Below the pieces are notes generated by a model. That model saw only the letters and a program-made list of their open reading frames with translations. It was not told the origin of the DNA and did not search any database. From IMG/VR virus record IMGVR_UViG_3300009085_000025, positions 1 through 64,000 of that record: a DNA stretch of 64,000 nt; one strand, given 5' to 3'. Position numbers and translations under genes: made by a program. Below, one piece after another: positions 1 through 64,000 of this stretch. Positions within the stretch are counted from its first letter, which is position 1, and the number at the start of each line of letters is the position of its first letter. This DNA comes from a virus. Its lineage: Duplodnaviria > Caudoviricetes.

Positions 1-1
1 A

Positions 2-2776
2 ATGGATGACGTTATCGAAGAGTTGGCTAAAACTTGGGATACGTTAGGAACGGTTGAACAAAACGAAATAGGCAAAGCAATGGCTGGAACTCGTCAAAGA
101 GACCAGTTCTTGATTTTGATGAATAACTATAACAACGTTGCCGAAGATAGGGTTTCAGTAGAAAAATTATTGGAAACACAATTGGATGCAACTGGACTTG
201 CCAACGACAGATATGCAATATATTTGGAAAACGTTGAAGCCGCGCAAAATAAAAGCACGGCGGCATGGGAAGCTCTGTGGCAAGCAACAATTCAATCCGA
301 CGCTCTGGTTTGGTTTTATAATATGAGTGCCGCAACAATGGATTTAGCAACAAAGGCTGGAGGACTAATACCAGTTGTTGGTGCTTTGCTGGCGGCTTTC
401 TTAGTTTTTAAATCAACGGCAATACTTGGATTTATAACGTCTGGATTGGCAAGCTTTACTACGACTTTAGGTGGGGCATTTTTACAAGCATTACTGACCA
501 ACACAATCACCGTGCAAGGATTCTCAATGGCTTTGGCTGGCTTAAAAACAGCGGCTTTGGGATTGCTCAATCCGGTGACGCTGGTTATAGCCGCAATAGG
601 CTTGCTTATATATTCTTATAACAAATATAAGGATATCCAAAACAGCATAGCTGAAGGTGAAGCTAATATTGCATCAAAAGTCGATGCTAAGATAACCAGA
701 TTAAAAGAAGAAAAAGCCAGCGTTGATGATATCACATCCGCTTATCAGCAGACAATGCAAGCCACAAGACAAGGTGGAGAAAACACACCGATGCTTAGTG
801 GTGCATTGAAAGATGTTCGCACTGATATTATGCAAAAATATTCTGGATTAATTTTCGATACTGCAAAAAATTATGAAGAATATGCTGAGGCGATGAAAAA
901 GGTCGTAAAAGAATCTGGCGGAATGGTTGATGAGCAAGGCAGAATCTATACGGCTATGCAGACAGCGCACGGAGAAGTAAGAACGTATATCGACGGTGTA
1001 ACTGTTTTAACGAAAGAGATGTATGAGGGCGGCAAAGGAGCCCAAGAATATAGGGCTTATTTGGCTCTAGTCGCTTCCGAAGAAGAAAAAATGGGGCAAG
1101 CACCAGAAGCCTTGGAAGTAACTTGGCTAGGGTTAGCCAACACTATCAGGGGCGTAACGGATGAATTCTCAAAGCTAGATGGATTAATCCAAAAATCTCT
1201 TGAGGGAAATTTATCATTTGAAGATGTTGCTACGCTTCCTGCGGAATATATCGACGCTCTAGAAGTTGAAAACGGTTTAATAAAACTAAACGTGGATATG
1301 CTGAAAGAAGAAGAACTTCAAATAATGCGAAACGCTGTTTCTAAAACAGAAGCGGCATATAACAATAAACTCGCATCTGAAGCGGAACTCAGTGTAATGC
1401 GTATGAAACTAGAAGCCATGGAAGCAGATGCGGCTAAGACACACAGCGTATTTCAATTGACAGCTTGGGACTATGAAAATTTGATGTGGCAAATGGCTAA
1501 TCAGGCATCCGCCGCAGGTGAAAAAGTTTTCTTCGATATGCAGGGTAACGCTCTAAATAGTGCTAAAGCAATATTTGACTTTATGAGTTCTAGCGATGCT
1601 AATTTTATGAACTTGGTATCACAGTACGCCAAAGCCGTTGGTATCACGGTGGCACAAGCAATGCAACAAGTGGGTGCATATGTAAACGCCACATACAACG
1701 ACGGGGTCGCTAAAATGAATTCACTGTTAAACTATGCTGGATACGGCGGAGGATTGTCTTACGCCACGGGAGATTTAAAATACCAGCAAGGAGGAGGCGG
1801 AGGAAACAAACCGTCTACCCCGTTTTCTTCAACGCCACTCCCCTCTCTCGGTGGTGGTGGCGGTGGCGGTGGTGGTGGTTCTACCAAGGCTGATAAAAAA
1901 GCAGATAGAGAACGTCAAGCCGAAGAAAGACAACGTGAAATAGAAAAACTAATAGAAAAAGAACGAAAGAAAGCCATTGATGGATTAAAAACTCAGCTTG
2001 ATTTATACAAGGATATTATTGATGCTCGTAAAAGTATTCTTGACACCATGGCTGATGAAAGAAAATATCAGGATGATGTAAAAGAAAAACAAGCTGATAT
2101 CTTAAGAATCCAAAATGAGCTTGCCGCACTACAATTTGAGAATACTCCCGAAGCAAAAGCCAGAAGACTCGAACTGGAAGCGGAATTAAAAGACACACAA
2201 AAAGCTCTTGAGGACATACAATATGACCAGTCAGTAGAGCAACAAAAAGCCGCGCTGGATGCGTCATATCAACAGTTCGCAGATAAAATGAATAATGCTA
2301 TCAAGCTGATTGAAAACATTGAAGCAACGTCTGTTGGAGATTTTACAAGTCAACTGGCAGTAATTTTATCTCAGCTATCCGCTCAAAAAACACCGACAGA
2401 TAGACCACTACAAAAAGCTGGAACCGCCCCTCCACCAATGTTTCATGATGGAGCAGAAAGAGGGATTGTTGGAACTGGTTCAAAAACGGGTGAGCTTTTT
2501 GCGAAACTAATGAGCGGAGAACTTGTCAGCAATGATAGTCAAATGAAAAACTTTATGACAAGAACTCTCCCATCTCTTATTGGTTCTCCCGCACAGTCAT
2601 ATTCTGGAGGAAGCGGTATGAGCTTCGACAAGTTGTTTGACTTGGTGGTTCAAGGAAATCTTGATTCATCGGTCTTACCAGACATAGAAAGAATTTCCAA
2701 CAAGATAGTTGATAGAATAAACGCATCTCTCTTGAATAGGGGAATTATAAGAAATACAAATTTAACAAAAATATAG
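2..2776 (+). CDS. Phage tail tape measure protein, C-terminal part (probably begins upstream of the window)
   Basis: AMAGTRQRDQFLILMNNY motif typical of TP901-type tape measures; hydrophobic segment, long coiled coils, poly-Gly linker; directly upstream of Dit/Tal-like genes. Confidence 0.85.
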   Translation: MDDVIEELAKTWDTLGTVEQNEIGKAMAGTRQRDQFLILMNNYNNVAEDRVSVEKLLETQLDATGLANDRYAIYLENVEAAQNKSTAAWEALWQATIQSDALVWFYNMSAATMDLATKAGGLIPVVGALLAAFLVFKSTAILGFITSGLASFTTTLGGAFLQALLTNTITVQGFSMALAGLKTAALGLLNPVTLVIAAIGLLIYSYNKYKDIQNSIAEGEANIASKVDAKITRLKEEKASVDDITSAYQQTMQATRQGGENTPMLSGALKDVRTDIMQKYSGLIFDTAKNYEEYAEAMKKVVKESGGMVDEQGRIYTAMQTAHGEVRTYIDGVTVLTKEMYEGGKGAQEYRAYLALVASEEEKMGQAPEALEVTWLGLANTIRGVTDEFSKLDGLIQKSLEGNLSFEDVATLPAEYIDALEVENGLIKLNVDMLKEEELQIMRNAVSKTEAAYNNKLASEAELSVMRMKLEAMEADAAKTHSVFQLTAWDYENLMWQMANQASAAGEKVFFDMQGNALNSAKAIFDFMSSSDANFMNLVSQYAKAVGITVAQAMQQVGAYVNATYNDGVAKMNSLLNYAGYGGGLSYATGDLKYQQGGGGGNKPSTPFSSTPLPSLGGGGGGGGGGSTKADKKADRERQAEERQREIEKLIEKERKKAIDGLKTQLDLYKDIIDARKSILDTMADERKYQDDVKEKQADILRIQNELAALQFENTPEAKARRLELEAELKDTQKALEDIQYDQSVEQQKAALDASYQQFADKMNNAIKLIENIEATSVGDFTSQLAVILSQLSAQKTPTDRPLQKAGTAPPPMFHDGAERGIVGTGSKTGELFAKLMSGELVSNDSQMKNFMTRTLPSLIGSPAQSYSGGSGMSFDKLFDLVVQGNLDSSVLPDIERISNKIVDRINASLLNRGIIRNTNLTKI

Positions 2777-2834
2777 ATTTTGTAGGATGGGTGGGATGAT
2801 ATCATCCCACCCATATCTATAGACAGGAGGAATA

Positions 2835-3620
2835 ATGGCTTTTTGGGGAAACACATTTGTATTTGATGGAGTACCATCGGAGTTATATAATTTATATATA
2901 TCTTCACCAGATGGTGGAATGATAAGCACCGCTGGCTCAGGAGATGTAGAATTATTGACACAAAAAGTATTCAGAAATCCCAAGCCTTATTTATTGGGTG
3001 TTCAACAATCACCCGTATTGAGTTTTGATATTCAATTTACATCTCCGGACGAGTTGATGGTTGAAGATATGCGAACAATATTATCTTGGTTGTTTGGTCA
3101 AAGCCAATATAAAAAGTTGCAAATACAACAGCTTGATATGGATGATATCTATTTCAATTGTTTCATAACGGCTCCACAGATAATCAAGGTCGGAAACTTA
3201 ATCAAGGGAATATCCGGAACCGTGATATGTGACTCTCCGTTTGCGTGGGCTTTCTCCAAGACAACAACCAAAAATTATACTGGTAGCGCAAATGAAACAT
3301 TTGTGTTGTTCAATACTTCGGATAATAACAATTATACTTATCCCGCCGTTGTAGCAACGATTGATGATTTTGGTGGCACTTTTTCAATTACCAACAATAC
3401 AGATGACGGAAGAGTTTTTACTTTTACTGGAATGAGTCAAGGGGAAATTGTAACAATAGATAATGAGAGATGTATTATAACGTCTAGCACTGGTCTTAGA
3501 AGACTCGGAAATTTCAATAAACAATGGTTTAGATTGCTGAAGGGTATCAATAGTCTTACAATAATGGGAAACGTGGCTCAAGTAAAAATAACATATAGCC
3601 CCGCCAGAAAGACGGCATAA
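2835..3620 (+). CDS. Distal tail protein (Dit-like siphovirus tail component)
   Basis: 261 aa after tape measure; FVFDG..S..YNLYI start, CDSPFAW and WFRLLKGINSL motifs typical of Dit; AGGAGG RBS. Confidence 0.75.
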   Translation: MAFWGNTFVFDGVPSELYNLYISSPDGGMISTAGSGDVELLTQKVFRNPKPYLLGVQQSPVLSFDIQFTSPDELMVEDMRTILSWLFGQSQYKKLQIQQLDMDDIYFNCFITAPQIIKVGNLIKGISGTVICDSPFAWAFSKTTTKNYTGSANETFVLFNTSDNNNYTYPAVVATIDDFGGTFSITNNTDDGRVFTFTGMSQGEIVTIDNERCIITSSTGLRRLGNFNKQWFRLLKGINSLTIMGNVAQVKITYSPARKTA

Positions 3621-6413
3621 ATGGAACAAACTTTTGATTTTTATGGTCAGTATAACAAACCAGATTTGGTTTTGTGTAATCCTAATAAATCCGAATTGTA
3701 TTCCTTGAATATGGCTAGGCAAGTATCTTTAAAAAAAGTATACAATGCGCTATCTGAGTTTAGTTTCATCATTGATTATAAGATTGAAGATACGGTAAAT
3801 CCCGCATATGATTTTGTACAAGCCAAGAGATTAGTGAAGGTTGAAAATCATGGATATTTTATAATTTCTGAATATTCGGAAGATACTTCAACCCCTACCC
3901 CATTTAAAAACGTTACCTGTCTTTCTTTGGAGGCGGAATTAATCAATAAAAAAGTTTTGGCTCTCGGTGGAACTTATAAATTTTATGGAACCATTACTCA
4001 GCCCCAAATAGACGTTGGGATAGCTAGTGTTAGCCTCATGGACTATATAATATCCTTGATTCCAAATTGGACACTGGGAAATATTGATTCAGATTTATGG
4101 AATATTTATCGCTCCTTCGATGTGTCAGATTCTAATGTATATAATTTTCTTATGACAGATGTTGAATCTGCGTGTGGATGCGTCTTTATCTTTGATACGG
4201 TGTTGAGAACCATCTCAGCCGTAAAAACAACTAACGCAACAACTCCCACGGATATTTTTATATCCAAAGAAAATCTAATAGAATCTGCTGAATTGAATGA
4301 GATATCTTCCGAAATAGTCACGGCGATGTCAGTGTTCGGCGGAAATGATTTGAATATTCGCTCCGTCAATCCTCTGGGTGGAAACTACATTTATAATTTT
4401 GACTATTATAAAAATATAAAATGGATGACACAAGGTTTAATTGATGCCCTAAATGATTGGGAAGCTCTTATAGCCGTAAACCAACCAGCATATGCCAGCG
4501 TATTGACGAATTTATTCGCGTACAATCAAGAACTATTAGTTCTACAGGGAGAACTGGCTGATTTAAATGCTGACCATCTATCACTAGAGGGAGTGCAGAA
4601 GTCATTAATTGAATTGAACCAAACTGGAACTCCGCAGTACACATCAATATTGTCGCAAATGACAGCTACATCGGTTCTAATAGCAAGCAAAGAAAACGAA
4701 ATCACAAACAAAGAGTCGCAAATTACCGCTCAACAAGATAGCGCATCGGCAATTGTTAACTCTCTTAGTTTCAGCAATAATTTTTCTGTAGATGAATTCT
4801 CAGAATTGAATACATTCATCATAGAAAATACATATCAAAATAAAAACATAATAACCACAGATATAATGACGCAAGCCGAAATTCAAACGCAAGCACAAGA
4901 GCTATACAACGATGGAGTAGAAGTTCTAGCAAAATCATCAGTACCGAGATATGAATTCAGTATAGGCACTGTTAACTTTGTGTTTCTCGAAGAATTTTCA
5001 TCTTTTACGCAACAACTGGAACTTGGAAACACAGTAACAATCAACGCAAAAGATGATGTGATGATAGAAGCTGTCCTACTTGAAATCGAACTTTCATTTG
5101 ATGAACCTAATTCTTTTTCGTTGACTTTTAGTAACAGACTTCGCTTGGATAACGGATTTTTTGTTTATTCAGATTTATTTGGTGAACAAAATAAAGCGTC
5201 CAGTTCTGTAAACTTCAATGGTCTTCAGTGGAGTGATTGGACAAACGGATATAAGGATGATGTTACTAATTTTATAACGTCATCTTTAGATGCATCTGTA
5301 AATAGTGTTATAAACGCATCAAATCAAGAAATAACAATTGGATTGAATGGGCTGAGAGGCAGGAAGAGTTTAGGCGGTGGAACATATAGTCCCAAACAAG
5401 TTTGGTTGACCAGCAACACAATCGCTTTTACTGACGACAACTGGGATACGGCAAAACTGGCAATAGGAGAGGTTTCTCTTGATGGTGGTGGAACCGCATA
5501 CGGAGTAGTTGGAGAAGTAATCGTGGGTAAGCTGATAGCCGGAAACCAACTCAGAATAGAAAATACCGCTGGAACATTCATAGTCGATTCAAATGGCGCT
5601 ACTCTTACAAATTCAATTTTTACTGTTCAAGATTCTGCCAATAAAGTCAGGATAAATCTGAGTCCTGTTGGTTCCACTTTTAGTGGTATTACCATAGATG
5701 CAGGGTTGACCGTTCTAGGAAATTCAGGCGGTTCATGGGTCAAAAAATTCTGGGTCGATAGTGCTGGCAATGTAAACTTTGCTGGAAATCTAAGTGGCGC
5801 AACTGGAACTTTCAGTGGAACGCTGGCGGCTACTGTTGGCAACATAGGAACTCTTGTTATTGACTCTCAAGGATTAAAAACTGCGGATGGTGTAAATTAT
5901 CTTAGAGGTAATGGTGATTTTAAATGGGGTTCTCTGACGATGAGTGGAGGAAACGCTACTTTTACTGGGAATATTTACGCAAACAATCTAAAAGACAACT
6001 CTAATAATTCCGTGTTTACCTCCGGCGGAAGTATGACATCCTCAAGATTACTTAGTGGAACATCTAACCCCATCAGCGGAATACTTGTTGCTCAAGGATT
6101 TCAGACAAACGGAGGAGGAATAAGCACTGGTTATATGGTTGTTTTTAGTGGAGGATATATCAACGTTGTAAATGGCTCTATTCTAAAAAACGGAGGAGCG
6201 GTTTTAAATGACGCAGAGACGTATTCTTGGGTCAATAGTCAGGGATTTCTAAAATCTGGCAATAGTGCGACTCTTAGTAATTTAACTGTTACATCAAATA
6301 TTACCATACAAGGAAATAGTGGTTATAATGCAACCGCCTTGGCAATAACGACTCCCAGTGGAACCAGATATCTTCGATTTGTCGAAGGCGTATTGGTTTC
6401 ATTTTTCGCATAA
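3621..6413 (+). CDS. Tail hub/spike (Tal-like minor tail) protein with coiled coil and beta-rich C-terminus
   Basis: 930 aa after Dit; LCNPNK..LYSL N-terminus, central coiled coil, GKLIAGNQLRIEN and VDSAGNVNFAGNL segments typical of siphovirus tail proteins. Confidence 0.75.
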   Translation: MEQTFDFYGQYNKPDLVLCNPNKSELYSLNMARQVSLKKVYNALSEFSFIIDYKIEDTVNPAYDFVQAKRLVKVENHGYFIISEYSEDTSTPTPFKNVTCLSLEAELINKKVLALGGTYKFYGTITQPQIDVGIASVSLMDYIISLIPNWTLGNIDSDLWNIYRSFDVSDSNVYNFLMTDVESACGCVFIFDTVLRTISAVKTTNATTPTDIFISKENLIESAELNEISSEIVTAMSVFGGNDLNIRSVNPLGGNYIYNFDYYKNIKWMTQGLIDALNDWEALIAVNQPAYASVLTNLFAYNQELLVLQGELADLNADHLSLEGVQKSLIELNQTGTPQYTSILSQMTATSVLIASKENEITNKESQITAQQDSASAIVNSLSFSNNFSVDEFSELNTFIIENTYQNKNIITTDIMTQAEIQTQAQELYNDGVEVLAKSSVPRYEFSIGTVNFVFLEEFSSFTQQLELGNTVTINAKDDVMIEAVLLEIELSFDEPNSFSLTFSNRLRLDNGFFVYSDLFGEQNKASSSVNFNGLQWSDWTNGYKDDVTNFITSSLDASVNSVINASNQEITIGLNGLRGRKSLGGGTYSPKQVWLTSNTIAFTDDNWDTAKLAIGEVSLDGGGTAYGVVGEVIVGKLIAGNQLRIENTAGTFIVDSNGATLTNSIFTVQDSANKVRINLSPVGSTFSGITIDAGLTVLGNSGGSWVKKFWVDSAGNVNFAGNLSGATGTFSGTLAATVGNIGTLVIDSQGLKTADGVNYLRGNGDFKWGSLTMSGGNATFTGNIYANNLKDNSNNSVFTSGGSMTSSRLLSGTSNPISGILVAQGFQTNGGGISTGYMVVFSGGYINVVNGSILKNGGAVLNDAETYSWVNSQGFLKSGNSATLSNLTVTSNITIQGNSGYNATALAITTPSGTRYLRFVEGVLVSFFA

Positions 6414-6437
6414 AAAATTTAAGGAGATGTATTTAAA

Positions 6438-6623
6438 ATGTTATATATTGAAGATGAAAACCTGAAAGAACTCTTTGTAAAAATAGATGCTTCATTATCC
6501 AAGATAGAAGTCAAAGGAGATTCCGTCCAACATCTTTTTATGGCTAGAAACTCCATTGCGGATTTATTTCAATCAATAAAGGAAAGAGAAGAAAAAAAAC
6601 AAAAAAAAAATGAAGGAGGGTAG
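6438..6623 (+). CDS. Small hypothetical tail-module protein
   Basis: 61 aa ORF with AAGGAG RBS, tiles the operon. Confidence 0.6.
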   Translation: MLYIEDENLKELFVKIDASLSKIEVKGDSVQHLFMARNSIADLFQSIKEREEKKQKKNEGG

Positions 6624-6626
6624 GAT

Positions 6627-6980
6627 ATGACATATTTAACGCGTCTTGACATATATAATCTTGCTGATTTTTCTTTTATAGCTGGCTCAGAATATATATT
6701 GGAGTACACGGTATATGAAGACAACGGAGTTGTTCCGGTTGATATATCATCCGGAACAGCAAAATTATATGTTTCACCTCTTGGTCAACCGGAATATGTT
6801 GCCTTAGAAAAAAATGGTGTTATCAGTGTTACAACTGGTGTTTTCACTGTTACGCTAGAACTTGCAGATACGCAAGGATTAAGCGGGAAATATGTTCAAC
6901 AACCAGTTGTGTATGATTTTGCTGGAAAAGAATATCGGCTTGGTCAGGGTACTTTTACCGTGATACCAAGAATAGCTTAA
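6627..6980 (+). CDS. Baseplate upper protein N-terminal-like (BppU-like) protein
   Basis: 117 aa beta-rich, VDISSGTAKLYV...GVFTVTLELADT pattern; tail context. Confidence 0.5.
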   Translation: MTYLTRLDIYNLADFSFIAGSEYILEYTVYEDNGVVPVDISSGTAKLYVSPLGQPEYVALEKNGVISVTTGVFTVTLELADTQGLSGKYVQQPVVYDFAGKEYRLGQGTFTVIPRIA

Positions 6981-6995
6981 AAAGGAGAAAATAAA

Positions 6996-7403
6996 TTGAT
7001 TACATATTATAGCGCCAATCGTATCTTGAATTTAAATTTTGGAAACACGAGTTATCTGGTTCCAACACCGTTGTATTTTGGTTTATCTACAACATCAATT
7101 AACTTAGATGGAACGGGAGCTACGGAACCAGTGGGCGGGGCGTATGCTAGAGTAGCGTTAGCAAACTCGGATAAAACAAACTGGACTGTTTCTACCTTGG
7201 GCACACTTACAAATATTGGTTCGGTTCAATATGTGGAAAGCACCGCATCTTGGGGAACAATTACACACGTGTTCATTTCTGATGCTGTCTCCGGCGGAAA
7301 TATTTGGTGGTTTGATGCCCTATCACCCACTCGTTTGGTTCAAAGTGCTACAACCGTTTTGTTTGCCGCAAGCTCTATCACTGTTGTAATGAATAACACG
7401 TAG
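6996..7403 (+). CDS. Phage tail fibre/baseplate-associated protein
   Basis: LYFGLST...EPVGGAYARVA...WGTITH...D..SGGN motif set common in phage tail proteins; TTG start with AGGAG RBS. Confidence 0.65.
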   Translation: MITYYSANRILNLNFGNTSYLVPTPLYFGLSTTSINLDGTGATEPVGGAYARVALANSDKTNWTVSTLGTLTNIGSVQYVESTASWGTITHVFISDAVSGGNIWWFDALSPTRLVQSATTVLFAASSITVVMNNT

Positions 7404-7409
7404 AAAACC

Positions 7410-7901
7410 ATGGATAAAAATAAAAGAGAATTCAGATTGTTAAAGAAAACCCAATCAGCATTCTCGGCAATTGCTGATGGTTTTTCAGTGGTTACAACAT
7501 TCCTATTTAGAATAAAGGATAGAATTTTATTTAATTTCGTAATGAAGCTGTCCACAAAAGCAAATACCAGTATTAACTTAAAAAAAATTAGATTAAATTT
7601 TATCCAAGTAAAACTCAAAGAAAGTTTATTTCCATCATTCAATCTAAAAAAAATAAGATTGTCTTACGTTTTAAAGGAAAGATTGAAGGCTGTTACGTCC
7701 ATCCTATTGAAAAACAGGATAGTTTTTGGGGTGTCGTTGAGACAAAAAGCTATTGCGTCAATTGGTATTAAAAAAATAAATATAACCTTCAGTCCTCTGG
7801 TTCGTGAATTTATAAAATTATCGACTCACGACCCGCAAACTCTGGCGACATTGGACTTGAAAAAAGTCGGAGAAATGGATTATAATGGATGGACTCCATA
7901 G
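7410..7901 (+). CDS. Hypothetical basic tail-module protein
   Basis: 163 aa ORF tiling the operon. Confidence 0.55.
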   Translation: MDKNKREFRLLKKTQSAFSAIADGFSVVTTFLFRIKDRILFNFVMKLSTKANTSINLKKIRLNFIQVKLKESLFPSFNLKKIRLSYVLKERLKAVTSILLKNRIVFGVSLRQKAIASIGIKKINITFSPLVREFIKLSTHDPQTLATLDLKKVGEMDYNGWTP

Positions 7902-7917
7902 GAGGAAGGAAAAATAG

Positions 7918-9195
7918 ATGACACAATCTACACCAAATTTAAATTTATTACTATACAACTCAACAACAGACCAAGCCGCCACGTTTGCTTCCTTCAGGGC
8001 TGACTTAGCTGGAATTTCTGGAACCAGTAATATGAGCCTCATAGATACGGCTTATGGTTCTCTCGAAACCAGAGTCGATAATCTCGAATCGTTAAAAAGC
8101 GCGATTCAGGTTGATGCCAGCTATGTTTCATCAAATTATTATGAAGCCACGGTAGCTCTTATCTCTAGCTATTCTGTTGGTATGTCTATTTTATTGAGGC
8201 TAGATACCGATAGTGCTGGAACTGTAACATTAAAAATAAATGCTCTGGCTACTGTAAGCGTTATGAAAATTAATGCAAGCGGAACGCCTGTCAACATGGA
8301 TTCTGGTGAGCTTCAGTCTCAAAGATACTATCTGTTTATCTACGATGGAACACGTTGGGTTTGGGCTGATTCAACATCGGTAGACCAAGTTTATCATTCC
8401 GGAGCTTCTGGAAATGTGGTTCTTATCAACAGCGATGCGTCAATTTCGAATTCAACCACTCCATCTCTGTTGATATCCGGAACGACAAATTCAGCAACCA
8501 GTAAAACAACCCCAGTGGATGCAGATGAGCTACCTCTTGTAGACAGCGCGGCTGGAAATATATTGAAGAAACTTACGTGGGCTAATTTAAAGGCATTAAT
8601 AAAAAATAGTATCGTAACTGGAACCGAGGGAAATGTCGTAACAGTAGGAGCAACAAGCAATCTAATAGGTACAACTACGCCATCAGGTTTTATTGATACT
8701 ACTGTTACAGCCGCCAGCGCAAAAACAACTCCGGTAGGTGCTGATTATTACCCCATAATAGATAGTGAAAATTCCAATGTATTAAAAAAGATAACACACA
8801 CAAACTTATCGGCTTCTATGGTTCCAACTGACTACTTTGTTATCAGGTGTGTCGCCTACGATGCAGATTGTCCAGCAAATGGAACAACTGGTATAGCCGG
8901 AGCGGTTCCTATGCCATATACCGGAACTATTGTTAGTATCTTCGGAGACGTGGATACTGCTGGAACAACAGGGACAATGACAGTGGATGTTAATAAAAAC
9001 GGAACTACTATTATGGCTACAACAAAGTTAAACTGGGACAGTACAGAAAAATCAACTAGAACATATTCTGGAACTGCCGCTACACTTAGTACAACAGCTA
9101 TAACAGCAGGAGACCTTTTTACTATAGATTTGGACACAAATCATACTACGAAGGCGAAAGGATTGACTATAACCATAGGAGTAAAGAAATCATAA
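7918..9195 (+). CDS. Tail fibre / receptor-binding protein with internal 73-aa repeat
   Basis: TPNLNL N-terminus, Ser/Thr-rich, two KTTPV..D..P..DS...LKK.T..NL repeats. Confidence 0.65.
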   Translation: MTQSTPNLNLLLYNSTTDQAATFASFRADLAGISGTSNMSLIDTAYGSLETRVDNLESLKSAIQVDASYVSSNYYEATVALISSYSVGMSILLRLDTDSAGTVTLKINALATVSVMKINASGTPVNMDSGELQSQRYYLFIYDGTRWVWADSTSVDQVYHSGASGNVVLINSDASISNSTTPSLLISGTTNSATSKTTPVDADELPLVDSAAGNILKKLTWANLKALIKNSIVTGTEGNVVTVGATSNLIGTTTPSGFIDTTVTAASAKTTPVGADYYPIIDSENSNVLKKITHTNLSASMVPTDYFVIRCVAYDADCPANGTTGIAGAVPMPYTGTIVSIFGDVDTAGTTGTMTVDVNKNGTTIMATTKLNWDSTEKSTRTYSGTAATLSTTAITAGDLFTIDLDTNHTTKAKGLTITIGVKKS

Positions 9196-9890
9196 TGACT
9201 CCTATAATCTACATGAACAACGCTCTGTCTGAGTATACAGTTTCTCTGCTACACATGAACGGGACGGCTGGAGCTACAACGTTCACAGATACTACTGGTA
9301 AAACTTGGACTGCTAATGGAAACGCAAGAATTTCTATAACGCACAGTAAATTCGGAGGTTCATCCGGATATTTCGATGGAGTTGGCGACTTCCTTTCTGC
9401 TCCAGATTCCGACGACTGGTATTTAGATAATGGTTCAAATACAACCTCGTGGACGGTTGATTTTTGGATTCGTTTTTGGCAACTCCCCGCCAGCGATATT
9501 CAAGGAATTATTCAGCAAAGAGTAGATAACAACAACTTTTGGGAAATAAACATTGGTAACGGCTATGTTGTTTTCAACATACGAACTGCCGGAGTCACTC
9601 TGGTAAACAAACAAAATGCGTTTGTTCCAACCATAGATACTTGGCATCACGTTGCAGTAGTGAAAAACGGAGATGCTGGTTATATGATGTTTATTGACGG
9701 AACACAAATCGGAACAACTCAAACGGACACAGACTCCATGAGTAACTATGGCGGAACAATAAGAATTGGAACACATACAAGCTCGGCAGGAGTCGACACA
9801 AATATGACTGCATACTTGGACGAGTTTAGAATTAGCAAGGGTGTTGCTAGATGGACTTCGAATTTCACTCCTCCAACATCAGAATATTAA
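9195..9890 (+). CDS. LamG / concanavalin A-like lectin domain protein (probable adhesin)
   Basis: SLLHMNG, SKFGGSSGYFDG, WTVDFW, WHHVAVV, YLDEFRISKGVARWTSNFTPP motifs. Confidence 0.85.
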   Translation: MTPIIYMNNALSEYTVSLLHMNGTAGATTFTDTTGKTWTANGNARISITHSKFGGSSGYFDGVGDFLSAPDSDDWYLDNGSNTTSWTVDFWIRFWQLPASDIQGIIQQRVDNNNFWEINIGNGYVVFNIRTAGVTLVNKQNAFVPTIDTWHHVAVVKNGDAGYMMFIDGTQIGTTQTDTDSMSNYGGTIRIGTHTSSAGVDTNMTAYLDEFRISKGVARWTSNFTPPTSEY

Positions 9891-9892
9891 AT

Positions 9893-9923
9893 AAAAATAC
9901 CCCTATACAATAGGGGTATTTTT
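9893..9923. terminator. Bidirectional rho-independent terminator between convergent tail and replication modules
   Basis: AAAAATACCCCTA-TACAA-TAGGGGTATTTTT 13-bp stem with A/T tracts on both sides. Confidence 0.85.
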
Positions 9924-9933
9924 TTACTGTTTT

Positions 9934-10248
9934 TTATTTAGGACTCAAATCATCGACAGGAATATCTTCTTTAAATATTTTATTATAAGTAAAAACTATT
10001 GACTTCTTCTCAGGATATTCTTGTCTATAATAATCACACAAGGATACCCTATAAGGAGATTTTTTGTCATTGTTGACTCTCTCAGACCACTCAATGGATA
10101 ATCTTACTGATTCGTCATAATTATTTCCGCTTACATTTCCGTAGAACTCACCAGTCAGTTGTCTCATGGTACTTTTACAGCATAAAAAAAACGGATGCTC
10201 TTCTTCGTAGTCAATTGGTGTATCTAATACTTTTTTATGTCTTCCCAT
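9934..10248 (-). CDS. Hypothetical protein
   Basis: 104 aa, last gene of the minus-strand run. Confidence 0.6.
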   Translation of the reverse strand: MGRHKKVLDTPIDYEEEHPFFLCCKSTMRQLTGEFYGNVSGNNYDESVRLSIEWSERVNNDKKSPYRVSLCDYYRQEYPEKKSIVFTYNKIFKEDIPVDDLSPK

Positions 10249-10252
10249 AAAG

Positions 10253-10534
10253 TTATCCTTCTAAAGAGAATGTGTCAATCCTTCTTTGTGCCAGAATCAT
10301 TGGTGTGTTCATGTTTAATTTTGCTTCTTGAAATGTAGTATAAAAATTATGGTCTTTATTGACAACTCGACCAGATGTTGATTGAACACATGCGGAATAA
10401 ACCAGCTTTTTAGAAAAATTTCCAACTCCGGAATTTACCACAATTTTATAATCTCTTGTCTTAAAGTCTGTTTCAAATCCATCTACTCTTCCATTGAATT
10501 CCTTATCCTTGGTCATCATTATGGATACAACCAA
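10253..10534 (-). CDS. Hypothetical protein
   Basis: 93 aa, tiles operon. Confidence 0.55.
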   Translation of the reverse strand: MVVSIMMTKDKEFNGRVDGFETDFKTRDYKIVVNSGVGNFSKKLVYSACVQSTSGRVVNKDHNFYTTFQEAKLNMNTPMILAQRRIDTFSLEG

Positions 10535-11070
10535 TCTTTTGCAATACGAATTACGTGGTCAGATAATGCATTCAAATCTGTTGGAACAGAAATGATTCTA
10601 TCAAAAGTAAAATCCAACAACGATGTTTCTGAGCGATGGAGTTTTTGTTCTTTTGTTAGACCATTATCAAATTGTTGTCTGTGAGTCCATATGGTAAAAA
10701 CATCATGATATCCTTCATCAATCCATCTATCATGCTCATTAGGATATCTGAAGTCATCCACAATAACGTAGTCAAAATTCTTGCCGAAGGCTTTGACGTT
10801 TTCGATTACAACGTTTACCCAGATATCGGGATGCGTGTCTCTAGCAATCTCAGTTCCAAGTTTCTGCAATAACTCCCTCCCCTTCTGGTCTTTATTGCCA
10901 TCCCAACCATAATACTTTTTAGCCACAAACTTAAGATAATCCCCGTATGCTATATTGAAACACTTGAAATTGAATTGTCGAAGATACCCCGACATAAAAG
11001 AAGCAGATGTTGTTTTTCCATGTAGAGCAAATCCAGCAAGCAACACTATTTTTGGTTTATGTAAATCCAT
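10519..11070 (-). CDS. Deoxynucleoside monophosphate kinase (P-loop)
   Basis: Walker A GFALHGKTT, GWDGNKDQKGRELLQKLGT, VIVDDFRYPNE, HRSETSL motifs. Confidence 0.85.
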   Translation of the reverse strand: MDLHKPKIVLLAGFALHGKTTSASFMSGYLRQFNFKCFNIAYGDYLKFVAKKYYGWDGNKDQKGRELLQKLGTEIARDTHPDIWVNVVIENVKAFGKNFDYVIVDDFRYPNEHDRWIDEGYHDVFTIWTHRQQFDNGLTKEQKLHRSETSLLDFTFDRIISVPTDLNALSDHVIRIAKDWLYP

Positions 11071-11609
11071 TATCCGAATTTCCTTTCAAGTACATCATTG
11101 ATTTCATTCCAGCTAGAAACGCGTCTTGGAAAGTCATATTTTAAATTCCACGGTTGAGAAAACAACCAACCATTATCATTGTATGCCGATGTAGCATTAT
11201 CAATATTATCGTCAAATAAAATATCACAACAAATTAAAGACTTATCTTGGCATTCAACAAAATCTTTTTTACTTATTTCAAATCCAAGATAATTCAGGGC
11301 GTCCAGCTTTGCCCTTCCGACATCTCCAAAATTAGATGTCACAACTATTACTCTGCCGTATTTTCTTGATTTTTGAAATCCAGAAAGAGCACCTTCAACT
11401 GCATCAACTCCCTTGTATAAAAATGTATCCAATAAATGATAAAATTTTTCGGGTTCATTTCTAAGCTTTGTATATGAAGCTATATTCCAATCAAGGACAT
11501 CTTTCTTCTCAAGAACATCGTCGTAATAATGATTGTATCTTCTAATCCATTTTGTAACGGTATCCAGTAAAACATCATCAGCGTCATAGGCGATAATGGG
11601 ATTAATCAT
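11070..11609 (-). CDS. 5'(3')-deoxyribonucleotidase, HAD superfamily
   Basis: IIAYDADDVLLD (DxD) and CDILFDDN motifs, FSQPWN; start moved to MINPII at 11609. Confidence 0.85.
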   Translation of the reverse strand: MINPIIAYDADDVLLDTVTKWIRRYNHYYDDVLEKKDVLDWNIASYTKLRNEPEKFYHLLDTFLYKGVDAVEGALSGFQKSRKYGRVIVVTSNFGDVGRAKLDALNYLGFEISKKDFVECQDKSLICCDILFDDNIDNATSAYNDNGWLFSQPWNLKYDFPRRVSSWNEINDVLERKFG

Positions 11610-11805
11610 TTTTTTTATCCTTTCCCCATCCGCTACCTTTGAAAATAACTGGTGGGGTTGATGTAGGCATTTTTCTGGTTGTTTTTTGAGAACCACATCT
11701 CGTACATGAAATAGGAATTTCATCAATCTTATCAACCGATTTAAAAGAAATCCACGTTTCAAATCTTTCATTGCATTTCTCGCAGACATAATTATAATAT
11801 GGCAT
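11602..11805 (-). CDS. FmdB-family zinc-ribbon protein
   Basis: MPYYNYVCEKC...CTRCGS...VIFKGSGW. Confidence 0.85.
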   Translation of the reverse strand: MPYYNYVCEKCNERFETWISFKSVDKIDEIPISCTRCGSQKTTRKMPTSTPPVIFKGSGWGKDKKND

Positions 11806-12184
11806 TTTTAGCACCTGTCAATCTTCTGAATTTTTTAACACTATCCTCTGAACTATAGTGTGGGATAATTTTTCTTGTTCTACGATTTCCCTTGTTTCTA
11901 ATCCTATTGGATACATTGAAACAATGGTTTGCCCATCTGTCATACTTGTCGGATTTTAGCCCAAGTAACATCTCCCCTGCTTCATCCCAATACTCAGGCA
12001 GGTCAAACTTCATTGCGTCGATAAGCATGGAGCAAATTGGGTTGAATTGTTCAAGTATGTTTTCACCAAAAATATCGTTCAACAAATAGAATCTGTCTTT
12101 CATTTTTCTTTTTTTAATTCTAGGCGGAATAAATGGTATATTTATTCTGCTTTGATTTGAATTGGTGAGATAATAATATACCAT
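11792..12184 (-). CDS. Hypothetical protein
   Basis: 130 aa, tiles operon. Confidence 0.55.
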   Translation of the reverse strand: MVYYYLTNSNQSRINIPFIPPRIKKRKMKDRFYLLNDIFGENILEQFNPICSMLIDAMKFDLPEYWDEAGEMLLGLKSDKYDRWANHCFNVSNRIRNKGNRRTRKIIPHYSSEDSVKKFRRLTGAKNAIL

Positions 12185-12221
12185 TTATTTGGCACTCCCT
12201 TCTTGTTTTTTATATTGAACG

Positions 12222-12554
12222 TTATGGTTTTTCAAATCTTCTTTCATGTTCAGAAATAAGCATTGGTTTCTTGTATGTTTTACCGCTTGCAACAATACGA
12301 GATACAACCTCATATCCTGAAAAGATGTCATCATCTTCCCCGCTTATGGTTGACACAGCCCCCACATATCCAATATAAAGATGTGTTTCTTCTACAAACT
12401 TTCCGTTGACGACAACGAAATCTCCGGCGCAAACATTGTTATCCCTTAGAACATACCAGTCTGCATGGTCATACATCGTAGAAATTCCAAAATCGCACAC
12501 ATGAACAAGAGCAATCTTATCACCGTTCATCATTTTCTTTTCCTTCTTCTTCAT
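12222..12554 (-). CDS. Hypothetical protein
   Basis: 110 aa, tiles operon. Confidence 0.55.
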   Translation of the reverse strand: MKKKEKKMMNGDKIALVHVCDFGISTMYDHADWYVLRDNNVCAGDFVVVNGKFVEETHLYIGYVGAVSTISGEDDDIFSGYEVVSRIVASGKTYKKPMLISEHERRFEKP

Positions 12555-12798
12555 AAAAATGCTTTAGTATACTCGCAGTAATGGTGGCGTCAATTCTTAC
12601 TGTCGGCATCCAGATTTTCTTAATTCTATATTCATGAGAAGGATTGCTGATTATCCAGCAAATCAAACGTAAGAATGGTGCAAGTAATAAAAAGTTTCCA
12701 GCTTCATTGATATCCTTGCTCGAACCAAGTCTCTTGGTGACATAGGTTTTAGACTTGTTTTCATAAATTGCATACACATTGAAAAATTTTCTTAGCAT
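12520..12798 (-). CDS. Hypothetical protein
   Basis: 92 aa, AGGAG RBS. Confidence 0.55.
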   Translation of the reverse strand: MLRKFFNVYAIYENKSKTYVTKRLGSSKDINEAGNFLLLAPFLRLICWIISNPSHEYRIKKIWMPTVRIDATITASILKHFYEEEGKENDER

Positions 12799-12807
12799 AA
12801 AATCTCC

Positions 12808-15800
12808 TTATTTTTTCCCTATATATTTATCTATATCTTTGATGGTTTCATATAAATTCAACCAGTAAGTAAAATCATTTGGAACTGGAACATAATCACC
12901 GTTCACATATTTTACCGTCTGCTTCTTCTCAACCGCCTTGCAATTTATAATCTGACCAGAAGCAACTATATTTTTACTGAATACCGCCTTCTTGATTTTT
13001 AACGAGAGCATCTTTCCGGTTTTTAGTACGCGTACTTCGACACGTGGAGCGTAAAGACCTTCTCCATCTGCAACTTCCATAACGCAGACTATGTGTTTAT
13101 CAATCTCAGGATAGACACTACAAATATTTCCAGTGATTTCAACATCCTTATCTATTTGTTCCATAAACGATATTGATTCATTGGGTAGCTCCAACTCCAT
13201 CTTCTTCAATTCGGGAATTCTTTTTTCTTTTGATTTTTGAGTGAGCTTACTCGAATACCTGTTCTTTCCTGTTTTGAATTCGTTCCACAACGCCAATAAC
13301 TTTTTATTGTTTCCAAACATTGAGAAATAATTGATGAGGATTAGCTTCTCAAATTTAGAGGATAGCATACCGTGTTCGTCTGCATAAATCAACAAGTCAA
13401 TAAATGTCTCGTGAGTTACCTTTGACATCTCATAAAGATTTTTTCCAATTTCTTCATTGAAACCTTTGATGGATTTTATAGACGAAGAAATTGTTTTCTT
13501 TTCTTTGTCGGCAACAATCGCGGTATTGTCCTGACCAAATTTATACGATGGAAACCTGATACCGAAGCCTTTTTCAGCTTCAGACTTTGCTCTTGCAAGC
13601 CTATCCTTATCTCCGTCATCCTCAAGCATATTTAATAAAACTTCGTAAAACTCGTATGGATACATGGCTTTTAGATAAGCACCATACAAACTATCACCTG
13701 CAACAGCATAAGAATGTGAAGCGTTGAAACTATAGAACGCGCTGTCTTCGATAATCTGCCATGTGTCATGTGAAATTTTTTCTGCATCTTCTTTTGAATA
13801 TTTTTCTTCGTTCATGATTTTACTGGTCATGCCATCAATAAAAATATCCTTATATTTATAAACCTTGTCTGCTCTTTTCTTGGCGATGTTCTTAATTACA
13901 TCATATGTTTCTGACACAGGAATTCCGGCATAAGCCATAATCTGCATTGCGTTTTCTTGATACAACATGTAGGATTGCGGAAACTCTTCTGTTTGGATAA
14001 GAGCATCGATTGCAGGAATTCCATAACTAAATTGTTGACGTTCTTCAAATTGTTTATAATTCGATTTAAATCCGGGGCGAATTGCCGCAACAAAAGCAGA
14101 TAATTCAGAAATATTTTTTGGTTTATATTGTGCAACTCTACCAATCGTTCCAGATTGTTCAACCTGATTAATTCCAACTCCCAAGGCTCTTTCATAGATT
14201 CCCCAGACATCCTTATTCGAGTCACATAATTTAAGTAGTTCTGGAAGTGTGTGTGGTTCAATACCGATTCTTTTGTAGACTCTATGTATTAAATCAACCA
14301 CTGAAACTTTTAGCAAATCGTTCTTCAGCAACTTATATTTTTCAGCAAATAAACCATCAACGTTTGCACACAGGTGTTCAACATTTCCAGTTTTAATTTT
14401 TAGCAATCCAAACTGTCTTCTAACATCGTCATCGGTAAACAACAAGAAGGCACAAGGGTGAGGAGTAATTGTATTGACAAGACCAAGATATTTCCTTGAT
14501 TCATCGAAAACATCATGATATTTTTCATCAATATAATCGTGCACAAAGATATCATCTGGCGAATCCGAATGCTTTATATCAGATTCGTATTTCTGAATCT
14601 GTTCGGAAATATTATTGGCAACATCAAAATCAACACCTGCTACGCGAGAGTAAAGCTTCCATGCTCCCAAGGTTCTAACCGTGCCAAATGCTATCATCTG
14701 ATAACTATGTCCGCATCCAAGTATTTCTTCTTGTGCTTCTGCAAATATTTTCGGAGTCCCAAGATTGAAGTCGATATCCGGAATGCTCATGGTTTCAAGC
14801 AACCTTTCCTTTGAGATGAACCTCTCAGGAAACAATTTAACGCTGGCTCCGATTCTATCAATGGTTGTAAAACCCAATAACTTAGTGATATAAAAGGACG
14901 GAGCGGAACCACGCCCTGTCATAGTGATACTGCCACCCTTTTCTTTTCCTCTTTTGATGATTTCATAATCGAGAATAAAGTAATCGGACATCTTTGTATC
15001 TTCTACAACTTTTAACTCTTTCTTGATTTCTTGTTCATAATGACCCCACTTTGAAAATGGGACATTCATTCTTTCTTCCTTCCACTCAGACCAAATGATG
15101 TCCTTTAAAACTTTGAACTTTTCATCATCTGTCTTTTCTGGATATAGGGTTGGAAGTTTTATTTTTTTATCGTCAAAGATAATTGAAACATATGGCTCCA
15201 CCTCAGTTAAAACAGTGGTGTTCTCAAGAGCCTCAACAACCTTGTCTTTGCTCAACACACCCTGATGAATAAATCTTTTTACTGCTTCATCATATGATGG
15301 ATAATCCAAATACCACCCCGACTCTTCAGGGTATTCAATTCCGCGTGATAAAAGATAGTCGTCTCGTTCTTTAGCCTGTTCGGGATAAATCATATGGCTA
15401 TCCATTCCGGCTATAATTTTAATATTGAATTTTTTAGATAACGTTAAAACTTTTCTATTTAAATCTCTTTGTTCTTCCGTGTCATGAGGCTGAACTTCAA
15501 GAAACAAACTATCGCCAAAATGATTTTTCCAAGATGCGATAATTTCTTCGTGGTCTTCATACTTCCAAACACCACCTAAACAACTTGTTGTAACCCAGAC
15601 ATTTTTAGGGTCTAGCGTTAGCAACAATTCTTGGTCAATTCGCGCCTTGTAATAATATCCAGTTACATTTGCTTCTGATAAAATCCAATTGATTGACTGT
15701 CTTCCGGCTTCGTTCTTCGCCAGCAACATAACGTGGGCATTGGTTCTATCTTTTTCCAGTCGGTTCTTGACAAAATAGGCTTCGGTTCCGAACAACGGCT

Positions 15801-15996
15801 TTAACCCATTTGCCTTTGCATATTCATAAACCTCAATGAAGCGACCAGTCCATCCGTGCTCCACACCGCTAACCACGGTTTGACCAAGCTCTAATGCCCT
15901 ATCCCCTCTCTGCTTGTTGGTAATGGTACAATCTGGAGTGCTTACATTGCTAAACATGCTATGACAGTGGTAGTTTACATAATTCATCTTATACAA
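12808..15996 (-). CDS. dnaE: DNA polymerase III alpha subunit (family C, DnaE-like)
   Basis: PHP domain (YHCHS, EAY, DSH), GRGSA, PDIDFN, HPCA, KNDLL, YSFNASHSYAV motifs; 1062 aa. Confidence 0.95.
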   Translation of the reverse strand: MYKMNYVNYHCHSMFSNVSTPDCTITNKQRGDRALELGQTVVSGVEHGWTGRFIEVYEYAKANGLKPLFGTEAYFVKNRLEKDRTNAHVMLLAKNEAGRQSINWILSEANVTGYYYKARIDQELLLTLDPKNVWVTTSCLGGVWKYEDHEEIIASWKNHFGDSLFLEVQPHDTEEQRDLNRKVLTLSKKFNIKIIAGMDSHMIYPEQAKERDDYLLSRGIEYPEESGWYLDYPSYDEAVKRFIHQGVLSKDKVVEALENTTVLTEVEPYVSIIFDDKKIKLPTLYPEKTDDEKFKVLKDIIWSEWKEERMNVPFSKWGHYEQEIKKELKVVEDTKMSDYFILDYEIIKRGKEKGGSITMTGRGSAPSFYITKLLGFTTIDRIGASVKLFPERFISKERLLETMSIPDIDFNLGTPKIFAEAQEEILGCGHSYQMIAFGTVRTLGAWKLYSRVAGVDFDVANNISEQIQKYESDIKHSDSPDDIFVHDYIDEKYHDVFDESRKYLGLVNTITPHPCAFLLFTDDDVRRQFGLLKIKTGNVEHLCANVDGLFAEKYKLLKNDLLKVSVVDLIHRVYKRIGIEPHTLPELLKLCDSNKDVWGIYERALGVGINQVEQSGTIGRVAQYKPKNISELSAFVAAIRPGFKSNYKQFEERQQFSYGIPAIDALIQTEEFPQSYMLYQENAMQIMAYAGIPVSETYDVIKNIAKKRADKVYKYKDIFIDGMTSKIMNEEKYSKEDAEKISHDTWQIIEDSAFYSFNASHSYAVAGDSLYGAYLKAMYPYEFYEVLLNMLEDDGDKDRLARAKSEAEKGFGIRFPSYKFGQDNTAIVADKEKKTISSSIKSIKGFNEEIGKNLYEMSKVTHETFIDLLIYADEHGMLSSKFEKLILINYFSMFGNNKKLLALWNEFKTGKNRYSSKLTQKSKEKRIPELKKMELELPNESISFMEQIDKDVEITGNICSVYPEIDKHIVCVMEVADGEGLYAPRVEVRVLKTGKMLSLKIKKAVFSKNIVASGQIINCKAVEKKQTVKYVNGDYVPVPNDFTYWLNLYETIKDIDKYIGKK

Positions 15997-16066
15997 TCCT
16001 TTCTATTGTTTTACGATGTTCACCATCCATGAGATGAACAACGAAGATTGATTTTTTACTTACATG

Positions 16067-16137
16067 AGCGACATGGGAGAATCGAACTCCCTTCGTCGGT
16101 TTGGAAAACCGAGGCACAGCCAATATACCAATGTCGC
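16067..16137 (-). tRNA. tRNA-Gly (TCC)
   Basis: Acceptor GCGACAT/ATGTCGC, anticodon arm TCGGT-TTTCCAA-ACCGA, T-arm GGGAG-TTCGATT-CTCCC, discriminator T; no CCA. Confidence 0.9.
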
Positions 16138-16190
16138 ATACGTTGTACATCGAGCAAAAGGGCTTGTCCCTCATTCGTACAACGTAATAC

Positions 16191-16220
16191 ATTATATCAT
16201 ACATCCTATTGCCTTGTCAA
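16191..16220 (-). promoter_or_regulatory. Sigma70-type promoter for tRNA-Gly/dnaE
   Basis: TTGACA-18 nt-TATAAT with extended -10 TG. Confidence 0.85.
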
Positions 16221-16270
16221 CTTAAAACACCATGGGGTTACACGATTGTAACCCCATAAGTTATTGTATT

Positions 16271-16591
16271 TTATAAGGGACAAGTACCAAAGCTCTTTCC
16301 TTCAAACACGGCTTCTAAAACCGTCGCTCTACTGGTGGTAATGGAAACCAACTCTACATCGCCTTGAAGTTCTTCGTAGTTCTTATATCTGGTAACAACA
16401 GAGTCGCCCACCGTGATATCGAATTGCTTGTTTCCATATTCTTCTTTGTAGAAATTCAGAACAGCATCAGCTTCTTCATTTGTGTCGAAAATCTTCCATC
16501 CCGCCATAGGAGTCTTGGTTCGATTGTTTTTATAAATCATCAGACATTTAATCATTTTGTTTTCCTTTTTTATGAACAACAACAGAGTCAA
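16271..16591 (-). CDS. Hypothetical protein (likely start MIKCLM)
   Basis: Tiles operon. Confidence 0.55.
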   Translation of the reverse strand: MTLLLFIKKENKMIKCLMIYKNNRTKTPMAGWKIFDTNEEADAVLNFYKEEYGNKQFDITVGDSVVTRYKNYEELQGDVELVSITTSRATVLEAVFEGKSFGTCPL

Positions 16592-16880
16592 CGTTTTCTC
16601 GAATCCACTTTATGAGAGTAGTGCGTTCTTTTTCCACTTTATCTAAATCAATATCGAAATATTTCGCTAACATGTTTTCTATTTCGCCATGTCCAATACT
16701 GTAGTAGTGTCCATCGTCGTATACATCTCTAAAACAAATTCTGCAATCTGTTTTCGCTATCATCCAGTCAATAAAATTAGTTATTTTTTCACTCTCATCT
16801 GTGACTGAAAGTAGTTTATCACATTCTGGAGTTGGGGGCTGAGGACTATTCATATAACTCCTATTCCGGCTTGAATTCAC
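16548..16880 (-). CDS. Hypothetical protein
   Basis: 110 aa, tiles operon. Confidence 0.6.
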   Translation of the reverse strand: MNSSRNRSYMNSPQPPTPECDKLLSVTDESEKITNFIDWMIAKTDCRICFRDVYDDGHYYSIGHGEIENMLAKYFDIDLDKVEKERTTLIKWIRENVDSVVVHKKGKQND

Positions 16881-17667
16881 AATATGAACTTACTGAGCAT
16901 AAATTCTTACAAAAGAAAGGTTGAATATCTGGAGCAAAATCATCTTCTGATTTTATCAGTGTCACCGTTTCTGATATCCATTTTGATATATCAGAAAGCC
17001 CCTTCTTCGTAACCTTGAATTTACTTACTTGATTTTGTTCTTGCCTGATAAACCAAAGCCAAACTTCGTCAACCTTGATGTTCTTAGTTTGAAGATACAG
17101 GGAGTACATATACATTTGACGTTTGTACCCGTCCAATTTCTCCTCATCGATTTTTCCTTTTTTCTCGATGATGGATGTCTTATAATCCATAAGGAAAATC
17201 TTCCCTGATTCCTTGTGCTTTAGAACTAAGTCGGGTTTCACCACAAGATTATAGTTCAATAAATCGACATCAATCTTATCTTCAATGATAAGAACTTCAT
17301 ATGCGTCCCTATCAAAATCAAACGTTTCAAAAAAGCGTCTTCCTTGCTCGATATACGGTTGTTCTTTTATGAAAGCCGGAGGTTTACGAGCAACCATTCT
17401 CGTATAGTTATCTGAAAAATAATCAGCCAACTCAATAAGTTCAAGCTCTTCTCTGAAGAACTTTTCAAGAACCTCATGAACAAGCAATCCATAATCAGAG
17501 AAAAAGTTGCCCGTTCTTTCTACTCCATCAGTCAAATAAGTAAGAAGATAGCTATGTTTGCACCCGTGGAACGTGGATAAACCACTGAATGAAAAACGTA
17601 TTTTATTAATCTTTTCCAGTCTTGTTTCATCCATCAATATGCTCCCCACGACAAGAAGAAATGACAT
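16861..17667 (-). CDS. PD-(D/E)XK exonuclease (RecB/Cas4-like); likely start MDETRL
   Basis: FSFSGLSTFHGC, GLLVHEVLE, KPDLV, DYKT, QMYMY, C-terminal C..LC.V...C Fe-S-type cysteines. Confidence 0.85.
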   Translation of the reverse strand: MSFLLVVGSILMDETRLEKINKIRFSFSGLSTFHGCKHSYLLTYLTDGVERTGNFFSDYGLLVHEVLEKFFREELELIELADYFSDNYTRMVARKPPAFIKEQPYIEQGRRFFETFDFDRDAYEVLIIEDKIDVDLLNYNLVVKPDLVLKHKESGKIFLMDYKTSIIEKKGKIDEEKLDGYKRQMYMYSLYLQTKNIKVDEVWLWFIRQEQNQVSKFKVTKKGLSDISKWISETVTLIKSEDDFAPDIQPFFCKNLCSVSSYCEFKPE

Positions 17668-17905
17668 CTACAACATCTAGGGGAATGCAAACATTGGAAA
17701 CACCATCGTCATTTTTGTCAATCCATTTTCTCGATGGCGATAAAGCTATTTTACAAACCTTTTTATATGCTTCATCAAAATTATTTGCGGCAACCACATA
17801 TTCTTCGCTGTCATCACAAGCGGCTTCTTCTTTTGTTGAGTGATAGCTCCACATCACGGACACTTCAATCGTGTAAATATATAATCCACTAAGATTCTTT
17901 TTCAT
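17627..17905 (-). CDS. Hypothetical protein
   Basis: 92 aa, tiles operon. Confidence 0.55.
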   Translation of the reverse strand: MKKNLSGLYIYTIEVSVMWSYHSTKEEAACDDSEEYVVAANNFDEAYKKVCKIALSPSRKWIDKNDDGVSNVCIPLDVVDVISSCRGEHIDG

Positions 17906-18126
17906 TCTAGGTTTTTCCTTTCATTCAAAGAATTTTGTCCGCTTTTAATTGCGGATTCAATCTCACTATAAGACAGTAATTTCTTTGCAATTGCAATCAA
18001 CACACCTTCTCTTTCATTGAAGCTGTCGTTTGCACCCAATTCCGCCGTGGTTGTAGTTCCATCGCTCCACTTCACCGTGGTTACAGGTGGAGAAATAACA
18101 ACCCATTCAACATATAAATCAAACAT
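17902..18126 (-). CDS. Conserved phage hypothetical protein (T.V.W.DGT family)
   Basis: VTTVKWSDGTTT...D.FNEREGVLIAIAK motif, also seen in 35781..36146. Confidence 0.65.
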   Translation of the reverse strand: MFDLYVEWVVISPPVTTVKWSDGTTTTAELGANDSFNEREGVLIAIAKKLLSYSEIESAIKSGQNSLNERKNLE

Positions 18127-18141
18127 AAATACGCATCTCCT

Positions 18142-18486
18142 TTAGAATCCAATTAGTGAATAAGCTCTGATTGGAGTTCTACTATCTCCAACATAATGAT
18201 AATACTTGAACACGGTCTTTCTGCAAGAAGAACATCTTCCGGTTCCATGCATCAGACCCCACTCGAATGAGAAACATAGGTCTTCTCCGCAATGTGGACA
18301 TTCATCTTTCATCAGCCAAACTTCTTCTAATTCTTGAACTTGTTCAAGTGTGACATGACTACCAGATTGCTCGTTGAACTTATTCAACTCTTCCTCTGAT
18401 ACTTGAACTTTTTTAATGGTGAATTTATCTTCACCAAATTTTTCACATGCCGCCTTATAGAATTCTTCAAATGTCATTCCAGCCAT
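18142..18486 (-). CDS. Zinc-finger hypothetical protein
   Basis: CPHC...CSSC pairs; AGGAG RBS. Confidence 0.65.
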   Translation of the reverse strand: MAGMTFEEFYKAACEKFGEDKFTIKKVQVSEEELNKFNEQSGSHVTLEQVQELEEVWLMKDECPHCGEDLCFSFEWGLMHGTGRCSSCRKTVFKYYHYVGDSRTPIRAYSLIGF

Positions 18487-18701
18487 TATATAATCCCATT
18501 CTCTACATTAATCAATGTAACTTCGTTTGTTCTAGGATTGAGTCGATATCCTTTTTTCACCTGAAAATTATCGGTTACTGATACTTGATACCACCAAAAC
18601 ACATCATCATATCCTATCCATCTTACGGTGCTTTCAGAGGCGCGGTCATAATACGTCCAAAACAAATCGTTTCTAATCTTTTCAAACCTAGCTTTTATCA
18701 T
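18486..18701 (-). CDS. Hypothetical protein
   Basis: 71 aa, tiles operon. Confidence 0.55.
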   Translation of the reverse strand: MIKARFEKIRNDLFWTYYDRASESTVRWIGYDDVFWWYQVSVTDNFQVKKGYRLNPRTNEVTLINVENGII

Positions 18702-20699
18702 TTAATCTCCTCCATCCTCATATATATCATCATCAACTCCGTGATTATTTGGGTCATGATTTGGAAGGGGTGTTTGATTGTTGTCCCATCCATATCTCTT
18801 CCATAGTTCACGTGGCTTTGAATAAAATCTATACGACAAATCGAAATACATATCTACTTTTCCAAGTTTACCCATCAGGCGATTCTTATAAAACTGAACG
18901 CATGTGTCAAAAGAAATAGGTTCTTTTCCACGTTTGTATCCACCACCTTTTGTGTTGGGCTCACCTTTTTTATCTTTTTCTGAATATCTTCGCACGGATA
19001 AACTGTAATGACACAAGTTGAAGATATCAGCAGAACCAGACATCTCATATCCACCAACCCCATCGGCGGTTGTTCCAGACGATGGCTTTCTGGGATGAAC
19101 GACAAGAACAATCAGAACATTATATTTTGCCGCGAAAGTTTTCAGCTTGTTCATCATTTCGCGCTGTTTGCTATATGTATTCACATCATTTTCACCAAGA
19201 CCAAGAGTAGCAAGATTATCAAGAATAATAACCTTGTCACCATTGACCATCACAGTTTGTTGCGCTCGGCTCAGAACAACATCTAAATTATTGTCGTCAT
19301 CTTTTAGAATATGAATTTTTCCACGATACCAATTTACAATTTTTTCACGGGTTGTTTTTTCAATAACTCGAACAAAATTATTTCCCGTTTTCAACTTCGT
19401 GTTTTCTCTTCCCGCCATGGCGACTTCAATCCAGCCACGAAGAATTGACGGAGACATTTCTCCTGAGAAAACTGTAACTCCAAATCCTTGATTTACTGCT
19501 TCTACCACAAACCATTGATTTACAAGAGTGCTTTTACCAGAGCCCGGAGTTCCTGTAACTGTAACAACGGTTCCAAAATAAAATTTATTAATTATTTCTT
19601 TATCTACAGCATCGATGCCTGTCAAAAGACCATCCCATTTTTCTGGGTCAAAATCTTCGGCATCCTCAAGATTCATAATGCCTTCAATTGGAAGTTCTTT
19701 TTCCTGACAAGATAAATCTACTACTGCTTGTTTTCCCAATTTCAGTAAAACATCATTCACATCTTTTAGGGAAATCTTCTCGTTGTTTACTGTCAACTCT
19801 TTTGGAATTTCAACATATCGACACCGATGATTTCCCAATCTAACAATAATTTCACGTCGAGCCTTTGTTCCGGCTTCATCATTATCCATCCACAAAATAA
19901 TCTTGTCGAATAATCCAAGCCAATCGTAATTGTATTCAATCCAAGATTGAGTATTAGCACCAAAGGGAACGGACACAGCGTTTGTAATTCCTGCTTCGTG
20001 TAATGCCATCGCGTCATATTCACCTTCAGCAATATTCAGTGTTCCGGATTGGCTGACTTTATTCATACCATACAGCAACGGCTTGCTTCCAGCACCAGCA
20101 AAATCAGGTTTATTTTTATCTTCCTTTGGGGAGATTCCGATAACCTTTGAATCTTGTTTCTCTAATTTTTTAGATTGACGAGCTTTTATAAAAGTAAGAA
20201 CATCGTTGGCATCATAATAATTGAACAGGGTATTCCCATATTTATTTGATGTCACATCATAGAAAGCCAGCGTTTCCTCAGACAAGCCTCTTGTCTTTGC
20301 GTATTCAACAACCTGAGTTTTATCTTCGTCTACACGTCTAGGATATGCATATTGTTTGGCTGTCATCTCTTTCTTTGCACTACTTTGAATTGTAAAATCA
20401 ATTCCAGAAAAAGAAACAATCTTGTCAATAGCCTGTCGAGAAGTCATTCCATAATGTACGATATAGTGATTCATAATATCGTAATTTTTATTGCAACCAA
20501 AACAATGAAACGATGATGTTTTATCATTCCATATGAATGATGAACTGTTCTCATTATGAAATGGACAATTTCCCTTTAGTTTATCACCATCCCAATTTTC
20601 AATTTTCAAATCTCTAACGATGGTCTCAATAGAATCATCTCTAATTTTCTCTTTAGCCGATAATAAAACCTGCCGTAGTTCTTCATTTTTATTGGTCAT
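18702..20699 (-). CDS. DNA primase-helicase (CHC2 zinc finger + TOPRIM + SF4 DnaB-like helicase)
   Basis: CPFH...FHCFGC, AEGEYDA, MDNDEAG, Walker A GTPGSGKST, ILDNL, VVHPRK, SGSADI. Confidence 0.92.
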   Translation of the reverse strand: MTNKNEELRQVLLSAKEKIRDDSIETIVRDLKIENWDGDKLKGNCPFHNENSSSFIWNDKTSSFHCFGCNKNYDIMNHYIVHYGMTSRQAIDKIVSFSGIDFTIQSSAKKEMTAKQYAYPRRVDEDKTQVVEYAKTRGLSEETLAFYDVTSNKYGNTLFNYYDANDVLTFIKARQSKKLEKQDSKVIGISPKEDKNKPDFAGAGSKPLLYGMNKVSQSGTLNIAEGEYDAMALHEAGITNAVSVPFGANTQSWIEYNYDWLGLFDKIILWMDNDEAGTKARREIIVRLGNHRCRYVEIPKELTVNNEKISLKDVNDVLLKLGKQAVVDLSCQEKELPIEGIMNLEDAEDFDPEKWDGLLTGIDAVDKEIINKFYFGTVVTVTGTPGSGKSTLVNQWFVVEAVNQGFGVTVFSGEMSPSILRGWIEVAMAGRENTKLKTGNNFVRVIEKTTREKIVNWYRGKIHILKDDDNNLDVVLSRAQQTVMVNGDKVIILDNLATLGLGENDVNTYSKQREMMNKLKTFAAKYNVLIVLVVHPRKPSSGTTADGVGGYEMSGSADIFNLCHYSLSVRRYSEKDKKGEPNTKGGGYKRGKEPISFDTCVQFYKNRLMGKLGKVDMYFDLSYRFYSKPRELWKRYGWDNNQTPLPNHDPNNHGVDDDIYEDGGD

Positions 20700-20719
20700 A
20701 TTGCTCCCATGTTACAATT

Positions 20720-21499
20720 TTAAAAAATATGATTTTTATTTTCGTTTGACAATTCTACAAATGTAAAATCTTTTTCCATATCAAAACCGCGCACAATCCA
20801 GAAAGAATGAAAATCAGAAGAAGAAACTTTTCTCAGCAACGCATTGGGGATAGACTCAATCGTCTCATACTTCCCAACGTTAGCGTGATAGGTATCTTCT
20901 ACAAATGGAATATGACGGAAGAATTCCATCATATGACGGTATGATTTCGCCTTTATTTCAAATTCCTTATTGACCGCATAAATTCCAAGATATTCATTTG
21001 CTCTTGAAATAACATTCGGGGTAATAAAATCAATTCGTCTTTCGGGCACAATCCCCTGCAATCCCTTGTTTCTAAACATGTCCCATAGATACCCACTCAT
21101 GTCGAATGGAATAAGAAAAGCAAATGGCAGGTTGATGCTTATTGCCGTATCTATAAATTCTTTCTTCAAGGAAAACGGGGGATTTCCAACAATACAATCT
21201 ATTTTATGAGAATTTGCAACCAAAGACGATAGATGAGCATCAGCAACAAAATTTTGTTGTATGTTTTGTTTTGACCCATCGATGTCAGTTGACAAAACAG
21301 AAAACCCGAATTCTTTAAGTACCTTTGTAATGTTATGATTTCCAGCACCAACATCCCAAACTTTTTCTACGTGACTAGGAATATGAGGAAGCAGTAAGTT
21401 TGTTGCATATACGGGAGTAAGAAACAAATCTCTTTGTTGCTGTTCATTTGGGGTTTTGATTTGAGGAACCTTTGTTTTTGCTAATTTATAATCACTCAT
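20720..21499 (-). CDS. DNA N6-adenine methyltransferase (NPPF type)
   Basis: DLFLTP, VWDVGAG SAM-binding motif, IVGNPPF, RRIDF. Confidence 0.85.
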   Translation of the reverse strand: MSDYKLAKTKVPQIKTPNEQQQRDLFLTPVYATNLLLPHIPSHVEKVWDVGAGNHNITKVLKEFGFSVLSTDIDGSKQNIQQNFVADAHLSSLVANSHKIDCIVGNPPFSLKKEFIDTAISINLPFAFLIPFDMSGYLWDMFRNKGLQGIVPERRIDFITPNVISRANEYLGIYAVNKEFEIKAKSYRHMMEFFRHIPFVEDTYHANVGKYETIESIPNALLRKVSSSDFHSFWIVRGFDMEKDFTFVELSNENKNHIF

Positions 21500-21508
21500 A
21501 TTTATCCT

Positions 21509-22222
21509 TTAAAATGGAATATATTCTTTATCATTCAATGATTTCTTCAATCTTTTCTGTGCCAACTTGAATGGTTTTTTATCATATTCAATTCCGACAT
21601 AATGCCATCTTTCTTCAGCACAGACCTGCCCCATTGAACCAACTCCCATAAATGGGTCAACCACTAAGTCTCCATCTACAAGAAAAGGCTTTGTAATTCG
21701 CCTCAGTAATTCAATTGGCTTCTGCCACCTTACCAGTTTTCCAGACGAATCTTTAATTCTCTCTTTCGCGCCAGTTGTCAACGTGATATCGGTGATAACA
21801 CTTGTCGCAACTTTTGTCATTCTTCCCGATGGATTCAATCCTTTGGCGCTTGCTGTTACTTTTTTTACTTGCGCCCTATCTGGATTGAATCGAAAATCTT
21901 TTCCTTTTGAGAATATGATGATATCATCGTGAACTTGTGCAAACTGCTTCTTCCCATGGTTGCCCCATTCATTTTTCCATATCAACCAATTTACAAAATT
22001 TGCTTCGGGTAAACCATCAACAAATTTTTTATATTCAGCAGACGAATGATAATCGGTGATTGCAATCATAACACCGTTGGGTCTCAACATATTCCAATAT
22101 CTTTCAGCCCAACTAAAATCTTTATTTTCATAAATATAATCGGCTAAAACTAAATCGCACCATGGAATTTCAAGCTCCATGATGTCAAATTCCATGTTGT
22201 CTTGATGAAATAATTTTATCAT
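21509..22222 (-). CDS. Beta-class DNA amino-methyltransferase (N6A/N4C) with atypical catalytic motif
   Basis: LFHQDNM, DLVLADYIY, WQKPIELL, VVDPFMGVGS, YVGIE. Confidence 0.8.
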   Translation of the reverse strand: MIKLFHQDNMEFDIMELEIPWCDLVLADYIYENKDFSWAERYWNMLRPNGVMIAITDYHSSAEYKKFVDGLPEANFVNWLIWKNEWGNHGKKQFAQVHDDIIIFSKGKDFRFNPDRAQVKKVTASAKGLNPSGRMTKVATSVITDITLTTGAKERIKDSSGKLVRWQKPIELLRRITKPFLVDGDLVVDPFMGVGSMGQVCAEERWHYVGIEYDKKPFKLAQKRLKKSLNDKEYIPF

Positions 22223-22434
22223 AATTTTTACTCAAAACGAGAAAGAGATTGATGTGTTTCAAATTCTTCCCAAAATAAGTCCATCTCTTTCAAGGTGTCA
22301 AATCCAGCCCCTACCAGTAGTGACAAATATTGTTTTCCATTCCATGCAATTTCGTCACCCTTATATTCGTACCAAATCAAATTATTCTTAATCATCGTAA
22401 TCATATATTTTATAATTCCTTTTCTGTGAGCTTA

Positions 22435-22692
22435 TTATCCCATATCTCCATCTAAATTACTTGGATGTATCAAGGAACCTTCCATAACATCAAACGATTG
22501 CCAAACCAACATAGCATGTGCTACATCTAATTTCATTGAATCAACCACTTGACATAGGAATTCGGTACTTGTTTTAGTTTTACAATAAATCTTATATAGC
22601 ACAATCATCTCATCCGCTGTCAATGGATGACCAGTTTGTAAAAAATTCAGATGTATATTACTCATTTGCATTCCCTTTCTAATAAAAATCAT
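22435..22692 (-). CDS. Hypothetical protein
   Basis: 85 aa, tiles operon. Confidence 0.5.
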   Translation of the reverse strand: MIFIRKGMQMSNIHLNFLQTGHPLTADEMIVLYKIYCKTKTSTEFLCQVVDSMKLDVAHAMLVWQSFDVMEGSLIHPSNLDGDMG

Positions 22693-23077
22693 TTACTGAA
22701 ATAACAACTATTTTTTCTCTGGTTTCCAATCCACGTCTTGGATTAAAAGTTGGTTGATGAAAATGTTGTCTATACTTACTTGGAATTCTACCGTATCCTT
22801 TATGTATCGTTTTTGATTTGCTCATAACAACCAGACATTCCTCGTTGCCAAAACCACACGCAATCGCCTCGTTGTATATTTTTTCTGGCTCGGTCATTCT
22901 GTATGTTATAATTTTTTTCGCCAATTTTTTGGCGTTTTTACCATAGCAACAAGATGAAACTTTTATAATAACATCTCCGTTTTTGTCTGTCAGAGAAAGA
23001 ATACCCTGAGTCAAAATATCTGTTTCAATTGGTAGCTCATGAAGCTTGCCCTTCTTTGTTTCTTTTTTTATTTTCAT
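22679..23077 (-). CDS. Hypothetical protein
   Basis: 132 aa, tiles operon. Confidence 0.55.
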   Translation of the reverse strand: MKIKKETKKGKLHELPIETDILTQGILSLTDKNGDVIIKVSSCCYGKNAKKLAKKIITYRMTEPEKIYNEAIACGFGNEECLVVMSKSKTIHKGYGRIPSKYRQHFHQPTFNPRRGLETREKIVVISVNDFY

Positions 23078-23202
23078 TTTTACGTGTTCCTTTGCTGTCT
23101 TTTATTTTACGCTGGTCAATTACACTAATGTCGGGTTATAGGTCTTTATAATATAAATCTACAAAGTATGTAATTGACCGGAGAAAAACAAAGTCCTAAA
23201 GG

Positions 23203-23238
23203 ATTACCCGTATTCTACCTAGGTAGAATACGGGTAAT
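23203..23238. repeat. Perfect 36-bp palindrome (terminator-like hairpin) downstream of ssb
   Basis: ATTACCCGTATTCTACCT|AGGTAGAATACGGGTAAT followed by a T run on the + strand. Confidence 0.85.
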
Positions 23239-23248
23239 TTTTTTTATA

Positions 23249-23740
23249 TTATTCCTCGCCAAAGATATCGTCTTCTTCGCTTGTCAAATCATCGTCATCA
23301 ATGAACGGGTTTTCATCACGAGAAGATTCAGATTCCTCAACTTGGGGGGCTTCATCCATGGTGCTCTTTCCATCTTTCTTCTCAGGGGTATAAAAGTCCC
23401 AGTCCCAAATAGTAAAGAATGGTTGCTTGGAATACACCGTTTCACCTTCTCGGTTTTCATATTTTTCTTGCTGAAAAGAGAAGGACTTGATTACAATCAT
23501 TACGCCCATCTTGTTTGAACTGTCGTTGAACGTGGGCGCGTTTTCCAAACGTTCCTGTAGCTTATCCAAACCTTCCATTGCGGTTCCGCGCAAATTCCAG
23601 AAACTAAAGTAAGACTTGACAGCCTTTCCACTTTTCTTGTCTTTGCGAGACGTTGTAAAGCGAATTTGTGCATACTCACCCTTGTCTTCAACCTTGGTGA
23701 CAATACCCAAAACTTTTTGACCTTTGATAAAAAATGACAT
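23249..23740 (-). CDS. ssb: Single-stranded DNA-binding protein (phage OB-fold type)
   Basis: Beta-rich core plus acidic tail (DDDDLTSEEDDIFGEE); adjacent to Sak4-like annealase. Confidence 0.7.
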   Translation of the reverse strand: MSFFIKGQKVLGIVTKVEDKGEYAQIRFTTSRKDKKSGKAVKSYFSFWNLRGTAMEGLDKLQERLENAPTFNDSSNKMGVMIVIKSFSFQQEKYENREGETVYSKQPFFTIWDWDFYTPEKKDGKSTMDEAPQVEESESSRDENPFIDDDDLTSEEDDIFGEE

Positions 23741-23775
23741 GTTTTATATTCTCCTGTATATAATAGATAGATTAT

Positions 23776-24753
23776 TTAAGCTTGTTCTTTATTTGTTTCT
23801 GGTTTTACTTCTAGAGTAGAGACATTCTTCAAATCTTCAAGTAAAGATTTCAAAACGTTTTCATCTGCAATCTTGCGAGGGTCGCCGGACGGTTCGTATT
23901 TTTTAATTACCGCTTTCGCCTCGGCTTTATTTTGCATAAGTTTTTGCTTTGCTAACTCGACCACTTGCTCCTTGATTGTTAGCTCGACTTTCTTCTCATC
24001 TGAACTATCTTCAACCTTGAAGTCTGTTTTTCTTTTTGGGGCATCTTCCCCAGAATTAGCCCAACGAATTAGGTCTACACCATCTTGTTCTGATATAACA
24101 AAAGCGCCACGTTTTTCAAACAAGTGAGTGTTATCTTTTTGAACTTCTGCCGAATTTGTCTTCTGGTCTATCATGAATGTAGCCATAAATTCAAATTCGT
24201 AATCCTTGCGCTGGTCTGCACCAACACCCAATTTTCTGATGGTAGTTTTTCCAGTTTCGCTTTTTTCAACTTCGTACTTGTCTTCTCCACGAACCGTTGA
24301 AATGATGTGAAGGGGACTTTCTGCCAGAGCAGTAGTAAAAAGCTCGTGGCGAGGAGTTACCTTTGAAAAAGCCTTAAAGTCACCGCCATTGGCTTGATGA
24401 ATTTTCAAAGCCTTTTTCCACTCGTGGGTTGCGGAGTCGATAATCAAAATCTTGTAACCCTGCTGAATTGCAAACCTAATGAAATCAGCATAAACTTCTG
24501 GGTCTGAATCCGATGGAATGTCAACAATCTTATACTTGAATTCATTTGCATAAATTCTTCCTCGGCTTCCTTCAGTATTGCCCATGAGAATTTTTGTTTC
24601 TACGCCCATTCTGGAAAGTTCTTCTTGCATTCCGGTTGCCATACGCAATGCAGAATATGTCTTACCTCCACCAGAAGGACTCATGAGAGCTACTTTCACC
24701 CAAACATTTTCGCGTTTCGCATCTTCAACTACGAATTTCATGCTACTTGCCAT
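23776..24753 (-). CDS. Sak4-like AAA-family single-strand annealing ATPase
   Basis: KVALMSPSGGGKTYSAL, ILIIDSATHEW, HIISTVRG, QRKDYEFEF, KDNTHLF. Confidence 0.85.
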   Translation of the reverse strand: MASSMKFVVEDAKRENVWVKVALMSPSGGGKTYSALRMATGMQEELSRMGVETKILMGNTEGSRGRIYANEFKYKIVDIPSDSDPEVYADFIRFAIQQGYKILIIDSATHEWKKALKIHQANGGDFKAFSKVTPRHELFTTALAESPLHIISTVRGEDKYEVEKSETGKTTIRKLGVGADQRKDYEFEFMATFMIDQKTNSAEVQKDNTHLFEKRGAFVISEQDGVDLIRWANSGEDAPKRKTDFKVEDSSDEKKVELTIKEQVVELAKQKLMQNKAEAKAVIKKYEPSGDPRKIADENVLKSLLEDLKNVSTLEVKPETNKEQA

Positions 24754-24773
24754 TTTATTTTTCTCCTTGAATT

Positions 24774-25268
24774 TTAATTACAAATAATAACTTTCATGAC
24801 ATCTTCAATTGCAGTATTTATTTCTTCTTCTGAATTCATCTTTCCTAATCCAAGAGTCAAACAATCGTTTTCAAAATTATCTTTCACCAATTTCCCCATA
24901 TTGACATTGAGAACAAAAAATTGAAACTCATCTTGAAGCCTGTCTGACAAATCTTTTCCAACTTCAACCATAAGAACATCTGCGATTTTACCGTTTTCTT
25001 CCGCTTTGTTGCTTTCCATTGTCTTACGCATAAATTTTACGATGTGCCTATATTCAAAATCTTGAAACTCGTTTGCCATCTCCATTAGGCGCTCAATGAA
25101 GGTGACTGATTCAACCTCTTCAGAAAAATTCCACTCCAATGCACTCGCCGTATTTCTCAGATGCCTCAGTGGTGATACGTTCCAAATCCAATAGTTTTGT
25201 TTCATCTTTTCTTGAAGGAGGTTTCTTGCTTCAGTGTCTCCAGTCAAAATTATAAAAGCTTTTTTCAT
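24774..25268 (-). CDS. Probable degenerate nucleotide-kinase-fold protein
   Basis: NVS..HLR..A..L.W pattern like phage dNMP kinases but Walker A lost; start set at MKKAFII. Confidence 0.45.
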   Translation of the reverse strand: MKKAFIILTGDTEARNLLQEKMKQNYWIWNVSPLRHLRNTASALEWNFSEEVESVTFIERLMEMANEFQDFEYRHIVKFMRKTMESNKAEENGKIADVLMVEVGKDLSDRLQDEFQFFVLNVNMGKLVKDNFENDCLTLGLGKMNSEEEINTAIEDVMKVIICN

Positions 25269-25828
25269 TGTTCCTCCTTTACTATAAATTCCTTGTGATT
25301 TAATTGTTTCAAAACTTCTTCTGTAAAAACTCTCCACTGTCTAAGGCGGTGGGTTTTTCTTTGCCAGTAAATATTTTTTATTGTTTTATAAGACAGCATC
25401 CAAATTCTACGCTGAAGAAAACCTTCTGGCAAATTGTTTTTGATATCTTCAAACAAGCCATTCTTTACTTCTACTGATTTTTCTGATTGATAAAATTTTA
25501 TAAGCTCATTTATTTTATTCAGTGTTTCTTCAAAAACAGGTAGTTCAAAATCATCTTGAGTCAACAATCTTTTTGTGATTGTATGCATCGTGCTTTCACT
25601 CTGCTTCGTTGTTCCCACCCTATACGTGTCAGCTTCCGACCACCAATATCTCGGAGCATCGACACTCCAGTATGTAATGATGCTTTCTAGGAATTTATCT
25701 TCGCCTGATAATCCGTGGGCATATTTTTTGAAAATTTGTTTTGCTCTTTTTGGATTTGAATTGTAGCTAAGTGAAAATCCAAGAGAACTTTCTTCCAAAC
25801 CATATTCTGACAATTTTTCTATTTTCAT
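25265..25828 (-). CDS. ThyX-like (flavin-dependent thymidylate synthase-like) protein, divergent
   Basis: APRYWWSEADTYRVGTTKQSESTMH and LPEGFLQRR resemble phage ThyX-like proteins; canonical RHRxxS motif altered. Confidence 0.55.
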   Translation of the reverse strand: MKIEKLSEYGLEESSLGFSLSYNSNPKRAKQIFKKYAHGLSGEDKFLESIITYWSVDAPRYWWSEADTYRVGTTKQSESTMHTITKRLLTQDDFELPVFEETLNKINELIKFYQSEKSVEVKNGLFEDIKNNLPEGFLQRRIWMLSYKTIKNIYWQRKTHRLRQWRVFTEEVLKQLNHKEFIVKEEQ

Positions 25829-25869
25829 TTTATATCAACGATGTTTCCTCCGTTTCAGATTTATTATAG

Positions 25870-25940
25870 CACCGATTAATTGAATCGAACAATTACCTCA
25901 CCCTCCAAAGGGGCGCGTACTGCCGTTGTACGAAATCGGT
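25870..25940 (-). tRNA. tRNA-Gln (TTG)
   Basis: Acceptor ACCGATT/AATCGGT, D-arm GTAC/GTAC, anticodon arm CGCCC-CTTTGGA-GGGTG, T-arm AATTG-TTCGATT-CAATT, G73; no CCA. Confidence 0.85.
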
Positions 25941-25947
25941 ATTTCAT

Positions 25948-26040
25948 TTAGGAGCCAATTTGAAACAAAAAGTAAATCAACCAACAAAAAGAAAAAACCA
26001 CAACTCCAAATTGAATATTCATTTTTAAAAACTGTCGCAT
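25948..26040 (-). CDS. Small hydrophobic peptide (30 aa) between tRNAs
   Basis: MRQFLKMNIQFGVVVFSFCWLIYFLFQIGS with AGAAAGG upstream; below ORF-track cutoff. Confidence 0.35.
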   Translation of the reverse strand: MRQFLKMNIQFGVVVFSFCWLIYFLFQIGS

Positions 26041-26073
26041 GTTATAATAAAACCCTTTCTATTTTTTATTCAG

Positions 26074-26155
26074 TGGGCAATGCTAGATTCGAACTAGCAC
26101 ATCCAAGGAAAGTGATTTACAGTCACCCGCGCCTAGCCATATGCGCCTATTGCCC
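26074..26155 (-). tRNA. tRNA-Tyr (GTA)
   Basis: Acceptor GGGCAAT/ATTGCCC, anticodon loop CTGTAAA, extended variable arm, T-arm GCTAG-TTCGAAT-CTAGC; no CCA. Confidence 0.9.
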
Positions 26156-26310
26156 AAGTGAAGGTTACTCTCAACCTACAAGCCTCACAAAGACCCTACC
26201 AGTGGAAGTTATAAGGAAGTGTATTCTCATACGCTTCACTCATAACCATGTGACATCCGGTATTCACTCCGCTTCTCATCGGGCGTGAGATGCCCAACGG
26301 AGATGTCTTG
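26156..26310 (-). ncRNA. Candidate structured ncRNA A between tRNA-Arg and tRNA-Tyr
   Basis: Several helices with G-U pairs on the - strand and a GAGA tetraloop; fills the spacer exactly; no RBS-led ORF. Confidence 0.5.
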
Positions 26311-26383
26311 TACGCTACCTGAGACTCGAACTCAGACTCTACGGATTAGAAGTCCGTTGCTTTGTCCATTAAGCTAGTAACGC
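26311..26383 (-). tRNA. tRNA-Arg (TCT)
   Basis: Acceptor GCGTTAC/GTAGCGT, anticodon arm ACGGA-CTTCTAA-TCCGT, T-arm CTGAG-TTCGAGT-CTCAG; no CCA. Confidence 0.9.
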
Positions 26384-26406
26384 ATGTCAACCTCAAGTTA
26401 TAACTA

Positions 26407-26436
26407 ATTATACCATACCTGACCATCCGCTGTCAA
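26407..26436 (-). promoter_or_regulatory. Sigma70-type promoter for tRNA-Arg/ncRNA/tRNA-Tyr
   Basis: TTGACA-18 nt-TATAAT with extended -10 TG. Confidence 0.85.
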
Positions 26437-26447
26437 GTAGCAATATT

Positions 26448-26816
26448 TTATGACTTTTGGTATACAACATGAGCTTCATGTAAGAATCTTTGGAAATGAA
26501 CAGGAAGAGATTCCCAGTTTTCTCTTTCAGATGCCCAAGCCAACAAGCTACCGAAAATTTCTGACTTAGCAATAATTCTGGCACATGCTTGTCTTGTATT
26601 CAACTGCGATATAGTCATCAACCTTCGAATATCTCCCCTAGCACGATAATATTCTTTTGTATCAGTATATTCTTGTTCAGCCCAACTCAAAAGAGAATAT
26701 AAATACTTCAAATCAAATTCCGGCATTTCTCTGTTGAAACGAGCATGTTTCATCATAAAAAGTGGAATATCCAAATATTTTTTCTTTGGTAAAGGCATGG
26801 GATTTATGTAATCCAT
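26448..26816 (-). CDS. Hypothetical protein
   Basis: 122 aa, AGGAG RBS. Confidence 0.65.
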   Translation of the reverse strand: MDYINPMPLPKKKYLDIPLFMMKHARFNREMPEFDLKYLYSLLSWAEQEYTDTKEYYRARGDIRRLMTISQLNTRQACARIIAKSEIFGSLLAWASERENWESLPVHFQRFLHEAHVVYQKS

Positions 26817-26817
26817 A

Positions 26818-27042
26818 TTATTGTCTCCTGATATTTTTACTGAGTTTCAAAAAAAATGTTTCCCAAAATATAATTATAATATACCAATACAAATATCTTA
26901 ATATGTTCACGCGTTCATATCCTAAACAATATGAACAACTGCTATGTTCCACTCCTCCTAGCCCTCGATAAAGAATGGCTTCGAAATGGTATCCTTCACC
27001 GTGGCATTCCGGACATCTAAAGCCTGTCATATGAGGTGGCAT
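26818..27042 (-). CDS. Small zinc-finger (CxxCxGxG-type) membrane-associated protein
   Basis: CPECHGEG...CSYCLG then hydrophobic stretch. Confidence 0.5.
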   Translation of the reverse strand: MPPHMTGFRCPECHGEGYHFEAILYRGLGGVEHSSCSYCLGYERVNILRYLYWYIIIIFWETFFLKLSKNIRRQ

Positions 27043-27186
27043 ATGTCAGTAATCCAGACATAAAAATAGATACAAATGCTAAAGTTGTATCTGTGATTGC
27101 GACATTGATGGCGGTAGATGCGATAGGTGTAACAAAGCTCATTGTAATATAAAAAACCACAGACAACAAAACAAATTTTAGAATAG

Positions 27187-27687
27187 TCATTGTATTACAT
27201 CCTTTTTATTTTCTATTGAGAATATTTTTTCAGCTTTACTGGCAAAAACATAATAGCTAAACAGATAATTCAATCTATTACTCCCCTTGTCTCCACCGTT
27301 CACGATTCTGTGATACAGTTTGTTTTCAATCATCTTCAACAACACGGATTTTTTAATAAAAATATATCTTACTCCGTGTCGAGTGTGTGCCTTGACAGCA
27401 TATAAATCAGCTTCGCTAGTTGATATACCGGATGGGTTCCCCCTGTAGCTAAATTCTATTCCGATATTTCCAGTTTTCAAACATCTGAAGTCTTCTTTAC
27501 ATTCAATCTTCAGAGTTTTTTTATTTCCGCATTTTACGAGGATGTCATACTTCTTTGTTCTTTCAAAGTGAGTGGTTTTCCATCCAAATTGCTCGTAAAC
27601 AAATTTCGCAATCTCTTTTTCTGTGACGATTGCTACTTTTAAGTCCCTGCGAAATTCACGATAGTTATTATCTTTTACTTCATCCAT
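27187..27687 (-). CDS. PD-(D/E)XK restriction-endonuclease-like protein
   Basis: YDILV...IECKED...TGNIGIEF...PSGISTSEAD motif of phage REase-fold proteins. Confidence 0.7.
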   Translation of the reverse strand: MDEVKDNNYREFRRDLKVAIVTEKEIAKFVYEQFGWKTTHFERTKKYDILVKCGNKKTLKIECKEDFRCLKTGNIGIEFSYRGNPSGISTSEADLYAVKAHTRHGVRYIFIKKSVLLKMIENKLYHRIVNGGDKGSNRLNYLFSYYVFASKAEKIFSIENKKDVIQ

Positions 27688-27704
27688 ATTATTATCTCCG
27701 ATAA

Positions 27705-28967
27705 TTAAAATGGAAATTCGTCCAAAGATGATTCATTTAAAAAATTGAATTTTAGCGATTGTTGAACAAGCAATTCTTCTTCTTCTTTTCCTACGACACG
27801 TATAACTCTCGCCTTAGAAAGAATAACACTATCAGTTATCAATGATGCGTGTTGTTTGATTGCTACTGGTTCACATTCGATTAGAACTCTCTTATTTACA
27901 TTGCCATAGCTATTTCGAATTGAATGAACTCCACTAATATATGAAAACCAAAGTCCAAACCTATTATCTTCTGCTATCTCTCCAATTTTATATGTAAATT
28001 TCGGAGTGTGTTGTGAGTGAAGACTTCCATCATCTTCCATTACAACATATTTATAAACAAGGTCGGAGTTGACACTTACGTGTGTTACGTCATCGGAAAA
28101 CAATTGTCTTTTGTCCGTCTGGATAACATTCCAGAAGCCATCAATTTTGGTAAACAACTTGTTTGGAACCACACTAAAAGAAAAAGCCGTTGGTTTTATT
28201 CCGGTAAGTTTTACAACCAATTCAAGATAATCAGGAATATGAATGGCAGGAGTTGTTTTGTTGACATTTGACACATATTGAAATTCAAAATCGGTCAAGG
28301 CTTCCATCAGCGTGTCCATGGAGAAGTCTTTCTTCTTATTTTCTTCTGTGATGATATTCGCCAGAGAAGTTCCATAAAACTTTCCGAATTGTCTCTGCGC
28401 TTCTTCCCAAGAAGTAAGATTCATAGACATGAGAGAGATAATAAGTCTCATATATTGCATCTTTGAAATTGAATATCCTTCAGTTCGATATTTATCAACA
28501 CGTAAAGCAGAAATAATCGGAAACATTGTTTTCGGATTATAGTTCAAAACGCGCTGTGAATTATGCTGAAAGAATTCATCATGTAAAACAAATTCATCCG
28601 TGTCGGTTAGATACGCTCCCATGACACACGTAAAATCAAATTTTTCAAATAGCTTTTCTATATCAGAGAAATAATCAATCACAATAAATTGAACCACTGT
28701 TTCGTCAGATTTTATCATGATTGATTTGTCGGTATAATCAAAAATGATGTCAGATGTTCCCTTGATAGCCATGAGTGCACAAAACAAATCTTTTGGTGTT
28801 CTAAAATATACATCCACATCCGCTTCTAGTATTGACCTGTTGGTAAATACTCTGGATACAACACCTCCGGCAATGATTGCTCTAGATTCAATCAGGGCTT
28901 CCATCATAACATCGCTCAACATGCTTGCAATTTTCTGTGCTTCGACAGGATATTTCTTTGTAATCAT
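27705..28967 (-). CDS. Pol-beta superfamily nucleotidyltransferase (CCA/poly(A) polymerase-like head) with extra C-terminal domain
   Basis: IIAGGVV...DVDVYF...FDFTC catalytic signature; lies between two tRNA clusters. Confidence 0.75.
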   Translation of the reverse strand: MITKKYPVEAQKIASMLSDVMMEALIESRAIIAGGVVSRVFTNRSILEADVDVYFRTPKDLFCALMAIKGTSDIIFDYTDKSIMIKSDETVVQFIVIDYFSDIEKLFEKFDFTCVMGAYLTDTDEFVLHDEFFQHNSQRVLNYNPKTMFPIISALRVDKYRTEGYSISKMQYMRLIISLMSMNLTSWEEAQRQFGKFYGTSLANIITEENKKKDFSMDTLMEALTDFEFQYVSNVNKTTPAIHIPDYLELVVKLTGIKPTAFSFSVVPNKLFTKIDGFWNVIQTDKRQLFSDDVTHVSVNSDLVYKYVVMEDDGSLHSQHTPKFTYKIGEIAEDNRFGLWFSYISGVHSIRNSYGNVNKRVLIECEPVAIKQHASLITDSVILSKARVIRVVGKEEEELLVQQSLKFNFLNESSLDEFPF

Positions 28968-28973
28968 TTTTTA

Positions 28974-29411
28974 TTATTTCCTTATTTTATTGATTAATAT
29001 ATGCATATGTTCTTTAAACATATTATCATACAAATTATTTAACTCGTAATATTTTTCCCACAGTTCATTCTGTCTATCAGAATGTCTTCCGTTGTCTTCG
29101 GGGCTACCAATCTGATAAAGAATATCAATCATTCGAGAGTTGACTTGCATTCTCTCGGTTGAAAAATCTCCCTCAAGCTCACTCCAATAATCCGGATTGT
29201 ATCCACTAATAAACATAACTATCTGTCCAAATAAAAACAGAAGAATAAATGCAATCCCAAGTCCTAAAATCATAGATAAAGCCACTTCTGAAATAACGAT
29301 GATATCTTCCAACAAATAAAACTCCTTTCTTTTTATATTATAAAAGCCCACCGCAGTTGAACGAGTTCTGCAAACGATTTCGGAATTTCTCCTAAAAATA
29401 ATATCGAGCAT
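28974..29411 (-). CDS. Hypothetical membrane protein
   Basis: Hydrophobic segment LSMILGLGIAFILLFLFGQIVMF. Confidence 0.55.
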   Translation of the reverse strand: MLDIIFRRNSEIVCRTRSTAVGFYNIKRKEFYLLEDIIVISEVALSMILGLGIAFILLFLFGQIVMFISGYNPDYWSELEGDFSTERMQVNSRMIDILYQIGSPEDNGRHSDRQNELWEKYYELNNLYDNMFKEHMHILINKIRK

Positions 29412-29502
29412 ATTTTACATGGGTCGATTTCTTATTCTTGTTTGATGAGCTTTCATAATACAAAAACGTGAAATAAATAATTTTACTAATTTTTATTACT
29501 TG

Positions 29503-29574
29503 TGCATCCCTTGGGGGTCGAACCCAAAACCTGCGGATTAAAAGTCCGTTGCTCTGCCATTGAGCTAGGGAAGC
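29503..29574 (-). tRNA. tRNA-Lys (TTT)
   Basis: Acceptor GCTTCCC/GGGATGC (one mismatch), anticodon loop CTTTTAA, T-loop TTCGACC; no CCA. Confidence 0.88.
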
Positions 29575-29725
29575 ATTTTCTTGACTATCTCAGGTCGCTC
29601 TGTTTGACAATTCTCGTCACCGTAGATTAGCTCTATCGGCTTGGTTCTCTTGGATACTATCCATTGTGTCCGACTTGTCATACGTCCTTAAGTCAACGAA
29701 CAGCCCTCAATGAACAGTCAAGAAG
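29575..29725 (-). ncRNA. Candidate structured ncRNA B between tRNA-Ile2 and tRNA-Lys
   Basis: 11-bp closing helix joining both ends plus four internal hairpins, G-U pairs on - strand. Confidence 0.55.
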
Positions 29726-29798
29726 TGGGCGCGACAGGATTCGAACCTGTGACCAAGGAATTATGAGTTCCCTGCACTAACCACTGTGCTACGCACCC
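29726..29798 (-). tRNA. tRNA with CAT anticodon, most likely tRNA-Ile2 (lysidine type)
   Basis: Acceptor GGGTGCG/CGCGCCC, CTCATAA loop followed by TTGGTC as in bacterial Ile2; T-arm ACAGG-TTCGAAT-CCTGT; no CCA. Confidence 0.85.
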
Positions 29799-29972
29799 AA
29801 CTTGCTTCTACATATGTAGAAGTAAGTATTTATACATAAGTATATCATGAAACACATGTCTGTGTCAAATTACTTTGGAAGCAAGATGAGTAATTTCAAA
29901 ACACCAGACAATATTACAATCAAAACGGCGGGTACGACAAAAGATTTTATATCACTACTTGTTTTCACTTTG

Positions 29973-30287
29973 CTAATCCTTTTTTTCCGGTCTAATTCTA
30001 TATTGAAAACTTCCTCTACGACCATCATTATTTATGGAAACTAAAGCCATCAACGCAGACTTTCTCGAATCGTATGTTTTGTATTTATGCCACTTTTGCC
30101 AAGATGGAAAAGGCAAGTCTCCCATATAACGTGTTTCAATAACAATTTTTTGCTTCTTCTTTGGTGGTTTTGATTTTTCACAGGGTAAATTTGTTTCAGA
30201 AGGTTCTAGGCATTCTCTTTCACAATTTCCACAGATATATCCTTCTAATTCATCTGTCACCCATGTCGGTATCCATATATGTTCCAT
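29973..30287 (-). CDS. Hypothetical protein
   Basis: 104 aa, CxxC. Confidence 0.6.
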   Translation of the reverse strand: MEHIWIPTWVTDELEGYICGNCERECLEPSETNLPCEKSKPPKKKQKIVIETRYMGDLPFPSWQKWHKYKTYDSRKSALMALVSINNDGRRGSFQYRIRPEKKD

Positions 30288-30471
30288 GGTAGAATTATCC
30301 TTTTAACTTAGTAACAAATAAAATCCATAAAAAGACAGGGCAATACTTCCAAGTCCAAGTCCGAATAAAAGACTCGCGTCTTTGAAACCAATCACCCTGA
30401 TTGCTACAAAATATCCTAACACGAGCGGGGATGATACAAAAATTATCGCTAATATATTCATTTTATCCTTT

Positions 30472-30693
30472 CTATGAAATAGATGTTTTATGGTATTCCT
30501 GCAACACTCTTATCTCTATTATGTTAAATAATACGTGTTCGTGTTTTAGTATCAGTTTTTTATATTGTTCAGTGGCATAATCTAATTCGTCGCAGGACAT
30601 TATGCTATGATAATCATTACAATCATTTCGTTGAAATGCTGTCTCTGGTGAATCCCAAAACTCCACTTCATACCTTGTTCTCAATGTCTCCAT
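30472..30693 (-). CDS. Hypothetical protein
   Basis: 73 aa, GAGG RBS. Confidence 0.6.
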   Translation of the reverse strand: METLRTRYEVEFWDSPETAFQRNDCNDYHSIMSCDELDYATEQYKKLILKHEHVLFNIIEIRVLQEYHKTSIS

Positions 30694-30725
30694 TTGATAA
30701 TTCCTCTCTAAATAAAAAGCTGATT

Positions 30726-30995
30726 TTATTCATCTCTCGGTCTACCAAACATAACCAAAAAAATTAGACCTACAATTAAAATCGAAAATATATTTGGTAT
30801 CCATGCTCCCATGCTTGTCAAAATTTCCATCCACCTTGGAAAGAAAGCGTTCAATATTTCTCGTATGGCATACGCAAATGAGCCGATAAGAATTGATATA
30901 AAAATAATGAATCCCATGTTGTATCCACTAAAACTTATCTCTATCATAAACAGCAGAAAATTCCATGCTGCCACCAGCCATATCAAAATGTCCAA
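30726..30995 (-). CDS. Small membrane protein
   Basis: Two to three hydrophobic segments. Confidence 0.5.
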   Translation of the reverse strand: MDILIWLVAAWNFLLFMIEISFSGYNMGFIIFISILIGSFAYAIREILNAFFPRWMEILTSMGAWIPNIFSILIVGLIFLVMFGRPRDE

Positions 30996-31281
30996 CGTTG
31001 GCGTACTTTTCCTCTGCCTGAAGAAGTCGAATCAAATCGGATAAGGATTCTTGTCGAACATTGAAACATCTGACGTAATCTTTATTGCGGTATCTTCCAA
31101 CAACGATAATTTGAGAACCAGTTCCCTTATATCCAATATCGGCATGAACCGTTGTTTTCTCATTCAATTTCTTATGAAGTTCAGCGACATATAGATACAT
31201 GTCTCTATATTGTTTCTCGTGTTTTGTTGGCATATTCCAAACTTGCTTTAGTTGTTCGAATAATTGTCTTATTGTTCTCAC
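30928..31281 (-). CDS. Hypothetical protein
   Basis: 117 aa, GTG start, AGGAAG RBS. Confidence 0.6.
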   Translation of the reverse strand: MRTIRQLFEQLKQVWNMPTKHEKQYRDMYLYVAELHKKLNEKTTVHADIGYKGTGSQIIVVGRYRNKDYVRCFNVRQESLSDLIRLLQAEEKYANVGHFDMAGGSMEFSAVYDRDKF

Positions 31282-31304
31282 TATTGCTTCCTTTTTTTAT
31301 CTAA

Positions 31305-31841
31305 TCATGCATCAATCGTGGTAAAAATTCCTTGTTGTTCACAATAAAGTTTACCTACTTTTTCATTATCAGAAGATAGAACGATATATATATCGGATTC
31401 AGCAACATCTATCTTGCAATAAGATTGTTGAGTGCCAAACACATATGTCTCATTTAAAAAAGTGGTAAAGCTAACACCATTTTTTACTTTTGACCTATCA
31501 GATAATCTCAACCATTCAATGCATGACGCAAAAGATTTTTCTCCAACAAATGTCATGTTGATATCTGCGGAAACATTTTCACCATAAATTCGAGTAGTGA
31601 CTGTACAATTAGATTCCTCGGAGTGGGGGACTGGTGTTTCCGTGGGGGCAATCTCTGTCATTTTTTGATAAAAATCACGTTTGGCATTCTCAACAATTTG
31701 TGTGCTGGTTAATTCAATCGCCGTTCTCTTTTGTTGATTTTCAAGTGTAGAAACTCCCGTTGAATATAACACTATCATGAATATTCCAAAAACTATCATA
31801 AGAAAAGACGCTATATAAAAATATATTTCTCTAATTCTCAT
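31305..31841 (-). CDS. Membrane-anchored exported protein with PTETP linker
   Basis: N-terminal TM helix, TEIAPTETPVP linker, Cys-containing C-terminal domain. Confidence 0.65.
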   Translation of the reverse strand: MRIREIYFYIASFLMIVFGIFMIVLYSTGVSTLENQQKRTAIELTSTQIVENAKRDFYQKMTEIAPTETPVPHSEESNCTVTTRIYGENVSADINMTFVGEKSFASCIEWLRLSDRSKVKNGVSFTTFLNETYVFGTQQSYCKIDVAESDIYIVLSSDNEKVGKLYCEQQGIFTTIDA

Positions 31842-32023
31842 TGTTATCTACCTTCCATTGTTTGATGCTTGCTCTAATCATTCTTAAAAGAAGTGGTTCT
31901 TTATCCGATAATATTTCTTGAATTTCTTCTTCGGAAAATTTTATGCCGCCAGTTATCTCGTCCTGCCAACACAAATCCCTAATCAATTTTTCGGTTGTGT
32001 TCATTTTTCCATCCTACGATTAT

Positions 32024-32308
32024 TTAACTCTCGTGTTTCTCTTTTATCTTTTTCCGAAGAGATAAAAGATTCTTTTCAAATAGTTTATGTTCACTCCAAC
32101 ACAGCTTGTTCAATTCATCAATTTCTTTTGTAATATCTTCATCACAAAAGAACATCACGTTTTTCTTTGACACTTTCTCATCATAAGAAAAACCTCCGGT
32201 CTTTTTTGTGTAAAACACAAAGCTACTTGTTGTTCGAGAAACCAGAACACATTTTCCAAAGGCGTAGAACGTTATGTTTGGTTTTAAAACTGCGTATTTT
32301 GTTTTCAT
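32024..32308 (-). CDS. Hypothetical protein
   Basis: 94 aa, tiles operon. Confidence 0.55.
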   Translation of the reverse strand: MKTKYAVLKPNITFYAFGKCVLVSRTTSSFVFYTKKTGGFSYDEKVSKKNVMFFCDEDITKEIDELNKLCWSEHKLFEKNLLSLRKKIKEKHES

Positions 32309-32341
32309 TTATTCCTTTTCAATATAGCTTGACATCATTGA

Positions 32342-32608
32342 TTATATGGAGATATTCCATAGTTCATATAGTGCATCTGTCAACATTTTTAATGCTTCTT
32401 TTTCGCATTCTTCCATACATTCTTTTTTATCGTCGTATACGTGCAAGCTCATCTTTGTTTCTCTTGCTCGAATTGTCCAAAACCAACCGATGCCCTTGTT
32501 GCAAATATGCATCGATAATGCTGGAGAATATTGTTTTACCCAATGGTATTCTCCGGTACAGTGAAACATTTCATTCGTATCTTTTTTCCAATCGCTATTT
32601 GAACCCAT
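32342..32608 (-). CDS. Hypothetical protein
   Basis: 88 aa, AGGAGG RBS. Confidence 0.6.
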   Translation of the reverse strand: MGSNSDWKKDTNEMFHCTGEYHWVKQYSPALSMHICNKGIGWFWTIRARETKMSLHVYDDKKECMEECEKEALKMLTDALYELWNISI

Positions 32609-32876
32609 AATTTCCTCCTGTTTTTCAAAGCAATATTAATAACAACAACAATAACCACCAATTGCTAATGTCTTCGTGGATATTGGGAAAGTTGAACTTC
32701 GTCAACACGTTATTTATTCTTTTGATGATGTTTGATTTCATCGTTTATCCTTTTGGTAGATATGGAAATTCTTTTTTCCATCCACAGAGTTTACAAAAAT
32801 GCCATCTGGTTCCATGCCCATACAATATTATCGTAATATTTTTACAATTTCCACATTCCATAGATTTTCCCCCTTC

Positions 32877-33104
32877 CTATTCTTTTGTTAAAATATCAAA
32901 AATTTCACTCAAATCAGAAGTTGTAATATCTACAACATCTCCATTCTTTATAATAATATAATCCTTTATACTTCTTCCCCACATAAAGATACATACATCC
33001 TGAGCAATTTCAAAATCAAATACAACTCCGGCTGGCAAATCTACTGCCACACGTTTAATTCTAATTACTCTAAACATATTTTTCATCCTTTTATAAACCA
33101 ACAT
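32877..33104 (-). CDS. Hypothetical protein
   Basis: Tiles operon. Confidence 0.5.
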   Translation of the reverse strand: MLVYKRMKNMFRVIRIKRVAVDLPAGVVFDFEIAQDVCIFMWGRSIKDYIIIKNGDVVDITTSDLSEIFDILTKE

Positions 33105-33595
33105 TGACTCGGAAAAATTATATATCGGTCATCTTTCTTGTATCCTTGAAGCTTACACTGAGAACGGTTTATTCTTTTCATTCCACTACTATCAGTAAGA
33201 AACATTGCCCTATCCGAAATTCTGTGGACAACTGTATAATGATTCTCTCTTCCGCCGATTGATAAGATGATTGCCGTGTTTTGTACTTTTAAAAATTCCC
33301 GAGAAAACTTCCAAAAATCATCAATGGTATATGATGCCCACTTGAATATGGAAAATCTATCAATAAATTCCTCTCTTACAACATTGTTGATAACATCAGA
33401 CATATTCTTGTGAAGCATACCCCCAAGTAAAACGCTCTTGAGAATTTTCTTCTTGGATAAGTGTACAATAATTTTATCAAATAAATCATCCACATATTCA
33501 TCAGATGCATTTTTTACTATTCTATAACTATTACAAATAGAATATATTCCGCACAGAGAATCGAGCCCCCCTTGTAGTATAGGTAGTTTTTTCAT
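33083..33595 (-). CDS. Papain-like C39-type cysteine peptidase
   Basis: LQGGLDSLCGIYSICN (Q...C), NHYTVV (H), LTDS (D) catalytic pattern. Confidence 0.7.
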   Translation of the reverse strand: MKKLPILQGGLDSLCGIYSICNSYRIVKNASDEYVDDLFDKIIVHLSKKKILKSVLLGGMLHKNMSDVINNVVREEFIDRFSIFKWASYTIDDFWKFSREFLKVQNTAIILSIGGRENHYTVVHRISDRAMFLTDSSGMKRINRSQCKLQGYKKDDRYIIFPSQCWFIKG

Positions 33596-33834
33596 CAGTC
33601 TTCTATCCTATAATCAATCGATTTTATAAAGGCTTCAACAGCAAAAAACAATTCATCGTACCAGTGTGATGCATCTTTATCTAATGCTTTTCTTACACTT
33701 GGTTCCAAATCCTTTCCTGATTCTGCGTGATATCTCAAATCTGAGATATGTGAAAGAATTTCCTTTGTATTGGAAAGAACATTTTCACTACGGCGAATTT
33801 CCCTGAGAAGTTTTTCTATTTGTCTGGTTTCCAT
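33595..33834 (-). CDS. Hypothetical protein
   Basis: 79 aa, tiles operon. Confidence 0.6.
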   Translation of the reverse strand: METRQIEKLLREIRRSENVLSNTKEILSHISDLRYHAESGKDLEPSVRKALDKDASHWYDELFFAVEAFIKSIDYRIED

Positions 33835-33837
33835 ATT

Positions 33838-34095
33838 TTATCCTGTAACATTCGGAACAATAATCATCGTGTTGTTTTTATTGAAATAAACTCGATTGAT
33901 AGAGATATGTGGAAATTCGTTTGGCGATTGTTGATATATGGAAACTATGAAAGCGATAATTTCTTTATTATCAAAAAAAATGTCGTCATTAGAATTTCCG
34001 TTGTACGGAAGAGATATCTGCCTCATTTTTTTCAGGTCATTTTTTGTATAAAATAACCCCTTTGAATTTCTTACAATATTTATTCCAGTGTCCAT
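33838..34095 (-). CDS. Hypothetical protein
   Basis: 85 aa, tiles operon. Confidence 0.55.
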   Translation of the reverse strand: MDTGINIVRNSKGLFYTKNDLKKMRQISLPYNGNSNDDIFFDNKEIIAFIVSIYQQSPNEFPHISINRVYFNKNNTMIIVPNVTG

Positions 34096-34113
34096 TTGTT
34101 GTTGTCTCCGATG

Positions 34114-35169
34114 TTACTTGTCATTGGAAAAATCATTCAACACAGCCATAGCGTAGTTCATTTGAGTTGAGCGATTTCCAAACATGATTGAGTTGCTGGT
34201 ATCCTTTTTCGATTCGCGCAAATGATTTTCGTAGAAGGACACATTGTTGAATAAATCCCAAGCTGTTGCTCCACTTGTGGTTTTATCTCCACCGCCGAAC
34301 AAATATTCAATCTGGCGCTGGTCTTCGATTGCTTTTTCAAATTTCTTGGAAAGTTCTTCTTCTTTCTTTGCGCGAAGTTCAGCAGGATACGAACCAAGTT
34401 CTGCCGGAGTAGGATAAATTTGCTCAATCAAACTGCGTAAAACCTTGGCGCTATCAACCGGAGTTGCCTGTAATTTATTGAACAAATTTTCCGCCAGCCC
34501 CATTTGCGCTTCGCTTTCATTTTGAACATGACCCATCCAAGCGGATAAATCACGAAGAATATTTGGGGAATTATGACGACCAACCCAAACAGAAGATTCA
34601 CCGAGATTATTTTTCTTTCCGCGTTTATTTGCACGATTGAAATTATTCGCCATGTTGAATGTGTTTTCACAAACAACGCGCCACGAAAGAAGAGATAGAC
34701 TAATTGCCACTTTTGCATCAAATCCAGCTAAAACCGTTCCAAATAATTTTACCTCGTCTTTTCCGCCGACCATAATGGACTTTGGCATTTCCCAAGTCAG
34801 GAACATTCTTTCTCCCTTGCCAAGAAATCCAATTGTTTCGATTGGCTTTCCAACTTTTTCATCGAATGCTTTTCCAATATCTTCAGCTTGCACAACATGA
34901 TATCCTTTTGTGCAATATCCAATTACTCTGGTGTAATTGTCGTCTTTTACTGGAAGACGAATGATTGCAAAATCTCCGGTTTGTTCATATTCATTTTCTT
35001 CTGACAAAAAGAAAGTGGGTTCCTTTTTGAAAACAGGAATTCCGTCTGAAAAACTTTCCATTGCTAAAATTGCAGATTTTTCCCCGCTAAAACCACCGAG
35101 CTTATGCCATGCCTGACCGTTCTTATCTTCACGAATAGCTAAACGATTTCCGAAGTTATTGACCGTCAT
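34114..35169 (-). CDS. DUF932-family (TIGR03299-like phage/plasmid) protein
   Basis: AWHKLG N-terminus, GFLGKGERMF, RVVCENTF, TAWDLFNNVS motifs. Confidence 0.8.
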   Translation of the reverse strand: MTVNNFGNRLAIREDKNGQAWHKLGGFSGEKSAILAMESFSDGIPVFKKEPTFFLSEENEYEQTGDFAIIRLPVKDDNYTRVIGYCTKGYHVVQAEDIGKAFDEKVGKPIETIGFLGKGERMFLTWEMPKSIMVGGKDEVKLFGTVLAGFDAKVAISLSLLSWRVVCENTFNMANNFNRANKRGKKNNLGESSVWVGRHNSPNILRDLSAWMGHVQNESEAQMGLAENLFNKLQATPVDSAKVLRSLIEQIYPTPAELGSYPAELRAKKEEELSKKFEKAIEDQRQIEYLFGGGDKTTSGATAWDLFNNVSFYENHLRESKKDTSNSIMFGNRSTQMNYAMAVLNDFSNDK

Positions 35170-35219
35170 GTGTTTTCTCCTGTGTGAGTATCAAATATTC
35201 ATCTCATAAACAATAACTA

Positions 35220-35249
35220 ATTATACCATAAGATATAATCATTTGTCAA
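35220..35249 (-). promoter_or_regulatory. Sigma70-type promoter for DUF932 operon
   Basis: TTGACA-18 nt-TATAAT with extended -10 TG. Confidence 0.85.
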
Positions 35250-35343
35250 GTAGCAATATTCAAACTGGATGCGCGTAATAGCTGATGTGTTCCATGGATA
35301 CTCACCAGCGACCACAGTAAGGCTGGATATAGCCCTTAAAGCA

Positions 35344-35373
35344 CGACAGGCGACCAATATTGGTCGCCTGTCG
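35344..35373. repeat. Perfect 30-bp GC-rich palindrome
   Basis: CGACAGGCGACCAAT|ATTGGTCGCCTGTCG. Confidence 0.9.
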
Positions 35374-35382
35374 GTGGAGTGT

Positions 35383-35562
35383 CTATTGGTCTTCGTATTC
35401 GATTTCCACGTCTTCGTTGTCTTCATCATCCTCAATGGTGCTTGGCAACACAAGGTCGATAATCTCCAAGCAGTATGGACATCTGTATACAGACGTGTGC
35501 TTTAGATGTTTCTTACAATTCGGACAAGTGAGGTGTTTTTTGTTCTTTTTGTTGGGCTTCAT
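35383..35562 (-). CDS. Small zinc-ribbon protein with acidic tail (59 aa, not in ORF track)
   Basis: MKPNKKNKKHLTCPNCKK...RCPYC...EDDEDNEDVEIEYEDQ; GAGGA RBS. Confidence 0.7.
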   Translation of the reverse strand: MKPNKKNKKHLTCPNCKKHLKHTSVYRCPYCLEIIDLVLPSTIEDDEDNEDVEIEYEDQ

Positions 35563-35577
35563 TTGAATATCCTCTGA

Positions 35578-35784
35578 TTATTTTTCCTGAATATAAACGT
35601 CATATCCTTTGCAACTATGACACGACAATACATCTACATCGTAATCATTTTCAAACTCCAAAACTATTGCGTTTTTTTCATCTTTAGATAGTGTAAAATC
35701 AGCCCATAAGATTTTCTTATTCTCATCCTTGCTTCTTTGAATTTCTCTTTTTATCTTTTCAATGTATTCTTTTTTATTGTTCAT
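35578..35784 (-). CDS. Hypothetical protein
   Basis: 68 aa, tiles operon. Confidence 0.55.
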   Translation of the reverse strand: MNNKKEYIEKIKREIQRSKDENKKILWADFTLSKDEKNAIVLEFENDYDVDVLSCHSCKGYDVYIQEK

Positions 35785-36146
35785 TTTTGCACGTGTTTGA
35801 CACGGGAAAGAGAGCGTGAAAATCTATCGTATGACCCGTGATATCTTTTTGCAATAGCCATGGCAACAGCTTTTTCCTCGTCATAAATTTCATTTTTTCC
35901 AATGACAACTTTAGTCTGAGTTCCATCTTTCCAGAAAACAACCGTAGCTCGATTGTTATAAACAATAATTTTTTTTATTTTTGGCATTTCAACTACGCCA
36001 TCCGATTCGGGTTTGCTAAAACTCCATTTTATAGAGTTGCTTGGCACACAATAATATGAAATGTTTGGCGGTGGAACCGCTTTTGTAGTAAAATCGGAAA
36101 TATAATTTCCGGCTACATAAATCTTGGTATTCTTATCGAACTCCAT
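35781..36146 (-). CDS. Conserved phage hypothetical protein (T.V.W.DGT family)
   Basis: NRATVVFWKDGTQTKV...YDEEKAVAMAIAK. Confidence 0.7.
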   Translation of the reverse strand: MEFDKNTKIYVAGNYISDFTTKAVPPPNISYYCVPSNSIKWSFSKPESDGVVEMPKIKKIIVYNNRATVVFWKDGTQTKVVIGKNEIYDEEKAVAMAIAKRYHGSYDRFSRSLSRVKHVQK

Positions 36147-36194
36147 GGTTTCTCCTGTTTCAAAAAAATAATTTTCTTTCTCAAATCTAAGTAA

Positions 36195-36223
36195 ATTATA
36201 TCATCTTTCAAAAAAGATGTCAA
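36195..36223 (-). promoter_or_regulatory. Sigma70-type promoter
   Basis: TTGACA-17 nt-TATAAT with TG; 7-bp inverted repeat in spacer. Confidence 0.85.
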
Positions 36224-36231
36224 ATTAAACA

Positions 36232-36265
36232 AAAAATGCCAACAGTTGAAACCGTTGGCATTTTT
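36232..36265 (-). terminator. Intrinsic terminator after SH3 lipoprotein, abutting next promoter
   Basis: AAAAATGCCAAC/GTTGGCATTTTT stem followed by U-tract on - strand. Confidence 0.8.
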
Positions 36266-36276
36266 GTTGGCATTAT

Positions 36277-36705
36277 TTATTTGTATATAATATAGTTCAT
36301 TTTTGCAAATCCACACATTATTTTTCCATTTTTATCTGTGAATCTGACCATATTCCAGTTATTTCCAACAGATGAAAAAATTTCCACCACGGTTCCATCT
36401 GAAATTGTGGATGTTATTTTTCCACCAGATTCCAAGGGCAGGTCTCTAATATTCAAACCACCATCCGGAGAAGCAGAAACAACTCCCAAAATCCCAGAGG
36501 TTTCCATTGTTTCACAATCCAAATCCACATCTGTTGGCAATTGTGTTGGCAATTGCTGAGGTGTATTTTGAATTGTTGGCAATTGTGTTGGCACTGGAAC
36601 TGGACTTACTGGTAAAACACAGGCAAGCGTGGAAAAAACAAAAAGAATTGGCAACAATATTGGCAATAATTTTTTATGTAATTTTTTCAAATCCTTTTTC
36701 TCCAC
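36277..36705 (-). CDS. Lipoprotein with Pro/Thr/Gln linker and SH3b domain
   Basis: Signal peptide with LAC lipobox, PTQLPT repeats, GLNIRD.P...G..VEI...NW..V SH3b pattern. Confidence 0.75.
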   Translation of the reverse strand: MEKKDLKKLHKKLLPILLPILFVFSTLACVLPVSPVPVPTQLPTIQNTPQQLPTQLPTDVDLDCETMETSGILGVVSASPDGGLNIRDLPLESGGKITSTISDGTVVEIFSSVGNNWNMVRFTDKNGKIMCGFAKMNYIIYK

Positions 36706-37015
36706 TGTATTTTGTGTTTTTCAATATGATAACAATCATATTTACCCCGTCGACATCTTCAACTTCATTTATTTGAATTGTTTTCTGGTCAATTGCTAGG
36801 CATAAATCATACATTCTTGCCAGTAAAACATCATCTGTTTCTGGGTCAAAAGTTTCCTCTGCCTCGCTATCAGAGGTTTCTTCTTCGTTTTTAAACTTTT
36901 CGTTTTTTAGCATTTTTTCTCCTTGAATCCGCTGAATTAAATATTCCCATTTCATAAGACCTCTTGTAAAATTTAAATTCCTTTGTTTTCTTCCCGATGT
37001 GCCTAGTTTGAGCAC
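36674..37015 (-). CDS. Hypothetical acidic protein (start probably MLKNEK)
   Basis: AGGAG RBS before MLKNEK. Confidence 0.55.
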   Translation of the reverse strand: MLKLGTSGRKQRNLNFTRGLMKWEYLIQRIQGEKMLKNEKFKNEEETSDSEAEETFDPETDDVLLARMYDLCLAIDQKTIQINEVEDVDGVNMIVIILKNTKYSGEKGFEKIT

Positions 37016-37174
37016 GACCTTTGTTGGCTTCCCTGAAAACTACGGATTGTAGTTTCCCCCCTTTAGCCCTGAATTCCGGTCTTTCTTTCACGGGTTTTCT
37101 TATGGAATTTATCTTCAAACTTTTTGTTGTTTTTATTTTTTTATTTATGACGTAGGGAATAAATTTAGCGATAT

Positions 37175-38239
37175 CTACTTCTTCGGAAACGGAGGATTTT
37201 GCTGGCGAGGAATCGGAAAATTTTCCTTTTTCTCCAGTGGAGTTTTTTCTGATTTGTTTTCATTCGAAAGACTAACGGGAATCTCTGGTTTTCTATTCAT
37301 TCCCATTCTCATCTCTCGTTCTTTTAGGAATCTATCCTGTCGTTCATCTTTTCCGGATTTATTCGGAACTGGAGCCGGATGTAAATTTTCACGTGGTTTT
37401 TCCGGTCTTTCGTTTACGGAGAGGTCAACATGTTCAAGCTGAGAAGTGACAAAATCTTCACCGAGAGTTTCACCAAATTCCTGTAACAAATCTCTTTGCA
37501 TCCCTAGTTTTGCACGAGTTTGAGCAAGAGGAGTTGCATTTTTCTTTCTATATTCAATTTCTTGAATCTTCTCTACTTTTTCCAGTTCAAAATTTGCGGC
37601 AATAATTTCATAGCTAAGTTGTTCCATCTGAGATTTATGCTTGAATTCTGGGTCTGTGTTTTTATATATCAGAAGAAAAACCAAGTCTAAAGCAAAAGCA
37701 ATTCCGATTCCGAAACCCAAAATCCATCCGAAAGATTGCTCTATGTTTGTAGAACCAGTAATTGCCTTCAGGTTTGTAAGAATCACATCAGATGTTGTAA
37801 ATATCATAGCCATTAGCAAATGAAGAACAAGTCCGGCTCTTGCTATTGATTTTTGATTAAAGAAAGGAAATCTTTTTATCGGAATCTTTTCCCAAAAAAA
37901 TCTGGTGTCAACTTTTACAGATTTTCCACGATACCCCAATGCCTCCCAAACAAGAATCAAAAGTTCCGCATAAGCCAGTCCAAAAATACTCATCAGAGCA
38001 CTTTGCCCCATGGTCTGCATAAAATCAATTGTTCTCAATCCACCAGCCAAAAGAAGAATTACTTCAACAATTGTCTCAAGCTTTTCATATGGCGTCTTCC
38101 AAAACATCTCGTACAAAGCTTTCTTAAAGTCGTCCAATTTGCTCATGGGTTGATTCTGCGTAGAATTATTACTCATTGTTTTTTCGCCAACCCTTGGTAA
38201 TACATTGTTTTGTCTTTTTTCATTAAAGTTATTTTTCAT
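37175..38239 (-). CDS. Multi-pass membrane protein with coiled coil and disordered C-terminus
   Basis: Three to four hydrophobic segments then heptad-rich region. Confidence 0.65.
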   Translation of the reverse strand: MKNNFNEKRQNNVLPRVGEKTMSNNSTQNQPMSKLDDFKKALYEMFWKTPYEKLETIVEVILLLAGGLRTIDFMQTMGQSALMSIFGLAYAELLILVWEALGYRGKSVKVDTRFFWEKIPIKRFPFFNQKSIARAGLVLHLLMAMIFTTSDVILTNLKAITGSTNIEQSFGWILGFGIGIAFALDLVFLLIYKNTDPEFKHKSQMEQLSYEIIAANFELEKVEKIQEIEYRKKNATPLAQTRAKLGMQRDLLQEFGETLGEDFVTSQLEHVDLSVNERPEKPRENLHPAPVPNKSGKDERQDRFLKEREMRMGMNRKPEIPVSLSNENKSEKTPLEKKENFPIPRQQNPPFPKK

Positions 38240-38978
38240 TTATTGTTTTTCCTAGTTGATTTTTTATTGTGCCTTCAATAAATTCTACGGATTTTTTAAA
38301 ATCATACTTTCTAATATCTATTGCTACGTAAATCCCGTTTGCTTGAGCATGTTTCTTTTTTATCTGGTCTCTTTTTTGTATTTTTTTAAACTCTCCCTTA
38401 TAGTAACCGTCATATTCTTTATAGTGTTGCTGACCTTGAACTTCAACATAAATCTTGTACTCAGGAATATAAATATCATACGGCATAGATTTTCCGCTGG
38501 TTGGACTATTTAATTCTCTATATTCTGATATGGCGCTATAATTAGAAGAAAAATACTCCTTTAATTCTTTTGCTAGTTTTGATTCAGTCTTATTTCTGGC
38601 ACACTCCGGACATCCATGCCCATCTAAAACGTTCTTCGGCGTCATGGAAAAAATAAATCCACATTTATTATGTTGTATTTTTATTTTTTTTATTCTGCCT
38701 TTGTATTCATCAACAACAGAATATTCATCTCCGTGTACATTTTTTATTTCGGATTTAAAAATTTCAGTTGTTTTTTTAGTGAGACCGGAACAGTTCGGGC
38801 ATCCGTGTCTACGAAGAAAGTTATTTGGAGTTATGTGCCAAGAAATTTTACATTTTTTATGAAAAATCTCAATTTTTTTCTTGTTCGATTTATATTCCCC
38901 TAACACCAAATATTCATCGCCGTACATATAAAAAACTTGAAGTTCAAATTCTTCTTGTGTTTTTTTGTTTTTATTCAT
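38229..38978 (-). CDS. Free-standing homing-endonuclease-like protein (zinc-ribbon repeats + Vsr/DUF559-like nuclease)
   Basis: Two H.KC...TP.N.L..HGCP.C repeats and PYDIYIPEYKIYVEVQGQQH. Confidence 0.8.
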   Translation of the reverse strand: MNKNKKTQEEFELQVFYMYGDEYLVLGEYKSNKKKIEIFHKKCKISWHITPNNFLRRHGCPNCSGLTKKTTEIFKSEIKNVHGDEYSVVDEYKGRIKKIKIQHNKCGFIFSMTPKNVLDGHGCPECARNKTESKLAKELKEYFSSNYSAISEYRELNSPTSGKSMPYDIYIPEYKIYVEVQGQQHYKEYDGYYKGEFKKIQKRDQIKKKHAQANGIYVAIDIRKYDFKKSVEFIEGTIKNQLGKTINEK

Positions 38979-39180
38979 ATAAATTTTATAAACTCAATCA
39001 CTTTCTATGATAGCTTTGATTTTTCCTCCTGTGGTTCACAATCTGGACAAAATTTTATTTGTCCATTCAATAAACATCCGATACACGCCCAGAAAATTCT
39101 TCCACAGACACATACGCATTCAACGCCTGTTACTGTCACTGAAAATTGTATATCGTGAAAATCTTCGGCTAATATTGCTT

Positions 39181-39411
39181 TCATATATTTTGTGCCTCTT
39201 TTATTAATTCGCCGCTTTCATCAAAACTTAGGTGGTAAACAGCGTCATTGTCATCTGGATATTGAATAATGTTATTTATATAAAGGCAGGTTTTTGTATG
39301 ACTTAGGTTTTTTATTTTTCGAAGAACATCATCTTCCGATGATGAAAAACTCCAGTCGTTACACATTCTACCCGCTGAATCCATGTAACTATATAATATG
39401 GCGTATGTCAT
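39181..39411 (-). CDS. Hypothetical protein
   Basis: 76 aa, AGGAG RBS, downstream of promoter. Confidence 0.65.
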   Translation of the reverse strand: MTYAILYSYMDSAGRMCNDWSFSSSEDDVLRKIKNLSHTKTCLYINNIIQYPDDNDAVYHLSFDESGELIKEAQNI

Positions 39412-39441
39412 GTCACATCTCCTTTTGAATAATCATACATA

Positions 39442-39471
39442 ATTATACCATGACATAAACGAAGCTGTCAA
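39442..39471 (-). promoter_or_regulatory. Sigma70-type promoter
   Basis: TTGACA-18 nt-TATAAT with TG. Confidence 0.85.
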
Positions 39472-39477
39472 ATATCC

Positions 39478-39789
39478 TCATTTTTTAGGCTTAAACATGT
39501 CAAAATGAGTTAAATTTCCACTACTATCCATAGCCGAAATACTGACATGGACACAATCTTTCTTGTCGAGCCAAGCTCCACCACTTGCCAACTCATACTT
39601 CTTTCTATCGTGCTTATCATTTGAAACTAAGAAGATATATCCAACACAATTAGAATACCAATAATATTCGCTGGAACAATCTTTGATTTTCACAAAAAAC
39701 AATCTTTTATTTTTCATATTATTTTCTCGGTTCAATAAAAGAAATGGTGGGGTCGTGTTCATCACAAAGACAAATATTATACATCTCAT
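39478..39789 (-). CDS. Hypothetical protein (start probably MKNKRL)
   Basis: Tiles operon. Confidence 0.5.
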   Translation of the reverse strand: MRCIIFVFVMNTTPPFLLLNRENNMKNKRLFFVKIKDCSSEYYWYSNCVGYIFLVSNDKHDRKKYELASGGAWLDKKDCVHVSISAMDSSGNLTHFDMFKPKK

Positions 39790-39949
39790 TTATCATTCCT
39801 TGTGAGATGTCATCCCAAACGATTTTCCACTGGCAATCACAGCCATAATAAATTGTAGTTACAATTTTATTATCGGTATTTCCGTTTTCATATCTGTATT
39901 CAATTTTTTCCGTATCATCTGGAAGTTTAATCTGGTTTTTTGTGTTCAT
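39719..39949 (-). CDS. Hypothetical protein
   Basis: 76 aa, AAGGA RBS. Confidence 0.6.
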   Translation of the reverse strand: MNTKNQIKLPDDTEKIEYRYENGNTDNKIVTTIYYGCDCQWKIVWDDISQGMINEMYNICLCDEHDPTISFIEPRK

Positions 39950-39960
39950 GTTTTATCCTT

Positions 39961-40212
39961 TTAAATGGGGTTGGTATATGTAAGTTCAAATCTTTTGAAT
40001 GATGCGGTAACAAGGCACGAATTGAAATCATCCAACTCATCCATAGGAAGAATAAAAAAACTATAAGATTCATCCAAGTATTGTCCCTTGTATGCCAAAA
40101 TAATCCTGTCTGCTTCTTCGATATTTTGAGCTTCCAAATATCTAATCTCTTCAAATTTCCCCTGTTCGTCTCGAACAACCATCGGTGCAGATATAAATGC
40201 TAAAAACTTCAT
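39961..40212 (-). CDS. Hypothetical protein, paralogue of 40300..40512
   Basis: EEIRYLEAQNIE...YL...LDDF...VTASF. Confidence 0.7.
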   Translation of the reverse strand: MKFLAFISAPMVVRDEQGKFEEIRYLEAQNIEEADRIILAYKGQYLDESYSFFILPMDELDDFNSCLVTASFKRFELTYTNPI

Positions 40213-40242
40213 AACGCTTCTCCTTTTTTATTTTTATCTATA

Positions 40243-40298
40243 TAAAATAACTGCTCGTAGTTCATGAAACTTTCATTTCATGAACTACATGCAATCAT
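40243..40298 (-). promoter_or_regulatory. Hairpin cassette (family A variant)
   Basis: 13-bp IR GTAGTTCATGAAA-6-TTTCATGAACTAC with ATAAC and CAATCAT flanks. Confidence 0.75.
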
Positions 40299-40299
40299 A

Positions 40300-40512
40300 T
40301 TATCCGTAAGATGCCGAAACGTATTCGGAACCGAACTCATCCAATGCTGTTCCAACCTGAGAAATATAATCTTGCCAATTCGGAAGATATTTTTCTTTGT
40401 AGTTTCCAACTGCTTCTGCTACAGCTTCAATATTTTCCGCCTCAAAATAACGCACCTCTTCGTCATAGCAATTTCCACTACCTCTACTAAAAGTAACAAT
40501 AAATTTTTCCAT
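40300..40512 (-). CDS. Hypothetical protein, paralogue of 39961..40212
   Basis: EEVRYFEAENIE...YL...LDEF...VSASY. Confidence 0.7.
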   Translation of the reverse strand: MEKFIVTFSRGSGNCYDEEVRYFEAENIEAVAEAVGNYKEKYLPNWQDYISQVGTALDEFGSEYVSASYG

Positions 40513-40514
40513 TT

Positions 40515-41003
40515 TTATTCCCTATCTTCGCATTCACAATCTTCAAAGAAATATCCACAATCTTCGCAGAGTGAATCTTCTTGTTCTTCGTATTCGTCTT
40601 CATCGTCGTTATTGGTGACGATACAATTATTATCAAAATGCAAATTTCCATCGTTTTCCCACACTTCAAATTCTTCCTTGAACGTATGAGTTTGACCACC
40701 ATTCATAGATGTTCCATTGCAAACATCAAGAGGCATAACACCAAGAGAACCGCTATCTACATAATAAACTTCATTGTTGCGGTCAAAATAACTTCCGTCA
40801 CCATGTTTTGTTCCTGCAATAAAACACTTCTTATTTTGATGATAAAAAACTCCGTCATCAAATTTTTCAACATCAACTACCTTACTTGAATTCAATCCAA
40901 AACAACCTGTATCATCAATTAACTTGCTCCAATCATCGTCACTTACGGCATAGCACAAATCTCCAACATAATATGTTCCGGCGGGAAAAATATGACGTGT
41001 CAT
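40515..41003 (-). CDS. Conserved phage protein with acidic/Cys-rich tail
   Basis: AGTYYVGDLCY...HGDGSY.D...VDSGSLG motif. Confidence 0.7.
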   Translation of the reverse strand: MTRHIFPAGTYYVGDLCYAVSDDDWSKLIDDTGCFGLNSSKVVDVEKFDDGVFYHQNKKCFIAGTKHGDGSYFDRNNEVYYVDSGSLGVMPLDVCNGTSMNGGQTHTFKEEFEVWENDGNLHFDNNCIVTNNDDEDEYEEQEDSLCEDCGYFFEDCECEDRE

Positions 41004-41317
41004 TATTTAATCTCCTTGTTTGTTTCATAAGATTTAATATATCGTTGAAGAGAATCTTGATATAAATGCCATCCAAACATGGATGAATCATACATGGCTC
41101 TGGACATTGCTCTTGTAATCTCAAGCCGAGATAAATTCAATTCATCAACTTCATCCTGAGTTAAAAATCTTTCTTCATACAATAACCCAGAAGGTTTTCT
41201 GCGAAAACCAGTTTCCAAAGCCACGACCTTGATGACTTCTCCTTTTTTAGTGAGAGGATTGATTGTTCGATTATCAAGAGCAAAACAATAAGCCGGAATT
41301 ACCACATCGCTAATCAT
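41003..41317 (-). CDS. Hypothetical protein
   Basis: 104 aa, tiles operon. Confidence 0.6.
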   Translation of the reverse strand: MISDVVIPAYCFALDNRTINPLTKKGEVIKVVALETGFRRKPSGLLYEERFLTQDEVDELNLSRLEITRAMSRAMYDSSMFGWHLYQDSLQRYIKSYETNKEIK

Positions 41318-41658
41318 TTTTCATCCTTTTCGAGAGGGAGCACAACAACACGACGAATGTTTCCGTCATCTCCTATATTTCCCCTGATTGCAATACCATC
41401 TTCAATCTCGGATTCGTCATAATATTCACCAAGGTTCAAATCAGTGAATAATGCTTCGTCCGAAAGATAAAACAAGTCAATGGTCACAACGGTTCTTCCA
41501 TTTACTTTTACTGTGACACCATATGGATTTTCTTCAAGTTCAACTTCGCCTTTTGCCTCTGGTTTGTTTACGCTAATTTTCATGTTATTCCTCTTCTCCT
41601 TCTCGAAATTCTTGTAGTCGTTGTTGGACTTCCTCAACGCTGTAATAATCTTTGACAA
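41314..41658 (-). CDS. Hypothetical protein
   Basis: Tiles operon; start uncertain. Confidence 0.55.
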   Translation of the reverse strand: MSKIITALRKSNNDYKNFEKEKRNNMKISVNKPEAKGEVELEENPYGVTVKVNGRTVVTIDLFYLSDEALFTDLNLGEYYDESEIEDGIAIRGNIGDDGNIRRVVVLPLEKDEK

Positions 41659-41747
41659 TCATAGAAAAAATCTCTCTGGCTTCATGTAAAGATAAGTAAT
41701 ACTCAAGAACAGCCATTATTTTATCATCATCATTATTTGATTTTGGA

Positions 41748-41999
41748 TTAAGCATTTTCATCCTCTTTCATTTCAAGTAATTCGTTATAAATATAATCAT
41801 CTAAAACTCCACCAATTGTATTGGCTTGATATACCGCAATGGAGTATTTTCCAAGTGCTTCAAGAGCTTGAAGGGTGGCACTTTCCACACCTTCAAGATA
41901 AGAAATAATCTCGTTATCATCACGACGATGACCAACACCACGATAAAACCAATTCTTGGTATCGAATTTCATTTTTTCTGCGAATTCTTCACTGTTCAT
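41748..41999 (-). CDS. Hypothetical protein
   Basis: 83 aa, AGGAG RBS. Confidence 0.65.
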   Translation of the reverse strand: MNSEEFAEKMKFDTKNWFYRGVGHRRDDNEIISYLEGVESATLQALEALGKYSIAVYQANTIGGVLDDYIYNELLEMKEDENA

Positions 42000-42026
42000 G
42001 GCTGTCTCCTATATAAAATTATGTTA

Positions 42027-42055
42027 ATTGTACCATGGCTCATGTCCCGTGTCAA
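42027..42055 (-). promoter_or_regulatory. Sigma70-type promoter in degenerate family C cassette
   Basis: TTGACA-17 nt-TACAAT with CATGG extended -10. Confidence 0.8.
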
Positions 42056-42137
42056 ACTGGTACATTATTCGGAACGCTTTATGGTACACTACTTGCACAT
42101 TTTGCGGAACACTTATTGCACAATTTTTGCACAATTT

Positions 42138-42812
42138 TTATTTTCTAAGTTCTCCGGTGAGAATATCGGGCAAATTCCGCTTGATATCATATTCTTTCAT
42201 GTAAGGAATATTGACCAAATCATAGTGTGAAGCGTTTCCAAGACCATGAATTAGCGCCTGTTCCTTGCCCAATTTTAGAACCGTGCTACCTTTCTCCCTG
42301 CCGTTGTATGAAACAATAGCATCTTTCATGGGACTTCCATTTATCAAATTCTTGATAGTCGTCTGCTTATAAATCTTGATTTCTAACTGTGAAGAAATAA
42401 ACTTATTGAAGTTGTCAGCCAAACCAGACAAAATCAAAACATTATTCGAGTGCTTGATACGCTGTAACATAACCTTCAATTGCTTCACGCGTTTCCTATC
42501 ATCCAAATCTAGAAACAAGAAGAACTCGTCAATAATGATGATACTATTTTCAATCAACTCTAATTCTTCAACTGAATAAATTTTCTGTTCCCCTAGCCAA
42601 ATCGGTAAAGCATATGAATATAAATTTTCCCTAGTGAAGCCATGATTATTCTTTAGATAATCTATGATGTAATATAAAAGATTGCTCTTTCCCTGAGATA
42701 CATCAGAACATAGACCGATAATCCTAGGTTGAGAAAACAAACTTTCTATTACTGTTGAAATTGGAATCTCCCCCGCCAACTCGCTCTTGCTTTTCAAGAT
42801 TGTTGATGCCAT
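42138..42812 (-). CDS. P-loop NTPase (deviant Walker A), function unknown
   Basis: IIGLCSDVSQGKSNLL and IIIIDEFF; start reset to MASTILK after AGGAG RBS. Confidence 0.7.
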   Translation of the reverse strand: MASTILKSKSELAGEIPISTVIESLFSQPRIIGLCSDVSQGKSNLLYYIIDYLKNNHGFTRENLYSYALPIWLGEQKIYSVEELELIENSIIIIDEFFLFLDLDDRKRVKQLKVMLQRIKHSNNVLILSGLADNFNKFISSQLEIKIYKQTTIKNLINGSPMKDAIVSYNGREKGSTVLKLGKEQALIHGLGNASHYDLVNIPYMKEYDIKRNLPDILTGELRK

Positions 42813-43031
42813 AAAGTTCACTCCTTTTAGGTGACTGTTCAATACGATAGGGGGCATGACACCCCATAAGTAACAAGTGTTTATAGATGATGTTCCTTGG
42901 TATGACCTCCAGTAAGACATAGTTTGACTTTCCCAAAGTAAGCTGGTATAATTCACTACACCACGCCGGACAACGCTTAAGATAATTAAAGTTTTTAAAG
43001 TATATAGTTTTATCACGTAAGACTCATTTGT

Positions 43032-43146
43032 TTGTTATCGAAAAAAGATAATAAACAATAAAAACCAATAAGTTATAAAGATTGACTTATTAGCTTTTAT
43101 TGTTATCTTATCCACTCTTCTTTATAAAGAAATGAATAAGATAACT
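43032..43146. repeat. AT-rich nested inverted-repeat block upstream of the ATPase
   Basis: TTGTTATC direct repeats, AATAAGTTA/TGACTTATT, GTTATCTTAT/ATAAGATAAC and TTCTTTATAAAGAA. Confidence 0.65.
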
Positions 43147-43171
43147 TCTTACATACCTGCTCGTAATCTAC

Positions 43172-43600
43172 CTATGATGCAGGTTGCACATCAACTTGCT
43201 TGTTGATACGCAAATCCAGCATAAGTTGTAATTGTTTCTCAAACTCCGTCCGAGCAAGACGGAGTTTTTTGTTTGGCTCGATGGCGTTCAGGTGCTTTCC
43301 CGTGGTGGTTTTCCAACAATTTTCAGATACGACCAAGCCAAACTCTGGGTCATAAAAAGCAACGATTGTTTGATATGAATAATATAATTCGAAAATACCC
43401 ATGTCGATTTTTATTGCATGAGCGCCATAGTTATCGCTCGAATAATTACCATAAGTTGAAAAGGTGGGTAAAGTTGTCATTTTATTTGTTCTCCTTGTTG
43501 AACATAAGAATATAAATTGAAATATCGAAGGTTTCTTCAAACCAATGCCAAATTTCTTCTCGGTCAGTTCCAATTTCAAAATGAAGATATGGAACCTCAA
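43172..43600 (-). CDS. Conserved phage early protein (start probably MTTLPT)
   Basis: LYYSYQTIVAF...N.W.TTTGKHLNAI motif. Confidence 0.7.
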   Translation of the reverse strand: MRFHIFILKLELTEKKFGIGLKKPSIFQFIFLCSTRRTNKMTTLPTFSTYGNYSSDNYGAHAIKIDMGIFELYYSYQTIVAFYDPEFGLVVSENCWKTTTGKHLNAIEPNKKLRLARTEFEKQLQLMLDLRINKQVDVQPAS

Positions 43601-43769
43601 TCATTCCATCATCATCAACTGGAATATCACCCAACGATTGCCACATATCCGTCACAGAGAAAGATTTTCCACATCCGTTACAAATTCTACCCAACACATC
43701 TTCATCTGGTGTATTATATGCTTCTGGGTATGTTGTTTCACCGCAATAAATACAAAGTACGTTATTCAT
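43482..43769 (-). CDS. Zinc-ribbon hypothetical protein
   Basis: CIYC...CNGC; F.IGT.REEIWHWFEE. Confidence 0.65.
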   Translation of the reverse strand: MNNVLCIYCGETTYPEAYNTPDEDVLGRICNGCGKSFSVTDMWQSLGDIPVDDDGMIEVPYLHFEIGTDREEIWHWFEETFDISIYILMFNKENK

Positions 43770-44028
43770 ATTCTGATACCCATTCTACTTGGCTATAATA
43801 ATGCCCCTGTAAACTTCCTTTATAATTCCACCTAATTTCACGTACAAATTGACAGGAAAGCAATTTCTTTATTTGTCCAATTGTCGAGGATGAGAATTCA
43901 TAAACTTCAAAAGATACTGGCACATCTTCCCATCTTGAATTGTTATTCGAAAATTTTATCTTTACTTCAATAATCTCATTCATAGTGTGGTCTCTCCTTT
44001 GGAAACGGAACGGGTGGAAATCTTTCAA
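43762..44028 (-). CDS. Hypothetical protein (start probably MNEII)
   Basis: Tiles operon. Confidence 0.55.
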   Translation of the reverse strand: MKDFHPFRFQRRDHTMNEIIEVKIKFSNNNSRWEDVPVSFEVYEFSSSTIGQIKKLLSCQFVREIRWNYKGSLQGHYYSQVEWVSEYE

Positions 44029-44278
44029 GTTTTACTTCGTAAATTCCTTCTGACAACACCGAATAAATATCACGGCGACCTTTATTCCACTCCTTGACAA
44101 TCATTTCTACTTTATCAAAATATCTTCGAGCAAAACCTTTGTTGATACAAACTTTATTCAATTCTGATTCAATCGGTTCGCCGTAGGTATACCACCAACC
44201 CCCTTCATGTGCTCCACCGTAAGCTCTATCAATTAGATATATAGTTACATAATACATGATTACTCCACTTCTACCCAT
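43976..44278 (-). CDS. Conserved phage early protein
   Basis: Y.IDRAYGG.HEGGWWY motif. Confidence 0.7.
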   Translation of the reverse strand: MGRSGVIMYYVTIYLIDRAYGGAHEGGWWYTYGEPIESELNKVCINKGFARRYFDKVEMIVKEWNKGRRDIYSVLSEGIYEVKLERFPPVPFPKERPHYE

Positions 44279-44478
44279 TCGGGCGACATGAGTTCAAATC
44301 GATTTGGAATATATGGAATTGCGACACATCCTTGAATTTCATCGTTCTGCAATCTGTAACTTTCATTGGTCAAAACGAAAGTTTCTAAAAATCCACTACG
44401 TTCAAGCCATACACATTCTTTATAGTCCCAATGGGGGAGTCTGAACTTCCTCTTTTCTTCAATAACCATCTTCAACAT
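44260..44478 (-). CDS. Hypothetical protein
   Basis: 72 aa, tiles operon. Confidence 0.5.
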   Translation of the reverse strand: MLKMVIEEKRKFRLPHWDYKECVWLERSGFLETFVLTNESYRLQNDEIQGCVAIPYIPNRFELMSPEWVEVE

Positions 44479-44510
44479 TTCATAAAACTTGTATCTTTTT
44501 TGATATGCTA

Positions 44511-44708
44511 TTATTTTACTCCATGATAATATTCGGTTTCACAAATACGTTCAACCAAATCATAAATTCTAACATCTGTAATGTGTTGTTTTTCACGCCA
44601 ATCAAAAGAACTCCAAAAAATATCTAGGGCGTCTCCAACATCTTCACCCTTCCAGATTACATCGTATTCTTTATTCATAAATTTATATTCAATAACAAAT
44701 TTTTTCAT
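44511..44708 (-). CDS. Hypothetical protein
   Basis: 65 aa, AGGAG RBS after cassette. Confidence 0.65.
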   Translation of the reverse strand: MKKFVIEYKFMNKEYDVIWKGEDVGDALDIFWSSFDWREKQHITDVRIYDLVERICETEYYHGVK

Positions 44709-44730
44709 GGTTGCTCCTTATTGTTTTTAT

Positions 44731-44779
44731 AGAATAACTCAAGAACACACATAAGATATCTTATGTGTGCATATTCAAT
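44731..44779 (-). promoter_or_regulatory. Hairpin cassette family A
   Basis: 24-bp perfect palindrome CACACATAAGAT|ATCTTATGTGTG; flanks TTGAATAT and TTGAGTTATT on - strand. Confidence 0.8.
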
Positions 44780-45012
44780 TATTCTACGACTTCGTTTTCT
44801 AATTCACCAAATTCCCCCCAGTAATTTTCATTCGGAGTAAACTCATATTGTTCTTCCTCTAAAAAATATGCTCCGCGCTGTACACCGATAAATTCAACGT
44901 TTGCTCCAAAGAACTCTCCAGCAATTCTTGCAAACTCATCTGTGTCACATTCCGTAAGGAATTTAGTCATAGCATCGAGTAATCTTTCTTCATTCAGAAT
45001 GATTGTCTTCAT
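44779..45012 (-). CDS. Hypothetical acidic protein
   Basis: 77 aa, AGGA RBS. Confidence 0.65.
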   Translation of the reverse strand: MKTIILNEERLLDAMTKFLTECDTDEFARIAGEFFGANVEFIGVQRGAYFLEEEQYEFTPNENYWGEFGELENEVVE

Positions 45013-45015
45013 TTT

Positions 45016-45327
45016 TTATTCCTCTACTTCGTTGATATCTGTGATTTTTGTGTTTATAATCATTCCTTCGTATGGAATAACTTCTTCACATGAGATAAAA
45101 ACAACGCAACAATCAAATAAGTGTAGCCAATAATTTCCCACGACTTCAGGATAATTTTCCGACCACATATAATCAATAACCTTTGACGAAGAACCATAAT
45201 CCGGATTCAAAACGTAGGTGCATTTCCATAATTTCAACATGTTATTTTTTTTCCTTGTTTTTCTTTTGCATAGCAATCCACTCATTATTTTCCACTGGTT
45301 TCTCTGGTAAATCCCACAAACCACCAA
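45016..45327 (-). CDS. Hypothetical protein (start probably MLKLWK)
   Basis: Tiles operon. Confidence 0.55.
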   Translation of the reverse strand: MVVCGIYQRNQWKIMSGLLCKRKTRKKNNMLKLWKCTYVLNPDYGSSSKVIDYMWSENYPEVVGNYWLHLFDCCVVFISCEEVIPYEGMIINTKITDINEVEE

Positions 45328-45622
45328 ACAACCAATCTGAAATCATCTCAGAATATCGAGATTCAATATAAATTCCCCAATGTCCAACATAAATTGTGTA
45401 AGCCTCAGATGTGTTGTACTTGATATTACGTTTCTTTAGTTCTTCTTTGATTTCTTTCTGGCTATAACGACCTCCGTATGATTTGCATTCAATTGAAAAA
45501 CCATCCATCCAAACACCCTTGATTAATCTGTCGCCTTTATTTACTGTCATATTATTTCTCCTTAATCTTCCATGAACCCAAGTATGTAATTTCATATTCC
45601 AAATCACCAAGCAAACTTTCAT
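45242..45622 (-). CDS. Hypothetical protein (start probably MTVNKG)
   Basis: AGGAG RBS before MTVNKG. Confidence 0.6.
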   Translation of the reverse strand: MKVCLVIWNMKLHTWVHGRLRRNNMTVNKGDRLIKGVWMDGFSIECKSYGGRYSQKEIKEELKKRNIKYNTSEAYTIYVGHWGIYIESRYSEMISDWLFGGLWDLPEKPVENNEWIAMQKKNKEKK

Positions 45623-45733
45623 CGAATTCAGATGTCTTGAATGTTTGCCACGCCGACCAATGATTATTGTTCCAAAAACGAATCTTCAGATATTTGACAC
45701 TCATTTTTTCATCCTTTTTGAAAATATATTTTT

Positions 45734-45785
45734 TATATAACCATGAGTATATTCTACCACAAAATGGTAGAATATACATAGGCTT
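45734..45785 (-). promoter_or_regulatory. Hairpin cassette family C
   Basis: 13-bp IR GTATATTCTACCA-5-TGGTAGAATATAC; TATG and CTCATGG flanks on - strand. Confidence 0.8.
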
Positions 45786-45798
45786 ATAAAACTAATTA

Positions 45799-46134
45799 TT
45801 ATTGTGGGTTACAAAAATCACAATTTTCAGGTCGTTCACCGTGCTTACAAAACGCAAAATCGTCACTTCTGTCGTAATCATATTCTTCTAATTTAATTAC
45901 GCGACCTTCGCATTCATTAGTCGTAATTTCGTCTTGAACACCATCCACAAAACCTTGTGCATAAACCTTATCCAATATTACATATAAATCATGAGTAACT
46001 TCTGTAAAACCATCGGCTCCAATCCTTGGATATTGAAACGGAGTAAAATATGGCGCATTCAAAGGAGAACCTTCTCTATCTGTATGTATAAAAGTTTCTC
46101 CGGTCAAAGTATTTAGAAAATATCTAGTTTTCAT
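45799..46134 (-). CDS. Hypothetical protein
   Basis: 111 aa, C-terminal C.H....C..C. Confidence 0.6.
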   Translation of the reverse strand: MKTRYFLNTLTGETFIHTDREGSPLNAPYFTPFQYPRIGADGFTEVTHDLYVILDKVYAQGFVDGVQDEITTNECEGRVIKLEEYDYDRSDDFAFCKHGERPENCDFCNPQ

Positions 46135-46514
46135 TATTCATTCACCTCAAGTTGAGATTCGTAAACATCCCACACATTGTCGTCTTGGTCTACGACAGAA
46201 ATCCACTTTCCACGGAATGAAACAATTGTTCCTCCAAATTGAAAAAATTCATCATTAGGCTGTGGAGTTACAATAACACACATTCCAACGGTAAACTTAT
46301 TGTCTGTCTTAACATCATATGAAACACCACCTTCATCGAAAGTAAATGTCACCGATTTTGCTCCTGATTTTTGTGCCTGACGAACAATATCAGCAACTTT
46401 TGCGGCGGGCTTCAACTCATCCACCAGTTTTCTTACTGCGCTTTGATTTGAAGTATTTTTTACCATGTTACAAAGTTCAACCCAAGTTGGTTCCACATCA
46501 ATAGTAATAGGCAT
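46134..46514 (-). CDS. Hypothetical two-domain protein (C-terminal KOW/SH3-like)
   Basis: AGGAG RBS; FTVGMCV...GTIV...VVDQDDNVWDV. Confidence 0.65.
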   Translation of the reverse strand: MPITIDVEPTWVELCNMVKNTSNQSAVRKLVDELKPAAKVADIVRQAQKSGAKSVTFTFDEGGVSYDVKTDNKFTVGMCVIVTPQPNDEFFQFGGTIVSFRGKWISVVDQDDNVWDVYESQLEVNE

Positions 46515-46543
46515 TTTATAATTCTCCTTGATATAAGTTTTTA

Positions 46544-46759
46544 TTATACATCTACAACTTCAATTTCAGATTTGTGACACATATATTCGAATCCATCAAT
46601 GATTACCATATAGTGTTCCCCGGTATATTCATATTCTATCGTTCCACGTTTACCAACAAGGCTATCAAATCTTTGGTCTCCAATGTTATTTTTAATAATA
46701 ACCACAGTTACATAGGATTCTTGTTCATCAACAACAGGTTTTTCCCAATAGTTAGTCAT
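46544..46759 (-). CDS. Hypothetical KOW/SH3-like protein
   Basis: 71 aa, VGKRGTI...YMV.ID. Confidence 0.6.
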   Translation of the reverse strand: MTNYWEKPVVDEQESYVTVVIIKNNIGDQRFDSLVGKRGTIEYEYTGEHYMVIIDGFEYMCHKSEIEVVDV

Positions 46760-46771
46760 ATTATTTATCCT

Positions 46772-47272
46772 TTATCCTTTTTGAGTTTCATTTCCACACA
46801 TGATACAATTTCCCATTTCGTCCGAAGTTGTGCTCATATCACAAAAATCGCACCAATCCGTATCAAGGCTATCTTCTTCATCCATCTTGATATATGGATA
46901 AAATTCCATTTCGTCAATATCGCTATTGAGCACATAATACCTAAAAATAATATCCCTAATTTCTGCGATTGGATTTATATCCCAATCAATATTGCTACCT
47001 AAAACATTTTCAATCATTTCGAAAATTTGACCATCAACAAAATCTTGTCGTTCAATTTGGGCATCGGTCAAACTTTCTGAGTCTGAGATGATGGCATTTT
47101 CCACAAATTCTTCTACCAAGTCAAATTTCTTTGCAAGTTTTTCAAATACGGAGTGCCAATCTGCAATTTCGCCATAAGATAATTCTTGGTCATTTATCCA
47201 GTGTTGCCATTCAATTGCATAATCACGCGCTTCCCCTGCTGTTTGTGCTTGTTTTACTGTATTAATATCCAT
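46772..47272 (-). CDS. Hypothetical acidic multi-domain protein
   Basis: 166 aa, AGGAG RBS. Confidence 0.7.
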   Translation of the reverse strand: MDINTVKQAQTAGEARDYAIEWQHWINDQELSYGEIADWHSVFEKLAKKFDLVEEFVENAIISDSESLTDAQIERQDFVDGQIFEMIENVLGSNIDWDINPIAEIRDIIFRYYVLNSDIDEMEFYPYIKMDEEDSLDTDWCDFCDMSTTSDEMGNCIMCGNETQKG

Positions 47273-47299
47273 ATTTTCTCCTTATGAATTTATCAAATA

Positions 47300-47346
47300 A
47301 TTGTACCATGAGTATTCCGAAGTTGTCAAGCTTCGGAATACATAAG
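47300..47346 (-). promoter_or_regulatory. Hairpin-promoter cassette family C, -35 in loop
   Basis: 11-bp IR GTATTCCGAAG/CTTCGGAATAC around TTGACA; TTGACA-18-TACAAT. Confidence 0.85.
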
Positions 47347-47350
47347 TTAA

Positions 47351-47893
47351 TTATTCAAAATAAATCAAGCCATCTTGAACATACGCACATAATTCCCCTT
47401 GTCTGTGTGCAATTTCCGTGAGTGCGTCACCATACTCACCCCAGATTTCAGGACTGTCCCAAAATCCAGCGCCATGATTATTTCTCGTCAACCAAAAATC
47501 ATGGGCGAATAACTCAAAATCCATTCCTGATTTTTCAAGAACATCTCGAATATTTTCAATGCATTCTATGAATACGCGGATGTCACCAAACATTTTTGTT
47601 TCAGCTTCTATTGAAAATTCAGCGCCATTCCATTCATATTCACTATTCACGTCCTCAGTAAAAAAGATGGCTTGTTTATAGTAGGGGAGTATCATATCCA
47701 CCAATTCTTCAATTGTTGGAATTCCAAAATCTTCTGAATTTTCACCTCCTCCAACCAAAGGATTATCAAGCCATAAGGATTTTGCCGACGAGTAACCCAA
47801 CCGTTCAACTAAATTATACATTTTATCCCAATACTCTAATTGCTCAAATTTAATATAATTTCCATGCACTGTATCAATCCAAGTTTTTCCCAT
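47351..47893 (-). CDS. Conserved phage early protein
   Basis: HDFWLTRNNHGAGFWD motif. Confidence 0.75.
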   Translation of the reverse strand: MGKTWIDTVHGNYIKFEQLEYWDKMYNLVERLGYSSAKSLWLDNPLVGGGENSEDFGIPTIEELVDMILPYYKQAIFFTEDVNSEYEWNGAEFSIEAETKMFGDIRVFIECIENIRDVLEKSGMDFELFAHDFWLTRNNHGAGFWDSPEIWGEYGDALTEIAHRQGELCAYVQDGLIYFE

Positions 47894-47905
47894 TGCATTT
47901 TCTCC

Positions 47906-48238
47906 TTAGCTCAATCTCAGTGTATATGATTCACCAACTTTTATTTTATTGAATTCAAGTCCAGCGTCTTCAATTGCATAATTTGAATTATAAATCATCA
48001 TCATATCATTGCTCATTTTTCTTGAGCGAATATATTGCTGAGTGTCATCAACCATATGACCATCTTTCCACATTCGCTTTTTGATTACATCAAATCCCTG
48101 CAACTTCAAACAATTCATGACATCATACAGGAACGTGGATTCTGGAAGAGCATATCCACCGTTTTTATATTTTTTAATGTCGGACGATTCTTTTGTTACT
48201 TTGCAATGTCCTGTTACAATATTCAATTGTACAATCAT
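47906..48238 (-). CDS. Conserved phage early protein
   Basis: ESTFLY...G.DVIKKRMWKDGHMVDD.QQYIR motif. Confidence 0.7.
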   Translation of the reverse strand: MIVQLNIVTGHCKVTKESSDIKKYKNGGYALPESTFLYDVMNCLKLQGFDVIKKRMWKDGHMVDDTQQYIRSRKMSNDMMMIYNSNYAIEDAGLEFNKIKVGESYTLRLS

Positions 48239-48240
48239 GA

Positions 48241-48675
48241 TTAAATTTCCTTAATAACGCTGGTGATATCGGAAAAACAATGTGGGCAAATGATTTCTAT
48301 CGTATCTTCTCCGTACCAATCCACGGCTTCGTAATCTACAACTTTTCCATTTTCATCCACTGTGGCGGGACGAGAACATAATGTAACAACATTTACCGTT
48401 TCTAATTTTTCTTCACATTCAGGGCATTTCATAATTTTCTCCTTTTGAAAACTGGATTTTTGGATGGACTTCAAAGTTTTTCTGCTTTCTTCTGTTTGCC
48501 TAAACCCATACGATGAAACCCCATGGATATAAGTCAGGAATGATGGAGTCATTTCAGAAACAATATGTGGATATTGTTTCGCACAATTTTTCATGGCTTG
48601 TGAAATTCTTTTACCTTTGCAATCTACTCTAAACCCCGTAGAGAGTAAAATGCTGTATGATACATCTTTTCGCAT
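48241..48675 (-). CDS. Hypothetical protein with C-terminal zinc ribbon
   Basis: CPEC...CPHC; AGGAG RBS. Confidence 0.65.
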   Translation of the reverse strand: MRKDVSYSILLSTGFRVDCKGKRISQAMKNCAKQYPHIVSEMTPSFLTYIHGVSSYGFRQTEESRKTLKSIQKSSFQKEKIMKCPECEEKLETVNVVTLCSRPATVDENGKVVDYEAVDWYGEDTIEIICPHCFSDITSVIKEI

Positions 48676-48698
48676 GATTTTCTCCTTATAAATATATT

Positions 48699-48750
48699 AG
48701 AATAACTCAAAACTGTAAATAAGAAATAATCTTATTTACAGATGTTCAAT
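48699..48750 (-). promoter_or_regulatory. Hairpin cassette family A
   Basis: 12-bp IR CTGTAAATAAGA-5-TCTTATTTACAG; TTGAACAT and TTGAGTTATT flanks. Confidence 0.8.
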
Positions 48751-48759
48751 TATCCTACA

Positions 48760-49380
48760 TCAACTAATTTTTCCGTGTTCATTGAAATCATAATCATTTG
48801 CAATCATAGTATTCGCAATCGCCTCATCGCTACATTGATACTCGTAGACGCTTCGCAAATCTTTCAATGCCTCTTCCATTTTGTCATCAAAGATTTCCAC
48901 GGCATCATCTAAAATTTGCTCCGCCTTTCTATTCAATTCCAATATTTCTTCATCCGAATAGCCATCATAATCTTCATTGTATTCATAGCCTTCAAAATCA
49001 TATTCCAACTTTGTGTTTCGTTCTCTGGATGGACAATCATCAATCTTAATATTAGCCATATCCCAAATTTCCTTCGGAATTTTTAGGAATTTACGAGCAA
49101 TATCTTCATCAACAAATTCCGCATCAACAAACTGGATATACCATTCTCTATCAATCGAGAAATACAATTTCTTATAACTTAATAAATCATCAGTGTTAGG
49201 CGCTCCAATTTCAATTCCCATCCGTTCAAATTCCCCAGATGAAAATCCCGTTTTGCAATCATAATCATACCACCAATCATCTTCAACATTAAAGGTTCGA
49301 TATCTGTCATAAATTTTTTCTTTCAAATCATCATCCGCTTCTTCAAATTTCCATGTAGTATATTGTTTAATTGTAGGCAT
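48760..49380 (-). CDS. Highly acidic phage early protein (possible DNA mimic)
   Basis: Y.F.E.....KE.....R N-terminus and YEY..SDEA......ANDY.F...G C-terminus; D/E-rich. Confidence 0.65.
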   Translation of the reverse strand: MPTIKQYTTWKFEEADDDLKEKIYDRYRTFNVEDDWWYDYDCKTGFSSGEFERMGIEIGAPNTDDLLSYKKLYFSIDREWYIQFVDAEFVDEDIARKFLKIPKEIWDMANIKIDDCPSRERNTKLEYDFEGYEYNEDYDGYSDEEILELNRKAEQILDDAVEIFDDKMEEALKDLRSVYEYQCSDEAIANTMIANDYDFNEHGKIS

Positions 49381-49391
49381 ATTATTCTCCT

Positions 49392-49703
49392 TTAGTTTTC
49401 AACACTCATGCTCAATTGAAAAACAAAATCATCAACATCACAGTTTTCATTCTCAGGAAGTTTGGATAATTTCTCGAAAATTTTTGTAACTGTTTTCACA
49501 CGTAATCCATTGAAATGCACACCATCAAAACTACCTGCAATTGTTTTTTCACTCTCGGTTACAACAAAATGAAAGGGATAGAAAAACCACTTGGAACCCA
49601 AATCATTTGAATAACTCCAAGCATTGTTGATGCTGTCAAATAATTCACGTTCAATAACGTAATCGCCATCAAAACTCATGCACATCAATTTATATTTTGC
49701 CAT
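49392..49703 (-). CDS. Conserved phage early protein
   Basis: CMSFDGDYV.E...W....DLGSKWFFYPFHFV. Confidence 0.7.
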   Translation of the reverse strand: MAKYKLMCMSFDGDYVIERELFDSINNAWSYSNDLGSKWFFYPFHFVVTESEKTIAGSFDGVHFNGLRVKTVTKIFEKLSKLPENENCDVDDFVFQLSMSVEN

Positions 49704-49704
49704 T

Positions 49705-49941
49705 TTATTTTCCTTCGTTTTTCAATTTTGTATTATATAATTTTGCCACAATTCTTATTTCTTTTTCTGTTGGAAGTGAATGTTCCATAGTGCTAAAGCA
49801 TGGAACATCTTCCTTTGGTAAATATGCTTCCCAACCCCTATAATGAAGAGTCCACCACACATTTCCATTACTAGAAGTAAAACAAGTATATCCGTCATCA
49901 TCAATATATATTTCAAAATCTTTTATTTCTGACATTTTCAT
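49705..49941 (-). CDS. Hypothetical protein
   Basis: AGGAG RBS. Confidence 0.6.
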   Translation of the reverse strand: MKMSEIKDFEIYIDDDGYTCFTSSNGNVWWTLHYRGWEAYLPKEDVPCFSTMEHSLPTEKEIRIVAKLYNTKLKNEGK

Positions 49942-49967
49942 TCTCCTTATAAAATATAATAGTTTCT

Positions 49968-50018
49968 AGTATAACTCAAATATTCCCACGAGTCAAATCT
50001 CATGGGAATATGTTCAAT
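49968..50018 (-). promoter_or_regulatory. Hairpin-promoter cassette family A
   Basis: 13-bp IR with one G-U pair on - strand; TTGACT-17-TATACT. Confidence 0.85.
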
Positions 50019-50022
50019 CATA

Positions 50023-50223
50023 CTAAGCCTTATGTTTTATCGTCCAGCCATGTTGTATGTTATCCAACAATAAAATAAAAATCCCTTTGTCAAAACCAAC
50101 ATATGCAACATTGCCTTTTGCTGAACGCACTTCAAGCATCAAATTTCCACGCCTAATCTCAAAAGTATACTTGGAAATTGTTATTCTATCGCCTTCAAGG
50201 AAAGTGTATTCACCGATTTTCAT
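50023..50223 (-). CDS. Hypothetical protein
   Basis: 66 aa, tiles operon. Confidence 0.6.
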   Translation of the reverse strand: MKIGEYTFLEGDRITISKYTFEIRRGNLMLEVRSAKGNVAYVGFDKGIFILLLDNIQHGWTIKHKA

Positions 50224-50528
50224 GATGCCTCCAAAGAATTATTGTTGAAACTAATCCATGTATTATAGAAGTTATGCTCATCTTCAAATTCCCCCAACTC
50301 AATGTCAAAAGAAAAAATAATCTCATCGATTTCTTTTTTCCATAATTCACCAACATGTGACAACAAATCATATCGAAAACCATATTCATTTTCACCTTCT
50401 TCATATTGCTCATCATAATAGCAGAAGAAAATATGGTTATCAGGATGTAATTCAACAACAGAATTTCCATTGACAATATCAACTCTTCCATTTGGGTATG
50501 TATTTTTAATCATTCTCCACCATCCCAA
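50220..50528 (-). CDS. Hypothetical acidic protein
   Basis: Tiles operon. Confidence 0.6.
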   Translation of the reverse strand: MGWWRMIKNTYPNGRVDIVNGNSVVELHPDNHIFFCYYDEQYEEGENEYGFRYDLLSHVGELWKKEIDEIIFSFDIELGEFEDEHNFYNTWISFNNNSLEAS

Positions 50529-50719
50529 AAATCAACAATTTCCATATTGCGATATTCAATTTCGCGGATAAAATCAATGGTATATTCCGGCATAATATAT
50601 GTAACATTATTAGCAAATACATCTAAAGTATCTGTGCTATGAAAAATCCAAGTTCGATGTTCATATGTTTTATCTTTCAAAAAAGCCACAACCTTATAAA
50701 AGTATGATGTTTTATCCAT
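50510..50719 (-). CDS. Hypothetical protein
   Basis: AGGAG RBS after cassette. Confidence 0.6.
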   Translation of the reverse strand: MDKTSYFYKVVAFLKDKTYEHRTWIFHSTDTLDVFANNVTYIMPEYTIDFIREIEYRNMEIVDFWDGGE

Positions 50720-50740
50720 GTTTTTCTCCTTATGATAATA

Positions 50741-50787
50741 TAATAACTCAAAACTACATATGAAGTTTTCATATGTAGATGTTCAAT
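50741..50787 (-). promoter_or_regulatory. Hairpin cassette family A
   Basis: 11-bp IR CTACATATGAA-3-TTCATATGTAG; TTGAACAT and TTGAGTTATT flanks. Confidence 0.8.
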
Positions 50788-50789
50788 CA

Positions 50790-51308
50790 TTATACCTTCT
50801 TCAGATTATAAATTTCTTTCCAGCTAAAATCAACGGGAAATTTTTCAACATATCCAAATTCGTTTGTAATTTCTCCTTCAACCCAAACCCAGTTTGCATT
50901 AATCTTTATGGTATCAATTTTCATTTCATACTTATCTAACACGATGATTGTGTCATGATATCCAACAGTTTCAAAATCTTCAATTCGTAAAATTTCTAAA
51001 ATATTATCCAAATCAGATAATCGAACACCCCAAGTCCCAGTGGTTCCCTGAGAAAGAACATGACCCACACTATATCCAACTTTATAGCAAAAATCATAAG
51101 CTTCCATAACTTCTGCTTCTGTTAATTCATCTAGAAAATGCAACCAAGTAAGATGTGCAATTTTCAGAATGAAATTAGCTAGAGCATTTGTATCAGGCTC
51201 AATATTTCCATATTTAGCCGGAGTGGTTGGAGAATATTTACATGCGTTCTCCATAATTTCCCCTAGTTGTTTTGCAATTGCCTGTTTCTTGATATATTGT
51301 GTATTCAT
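50790..51308 (-). CDS. Hypothetical protein
   Basis: 172 aa, AGGAG RBS. Confidence 0.65.
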   Translation of the reverse strand: MNTQYIKKQAIAKQLGEIMENACKYSPTTPAKYGNIEPDTNALANFILKIAHLTWLHFLDELTEAEVMEAYDFCYKVGYSVGHVLSQGTTGTWGVRLSDLDNILEILRIEDFETVGYHDTIIVLDKYEMKIDTIKINANWVWVEGEITNEFGYVEKFPVDFSWKEIYNLKKV

Positions 51309-51310
51309 TT

Positions 51311-51520
51311 TTATTCTCCTGTAATTTCTAATCGTTTTGAAAAAACATCATATGATACTTTTACTGGCTCCAAGATTACAAAATCTTTTGGATTATTCCA
51401 AATTTCGCCAGATTCGGTTACGACTCTTCCGTCATTATTATTCGTAAATGAAATTGATTTCACTCGAACAATTTTTCCATCGTAATCCCTATCACCAAAA
51501 TAAAATCTTACTCTAAACAT
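51311..51520 (-). CDS. Hypothetical protein
   Basis: AGGAG RBS. Confidence 0.6.
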   Translation of the reverse strand: MFRVRFYFGDRDYDGKIVRVKSISFTNNNDGRVVTESGEIWNNPKDFVILEPVKVSYDVFSKRLEITGE

Positions 51521-51529
51521 TTTATTCTC

Positions 51530-51763
51530 CTAATAAAAAACATCTATTTTTATGTTTGAATATAACTCATCAAACTTTTCCTGTGAAATTTGCTCAATAT
51601 CATGTCCACCTTCACAGTTATAATCATATCCACGAGGAATTAGATAGATATATTTTTTGCCAATCTTTATCTTTGCAATTCCAACTGGTGTACTGCACGT
51701 CAATTCTCTAAAAGAACCCATTCTTTCATAAACACTTATTAATTCGATGTCGCCTTGTTTCAT
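51530..51763 (-). CDS. Hypothetical protein
   Basis: Tiles operon. Confidence 0.6.
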   Translation of the reverse strand: MKQGDIELISVYERMGSFRELTCSTPVGIAKIKIGKKYIYLIPRGYDYNCEGGHDIEQISQEKFDELYSNIKIDVFY

Positions 51764-51981
51764 AATTCATTCTCCATATGTTTTATTTTCTGTTCAACAT
51801 AAGCCAACAATTCACGCAATTCCCTGACGGCATATTCAAATTCGGACTTTCTCAACTCAGATAGTTTTTTCTGATTATTTCCACCAAGAATTTCATATGA
51901 CGATAGAGATGCGCTTGCAGTTGTTCTTTTTAATGCAACTTGAAACAATAACTCCGATAAAGGCTTTTTGATATCGTTCAT
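51760..51981 (-). CDS. Hypothetical protein
   Basis: AGGAG RBS after cassette. Confidence 0.6.
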   Translation of the reverse strand: MNDIKKPLSELLFQVALKRTTASASLSSYEILGGNNQKKLSELRKSEFEYAVRELRELLAYVEQKIKHMENEL

Positions 51982-52004
51982 AACTTCTCCTTATAGATTT
52001 TGAC

Positions 52005-52053
52005 TAATAAAAATCCATGAAACTAATCTTTCATGGATTTTTATTAATCCCCC
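52005..52053 (-). promoter_or_regulatory. Hairpin cassette family B (terminator-like)
   Basis: 18-bp IR TAATAAAAATCCATGAAA-6-TTTCATGGATTTTTATTA, followed by ATCCCCC. Confidence 0.8.
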
Positions 52054-52063
52054 TTGATTTTAT

Positions 52064-52399
52064 TTATCCGTATCTCGCTTCTTCTTCATCAAATTCTGCG
52101 GTGTCGCCAGTAAAATTACCGTTTCCGTCATATTGACAACTTCCAGCACAGTTATTGCAGTATCCTGATTGATACCGATGAGAATTATCATCTTCATCAA
52201 AAAAATTACTTTTGTCACTAAAAGCAATTGAAGTAGTATCAATTAACTCATCGCCATTATTATCATAAATATCGAAAATAAAACCTTCGCTGGTCAGAAT
52301 TACGGCGACCATAAATTTTTCATTCATGACAATATTGCAACGAGTGCTATCCGATTCTTCTAAGTGTAAAACGCCTTTGATTAATTTCATTCTTCCCAT
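52064..52399 (-). CDS. Hypothetical acidic protein
   Basis: 111 aa, C-terminal C..C...C. Confidence 0.6.
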   Translation of the reverse strand: MGRMKLIKGVLHLEESDSTRCNIVMNEKFMVAVILTSEGFIFDIYDNNGDELIDTTSIAFSDKSNFFDEDDNSHRYQSGYCNNCAGSCQYDGNGNFTGDTAEFDEEEARYG

Positions 52400-52929
52400 C
52401 CACTTTCTGCACCATCTTCTGGATTATCCATTGGCTCACAGGGTTTTTCATCCTTATAAATTAGATAATCTGGAAGTGAAAAATACAAGAAATTTCCAGT
52501 CGAATCCGCGTCGACTTGCCCCGGAAAACACGGTGAACAAAGATTTCCACGAGCCGTAGTTTTACTCCAAATAACTTGAATTGTAAATTCACGAAGAATT
52601 CCAGCAAATTCACCATTCTCATCATGAAAATAAATTCCTTCTTCATCTCTCTTCCAATCGCCAACCAATTTTTCGTGTGCGCCATCACATTCGATATAAT
52701 CAAATTCCTTTTGCTTTGACCAGCCACATGCTTGACAATCCCCATCTACATCCAGCAAATATTCACATTCTGGACAATCCTGAATTTCTTCAATATCTCG
52801 ATATGCTGTCTCACAATCTAAACAAATATCATTATCCAAATATTCCCAATTGATAGAGTTTGTTGAATAAACTCCGGTGGTTGGTACTTCTGAATCCACG
52901 TAAAATCCATAGTGATTTACCATTGTCAT
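52387..52929 (-). CDS. Cys-rich acidic hypothetical protein
   Basis: Multiple CxxC, CSPCFPGQ.D; AGGAG RBS. Confidence 0.7.
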   Translation of the reverse strand: MTMVNHYGFYVDSEVPTTGVYSTNSINWEYLDNDICLDCETAYRDIEEIQDCPECEYLLDVDGDCQACGWSKQKEFDYIECDGAHEKLVGDWKRDEEGIYFHDENGEFAGILREFTIQVIWSKTTARGNLCSPCFPGQVDADSTGNFLYFSLPDYLIYKDEKPCEPMDNPEDGAESGWEE

Positions 52930-53111
52930 TTTATTCTCCTATGATATTTAAAAAATCGTTATGTAAATAATTATTGTGGCGAAACTCGCACCAATCACAG
53001 TGCCTAGAAAAACCCCAATAAGAAGTGCGCGACGATGAACAAACACCGTCTTTTTATCCCAAAATTTATTTATTCTGTCAATTTCTGCTTGTATATCTCG
53101 CATAAGTTATC

Positions 53112-53339
53112 CTAACTTTCAAAATCAACATCATATTCTACGACGACAGTTTTTACAATTGAAATATAATCCATCAGAAAATTTATTCCAGCAAGATTTC
53201 CATAATTTTTCAAAAGAAATCCTAGCGCATCGTCATAACTTGAAAAATCATTCCACGGTTCGTCTGCTATTTTTCTATTCACTTTCACCCTATATGATTC
53301 GTAGAAATTACGCAGGGTTGAAGTCGTTTTTATTTCCAT
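53112..53339 (-). CDS. Hypothetical protein
   Basis: AGGAG RBS. Confidence 0.6.
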   Translation of the reverse strand: MEIKTTSTLRNFYESYRVKVNRKIADEPWNDFSSYDDALGFLLKNYGNLAGINFLMDYISIVKTVVVEYDVDFES

Positions 53340-53355
53340 GTTTTCTCCTTGTTTT

Positions 53356-53562
53356 TTATTTTATAAGATGTACTATCTTTGAAATTTCCACTTGAATTTT
53401 CCAAAATTCAGTTTGACAGGCATTATATTTTTCCAACAATTCATCTGGAACATCAATGCCATGTTCTTCAAGAAAATCATTTCCGTACATTCCATCAGTA
53501 TATTCTTTATCATACATTTGATAAATCATGGGGTCGTGATTTTGGATGTAAACTTTCGTCAT
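53356..53562 (-). CDS. Hypothetical protein
   Basis: AGGAG RBS after cassette. Confidence 0.65.
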   Translation of the reverse strand: MTKVYIQNHDPMIYQMYDKEYTDGMYGNDFLEEHGIDVPDELLEKYNACQTEFWKIQVEISKIVHLIK

Positions 53563-53582
53563 AATTTCTCCTTGGTTATTTT

Positions 53583-53627
53583 ATAATTCCATGATTGCCA
53601 CAGAATTTTTTCTGTGGCAAATAAGAT
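53583..53627 (-). promoter_or_regulatory. Hairpin cassette family C
   Basis: 11-bp IR TTGCCACAGAA-4-TTCTGTGGCAA; CTTAT and TCATGG flanks. Confidence 0.8.
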
Positions 53628-53634
53628 TATAAAA

Positions 53635-54141
53635 CTACAAACACCAGTAAGTGTTTCCGTCAATTTCACCAGAAGTGAAATCCACCTTGAAATCTTCGGC
53701 AACACCATCCCAATCAATATTATTCGCCAACCAGCTTGGCAAATCTCTCATTTCACTGAATAAATCTGGAACCAAATCATTCTTGATATAATCAACAAAA
53801 TAATCATCGTGAATTAGAGTAGCGCCATATTTCCAGTTATCGCAATAACCTTGAAATTCATCTTCAAAATCATCAAGTTGTTTGAATTCTTTTTCTAAAT
53901 CAGAAAGATTTGCTTTTAGCGATTCTATATTCTTCTCCGCTTCTTTTATTTCATCCTGATTTTTCTTTATTTCTTCTTCCGTCATATCTTCAACATTATC
54001 AATCTCATCCTGCAAATCAGAAATTTCCCCATCGAGCTCCTCAATTTCTTCCTTACAATCATAAATTTCGCTATCCAATTCACTGATTCGATTGATAATA
54101 TCCCGACTGTCACCGTACTTATCACCTATATCAAAAGCCAT
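53635..54141 (-). CDS. ArdA-like antirestriction (DNA mimic) protein
   Basis: Extremely acidic; C-terminal LPSWLANNIDWDGVAEDFKVDF...DGNTYW resembles the ArdA C-terminal domain. Confidence 0.65.
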   Translation of the reverse strand: MAFDIGDKYGDSRDIINRISELDSEIYDCKEEIEELDGEISDLQDEIDNVEDMTEEEIKKNQDEIKEAEKNIESLKANLSDLEKEFKQLDDFEDEFQGYCDNWKYGATLIHDDYFVDYIKNDLVPDLFSEMRDLPSWLANNIDWDGVAEDFKVDFTSGEIDGNTYWCL

Positions 54142-54156
54142 AATATTCTCTCCTTT

Positions 54157-54510
54157 TTACCATGAAATCCAGAAGATTAATTCCGTAACATCCTCTGTTG
54201 TATCTTTATAATTATAAAATTCATGCTCAATATCAAACACCATACAAATCAAATCAAAAAGTTCCAAATTGCCATTGTCTTTAATTTGATTCCTTCGAAT
54301 TTTACAATAACTATCATTGCGAAATTCCACATCGTTATTGCTGAACATTTCTAGGATGTCTGGATTTTGCCACAAATTATTATTATTCAAGTATCGTTCA
54401 ACATTATCCCATTCCAAAATCTTTTTTGTTTCAAAACAACTAGCTAAATCTCGGTCTGTTCTATACAGTGACGATTGCATTTTTTCTCCTTTACCAATCT
54501 GTTGTTTCAA
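54157..54510 (-). CDS. Hypothetical protein (start probably MQSSLY)
   Basis: AGGAG RBS before MQSSLY. Confidence 0.6.
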   Translation of the reverse strand: MKQQIGKGEKMQSSLYRTDRDLASCFETKKILEWDNVERYLNNNNLWQNPDILEMFSNNDVEFRNDSYCKIRRNQIKDNGNLELFDLICMVFDIEHEFYNYKDTTEDVTELIFWISW

Positions 54511-54811
54511 TTAAATCATCAAAAGCGCCCTTAGTAATCATAATTGGGTCGCCAGATAAATTCAGCACATTATCCCATTTGTCCATGAATACAGTAAATT
54601 CTTTTATTCTTTTATCTGTATCTTCCACGAAAACTTCTTCTTCATTTAATCTATTTGGATTTATAATTTCCGTGAAGAAAGAAGCGCCCATAGCATTACA
54701 AAACTCCGTAATCCATTCATTCTTATTCATGATTTTTCTTACAATTTCCAGTTGTTCTTTTCTGGCACGTTTATAAAAAGCTTCAAACTCCATATCAAGT
54801 AATTTGCTCAT
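54491..54811 (-). CDS. Hypothetical protein
   Basis: AGGAG RBS after cassette. Confidence 0.65.
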   Translation of the reverse strand: MSKLLDMEFEAFYKRARKEQLEIVRKIMNKNEWITEFCNAMGASFFTEIINPNRLNEEEVFVEDTDKRIKEFTVFMDKWDNVLNLSGDPIMITKGAFDDLIETTDW

Positions 54812-54831
54812 ATTTTCTCCTTATCAAAATA

Positions 54832-54876
54832 ATATTACCATGAGTGCCTACGATTGTCAAATCGTAGGCACATAAG
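54832..54876 (-). promoter_or_regulatory. Hairpin-promoter cassette family C, loop is exactly TTGACA
   Basis: GTGCCTACGAT-TTGACA-ATCGTAGGCAC; TTGACA-17-TAATAT with TG. Confidence 0.9.
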
Positions 54877-54885
54877 CATATTATT

Positions 54886-55113
54886 TCACGCTCGTTTTGA
54901 ATCTACGTCCCACAAACTTGCTTCTAAATCTACAGATAAACTAGCTTTTTCTACAACATCTGAAAGATATGGAACTCCATATCCTCTATCTTGACACCAT
55001 TCTTTTAATTGAGATAACTTTAATACATCAAACAATTCCCACACGAAGAAATTTTCTCCGTTTATTTCCGCAATCTTTCTTCGTTTTTCCAATACAACAA
55101 TATTTTTTTTCAT
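54886..55113 (-). CDS. Hypothetical protein
   Basis: Tiles operon. Confidence 0.55.
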   Translation of the reverse strand: MKKNIVVLEKRRKIAEINGENFFVWELFDVLKLSQLKEWCQDRGYGVPYLSDVVEKASLSVDLEASLWDVDSKRA

Positions 55114-55117
55114 ATTA

Positions 55118-55666
55118 TTAATAATCCTGATATAATTCTTCCAATGTATTCAATTCATCCGTAGTAAATGACGAATAAATTTTAGCGGCTGTTTCAACAC
55201 ACGCCTTCCAAATTGCTTCTGCTCTACGAGAATCCTCATCGTACCCAAAATTTCCACAAAAATCATGAAAATCATCTCGTCCAGAATTTGCATCAGATAA
55301 AATACACCAAACAAAAGAAACCATATTTGGAAGAATGGGCTTCTTTTTATTGATATTTACCCAATCCATAGAGTTTCCATACCAAGTTTCAAATCCTGTT
55401 TCGCATTCCTTTTCAATCATTTTCTTCAAATTATATCCCACATTTTCCGTTTCATTTGCTGGACAGTGCCCCTGACCTTCATTGTATTCTGTTGTAAAAA
55501 TTTTTACATCATTCTTGTAAAGTGTGACATTCCAATTCAATGATGAAAACTTTGCGTCTTTATTGTAATCTTTTTCTTTTGCTTTTGACCATGGGATAAA
55601 TTCGGATTTGATTGAAATTCCCATTGATTTCAAAACAGATGAAATCTTCTTTTCATTCTCACTCAA
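55118..55666 (-). CDS. Conserved phage early protein
   Basis: LSDA....F.DFC..FGYDEDSR.AE.IWKAC motif. Confidence 0.75.
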   Translation of the reverse strand: MSENEKKISSVLKSMGISIKSEFIPWSKAKEKDYNKDAKFSSLNWNVTLYKNDVKIFTTEYNEGQGHCPANETENVGYNLKKMIEKECETGFETWYGNSMDWVNINKKKPILPNMVSFVWCILSDANSGRDDFHDFCGNFGYDEDSRRAEAIWKACVETAAKIYSSFTTDELNTLEELYQDY

Positions 55667-55678
55667 TTTTTCGCCATT

Positions 55679-55975
55679 TTATTTATCCTCTTTTGGGTCA
55701 TAATCTTTCATGTAATTTGATAAACACGTCATTCTGTCAACATCTAAATTCAAAATATTTCGAATTTTATCTGGAAAACCATCACTTGAAATTGCAATAT
55801 CATTCCTCCAATAAACTGAACCCCATCCGGATGTTGATTTCATCTTGATATTATGTTTCTTGAAGTATGTTCTAATTTCCAAAATAAAAATTTTGTTTGC
55901 TAATTCTGCAACTTCATCAAGATATTTGTCGTGCAGACGCTCCAGAGCTCCCTCAATAATTGCTATTTTATCCAT
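55679..55975 (-). CDS. Hypothetical protein
   Basis: AGGAG RBS. Confidence 0.65.
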   Translation of the reverse strand: MDKIAIIEGALERLHDKYLDEVAELANKIFILEIRTYFKKHNIKMKSTSGWGSVYWRNDIAISSDGFPDKIRNILNLDVDRMTCLSNYMKDYDPKEDK

Positions 55976-56256
55976 TTTTCTCCTTGAAAATATTTTATAT
56001 TTTCTTTATTTTCCCTTACAAGTTTCAACAATTTAATCATCGGATAATCCCAAGCGGGGAATTCATATGTAGGATTTATAAATTTTTCCCAAGCCTCCGT
56101 TGATATTCTTTCCCATCCCGTAGTGCATAATCCCACCTTGGGAATTTCCGCATCATCTTCTGTCGCTATCAATTTTCCCGTAGTTTGATTTACAAATTTT
56201 AGCATTTTTTCCTTTCTTTCTATAATAATATTACCATAACTATTCATGAAATTCAA
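55963..56256 (-). CDS. Hypothetical protein (start probably MLKFVN)
   Basis: ORF-track start overlaps cassette; AAGG RBS before MLKFVN. Confidence 0.55.
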   Translation of the reverse strand: MNFMNSYGNIIIERKEKMLKFVNQTTGKLIATEDDAEIPKVGLCTTGWERISTEAWEKFINPTYEFPAWDYPMIKLLKLVRENKENIKYFQGEKWIK

Positions 56257-56277
56257 CTTTCATGAATAGATTAAGCA
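56228..56277 (-). promoter_or_regulatory. Hairpin-promoter cassette family C
   Basis: 12-bp IR CTATTCATGAAA-6-TTTCATGAATAG; TTGAAT-17-TAATAT with TG. Confidence 0.85.
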
Positions 56278-56289
56278 TATTATCTTTTA

Positions 56290-56475
56290 TTATGTCAATA
56301 AATCCGCAAGCATTTGGCTTGCTTTCTTGCTATCTTCCTCATAAAAAATATCACTATATTTTTCTCCGAGCAAATAAAAATAATTACATGCGGCTTGACC
56401 ATATCTTTGATATGGAAAATCTCCCTTGAAATACTTCAAAGAAAATTCATACATATTTTTCAAAGTTAATTCCAT
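56290..56475 (-). CDS. Hypothetical protein
   Basis: R.GQA..N motif; AGGAG RBS. Confidence 0.65.
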   Translation of the reverse strand: MELTLKNMYEFSLKYFKGDFPYQRYGQAACNYFYLLGEKYSDIFYEEDSKKASQMLADLLT

Positions 56476-56476
56476 C

Positions 56477-56719
56477 TTATTGCTCCTTTTCTAGAATTTC
56501 CATGATTGCATCAATTTTATGTCTGTGCATCTTAGAACTCAGTTGTATAAATTCTCCGTCTTCTCCCCACATTGCCACCATGTGTCCAACTTCCATTGGA
56601 AAATATGTTACCCAAGCGGTGGGAATTTTCTTTTTTAATTGGACAACTAATTTGTCGATTTTATCCCAATAAGCCCCCAATTCGTCACTAGGACATCCGT
56701 TATAAACTCTCATATCCAT
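56477..56719 (-). CDS. Hypothetical protein
   Basis: Tiles operon. Confidence 0.6.
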   Translation of the reverse strand: MDMRVYNGCPSDELGAYWDKIDKLVVQLKKKIPTAWVTYFPMEVGHMVAMWGEDGEFIQLSSKMHRHKIDAIMEILEKEQ

Positions 56720-57147
56720 TATATTTTTTCCTTATTTTTTACAATCAAAATTGTGCATTCTTGAACATCTGAACCACCACCAAAACAGGGTTTCCACGAG
56801 AAATAAGATTCCTTATATTCATCTTTAATTTTGCGTAATCTTACTACATCATCAAGTTTTCTCAAAGTTTCCCTGTCATCAAAATGATAATAATTATCCC
56901 TGTCTCTTAGAATATCTTCGATATCTTCAATCAAAACTTGTTCTGCTTCTTCTAAATCCATTTCATATGTTTCAATTGAAAAAATAACATCTCCGCCCAA
57001 ATTTTCGGCGGCTTTTTCAAAAACCCCCAAATATTTGTCAACAAGATTTTTATCTTCTTCCGTAATTCCACTTGAATCTGCGTTTACAATATATGACAAT
57101 GCCCAAGTTGGAATTCTCAAATTATTGTACGTTCTGATAGGTATCAT
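56719..57147 (-). CDS. Conserved phage protein
   Basis: RIPTWALSYIVNADSSGITEED motif. Confidence 0.7.
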   Translation of the reverse strand: MIPIRTYNNLRIPTWALSYIVNADSSGITEEDKNLVDKYLGVFEKAAENLGGDVIFSIETYEMDLEEAEQVLIEDIEDILRDRDNYYHFDDRETLRKLDDVVRLRKIKDEYKESYFSWKPCFGGGSDVQECTILIVKNKEKI

Positions 57148-57446
57148 AGTAAATCCTCCATATGATTTTCAACTAATTTTACAATATCTTTAACTTCAAT
57201 ATTTTCAAAATACTTTTTCCCGCAACGGTCACAACGAAAATCTGTTTGAATTTCTCCTAAATCTTCTAGATAATACGGCTGATGTATTTTGAAATCAATA
57301 TTTCCATCACAAATTTCTCTCGTGTAGTATCCGTTGATTTTCCCTTTGAATTTACTGGCGATTCCATATATTCCTAGCACTTGGACTTTCTTATTTTTCC
57401 AGTAAACAACCAGCACCTCATTTTTACATTTCATCTGTTTCTCCAT
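57144..57446 (-). CDS. Hypothetical protein
   Basis: Tiles operon; CDRC. Confidence 0.55.
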   Translation of the reverse strand: MEKQMKCKNEVLVVYWKNKKVQVLGIYGIASKFKGKINGYYTREICDGNIDFKIHQPYYLEDLGEIQTDFRCDRCGKKYFENIEVKDIVKLVENHMEDLL

Positions 57447-57660
57447 GGCTTTTTGGAATATAATATCCTTCTTCTACGGATTCAAAAAACCTCCAAATTT
57501 CTGCATCTGGATTTTTTCTTGGACAATCGCCAAAATGTTCAATCGGATTCCACCAATATTCAACAACATGGCATGTGCAATCGTTTTCTAATTCCCATCT
57601 CATTCTTTCTTCTGGAAGCATTTTTTCTAGCTTCTTAGTGAGAACAAAATAATCATCCAT
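57424..57660 (-). CDS. Hypothetical protein
   Basis: AGGAG RBS after cassette. Confidence 0.6.
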   Translation of the reverse strand: MDDYFVLTKKLEKMLPEERMRWELENDCTCHVVEYWWNPIEHFGDCPRKNPDAEIWRFFESVEEGYYIPKSHGETDEM

Positions 57661-57687
57661 TTATATCTCCTTGAATTTTTATTAGAC

Positions 57688-57736
57688 TTATTACAATTCA
57701 TGAAAGATAAATTTCATGAATTCTAATAAATCCCCC
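57688..57736 (-). promoter_or_regulatory. Hairpin cassette family B
   Basis: 11-bp IR AATTCATGAAA-6-TTTCATGAATT extended by TTATTA/TAATAA; ATCCCCC flank. Confidence 0.8.
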
Positions 57737-57745
57737 TAATTTTAT

Positions 57746-57967
57746 TTATCCTAAATTCTTTAGAATAATAACACTTGAACCAAATAAATCGGTCAAGTAT
57801 TCAATCGCCAATTGTTTTTCATCGAAGGTTTTTCTATAACCAGCGCCATAATCGGCAAATGATATTTGCCACTTGCCTAGCGGATTTTTTCCGATGAGAA
57901 ATTTTACCGATTCGACTTCTACCAAAACATCGTTTTCAATCATATCTAAAAAGATATCTCTTTCCAT
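57746..57967 (-). CDS. Hypothetical protein
   Basis: AGGAG RBS. Confidence 0.6.
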   Translation of the reverse strand: MERDIFLDMIENDVLVEVESVKFLIGKNPLGKWQISFADYGAGYRKTFDEKQLAIEYLTDLFGSSVIILKNLG

Positions 57968-57976
57968 ATTTTCTCC

Positions 57977-58183
57977 TTATTCTTGAAAATTTTGCATGGC
58001 TTCAGCAATTGCCTTGGATAATCCCGGTAATTCACTAGGAAGAATTGCCAGCCGTTTATTTTGAACGGTATCCAAAATATAAATTCCGATATGTGGAACT
58101 ACTATTTCCACACTTATTTGCTTGGATACTTTTATGAGAATACTTTCTTCTTTCTCAAGAATTTCTTCGGGTACAATTTTCAT
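57977..58183 (-). CDS. Hypothetical protein
   Basis: AGGAG RBS after cassette. Confidence 0.6.
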   Translation of the reverse strand: MKIVPEEILEKEESILIKVSKQISVEIVVPHIGIYILDTVQNKRLAILPSELPGLSKAIAEAMQNFQE

Positions 58184-58202
58184 ATTTTCTCCTTATAAAA
58201 AT

Positions 58203-58248
58203 AATAACTAAAGATTACCCATGAAAATTTCATGGGTAAATATTCAAC
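58203..58248 (-). promoter_or_regulatory. Hairpin cassette family A
   Basis: 11-bp IR TTACCCATGAA-3-TTCATGGGTAA; TTGAATAT and TAGTTATT flanks. Confidence 0.8.
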
Positions 58249-58257
58249 CATTATTTC

Positions 58258-59124
58258 CTATAATTCTAATCTCATATGGCAACCACAAACATCGAATCTT
58301 TGGTCATATGATTCCTGACGATATCCATCTGAATTTCCATGGGCATCATTATATTGCACACAAATATTGCAAGTTTTCCAGTTGAGAACTCTTTGAACTA
58401 ATTCATAAATCTCATCTTCTTTTGGGGTTTCATCGTTTGAATTACACTCTCGTACAAACCAATAAACCATTTGTGAAATTTCAGCATCAGTAAAATCTCT
58501 GTCATCAAATTCTTCGCCATTGTTTCTAATGTAATATTCAATTTCATCTTTTACTAATTCTTCCTGTGCCTCCATTTCACGACGATAATAATCTTCATCA
58601 TTGTACAATCCATAATCATCCAGTTTTTCTTTTACTTCATCCATTGTTTCCAGTAATTCAAAATCTGTTTCGTGAACCATCATCAATTTAAACCAACCAC
58701 AAGCCCAGTGACCAAATTCTGCAATTAAAATTCCCTTATTTGTATCTTCATCAAAACTCTCAGGATAATCCGCAAGAATACAATCCCAATTTGATTGTTC
58801 AAAATCATCAGAATCCCGCGTACAAGAAATGACAATATAAAAATCTGACATATCTTCGCCACCATAATCAGATTTTGGCATCTTCCATTTACTTAGAAAC
58901 TTCGGAGTGTATAAAATTTCCGTATATGTTCCTTTATAAACTGGAAAACCTTCGCCATCATCATCCCAACCATCTTGATTTACCCAGAAAACAATATCGG
59001 AATCTTTATACAAATTTGTGGCTGGAACAACTTCAATTATATCATTTTTCCAATAACGTTGTGGGAGACTTTTATAATCTCCAGCCATTCCATGTCGAAT
59101 AGTTTCATTCAATTTAATTTTCAT
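58258..59124 (-). CDS. Acidic multi-domain phage early protein
   Basis: EQSNWD...GHWACGW...L..Y.L.NDED motif; AGGAG RBS. Confidence 0.7.
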   Translation of the reverse strand: MKIKLNETIRHGMAGDYKSLPQRYWKNDIIEVVPATNLYKDSDIVFWVNQDGWDDDGEGFPVYKGTYTEILYTPKFLSKWKMPKSDYGGEDMSDFYIVISCTRDSDDFEQSNWDCILADYPESFDEDTNKGILIAEFGHWACGWFKLMMVHETDFELLETMDEVKEKLDDYGLYNDEDYYRREMEAQEELVKDEIEYYIRNNGEEFDDRDFTDAEISQMVYWFVRECNSNDETPKEDEIYELVQRVLNWKTCNICVQYNDAHGNSDGYRQESYDQRFDVCGCHMRLEL

Positions 59125-59142
59125 TTTTCTCCTTGTTATGTT

Positions 59143-59418
59143 TTACCATATTTCCAGTTCAATTTCGTAAGTTGAGCCGGAATCGCAGGTTGGACATCCA
59201 TCGCTTTTATATCCATGGAAAAATTCAATATTTTCTGTTTCAAAAAATTCGGAAAGCAATTTCAATTGACTAAATTTGCATTCCAAATATGAATAACCTT
59301 TTGCGATAGTTATAGCTACTTTTCCGGTTTTTTTTAGGGATACTTCTACTTCAATATTATCGTTATCCCAAATTTCATGAACCCTTTTTACTATTTTTTG
59401 TGCTGGATATCTTTTCAT
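59143..59418 (-). CDS. Hypothetical protein
   Basis: GCPTCDSGS; AGGAG RBS. Confidence 0.65.
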   Translation of the reverse strand: MKRYPAQKIVKRVHEIWDNDNIEVEVSLKKTGKVAITIAKGYSYLECKFSQLKLLSEFFETENIEFFHGYKSDGCPTCDSGSTYEIELEIW

Positions 59419-59437
59419 AAATTTCTCCTTTTTTATT

Positions 59438-59466
59438 ATTCTAACAAAAAATCAAAAAACTGTCAA
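59438..59466 (-). promoter_or_regulatory. Sigma70-type promoter with CTGTCAA/TTGACAG inverted repeat
   Basis: TTGACA-17-TAGAAT; inverted second TTGACA at 59480-59485. Confidence 0.8.
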
Positions 59467-59499
59467 ATAAAAATTCCACTTGACAGATGTTTTGACTTC

Positions 59500-59691
59500 T
59501 TATTTCAAAATTCCAGAATAACTATAATCATCAGGAATAAGAAGGAAGCTATAAAAAACAGGATGCCATCCTTCTTTTTCTAAAAGTTTTTCAATATCAT
59601 CATTTTTAGTATTTTTTTCTACAAAATACCACGTGTCAAAAACAAAAATCTCTCCGTTTTCTTCTGTATGAAAGACGATTACTTTATCCAT
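59500..59691 (-). CDS. Hypothetical protein
   Basis: GAGG RBS. Confidence 0.5.
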   Translation of the reverse strand: MDKVIVFHTEENGEIFVFDTWYFVEKNTKNDDIEKLLEKEGWHPVFYSFLLIPDDYSYSGILK

Positions 59692-59847
59692 TTTTTTTAT
59701 TTAAACCTCACTACAACTTTTCCATTTGTCACCAAGGTTCCCCACAAATCGCTCCAGTTTCCAAGCACATTATTTTTGGCACAATATGTAAAAAATTCCC
59801 CTTGATTTGCAAAATCATATGAATATAGAGTAGTCATATTTTTCTCC

Positions 59848-60366
59848 TTATCCAGAAAATCCCCAATGATTCGGGTCAGCTAAAATCGCCTTATGACCAA
59901 AATAATCAGCATATGATTCAAAACCATACATACGATTTTCATATGGTTCATTTTCATAAATCAACATCAAATCATAAAAAGATTTCTTGTCATTTTTTGC
60001 AAACTTCATCGTTCCACTTCGTAATCCATCGAATGTTGTGTGAATTTTTGTATAGAAACTTAGATATTTTATCCAGTTTCCATCCATGTGATGTACAAGA
60101 TACATGGCTGATTCTTCACCATTTAATTTCACCCACATTGACCAACTTTTTCCCTCATATTCCCCCCAAATTTTAGGCGAAATTCCTAAATATTCTGCAC
60201 GTTCTTCGAGCGTCATTTTCTTATAATCCATATATATTCTCCTGTGAAATATGATTATGACTAATAAAAACCACCTAAAATCTTTTAGGTGGTTTTTATT
60301 AATCCCCCTGTATTTCCTTTTTTTATTGACAACGAATAATTGAAACTTCAATTCGAGCGTGAGCAT
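59848..60366 (-). CDS. Hypothetical protein (true start probably MDYKKM near 60231)
   Basis: ORF-track start runs through a cassette; AGGAG RBS before MDYKKM. Confidence 0.6.
   Translation of the reverse strand: MLTLELKFQLFVVNKKRKYRGINKNHLKDFRWFLLVIIIFHRRIYMDYKKMTLEERAEYLGISPKIWGEYEGKSWSMWVKLNGEESAMYLVHHMDGNWIKYLSFYTKIHTTFDGLRSGTMKFAKNDKKSFYDLMLIYENEPYENRMYGFESYADYFGHKAILADPNHWGFSG
60262..60308 (-). promoter_or_regulatory. Hairpin cassette family B
   Basis: 19-bp IR TAATAAAAACCACCTAAAA-2-TTTTAGGTGGTTTTTATTA; ATCCCCC flank. Confidence 0.8.
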
Positions 60367-60511
60367 CCTTATATCTTACAATTCCACCATTTTCCCAAAC
60401 GGAAATCATTGCCGATTGAATATTTGGCTTAAAATCATTGAGTTTCAATTCGAATGGATTTTTATTTCTACAATCCATGCATAAATTTTCTGGATAAACA
60501 TATAGTTCCAT
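60323..60511 (-). CDS. Hypothetical protein
   Basis: Tiles operon. Confidence 0.55.
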   Translation of the reverse strand: MELYVYPENLCMDCRNKNPFELKLNDFKPNIQSAMISVWENGGIVRYKDAHARIEVSIIRCQ

Positions 60512-60513
60512 TT

Positions 60514-60915
60514 TTATACCATCTTCTCTTCATTCTCAAACAAGTCAATTTCATTATAAATCATGTTGCGAATTGCGCGAATTTCGTGTGATGTTAATTT
60601 TACAACCTTTTCCAGCCTTTCAATCAACATTTCCACCACAATTCTTGGTGAAAAATAACAGCCAGTAGAAGTATGTTTTACTTCATCATAACATCCACAA
60701 AATCCAGTGGGTGAGTACGCACATTTACCGCCATCTTCTTTTTCACGAAAAGTATGAACCGCGACATCTGATAAATAAACAGAATACGGATAAAGTACCG
60801 CTTGAGTCTTGATTACTTTTCCGCTTCGCGCAAGAATTATTTCAAAATATTTATTCTTGTTTTGTTCACTCGGATATGAGCCATATCGAATAAAATTTGT
60901 GTCCATTTTTAGCAA
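60514..60915 (-). CDS. Hypothetical protein (start probably MDTNFI)
   Basis: Tiles operon. Confidence 0.6.
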   Translation of the reverse strand: MLKMDTNFIRYGSYPSEQNKNKYFEIILARSGKVIKTQAVLYPYSVYLSDVAVHTFREKEDGGKCAYSPTGFCGCYDEVKHTSTGCYFSPRIVVEMLIERLEKVVKLTSHEIRAIRNMIYNEIDLFENEEKMV

Positions 60916-61136
60916 GCCTCCAATACAATTTCAAAACGAAATCCACGAAACTTCACGAAAGTTTTTCCGTCATCACATCTTTCTATTTCTACCATCTTTC
61001 TTCCCGTACTATCAACATCTTTGCTGTATTCACCGTTATAAATTTTCCCCAGTGTAAGAAAATCTTCCATTTTACTATCATCAATACATTTGAATTTCAT
61101 TTTATTTGTCCTCTTCTTGTTTGAGTTTCCATCCAT
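60909..61136 (-). CDS. Hypothetical protein (start probably MKFKCI)
   Basis: LT.GK.Y motif; GAGG RBS. Confidence 0.6.
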   Translation of the reverse strand: MDGNSNKKRTNKMKFKCIDDSKMEDFLTLGKIYNGEYSKDVDSTGRKMVEIERCDDGKTFVKFRGFRFEIVLEAC

Positions 61137-61154
61137 GAGATTGTTCCAATTTTA

Positions 61155-61203
61155 GATTAATAAAAGCCACCCATAAAAAATGAGTAGCTTTGATTAATCC
61201 CCC
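61155..61203 (-). promoter_or_regulatory. Hairpin cassette family B (degenerate, G-U compensated on - strand)
   Basis: GATTAATCAAAGCTACTCAT/ATGGGTGGCTTTTATTAATC on - strand; ATCCCCC flank. Confidence 0.75.
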
Positions 61204-61212
61204 TGATTTTTA

Positions 61213-61464
61213 TTAGAATGTATTTAGATAATTTGAAAAAATATAGAACAAAGTAAGCGCCGTTGTCAAAAATGCGATTTGCTTTTTTACTGAGTGTAGC
61301 AATCCTTTTGACGGTTCTTTTTCGTGCGTAGAAAACGGCATGGAACCTTTTTCATTTCCATAAATATCATGACCACCGGGAGTTCTTTTCCATTTCAGCC
61401 CCCTATCTTCTGCAACTCCCCTTAAATCCTTCCATGATTTTGCGTTATCCAAATTCTTTTTCAT
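61213..61464 (-). CDS. HicA-like mRNA interferase fold protein with hydrophobic C-terminus
   Basis: GLKWKRTPGGHDIY...MPFSTHEKEPSKGLLHSVKKQ matches the HicA G(S/G)H...PxH...GLL.SI pattern. Confidence 0.7.
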   Translation of the reverse strand: MKKNLDNAKSWKDLRGVAEDRGLKWKRTPGGHDIYGNEKGSMPFSTHEKEPSKGLLHSVKKQIAFLTTALTLFYIFSNYLNTF

Positions 61465-61643
61465 GATTTTACTTCCTCAACTTTCAGAGCTAAAGTAAAA
61501 TCCTTGCCATACTTAAGACCTTGCGCCTGAAGATTTTCCAGCAGAAAATCAAAAAGCGCATCTGATTTCTTTTCTGACAAAGTAAGAGAAATTTCAATCG
61601 TGCGAAGTTTCTTTTCTACGGTTTTCTTGTTGGATTTTTTCAC
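61461..61643 (-). CDS. Hypothetical protein
   Basis: GTG start, AGGAG RBS. Confidence 0.6.
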   Translation of the reverse strand: MKKSNKKTVEKKLRTIEISLTLSEKKSDALFDFLLENLQAQGLKYGKDFTLALKVEEVKS

Positions 61644-61679
61644 AATTTTTCTCCTTGTTTTTAGTTTGTTATTTTTCTA

Positions 61680-62084
61680 TCACATTCTACTAATAACGTA
61701 ATCAATTACTGCTTTTGTACGTTGGAACATTCCTAGAATTTCCACGTATCTATCACGCTTATTCCTGAGTTTTTCCACCTGATAAAAATTGAACCACAAT
61801 TCTTTTTTTACTTCAATTTGAATCATGGTATCAGATATTGCTCCACGCAGGATAGAAATTGAAATTTCCAAATCGTCAAGGTATTTCTTGTAATCCGTTC
61901 CATATTGCAGGCTCGTGTCAACGTGTGCAATCAAAAGCCCCAAGTTTGACATAGAATGATATGATTTTGACAAATTCCATCCTGCGTCATCCTTGTATTT
62001 ATTTTTCAATTGCACGGTGTCAAGATATAAACTCATCAATTTTTCATTTTTTACATCGTGAATTGCACCATCGATTTTTTGCAT
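61680..62084 (-). CDS. Hypothetical helical protein
   Basis: AGGAG RBS after cassette. Confidence 0.65.
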   Translation of the reverse strand: MQKIDGAIHDVKNEKLMSLYLDTVQLKNKYKDDAGWNLSKSYHSMSNLGLLIAHVDTSLQYGTDYKKYLDDLEISISILRGAISDTMIQIEVKKELWFNFYQVEKLRNKRDRYVEILGMFQRTKAVIDYVISRM

Positions 62085-62110
62085 TTTATTATTCTCCTGT
62101 TTTTTGAAAT

Positions 62111-62160
62111 AAAATAACTCATATCTCTTGATGAAATCAACATTTCATCAAGAGAGTGAA
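62111..62160 (-). promoter_or_regulatory. Hairpin cassette family A variant
   Basis: 14-bp IR TCTCTTGATGAAAT-4-ATTTCATCAAGAGA; TGAGTTATT flank; TTGATT-18-TATTTT. Confidence 0.8.
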
Positions 62161-62174
62161 AGCCATTTTACTTT

Positions 62175-62492
62175 TTAGATATCGATTTGCCCCTGATTTT
62201 CGTCCACAAATTTTGCCATATAATTTTTATGGTTCTTCTCACCACGAGATAGATTGTGTTTGTGGTTGAAATTCTTCTTGGAAGCCTTGTGTTTTCCACC
62301 AACAATTTTCTTGATTCTTCGAAGAATATTCTTTTTTCCAAGCTGGCGCACGTCAATATATTCACGAAAATGCCCCTTCTTAATTTTCGGGTCAACAATC
62401 ACAACTTTTGGTTCGACGGTTTCACCAGTTTCGGTATTGCCAGAAATAACTTCTTCAAATTCATCGGTAACAATTTCGTTCTCAGTATTCAT
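62175..62492 (-). CDS. Hypothetical protein, acidic N-half and basic C-half
   Basis: AGGAG RBS. Confidence 0.65.
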   Translation of the reverse strand: MNTENEIVTDEFEEVISGNTETGETVEPKVVIVDPKIKKGHFREYIDVRQLGKKNILRRIKKIVGGKHKASKKNFNHKHNLSRGEKNHKNYMAKFVDENQGQIDI

Positions 62493-62866
62493 TATTATTT
62501 TCTCCTTGATAAATTTTTACTTATTCAACAGCAGGAAATAAACACCCGCTAATGACCAACAATTCTTGAATTTTCCGCTTGAAATAGCAGAATGTTTTTC
62601 ACGCAAAAATGATGTTTTACTTGTGAATGATTTTAGCATATTTCTCCTTATAAAGTATAGAAAAGTCCAGATTCCAAAGCCGTGATTGCATTTCTCATAT
62701 TTTCTGTCAAACAATCACTATTCATTTTCATTGTTGAAATTTCCATTGGATTTTCAAAACACCATTCAACACATTCTTCAAAAAATAATTGTTTCATTTT
62801 ATTTTCCTTCCAAATATTCAATCAATTCATCTTCACCAGCCGGATTGATAATCAAATCAGAGTCGT

Positions 62867-63106
62867 TCATTTTGCACTCTCCTTCAAATATTCTTTGAGT
62901 TTATTTAGGTTTTTATATAGAACATATAAAGACGGAAAATTCAAGCTTTGTCTAAAGTTTTGAGAACAAAAGTTTTCTCTTATATGTTTAAATTGAGAAA
63001 GAGAAACGTGTGCCCAACCATCGACGCCATCTGTTTTATCATTCCATGGCGCATATGATATAAAAATTTCACCAGTTTCCACATTTACAAAACGTTTGAA
63101 ATACAT
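62867..63106 (-). CDS. Hypothetical protein
   Basis: AGGAG RBS. Confidence 0.6.
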   Translation of the reverse strand: MYFKRFVNVETGEIFISYAPWNDKTDGVDGWAHVSLSQFKHIRENFCSQNFRQSLNFPSLYVLYKNLNKLKEYLKESAK

Positions 63107-63118
63107 TTTTATCTCTCC

Positions 63119-63490
63119 TTAGTGACCGTAATTACAGCCAATTTTTGCCATTTGATTTCCGATGAAAATATTTTCATCCATAAATCCACAACAACCTTGT
63201 TCTTTTTGTTCAAGGTAATCATAAAATTTATTTGAGAATTCATCATATTCTTCATCGGAAATTTCACGAAATTCATCTGCGCCAAACCAAAATGGTTGCC
63301 AACAAAATCTCAAATTATCCATGCAATCATCTTCATGCAAAATATCGCGATACCCTTCTGCTTCTTCAATTGTGTTGAAGTGTTTATAAAATTCCCCTTG
63401 AAATTCTACATCTGGAAGAATTCTGAAACAATTTGGGCATGTTCCATTTACTTCACAATCTTCTCCATCATGACAAATTACGCAATCCAT
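63119..63490 (-). CDS. Acidic Cys-rich phage early protein
   Basis: C.DN.RF....GCCG..D...IGCNYGH motif; AGGAG RBS. Confidence 0.7.
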   Translation of the reverse strand: MDCVICHDGEDCEVNGTCPNCFRILPDVEFQGEFYKHFNTIEEAEGYRDILHEDDCMDNLRFCWQPFWFGADEFREISDEEYDEFSNKFYDYLEQKEQGCCGFMDENIFIGNQMAKIGCNYGH

Positions 63491-63509
63491 AATATTGCTC
63501 CTTTTTTAT

Positions 63510-63557
63510 ATTATAATTCACTCAAGCCAATTTGTCAAATTTTCACCTGACAAATTG
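63510..63557 (-). promoter_or_regulatory. Hairpin-promoter cassette, -35 in stem
   Basis: 11-bp IR CCAATTTGTCA-9-TGACAAATTGG; TTGACA-17-TATAAT consensus. Confidence 0.88.
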
Positions 63558-63586
63558 GATGGAACTGAATTATAAAATATTGTTGT

Positions 63587-63769
63587 TTATTCAATTTCCA
63601 CGATGAAAAGTTTGTTTTCTACGATGTAATTCACGGCGTCCAAATTTGCCGCTGACAAATCGTAGAAATCACCATTCTTTTCAAATAACCATCCTGAAAA
63701 TTGGGTGAAACCTTGTTCTTGCAATCGTAAAACCACTGATTTGCTAGGATTCTTGCTGAATGTAAACAT
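63587..63769 (-). CDS. Hypothetical protein
   Basis: AGGAG RBS. Confidence 0.6.
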   Translation of the reverse strand: MFTFSKNPSKSVVLRLQEQGFTQFSGWLFEKNGDFYDLSAANLDAVNYIVENKLFIVEIE

Positions 63770-63802
63770 ATTATTTCTCCTTTATATAATTTGATTGAAA
63801 TG

Positions 63803-63988
63803 TTATTGTTTGATTAATTTTCCACAGAATGCTTCTGTCTGTAAAATCGCGGCATCCTTGCCCACATGCGTACTTTTACTGACAAAAACATCATTTTGAA
63901 ATCTGATTTCAGAGCCCCACAATTTTCCTTCGATGTGCCAGATTTTTACGATATATCGCCCGTTCTCAGAAATATATTTTTCTTCCAT
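63803..63988 (-). CDS. Hypothetical protein
   Basis: AGGAG RBS. Confidence 0.6.
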   Translation of the reverse strand: MEEKYISENGRYIVKIWHIEGKLWGSEIRFQNDVFVSKSTHVGKDAAILQTEAFCGKLIKQ

Positions 63989-64000
63989 TTTTTCTCCTAT

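What the first reader, a model, noticed from the sequence alone, without database searches (positions are those of the whole stretch)
29575..29725. Candidate novel ~150-nt multibranch ncRNA (B) between tRNA-Ile2 and tRNA-Lys
Seen on the - strand: the ends pair (UUCUUGACUGU/AUAGUCAAGAA) and enclose CUGUU/AACAG, UUGACUU/AAGUCGG (two G-U), UGGAU/AUCCA, GCCG-UAGA/UCUA-CGGU and GACGA/UUGUC. The G-U pairs would be A-C mismatches on the + strand, and the element fills the spacer to within a few bases of each tRNA. Known: tRNA processing releases flanking RNAs, and phage ncRNAs such as GOLLD, ROOL and Y-like RNAs often lie next to tRNA genes. Inference: a discrete processed RNA of a class I do not recognise.
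Basis: partly seen in the sequence, partly recalled or inferred. Interest (0 to 1): 0.7.

Follow-up and report, generated by a model that had tools for sequence, protein, structure and literature searches.

The report
Phage kink-turn RNA between two tRNAs
The 150-base spacer between two phage tRNA genes encodes a real, conserved, folded RNA of a family seen here only in viral and metagenome contigs and absent from Rfam; every copy collected keeps one kink-turn-like "handle" under a changeable inner domain, and its function is still unknown.

Summary
Window 29575-29724 (- strand) exactly fills the gap between tRNA(CAU) and tRNA-Lys and closes with a 12-bp terminal helix (MFE z = -2.9).

It is a member of a family I collected from uncultivated phages: about 77 distinct sequences. 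All share:
- P1, variable in sequence, 5-26 bp
- an internal loop: 5' U-CAUU-GA-GGG against 3' AGCGA-CCU-GA-G
- P2, 4-5 bp
- usually a P3 hairpin (loop ACUAAG) and P4
- a variable inner domain, tRNA-like in some members

P2 and P4 were not used to select members, and they covary strongly. A covariance model built without the window scores it at 59.6 bits (E 8e-17). It finds nothing in 789 kb of control phage tRNA loci.

The loop reads as a box C/D- or U4-type kink-turn. There was no Rfam 15 match and no blastn match in 50,697 GenBank phages. None of the 8 pattern matches in 185,579 prokaryote genomes has the helix.

No partner was found. Ro60 (TROVE) is linked only occasionally. L7Ae, Nop and the neighbouring nucleotidyltransferase are not linked. 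There are no expression data.

Best reading: a modular, Y-RNA-like phage ncRNA released by tRNA processing. Another reader of this scan noted the same stretch as 6S-like; I do not support that.

The parts
29839..29868 (-). Sigma-70-like promoter TTGACA-18 nt-(TG)TATACT, about 40 nt upstream of tRNA(CAU)
   Evidence: 11 of 12 consensus matches with an extended -10 TG. No terminator-like site in 29300-30100. This is a consensus match only, not shown to be active.
29725..29798 (-). tRNA with CAU anticodon (Met or Ile2), no encoded CCA. Its 3' end abuts the RNA.
   Evidence: 71.5 bits; sequence.
29713..29724 (-). P1, 5' strand (UUCUUGACUGUU)
   Evidence: Pairs with 29578-29589. A P1 of at least 5 bp flanks the motifs in 61 of 93 pattern matches in viral contigs and 48 of 55 metagenome hits, with 26 different hexamers.
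29704..29712 (-). 5' strand of the conserved loop, CAUU-GA-GGG. This is the bulged strand of the kink-turn-like motif.
   Evidence: Identical in all members collected, partly because the search pattern required it. One variant, CACUGAGGG, was found by the model in L225.
29699..29703 (-). P2, 5' strand (CUGUU)
   Evidence: Pairs with 29600-29604. P2 was not used for selection, yet its four positions are paired in 46/46, 46/46, 45/46 and 44/46 members, with 4-6 pair types each.
29683..29698 (-). P3 hairpin (CGUU-GACUUAAG-GACG), equivalent to the family's UCGUC-ACUAA-GACGU
   Evidence: P3 is present in most members but absent from the tRNA-like and minimal forms.
29675..29680 (-). P4, 5' strand (UGACAA)
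   Evidence: Pairs with UUGUCA at 29605-29610. In A8, 6 of 7 P4 pairs show changes on both sides. In A7, 4 of 7 do.
29619..29663 (-). Variable inner domain: hairpin UGGAU-AGU-AUCCA (29651-29663) and nested hairpin GCCG-A-UAGA-GCUAA-UCUA-CGGU (29619-29640), joined by A-rich strands
   Evidence: The nested hairpin has the same layout as P6/P6a of class 1. Model R2 did not align this part of the window.
29605..29610 (-). P4, 3' strand (UUGUCA)
29600..29604 (-). P2, 3' strand (AACAG)
29590..29599 (-). 3' strand of the conserved loop: 5-nt bulge AGCGA, then CCU-GA (the CUGA is box-D-like)
   Evidence: The A before GCGACC was not in the first search patterns, yet it is present in 46/46 members and absent from most chance matches.
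29578..29589 (-). P1, 3' strand (GAUAGUCAAGAA)
29575..29577 (-). 3-nt tail AAU before tRNA-Lys
   Evidence: Sequence.
29502..29574 (-). tRNA-Lys(UUU), no encoded CCA. Its 5' end would define the RNA's 3' end after RNase P cleavage.
   Evidence: 62.4 bits.

Best explanation
The spacer encodes one copy of a modular non-coding RNA family found in uncultivated phages and not yet catalogued in Rfam.

The family has a conserved basal handle and a variable inner domain.
- The handle is a terminal helix P1, a kink-turn-like internal loop, a 5-nt bulge AGCGA three pairs further in, and helix P2. In the loop, a bulge (CAUU, or AUU if C13 pairs with the G) precedes tandem G-A/A-G, followed by G-U, G-C, G-C.
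- The inner domain in this window is a three-way junction: P3 hairpin, P4 and two inner hairpins. Other phages carry a tRNA-elbow mimic, a mini-tRNA, or just a 23-nt loop.

Inferred biogenesis: transcription from the promoter-like site at 29868-29839 as tRNA(CAU)-RNA-tRNA(Lys). RNase Z-type cleavage behind the CCA-less upstream tRNA and RNase P cleavage in front of tRNA-Lys would then free a roughly 150-nt RNA. Its ends are locked in P1, with a 3-nt 3' tail.

Inferred action: the handle is a docking site for a conserved factor, most likely from the host because no phage protein is shared. The inner domain would be the effector part. This is the design logic of Y RNAs.

My odds for each step:
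- real, selected RNA structure: 0.97
- handle is a kink-turn: 0.7
- released as a discrete RNA: 0.7
- handle-plus-effector RNP function: 0.45
For: **Family and structure**
- Three exact-pattern scans of IMG/VR gave 93 matches in 91 loci. Of these, 61 (47 distinct sequences) have a helix of at least 5 bp directly flanking the two motifs. The other 32 have 0-4 bp and look like chance matches.
- An independent metagenome scan gave 55 hits, 48 with P1 and 30 with new cores.
- P2 was not used for selection and is paired in 44-46 of 46 members at four positions, with many pair types.
- Class-1 alignment A7: 97% of cells paired, 24 of 44 pairs changed on both sides, 0 of 500 shuffles as good, and 31-46% paired when the partners are slid.
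- Eleven diverse members including the window (A8): 93% paired, 18 of 26 pairs changed on both sides, 0 of 500 shuffles as good.

**Membership of the window**
- Model R1, built without the window, scores it at 59.6 bits, E 8e-17.
- Class-1 model R2 aligns its P1, loop, P2, P3 and P4 at 46.8 bits.
- R1 has 0 hits in 789 kb of control phage tRNA loci.
- R1 found one copy in each of four complete genomes and in each member locus searched.

**RNA-level, strand-specific**
- G-U is frequent at fixed places: the P1 closing pair in 38/46 and P2 pair 1 in 19/46.
- Every flanking tRNA is on the same strand (25/25).

**Link to tRNA processing**
- P1 starts 0-10 nt after a tRNA in 14 of 47 viral members, 8 of 38 metagenome members, and in L274.
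- L329 fills a tRNA-Glu/tRNA-Asp spacer exactly as the window's copy does.
- A promoter-like site lies upstream.

**Kink-turn reading** (from my knowledge of k-turns)
- The loop reads C-AUU-GAGGG / CCU-GA-G. The U4 snRNA k-turn is C-AAU-GAGG / CC-GA-G, and the box D consensus is CUGA.
- Variant L225 has a regular C-G closing pair and a 3-nt loop.

**Modularity**
- The 66-nt L274 keeps only the handle and a loop.
- L116 carries a tRNA-like insert that scores 32 bits on Rfam tRNA.
- The L125, L145 and L157 groups carry D-loop- and T-arm-like sequences.

**Phage-restricted**
- None of 8 pattern matches in 185,579 prokaryote genomes has P1.
Against: - No expression or end-mapping data. The runs that hold the stretch are DNA, and the one RNA run only touches the tRNAs.
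- The motifs look invariant largely because homologues were fished with exact motifs. Only one variant was recovered (L225).
- The kink-turn register is ambiguous. In most members the G after CUGA can pair either with U12, giving a 4-nt loop, or with C13, leaving U12 bulged. Eight of 46 have an extra A there.
- No binding partner was identified. Four complete genomes share no protein by blastp. L7Ae 0/23, Nop 0/23, the neighbouring NTase 0/58, TROVE 2/58.
- Most bacteria lack known k-turn-binding proteins, so a protein handle needs an unknown partner.
- A conserved P3-P4 junction, with conserved GG / ACA next to P4, would also fit an RNA that folds and acts on its own.
- Nineteen of 47 members have no tRNA in the fetched locus (some of those loci are short), so release by tRNA processing cannot be the general route.
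Confidence: 0.55

Rival explanations
1. It is a phage Y RNA. The handle would be the binding site of a Ro60 (TROVE/Rsr) protein, phage- or host-encoded, and the inner domain would tether another factor, as in YrlA.
For: - The architecture matches: a terminal stem carrying a conserved helix with bulges on opposite strands, plus a variable module that is tRNA-like in several members (PMC4201824; bioRxiv 10.1101/312249).
- The window's nearest relatives L091 and L092 encode TROVE directly upstream of the same NTase. L092 has the RNA 1.4 kb downstream of TROVE on the same strand.
- L154 has TROVE 208 nt downstream of the RNA.
- L274 and L225, both fetched through TROVE, carry the RNA 1-5 kb upstream on the same strand.
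- That is far more than expected from roughly one exact-motif copy per gigabase of IMG/VR (my estimate).
Against: - TROVE is found in only 2 of 58 element-bearing viral records, and in G004 it lies 212 kb away.
- Six genomes at least 90% complete carry the RNA and no TROVE.
- Only 2 of 80 phage TROVE loci (8 kb on each side) carry the RNA.
- No TROVE in 242 kb of metagenome member loci, and none in the window's own 81-kb record.
- The Ro60 motif GNCGAAN0-1G on the 5' strand (PMC4201824) is absent.
- The tRNA-like inserts run D arm then T arm, not in YrlA's permuted order.
- L091 has TROVE but no model hit.
Confidence: 0.12
2. It is an RNA that works without a dedicated protein. The kink-turn bends P1 so that the bulge, the P3 loop and the junction pack into a compact fold. 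That fold would bind a small molecule or another RNA, for example a tRNA as T-box stem I does. It would act as a trans-acting aptamer, sponge or tRNA-docking RNA.
For: - In bacteria, kink-turns are mostly known in riboswitches and T-box leaders, where they serve tertiary folding (my knowledge).
- Conservation extends beyond the handle: the P3 loop ACUAAG, GG after P4, and ACA(U) before the P4 3' strand.
- No shared phage protein and no L7Ae or Nop homologue.
- The handle has the same polarity as the T-box stem I base: the k-turn bulge is on the 5' strand and a purine-ended loop sits on the 3' strand just above it (my knowledge of PDB 4LCK-type stem I).
Against: - The minimal member L274 and the tRNA-like members lack P3 and P4 yet keep the handle, so the handle must work alone.
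- No T-box or riboswitch family appears even at E up to 10.
- AGCGA is the same in every member, which does not fit a specifier that should vary with the tRNA.
Confidence: 0.15
3. It is a self-cleaving or otherwise catalytic element that processes the transcript at its own 5' edge. It would mature the 3' end of the upstream tRNA, as HDV-like theta ribozymes do behind phage tRNAs.
For: - P1 starts 0-10 nt behind a tRNA in about a quarter to a third of members.
- A strictly conserved internal loop is typical of small ribozymes.
- Theta ribozymes set a precedent for ribozymes directly 3' of phage tRNAs (my knowledge; not checked in a paper here).
Against: - The distance to the tRNA end varies from 0 to 10 nt, so cleavage at P1 would leave ragged tRNA ends.
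- Many members have no nearby tRNA.
- No known ribozyme family matched.
- The loop reads as an ordinary kink-turn, not as a known active site.
Confidence: 0.08
4. It is only a cis-acting structured spacer with no function as a free RNA. It would insulate neighbouring pre-tRNAs from misfolding or guide RNase access.
For: It fills the spacer to within 0-3 nt of both tRNAs here and in L329. No expression data show a stable product.
Against: - The same handle occurs far from any tRNA in many phages, and as a single copy per genome even where there are 20 or more tRNAs.
- About 20 nucleotides stay identical across phages of 35-58% GC that share no proteins. That is far more than a spacer role needs.
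Confidence: 0.05

Closest known systems
Y RNAs, especially bacterial and phage YrlA (Ro60/Rsr-bound; PMC4201824; bioRxiv 10.1101/312249)
   Same: - About 80-220 nt, with 5' and 3' ends paired in a long stem that carries a conserved, bulge-flanked helix.
- A modular second domain, tRNA-like in some members.
- Occurs in phages rich in tRNA genes.
- A few members lie within 0.2-5 kb of a TROVE gene on the same strand.
   Different: - The Ro60 motif GNCGAAN0-1G is missing. The conserved loop here is a k-turn-like GA/GA motif plus an AGCGA bulge.
- The tRNA-like inserts are not permuted.
- Most carriers have no TROVE gene.
- Not seen in cellular genomes, whereas YrlA is mainly bacterial.
Box C/D and U4-type kink-turn RNAs (L7Ae/15.5K-bound; archaea and eukaryotes)
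   Same: - A terminal stem is followed on the 5' strand by a short loop and GA, and on the 3' strand by CUGA directly before the stem. This is the position and sequence of box D.
- The loop is nearly the same as the U4 5' stem-loop k-turn.
- Plant dicistronic tRNA-snoRNA genes also use tRNA processing to release a k-turn RNA (my knowledge).
   Different: - No C'/D' boxes and no variable guide next to CUGA; the sequence there is fixed as AGCGAC.
- No L7Ae, Nop or similar gene in 23 carrier genomes.
- The hosts are presumably bacteria, most of which lack L7Ae-type proteins.
Phage T4 species 1 and 2 RNAs (rnaC, rnaD)
   Same: Stable small RNAs of 139 and 119 nt of unknown function. They are encoded directly behind tRNA-Arg in the T4 tRNA cluster on the same strand, with 1-nt and 6-nt gaps. 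rnaC ends in a T-arm-like sequence.
   Different: No sequence or model similarity. The best R1 hit in the T4 region is 9.6 bits and lies elsewhere. T4 has no k-turn loop.
tRNA-spacer-derived RNAs and tRNA-linked ncRNAs (E. coli 3'ETS-leuZ sponge, MALAT1 mascRNA, MHV68 tRNA-miRNA units, GOLLD/ROOL next to tRNAs)
   Same: RNase P and RNase Z processing of neighbouring tRNAs defines the ends of a second functional RNA (my knowledge).
   Different: Those RNAs are unrelated in sequence and fold. None has this handle, and no Rfam family matched.

Membership tests
New phage kink-turn-handle RNA family (defined here) | P1 helix directly flanking 5' UCAUUGAGGG and 3' AGCGACCUGA(G/AA) | tested here: met
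   Window: 12-bp P1 with both motifs exact.
New phage kink-turn-handle RNA family (defined here) | P2 of 4-5 bp directly inside the loop | tested here: met
   CUGUU/AACAG in the window. Family positions 1-4 are paired in 44-46 of 46 members.
New phage kink-turn-handle RNA family (defined here) | Significant score against a covariance model built without the candidate | tested here: met
   R1: 59.6 bits, E 8e-17, with 0 hits in 789 kb of controls.
New phage kink-turn-handle RNA family (defined here) | P3 hairpin and P4 forming a three-way junction (majority subtype) | tested here: met
   R2 aligns the window's P3 and P4 at 46.8 bits. P4 covaries. The inner P5/P6 region is not alignable to class 1.
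Kink-turn motif | Tandem sheared G-A/A-G next to a 3-nt bulge closed by a Watson-Crick pair, with C and NC stems | tested here: inconclusive
   The sequence fits: GA on both strands, a possible C13-G pair, loop AUU, then G-U, G-C, G-C. It closely resembles U4 and box C/D. The P1 register leaves either a 4-nt loop or a bulged U12. L225 has the regular form. The 3D geometry cannot be tested with these tools.
Y RNA / YrlA | Ro60-binding motif GNCGAAN0-1G (GGUCCGA-like) on the 5' strand of the stem | tested here: not met
   The 5' strand is UCAUUGAGGG. The nearest GCGA lies on the 3' strand in a different context (motif from PMC4201824).
Y RNA / YrlA | Encoded within about 4 kb of a Ro60/TROVE gene on the same strand | tested here: not met
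   No TROVE in the window's 81-kb record. Family-wide: 2 of 58 records, and 2 of 80 TROVE loci. It is met only for L092, L154, L274 and L225.
Y RNA / YrlA | tRNA-like effector domain in permuted order (T arm, acceptor-like hairpin, D arm) | tested here: not met
   The window's inner domain has no tRNA-like hit at E up to 10. The tRNA-like members run D arm then T arm.
Box C/D RNA | C box RUGAUGA and D box CUGA at the termini, plus internal C'/D' boxes and guide sequences upstream of D/D' | tested here: not met
   CUGA is present. The C-like box is AUUGAGG. There is no C'/D', and the sequence 5' of CUGA is the fixed AGCGAC rather than a guide. No snoRNA family overlaps the element at E up to 10.
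Box C/D RNA | L7Ae, Nop5 and fibrillarin partners | tested here: not met
   L7Ae 0/23 and Nop 0/23 carrier genomes, with positive controls ringing in archaea. Fibrillarin was not searched.
T4 species 1/2 RNAs | Sequence or structure homology to rnaC or rnaD | tested here: not met
   R1 with filters off finds nothing at rnaC or rnaD. The motifs are absent from the sequence.
6S RNA (reading of another first-stage note) | Long rod with a central open-promoter-like bubble; match to a 6S family | tested here: not met
   The covariation-supported fold is branched. No 6S family appears at E up to 10.

The most novel reading that the evidence does not exclude
The handle is a universal docking module, so far seen only in viral and metagenome contigs. 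Through it, very different phages would present diverse RNA cargoes (tRNA-elbow mimics, mini-tRNAs, three-way junctions) to one conserved host machine. That machine could be an RNA-processing or repair enzyme, the ribosome, or a tRNA-targeting defence nuclease. This would be a bacterial-virus counterpart of Y RNA or snoRNA-type RNPs, built on a kink-turn in hosts not known to have kink-turn RNPs, and possibly an RNA-based counter-defence.
Probability: 0.25. Interest if true: 0.85.

Novelty: new variant of a known kind. Interest (0 to 1): 0.66.

Why it matters
Phage tRNA clusters have been known since T4 to encode extra stable RNAs of unknown function. Here one such RNA turns out to belong to a widespread family, not described in any source I could search, with very strong comparative support.

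The family is distinctive in several ways:
- It keeps an identical handle of about 20 nt across phages that share no proteins and range from 35 to 58% GC.
- It carries interchangeable inner domains, some mimicking tRNA.
- None of the matches in 185,579 cellular genomes has the helix.

That pattern points to an interaction with something highly conserved in the host. It also gives a small (66-180 nt), well-defined object for structure determination, pull-downs and genetics. If the loop is a true kink-turn used as a protein platform, kink-turn RNPs would extend into bacterial viruses. If the RNA acts alone, it is a new compact fold.

It also gives annotators a model for a recurrent "empty" spacer in phage tRNA arrays.

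Tried and rejected
- **Rfam 15.** Gathering threshold on the whole window, E up to 10 on 29300-30000, gathering on 16 member loci, and E up to 5 on L116 and L106. Only tRNAs, tmRNA and group I introns turned up; nothing on the element.
- **blastn against 50,697 GenBank phages.** Queries were the window region and members L101, L125 and L139. Only tRNA pieces matched.
- **Early homologue searches that found nothing.** An exact 28-mer from the window's interior found nothing in IMG/VR. Single-protein searches for related loci with the NTase and the 145-aa neighbour found no relatives. A tRNA-to-tRNA spacing pattern gave 89 loci, none with a related spacer; these served as controls.
- **Sequencing runs.** The stretch is held whole in one freshwater-sediment DNA run, which may be its source, and in part by two more. 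Laid contigs covered little beyond the tRNAs. The one RNA run touched only tRNA-like parts. This gives no evidence on expression or ends.
- **Partner hunting.** TROVE, L7Ae (85), Nop (95), the Gad2-like NTase (105), all-against-all blastp of four complete carrier genomes (64), local ORF clustering of 47 loci (54, 56) and neighbour annotation in two complete genomes (104). No consistent partner or gene neighbourhood emerged.
- **T4 rnaC/rnaD.** Same context, no homology.
- **Literature.** Searching the two motifs as words gave only unrelated primers. Keyword searches found no description of this RNA. The 8,495 IMG/VR candidates of PMC10690425 could not be inspected, so the family may be listed there without a name.
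- **Rejected readings.** Degenerate tRNA remnants: no tRNA-like score in the window's spacer, and the handle is conserved instead. A DNA-level element: fixed G-U pairs and strict co-orientation with tRNAs. A coding region: only a spurious 42-aa + strand ORF overlaps tRNA-Lys. 6S-like rod: the fold is branched and there is no 6S match.
Full report
**1. What is at the coordinates**

ARAGORN and Rfam place a CAU-anticodon tRNA at 29725/6-29798 and tRNA-Lys(UUU) at 29502/3-29574, both on the - strand. The 150 nt between them (29575-29724) match no Rfam 15 family, even at E up to 10.

Read on the - strand, the spacer folds to -41.8 kcal/mol, z = -2.94, with 0 of 200 shuffles as good. The other strand is weaker. 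Neither tRNA encodes CCA (sequence).

A strong sigma-70-like site, TTGACA-18-TGnTATACT, lies about 40 nt upstream of the first tRNA, and no terminator-like site follows. The window is part of an 81-kb IMG/VR phage record estimated 58% complete. It comes from a freshwater-sediment metagenome.

**2. Finding relatives**

Nothing similar exists in GenBank phages. Direct searches with neighbouring proteins failed.

The nucleotidyltransferase next to the tRNAs (Pfam PF26128, "Gad2") has relatives at about 50% identity. Two of their contigs (L091, L092) carry tRNA arrays. Behind tRNA-Gly in L092 lies a sequence that shares with the window only two blocks, GUUCAUUGAGGG at the 5' end and AGCGACCUGA at the 3' end. 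The flanking helix has changed from UUGACUGU/AUAGUCAA to UUGUUUGUU/AACAAACAA.

I used the two blocks as an exact pattern with three gap ranges:
- IMG/VR gave 93 matches in 91 loci. Of these, 61 (47 distinct sequences) have a helix of at least 5 bp directly flanking the blocks. The other 32 have 0-4 bp, about the number I expected by chance.
- A later, independent scan of JGI and ENA metagenome contigs gave 55 hits, 48 with the helix and 30 with new cores.
- The same kind of pattern in 185,579 prokaryote genomes (596 Gb) gave 8 hits, none with a helix and none near a tRNA.

The family was therefore seen only in viral and metagenome contigs.

**3. Architecture and covariation**

All members share this layout:
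- P1, 5-26 bp, with 26 different hexamers
- 5' U-CAUU-GA-GGG
- P2
- an inner domain
- the P2 3' strand
- AGCGA-CCU-GA-G (or -AA)
- the P1 3' strand

P2 played no part in selection, yet its four positions are paired in 46/46, 46/46, 45/46 and 44/46 members, with 4-6 pair types each. The A before GCGACC, also not required at first, is present in 46/46.

Most members then have a P3 hairpin (UCGUC-ACUAA-GACGU) and a helix P4 that stacks on P2 along the 3' strand, forming a three-way junction.

Covariation counts:

| Alignment | Content | Cells paired | Pairs changed on both sides | Shuffles as good | Paired when slid |
|---|---|---|---|---|---|
| A7 | closest subfamily ("class 1"), 11 sequences, 44 pairs in 9 helices | 97% | 24 of 44 | 0 of 500 | 31-46% |
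| A8 | 11 diverse members including the window, fitted to the model, which leans towards the structure | 93% | 18 of 26, including 6 of 7 in P4 | 0 of 500 | 33-45% |

**4. The window's copy**

A covariance model built from 33 members without the window scores it at 59.6 bits, E 8e-17. The model finds nothing in 789 kb of unrelated phage tRNA-array loci. It finds one copy in each of four complete genomes and in each member locus searched.

A class-1 model aligns the window's P1, loop, P2 (CUGUU/AACAG), P3 (CGUU...GACG) and P4 (UGACAA/UUGUCA) at 46.8 bits. It cannot align the inner hairpins.

UGGAU/AUCCA is plausible. UUGACUU/AAGUCGG and GACGA/UUGUC are displaced by P3 and P4.

**5. RNA, not DNA**

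G-U pairs sit at fixed positions: the P1 closing pair in 38/46 and P2 pair 1 in 19/46. Every tRNA flanking a member is on the same strand (25/25).

In 14 of 47 viral members, 8 of 38 metagenome members, and in L274, P1 begins 0-10 nt after a tRNA. L329 fills a tRNA-Glu/tRNA-Asp spacer exactly as the window's copy fills its own. But 19 of 47 members have no tRNA in the fetched locus (some of those loci are short), so the RNA is not merely a tRNA spacer.

**6. The conserved loop**

Written as strands, the loop is 5' (P1)-U-C-AUU-GA-GGG-(P2) and 5' (P2)-AGCGA-CCU-GA-G-(P1).

The two GA dinucleotides can form tandem sheared pairs followed by G-U, G-C, G-C. The CUGA lies where box D lies in C/D RNAs. 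The whole loop is close to the U4 snRNA k-turn, C-AAU-GAGG / CC-GA-G (my knowledge of these motifs).

The register is not settled. The G after CUGA can pair with U12, giving a 4-nt loop, or with C13, leaving U12 bulged. The one sequence variant recovered, L225 (CACUGAGGG with an extra G opposite), has the regular C-G closing pair and a 3-nt loop.

Three pairs further in, the opposite strand carries the AGCGA bulge, the same in every member collected.

**7. Modularity**

The inner domain ranges widely:
- a 23-nt loop in the 66-nt L274
- a mini-tRNA in L116, 32 bits on the Rfam tRNA model
- D-loop plus T-arm elbow-like inserts without anticodon or acceptor stems in the L125, L145 and L157 groups
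- a CCCGAGGAUUCCGGG type
- the three-way-junction type of the window

**8. Looking for a partner**

| Candidate | Result |
|---|---|
| TROVE (Ro60), forward | Adjacent to the NTase in L091 and L092; 208 nt from the RNA in L154. Only 2 of 58 carrier records have it, and in one it is 212 kb away. Six genomes at least 90% complete lack it. |
| TROVE (Ro60), reverse | Only 2 of 80 phage TROVE loci carry the RNA. |
| TROVE in metagenome loci | None in 242 kb. |
| L7Ae | 0 of 23 |
| Nop | 0 of 23 |
| Neighbouring NTase | 0 of 58 |
| Any shared protein | Four complete carrier genomes (GC 44-58%) share essentially none by blastp. |

The co-occurrence with TROVE is above background but far from obligatory. 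The published Ro60 motif is absent (PMC4201824). Gene neighbourhoods differ among carriers.

T4's rnaC and rnaD occupy the same kind of place but are not homologous.

**9. Interpretation**

Shown:
- a conserved, covarying, strand-specific RNA structure
- a family seen here only in viral and metagenome contigs
- one copy in each genome or locus searched
- frequent embedding in tRNA transcription units
- an identical handle with exchangeable cargo

Inferred:
- release by RNase Z and RNase P at the flanking tRNAs
- a kink-turn geometry
- a function in which the handle docks to a conserved, probably host, factor while the cargo provides specificity, which is Y-RNA-like logic

Rivals:
- a true Ro60-bound Y RNA
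- an autonomously folding aptamer or tRNA-docking RNA
- a processing ribozyme
- a mere cis spacer

No expression data exist.

**10. Novelty**

The RNA is not in Rfam 15 and has no match in GenBank phages. I found no description of it in the papers I could search. It may sit unnamed among the roughly 8,500 IMG/VR candidates of PMC10690425, which I could not inspect.

I file it as a new variant of a known kind: phage ncRNAs co-processed with tRNAs, with a modular handle-plus-effector design.

Noticed in passing
window 26156-26309 (- strand): The 154-nt spacer between tRNA-Arg and tRNA-Tyr also folds unusually well: -51.6 kcal/mol, z = -2.89, 0 of 200 shuffles as good. It lacks the handle motifs and is not hit by model R1.
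   Followed up: partly
window 27705-28967 (- strand); L091:3191-5912; L092:5865-8590: The 420-aa nucleotidyltransferase between the two tRNA clusters matches Pfam PF26128 (Gad2). In its closest relatives it sits directly downstream of a TROVE/Ro60 gene. In L092 it also lies near RlaP-like and AAA_33 kinase-like genes, so the arrangement looks like an RNA-repair or processing cassette inside tRNA arrays. The window's phage has a 145-aa ORF of no known family in the place of TROVE.
   Followed up: partly
L274:6872-6937: A minimal 66-nt family member (P1, loop, P2 and a 23-nt loop) lies 1-2 nt after a CCA-encoding tRNA and about 1 kb upstream of a TROVE gene. It is a convenient construct for structural work.
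   Followed up: partly
L100, L101, L107, L114, L121, L274: the 10-12 nt after P1: In class 1 and in L274, the sequence just 3' of P1 is also similar (AAAUYCAUUUU-like). The mature RNA may therefore carry a conserved single-stranded 3' tail.
   Followed up: no
L101:800-990 and L114:412-596; L101:5175-5563 and L122:7315-7619: Class-1 carrier phages also encode group I introns and tmRNA within their tRNA regions, and several HNH endonucleases lie nearby.
   Followed up: no
window 29338-29496: One contig of a 2024 freshwater run joins 29338 to 29496 with CTTG in between, skipping 157 nt downstream of tRNA-Lys, including the start of the 145-aa ORF. This is a strain variant of the same phage.
   Followed up: no

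Follow-up and report, generated by a model that had tools for sequence, protein, structure and literature searches.

Early region and extent of the array

The window, 64,000 nucleotides of a virus of the Caudoviricetes (IMGVR_UViG_3300009085_000025, positions 1 to 64,000), is part of an 81-kb contig from which 42% of the genome is missing. The phage is large, uncultured, and of Firmicutes type (PolIII-alpha, 40% amino acid identity to Geobacillus E3). Approximately 90 small early genes occupy the area between 39 and 70 kb, and none of the early proteins tested was assigned a function via Pfam or PHROG. Nor were paralogous early genes found in this region, at variance with the gene duplication at cassettes proposed in a preliminary description of the locus.

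That description listed about 19 hairpin-promoter cassettes between 40243 and 63557. All 19 sites are indeed intergenic and on the minus strand, 3' of a stop codon and 5' of an AGGAG-type ribosome-binding site. The array itself goes on past the end of the window to ~69.6 kb and comprises ~25 elements, the additional ones being located at 64414, 65479 (family B), 67450 and 68270 (a fourth family, D), 69130, and 69507. The units defined by element spacing are blocks of 2–5 genes, not 1–5 as first stated.

Hairpins of at least 11 bp were observed 21 times within 39–72 kb, against 1.2 ± 0.9 expected from 30 dinucleotide shuffles. All 21 are non-coding, while the non-coding share of this segment is 17%. 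Their density (0.64 per kb) compares with 0.07–0.16 per kb in PMBT69 and E3. Inverted repeats had been attributed to 17 of the 19 sites; repeats of 11–20 bp with at most one mismatch are present at 14, those at 61155 and 63510 also stand, and 44731 has 10 pairs. Among the two sites described as weaker, 59438 forms 12 pairs, three of them G·U, whereas 42027 has no convincing hairpin. Rfam covariance models gave no match at E<=0.1 within 39–64 kb.

Two-tier hairpins and selection on RNA structure

The conserved "flanks" by which three families had been defined pair with each other and make up a lower stem; the complete hairpin has two tiers and 19–30 bp. The upper stems vary freely, the small internal loops are conserved, and the lower stems are family-specific. 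The stems are AT-rich and near-perfect, without bulged (extrahelical) bases, and loop lengths across the elements range from 3 to 10 nt. Four families, A, B, C, and D, are told apart by the lower stem; the first three, those of the preliminary description, are strand-specific. Covariance models, which that description had suggested building, identify exactly five copies of family B and five of family C in the 81-kb contig, with scores of 67–80 bits on the minus strand vs. 26–46 on the plus strand.

Both stems of families A, B, and C contain compensatory changes, in agreement with the earlier claim that structure is selected in the stem. In family B, 97.6% of the bases at 21 pairs are paired, with two-sided changes in 12 of them, a result matched by none of 500 shuffles. 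The lower helix of family C is 95% paired, with six compensatory pairs, and its upper helix is 100% paired, with eight; in family A, the lower helix is 100% paired and the upper helix contains eight compensatory pairs. In slid controls, only 35–51% of positions are paired. Most stem sequences are unrelated, as had been noted, but six or seven copies from families A, B, and C have one common core, YYCATGAAA-N6-TTTCATGRR.

The difference in folding energy between sense and antisense is −6.3 kcal/mol, compared with −2.9 kcal/mol in coding controls (p=1.4e-4), and G·U pairs constitute 75/599 of pairs in the sense folds and 17/488 in the antisense folds. Since U·G and G·U pairs conserved in families A, B, and C stabilize the sense RNA relative to the antisense, the selected structure is that of RNA. 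This bears on the suggestion that the palindromes act as DNA, either as operators of a shut-off repressor or as cruciforms gating the enclosed promoter. The location of promoters inside imperfect palindromes and the TTCATGAAA-N6-TTTCATGAA arrangement in the six or seven copies sharing a core would fit such a role. However, most stems have no common sequence, many conserved G·U pairs become A·C mismatches on the other strand, where the fold is much weaker, the loop length is variable, and in over half of the elements there is no promoter that could be controlled. A DNA-level function is therefore disfavoured and appears very unlikely.

An integron-type array of attC-like folded recombination sites, in which an 'R box' stem would be conserved at the base and followed by an unpaired spacer, with variation confined to the top, is barely conceivable. 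The likeness of shape is superficial, and AAC and GTT do occur in the flanks, but these do not fit RYYYAAC/GTTRRRY and pair in another register via G·U. Moreover, extrahelical bases are lacking from the near-perfect stems, the modules contain 2–5 genes with promoters included, no tyrosine recombinase (PF00589) was detected in the 81-kb contig, which lacks 42% of the genome, and the GC-rich attC region at 73.2–73.4 kb is unlike the AT-rich elements. With unfitting cores, no bulged bases, and no PF00589 match in the contig, attC identity is close to refuted.

Predicted promoters within the elements

A credible sigma-A-type promoter, i.e., a −35/−10 pair, is predicted in only ~10 of the ~25 elements. 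Hence the term hairpin-promoter cassette is apt for under half of the array: families B and D consist of hairpin-only elements, and so does most of family A. In promoter-bearing elements, the −35 box is placed at the tip of the hairpin, and the −10 box belongs to its lower stem; strong pairs with this nested geometry were found at 47300, 49968, 54832, 59438, and 63510. All element coordinates in this section refer to the minus strand.

Family C provides two of these cases. At 47300 (47273..47350), the apical loop contains the −35 box TTGACA, and a spacer of 18 nt, formed by the 3' arm and CTCATGG, leads to TACAAT; at 54832 (54812..54885), TTGACA in the loop is followed by a 17-nt spacer and TAATAT, the −10 box being paired with upstream AATAATAT. 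The element at 56228 (56206..56289) combines family C flanks with an upper stem of the TTCATGAAA core and a moderate promoter, TTGAAT-17-TAATAT with TG. The remaining copies are two-tier hairpins with weak promoters: 45734 (45705..45798), weak at best, with a 13–14 bp upper stem and a lower stem TTTTATAAGCC/GGTTATATAAAA, and 53583 (53563..53634), without a U-tract. A promoter-only junction at 39412..39477 (TTGACA-18-TATAAT with CATGG) identifies the 3' motif of family C as the −16/extended −10 region.

In family A, a predicted promoter is nested at 49968 (49942..50022), with TTGACT in the loop, a 17-nt spacer, and TATACT in the lower stem. The two-tier hairpin at 48699 (48676..48759; 12+11 bp) and the hairpin at 50741 (50720..50789) are both followed by TTTTGAG and have a possible (TTTACA-17-TATATT) and a weak (TTCATA-18-TATTAT) promoter, respectively. 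The element at 44731 (44709..44778) is a hairpin only, of the form TTGAATAT-stem-TTCTTGAGTTAT with a stem of 10 perfect pairs, and the hairpin at 58203 (58184..58257), directly 3' of the 288-aa gene X, has 27 bp in total, including six G·U, and no promoter. Two A-like elements also have no credible promoter: 40243 (40213..40300), two-tier, with a 13–15 bp upper stem of the TTCATGAAA core and a lower stem ATGATTGC/GCAGTTAT, and 62111 (62085..62174), with 14-bp upper and 14-bp lower stems and the 3' motif TATGAGTTAT.

Family B is preceded by an SD-like AGGGGGA motif. Its copy at 52005 (51982..52063) consists of AGGGGGATTAAT and a continuous 21-bp stem with A-tract/T-tract arms; it has the look of a bidirectional terminator and no promoter. 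The copy at 60262 (60232..60322) likewise has a continuous 21-bp stem, that at 61155 (61101..61212) has 12 pairs including two G·U, both without a promoter, and that at 57688 (57661..57745) has a stem of the TTCATGAAA core.

Three of the 19 listed sites remain. At 63510 (63491..63586), a 30-bp composite palindrome (11 perfect pairs, 10-nt loop) surrounds the perfect promoter TTGACA-17-TATAAT, the −35 box being part of the 3' arm and the −10 box part of the lower stem. At 59438 (59419..59499), the hairpin is followed by a T6 run and is terminator-like; the strong predicted promoter has TTGACA in the 3' arm, a 17-nt spacer, TAGAAT, and an extended TG. The site at 42027 (42000..42137) contains a strong predicted promoter, TTGACA-17-TACAAT with CATGG at −16, and upstream of it direct repeats (TGTGCAA x3, GTTCCG x2, and GTACCA x2).

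Probable transcript ends and possible RNA processing

The elements are probably hairpins that mark transcript ends, attenuate transcription, or are sites of processing, and some of them appear to be fused to early promoters. Each block of 2–5 early genes would give a sense transcript closing with a two-tier hairpin, which would terminate or attenuate the preceding message, or mark its 3' end, and protect it. In ~40% of elements, a host sigma-A-type promoter appears to occupy the same 60 nt as the hairpin: its −35 box would lie at or beside the apical loop, the 3' arm and internal loop would provide the spacer of 17–18 nt, and the 3' strand of the lower stem would supply the −16 TG and −10 boxes, so that transcription could restart ~20 nt ahead of the start codon that follows. 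The four families would be lineages of one unit, maintained because pairing in the RNA is selected. We infer that this unit ends or attenuates transcription, initiates it, protects 3' ends, and takes part in recombination; its anatomy, abundance, covariation, strand bias, and recurrence in relatives are observed.

The similarity to ordinary intrinsic terminators is uneven. A stem followed by a U-run is observed in family B (T5-type, inside the extended stem), at 59438, and in most of family A (4–5 T in 8); having an A-run before its stem as well, family B resembles a simple bidirectional terminator, and these elements are situated at operon ends. On the other hand, no U-tract follows either stem in families C and D or at 63510 and 64414, which are therefore not canonical intrinsic terminators. 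Stems of 21–30 bp exceed the length that terminators need, which argues against the transcript-end interpretation, and, unlike in ordinary terminators, the lower stem and internal loop stay conserved from copy to copy and from phage to phage. Neither the AGGGGGA motif nor the common CATGAAA core is explained by transcript ends, and we count both against this interpretation. Finally, ~15 hairpin-only elements sit between promoters 4–5 kb apart and have to be traversed by transcription; with no promoter behind them, efficient termination would silence the downstream genes.

As a whole, the array is a genuine and tidy variant of the promoter/terminator cassettes known from phages. The host-takeover module of SPO1 is reportedly divided into 12 short operons with one early promoter apiece, and there too, in a Gram-positive phage, dense early promoters and terminators are said to split many genes of <100 codons into small operons. 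To our knowledge, the SPO1 elements have never been described as two-tier hairpin families with nested promoters.

A partly overlapping interpretation, compatible with transcript ends, is that the double-stranded RNA of the hairpins is a processing target of the host RNase III or a phage endoribonuclease, which would cut long early transcripts into module-sized mRNAs, each with a protective terminal stem. We consider this possible, if on the unlikely side. The early operon of T7 contains five RNase III sites. Bs-RNase III sites are known from the early mRNA of Bacillus phage SP82 (Panganiban and Whiteley, 1983; Mitra and Bechhofer, 1994; in PMC4838370). The T7 and SP82 sites resemble the elements in being intercistronic two-part stems of ~20 bp or more with an internal loop, located in early transcripts and present in several related copies per genome. 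They differ in copy number (3–5 vs. ~25 here) and in that many copies here have U-tracts or promoters, and cleavage is known there and predicted here. The length of the composite stems, about two helical turns, their conserved internal loops and varying upper stems, the specificity of the structure to sense RNA, the families without U-tracts, and the read-through of hairpin-only elements all agree with processing. However, cleavage is predicted from stem length and shape, the enzyme has no sequence consensus to compare with, and family B has the full anatomy of a bidirectional terminator. No RNase III gene was found in the 81-kb contig, so an enzyme of the host would be needed.

One could extend the transcript-end interpretation to an RNA "punctuation code" operating across the lineage. 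The lower stem and internal loop particular to each family would govern the cutting, attenuation, or stabilization of each early module by RNase III or a phage factor, the AGGGGGA box before family B and the common CAUGAAA core would be recognition sites of putative factors, nested promoters would restart transcription, and the portable units would move modules between related phages. Such a code is speculative and rather improbable.

Relatives and possible recombination

The preliminary description had likened the cassettes to PeSLs (promoter-early stem-loops), known from the T4-type phages RB49/phi1, PST/T4, and nt-1/KVP40 (PMC2839356, PMC4122927). The layout agrees in many respects: in both cases, repeated intergenic composite units lie amid small, mostly orphan genes, the order, here in the elements with a predicted promoter, is stop codon, stem-loop, sigma70/sigmaA-type promoter, SD, and ATG, and the stem-loop sequence is more variable than the promoter parts; PeSL variants with another promoter class (PmSL) also exist. 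The cassettes here, clustered among genes of no assigned function, have different neighbours in relatives and contain conserved repeats able to serve as homology. In contrast to PeSLs, they belong to an unrelated phage of Firmicutes type, form four discrete families defined by the lower stem, and under half have a promoter, which is enclosed by or overlaps the hairpin instead of following it; the stems are AT-rich, of 19–30 bp, with RNA-specific G·U pairs, not short G-run/C-run stems. The likeness is drawn from layout and sequence, and breakpoint association and mini-circles belong to the PeSL side.

The comparison with relatives covers two short metagenome contigs, L293 and L294, at 45–66% amino acid identity; no close relatives were found in the phages collection or IMG/VR, near-identical records possibly not being covered. 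Families A, B, and C recur in these contigs with other stems and beside different genes; identity with individual copies of this phage is 75–78%, and compensatory changes are present. The L293 homologue of 57688 has 75% nt identity and three compensatory double changes, and in L294 a C cassette with 78% nt identity to 56228 separates an unrelated gene from a homologue of g54157. The gene order in L293 is X-[B]-c, compared with X-[A]-g68-c-[B] in this phage. Breaks of synteny also occur at cassette-free junctions: at b|X, q|X, X|r, and c|d, the cassette is absent from at least one genome, and at b|X from both. Because cassettes occupy about one in 3–4 junctions, their presence at 2–3 of 6 breakpoints in these two distant relatives is not above expectation.

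A role of the cassettes in gene shuffling is possible. The stronger proposal, that they are mobile regulatory linkers of the PeSL type whose main evolutionary role is as recombination points for gain, loss, and swap of gene modules among related phages, possibly via mini-circles, is doubtful. The cassettes are the sole repeated DNA in 33 kb (seven blastn pairs, 77–96% identity, 27–81 nt), the same families adjoin other genes in L293 and L294, one upper-stem core with A, B, or C flanks fits mosaic cassettes, an AAA_24 (Sak4-like) protein is encoded at 23776–24753, and in PeSLs the interval from the −10 box to the SD is where crossovers were mapped (PMC2839356). Against this, exact matches between cassettes reach 12–19 nt at most, no longer than the common RBS string, neither paralogues nor duplications are present, and compensatory changes point to selection on folding and not on sequence homology; besides the cassette-free breaks, the relatives are too distant for a clean test. 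If the elements are primarily transcript-end hairpins, they might still act, as a side effect, as short homology patches for PeSL-like exchange.

With no aligned −10 box and not reported by model R2 at E<=1, an isolated C-like hairpin, CTTATG-GGGTTAC...-CATGG, is located in the replication region (16205..16270, minus strand), outside the range claimed for the array.

The hairpin array and its extent

The viral contig from IMG/VR is 81,231 bp long, with an estimated completeness of about 58%, and the window covers its first 64 kb. It encodes a PolIII-alpha polymerase with 37–40% identity to those of Geobacillus virus E3, Bacillus vB_BanS phages, and Lactococcus phage PMBT69, as well as a primase-helicase and an AAA_24 protein; the phage is of the Firmicutes type. 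The minus strand carries genes from approximately 10 to 77 kb, including an early region (39–70.5 kb) of about 90 small genes. No function could be assigned to the ten largest early genes tested, and no paralogues were found within the early region.

All elements named in the preliminary description are intergenic, each in a 66–112 nt gap that has a stop codon on one side and an AGGAG-type ribosome-binding site (RBS) on the other. An inverted-repeat scan allowing one mismatch identified 21 hairpins of at least 11 bp between 39 and 72 kb, while 1.2 ± 0.9 are expected by chance (30 dinucleotide shuffles). All 21 are situated in non-coding DNA, which constitutes 17% of this segment. The same class of hairpins is far sparser in the nearest sequenced phages, with 9 in 128 kb of PMBT69 and 22 in 140 kb of E3. 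The initial observation of an array is thus confirmed and extended: the window edge is not its end, as additional elements are found at contig positions 64414, 65479, 67450, 68270, 69130, and 69507. Of two elements considered to contain weaker repeats, 59438 forms a stem of 12 bp, three of them G·U, and 42027 has no real hairpin.

Beyond the window, at the upstream end of the early array, rough gene calls leave two long non-coding stretches of 768 and 992 nt (contig 70566–71333 and 72009–73000), candidates for a control region or an origin. The former contains several hairpins of 10–16 bp (70634, 70674, 71079, 71116, and 71275).

Cassette families and the two-tier hairpin

The three flank families A, B, and C, proposed earlier for the minus strand, are real and strand-specific. 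A scan of the contig with covariance models, the check suggested at that time, recovered exactly five copies of family B (model R1) and five of family C (model R2), scoring 67–80 bits. A fourth family, D, with the arrangement AAATTCAAATC-stem-GCTTTGAACGTAAA, is present beyond the window.

The flanks are indeed conserved, but they are not mere flanks, as they pair with each other: ATAATTGAA with TTGAGTTAT, partly via G·U, in family A; GATTAATAAAAA with TTTTTATTAGTC in family B; and AATAATATGCT with GGT.AATATTATT in family C. Therefore, each element is a two-tier hairpin of 19–30 bp, in which a small internal loop separates this lower stem from a hypervariable upper stem. The claim that stem sequences differ between copies holds for the upper stems in general, except that six or seven copies have a common core, YYCATGAAA-N6-TTTCATGRR (window 40257–40288, 52002–52049, 56238–56271, 57688–57729, 58215–58239, and 62124–62155). 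It occurs under A, B, and C flanks alike and also in a copy from L293, a short metagenome contig of a related phage (L293:1402–1449). The core may be inherited from a common ancestor, may have spread as cassettes swapped halves, or may serve as a recognition site.

The minus strand holds 11 copies of the Shine–Dalgarno (SD)-like box AGGGGGA, 10 of these in non-coding DNA, and the plus strand holds none. Nine copies, all on the minus strand, are localized in the early region, 5–15 nt past a stop codon (window 52054, 57737, 60309, and 61204; contig 65548, 68197, 68866, 69211, and 69609), and five of them immediately precede a family B hairpin, while no hairpin at all accompanies the box at 68197. 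At 32874, and in a distant relative having the same string, the box is a working RBS. Mini-ORFs following the box were considered and discarded, being inconsistent among copies.

Selection on RNA structure

Compensatory changes in families A, B, and C bear out the proposal that structure is selected in the stems. In family B (six copies, one of them from L293), 97.6% of cells in 21 pairs are paired, and 12 pairs have changed on both sides; none of 500 shuffles reached as high a covariation, and slid controls were 37–51% paired. With the copies from L294, a second contig of a related phage, included, the lower helix of family C is 95% paired with six compensatory pairs and its upper helix 100% paired with eight, whereas in family A the lower helix is 100% paired and the upper helix contains eight compensatory pairs.

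The strand asymmetry bears on whether the palindromes act as RNA or as a DNA operator or cruciform. At several positions, the conserved pair is U·G or G·U, which on the other strand would be an A·C mismatch. On average, sense folds exceed antisense folds in stability by 6.3 kcal/mol, compared to 2.9 kcal/mol in coding controls (p = 1.4e-4); G·U pairs account for 75/599 pairs in sense and 17/488 in antisense RNA; and the R1 and R2 scores drop to 26–46 bits on the plus strand. Together, these observations argue for an RNA hairpin in early transcripts rather than a DNA operator or cruciform, and the operator reading was rejected. No Rfam family matches at E ≤ 0.1 in 39–64 kb.

Predicted promoters and terminator-like signals

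The family C motif CTCATGG corresponds to the −16/extended −10 region of a predicted sigma-A-type promoter, since CATGG also precedes TATAAT at the hairpin-free promoters 39412 and 42027. Strong promoters (10.5 points or more out of about 13) are predicted at 42027, 47300, 48699, 49968, 54832, 59438, and 63510, and moderate ones at 56228 and 50741. Promoter-bearing hairpins have a regular geometry: the −35 box is within or adjoining the apical loop, the 17–18 nt spacer is formed by the 3′ arm and the internal loop, and the 3′ strand of the lower stem supplies the −10 box, which pairs in RNA with an upstream ATTATA-type complement. No credible promoter was found in families B and D, nor in elements 44731, 40243, 58203, 62111, 69130, and 69507. 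Two further candidates were dismissed. The family A flanks, read as a split promoter (TTGAAC ... TATTCT), would be spaced by about 40 nt, or about 10 nt with the hairpin extruded. The family B 5′ TAAAAT is unlikely to be a −10 box placing the hairpin in a 5′ leader, with no −35 box, no TG, and the motif absent from 60262.

A U-tract comes after the hairpin in family B, in most of family A, and at 59438; there is none in families C and D, nor at 63510 and 64414. Predicted promoters are spaced by about 4–5 kb, with three or four promoter-less hairpins in between, and the latter would thus have to pass much transcription or act post-transcriptionally. Full termination at the hairpins therefore seems no more likely than attenuation or processing. 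The selection on RNA pairing, along with the many promoter-less copies, suggests processing or attenuation of early transcripts at these elements. Precedents for processing are the early RNase III sites of T7 and the Bs-RNase III sites of SP82 (references in PMC4838370); no RNase III gene was found in the 81-kb contig.

Upstream of the strong promoter 42027, the minus strand at 42000–42137 contains direct repeats (TGTGCAA three times, GTTCCG and GTACCA twice each) that look like putative regulator binding sites. Two promoters of PMBT69, at 3605–3631 and 66029–66059, likewise have a TG-extended −10 box inside a 12–13 bp inverted repeat (ACTATTATGnTATAATAGT), and hence this phage is not alone in nesting a −10 box within a palindrome.

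Cassettes in related phages and the question of recombination

A metagenome scan for homologues of gene X, a 288-aa early gene (58258–59124, minus strand), yielded the two short contigs. In L293 (1,722 nt; X 66% identical), the order is B cassette-a-b-X-B cassette-c-d; its second B cassette has 75% identity to the 57688 cassette, with three compensatory double changes, and c is a homologue (59%) of g57746–57967. Thus X-A cassette-g68-c-B cassette in this phage corresponds to X-B cassette-c in L293. In L294 (1,795 nt; X 46% identical), the order is A cassette-p-q-X′-r-C cassette-s. The C cassette is 78% identical to that at 56228, with one A-U to C-G compensatory change in the lower stem within the −10 region, and s is a 34% homologue of g54157–54480, which adjoins no cassette in this phage. 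This recurrence implies that families A, B, and C predate these phages. The cassettes are conserved about as well as coding DNA, while their neighbor genes differ.

Searches elsewhere returned little: no close relatives among GenBank phages (megablast, blastn); only relatives of at most 38% amino acid identity in IMG/VR scans with the primase-helicase and gene X; single chance matches in two loose motif scans of IMG/VR; 14 matches, none with a hairpin, to a stricter two-part family B pattern; no R1 or R2 matches in three distant IMG/VR relatives, PMBT69, and E3; and, for two other early proteins compared with GenBank phages by tblastn, distant Gram-negative phage matches or none.

The preliminary description likened the array to the promoter-early stem-loop (PeSL) cassettes of T4-type phages, acting as both expression signals and recombination points. 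The likeness holds for the defining location and repetition, and partly for the composite promoter, which only some elements contain. Cassettes residing beside different genes in relatives are compatible with PeSL-like module exchange. Recombination is nevertheless not demonstrated, for four reasons. Firstly, gene order is also interrupted at b|X, q|X, X|r, and c|d, junctions that in at least one of the two genomes consist of an RBS spacer alone; the base rate for an end to fall at a cassette is roughly 26%. Secondly, L293 and L294 are far too diverged for a clean breakpoint comparison. Thirdly, the early region has no paralogues. Finally, exact matches between cassettes span only 12–19 nt, not above the length of the shared RBS string ATAAGGAGAAAATATG. 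In PeSLs, crossovers have been placed in the interval from the −10 box to the SD, and less than 50 bp of homology suffices for T4 (PMC2839356). Identity with integron attC sites fails on the core sequence, extrahelical bases, and the absent integrase; the contig has no tyrosine recombinase gene.

By analogy, the array may function like PeSLs or like the early operon organization of SPO1. In structure, it is a variant of its own: multi-family, two-tier, mostly promoter-less, with promoters nested within hairpins and G·U pairing at the RNA level. The idea of compact promoter/terminator cassettes organizing plastic early regions of large phages may extend to a Firmicutes-type phage, in a distinct design where a long RNA hairpin and a predicted host promoter lie in register within one 60-nt unit. 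The conserved families, as R1 and R2, provide handles for locating relatives.

A gene cut off by the contig end (80299–81231, plus strand) matches phrog_8308, an 847-aa family with no assigned function. The gene X protein has a conserved core with an FGHWACGW motif (residues ~70–213), which belongs to no Pfam or PHROG family and is present in hundreds of unrelated viral and metagenome contigs; a 72.9-kb Logan contig encodes P0003, a 60% homologue of gene X.
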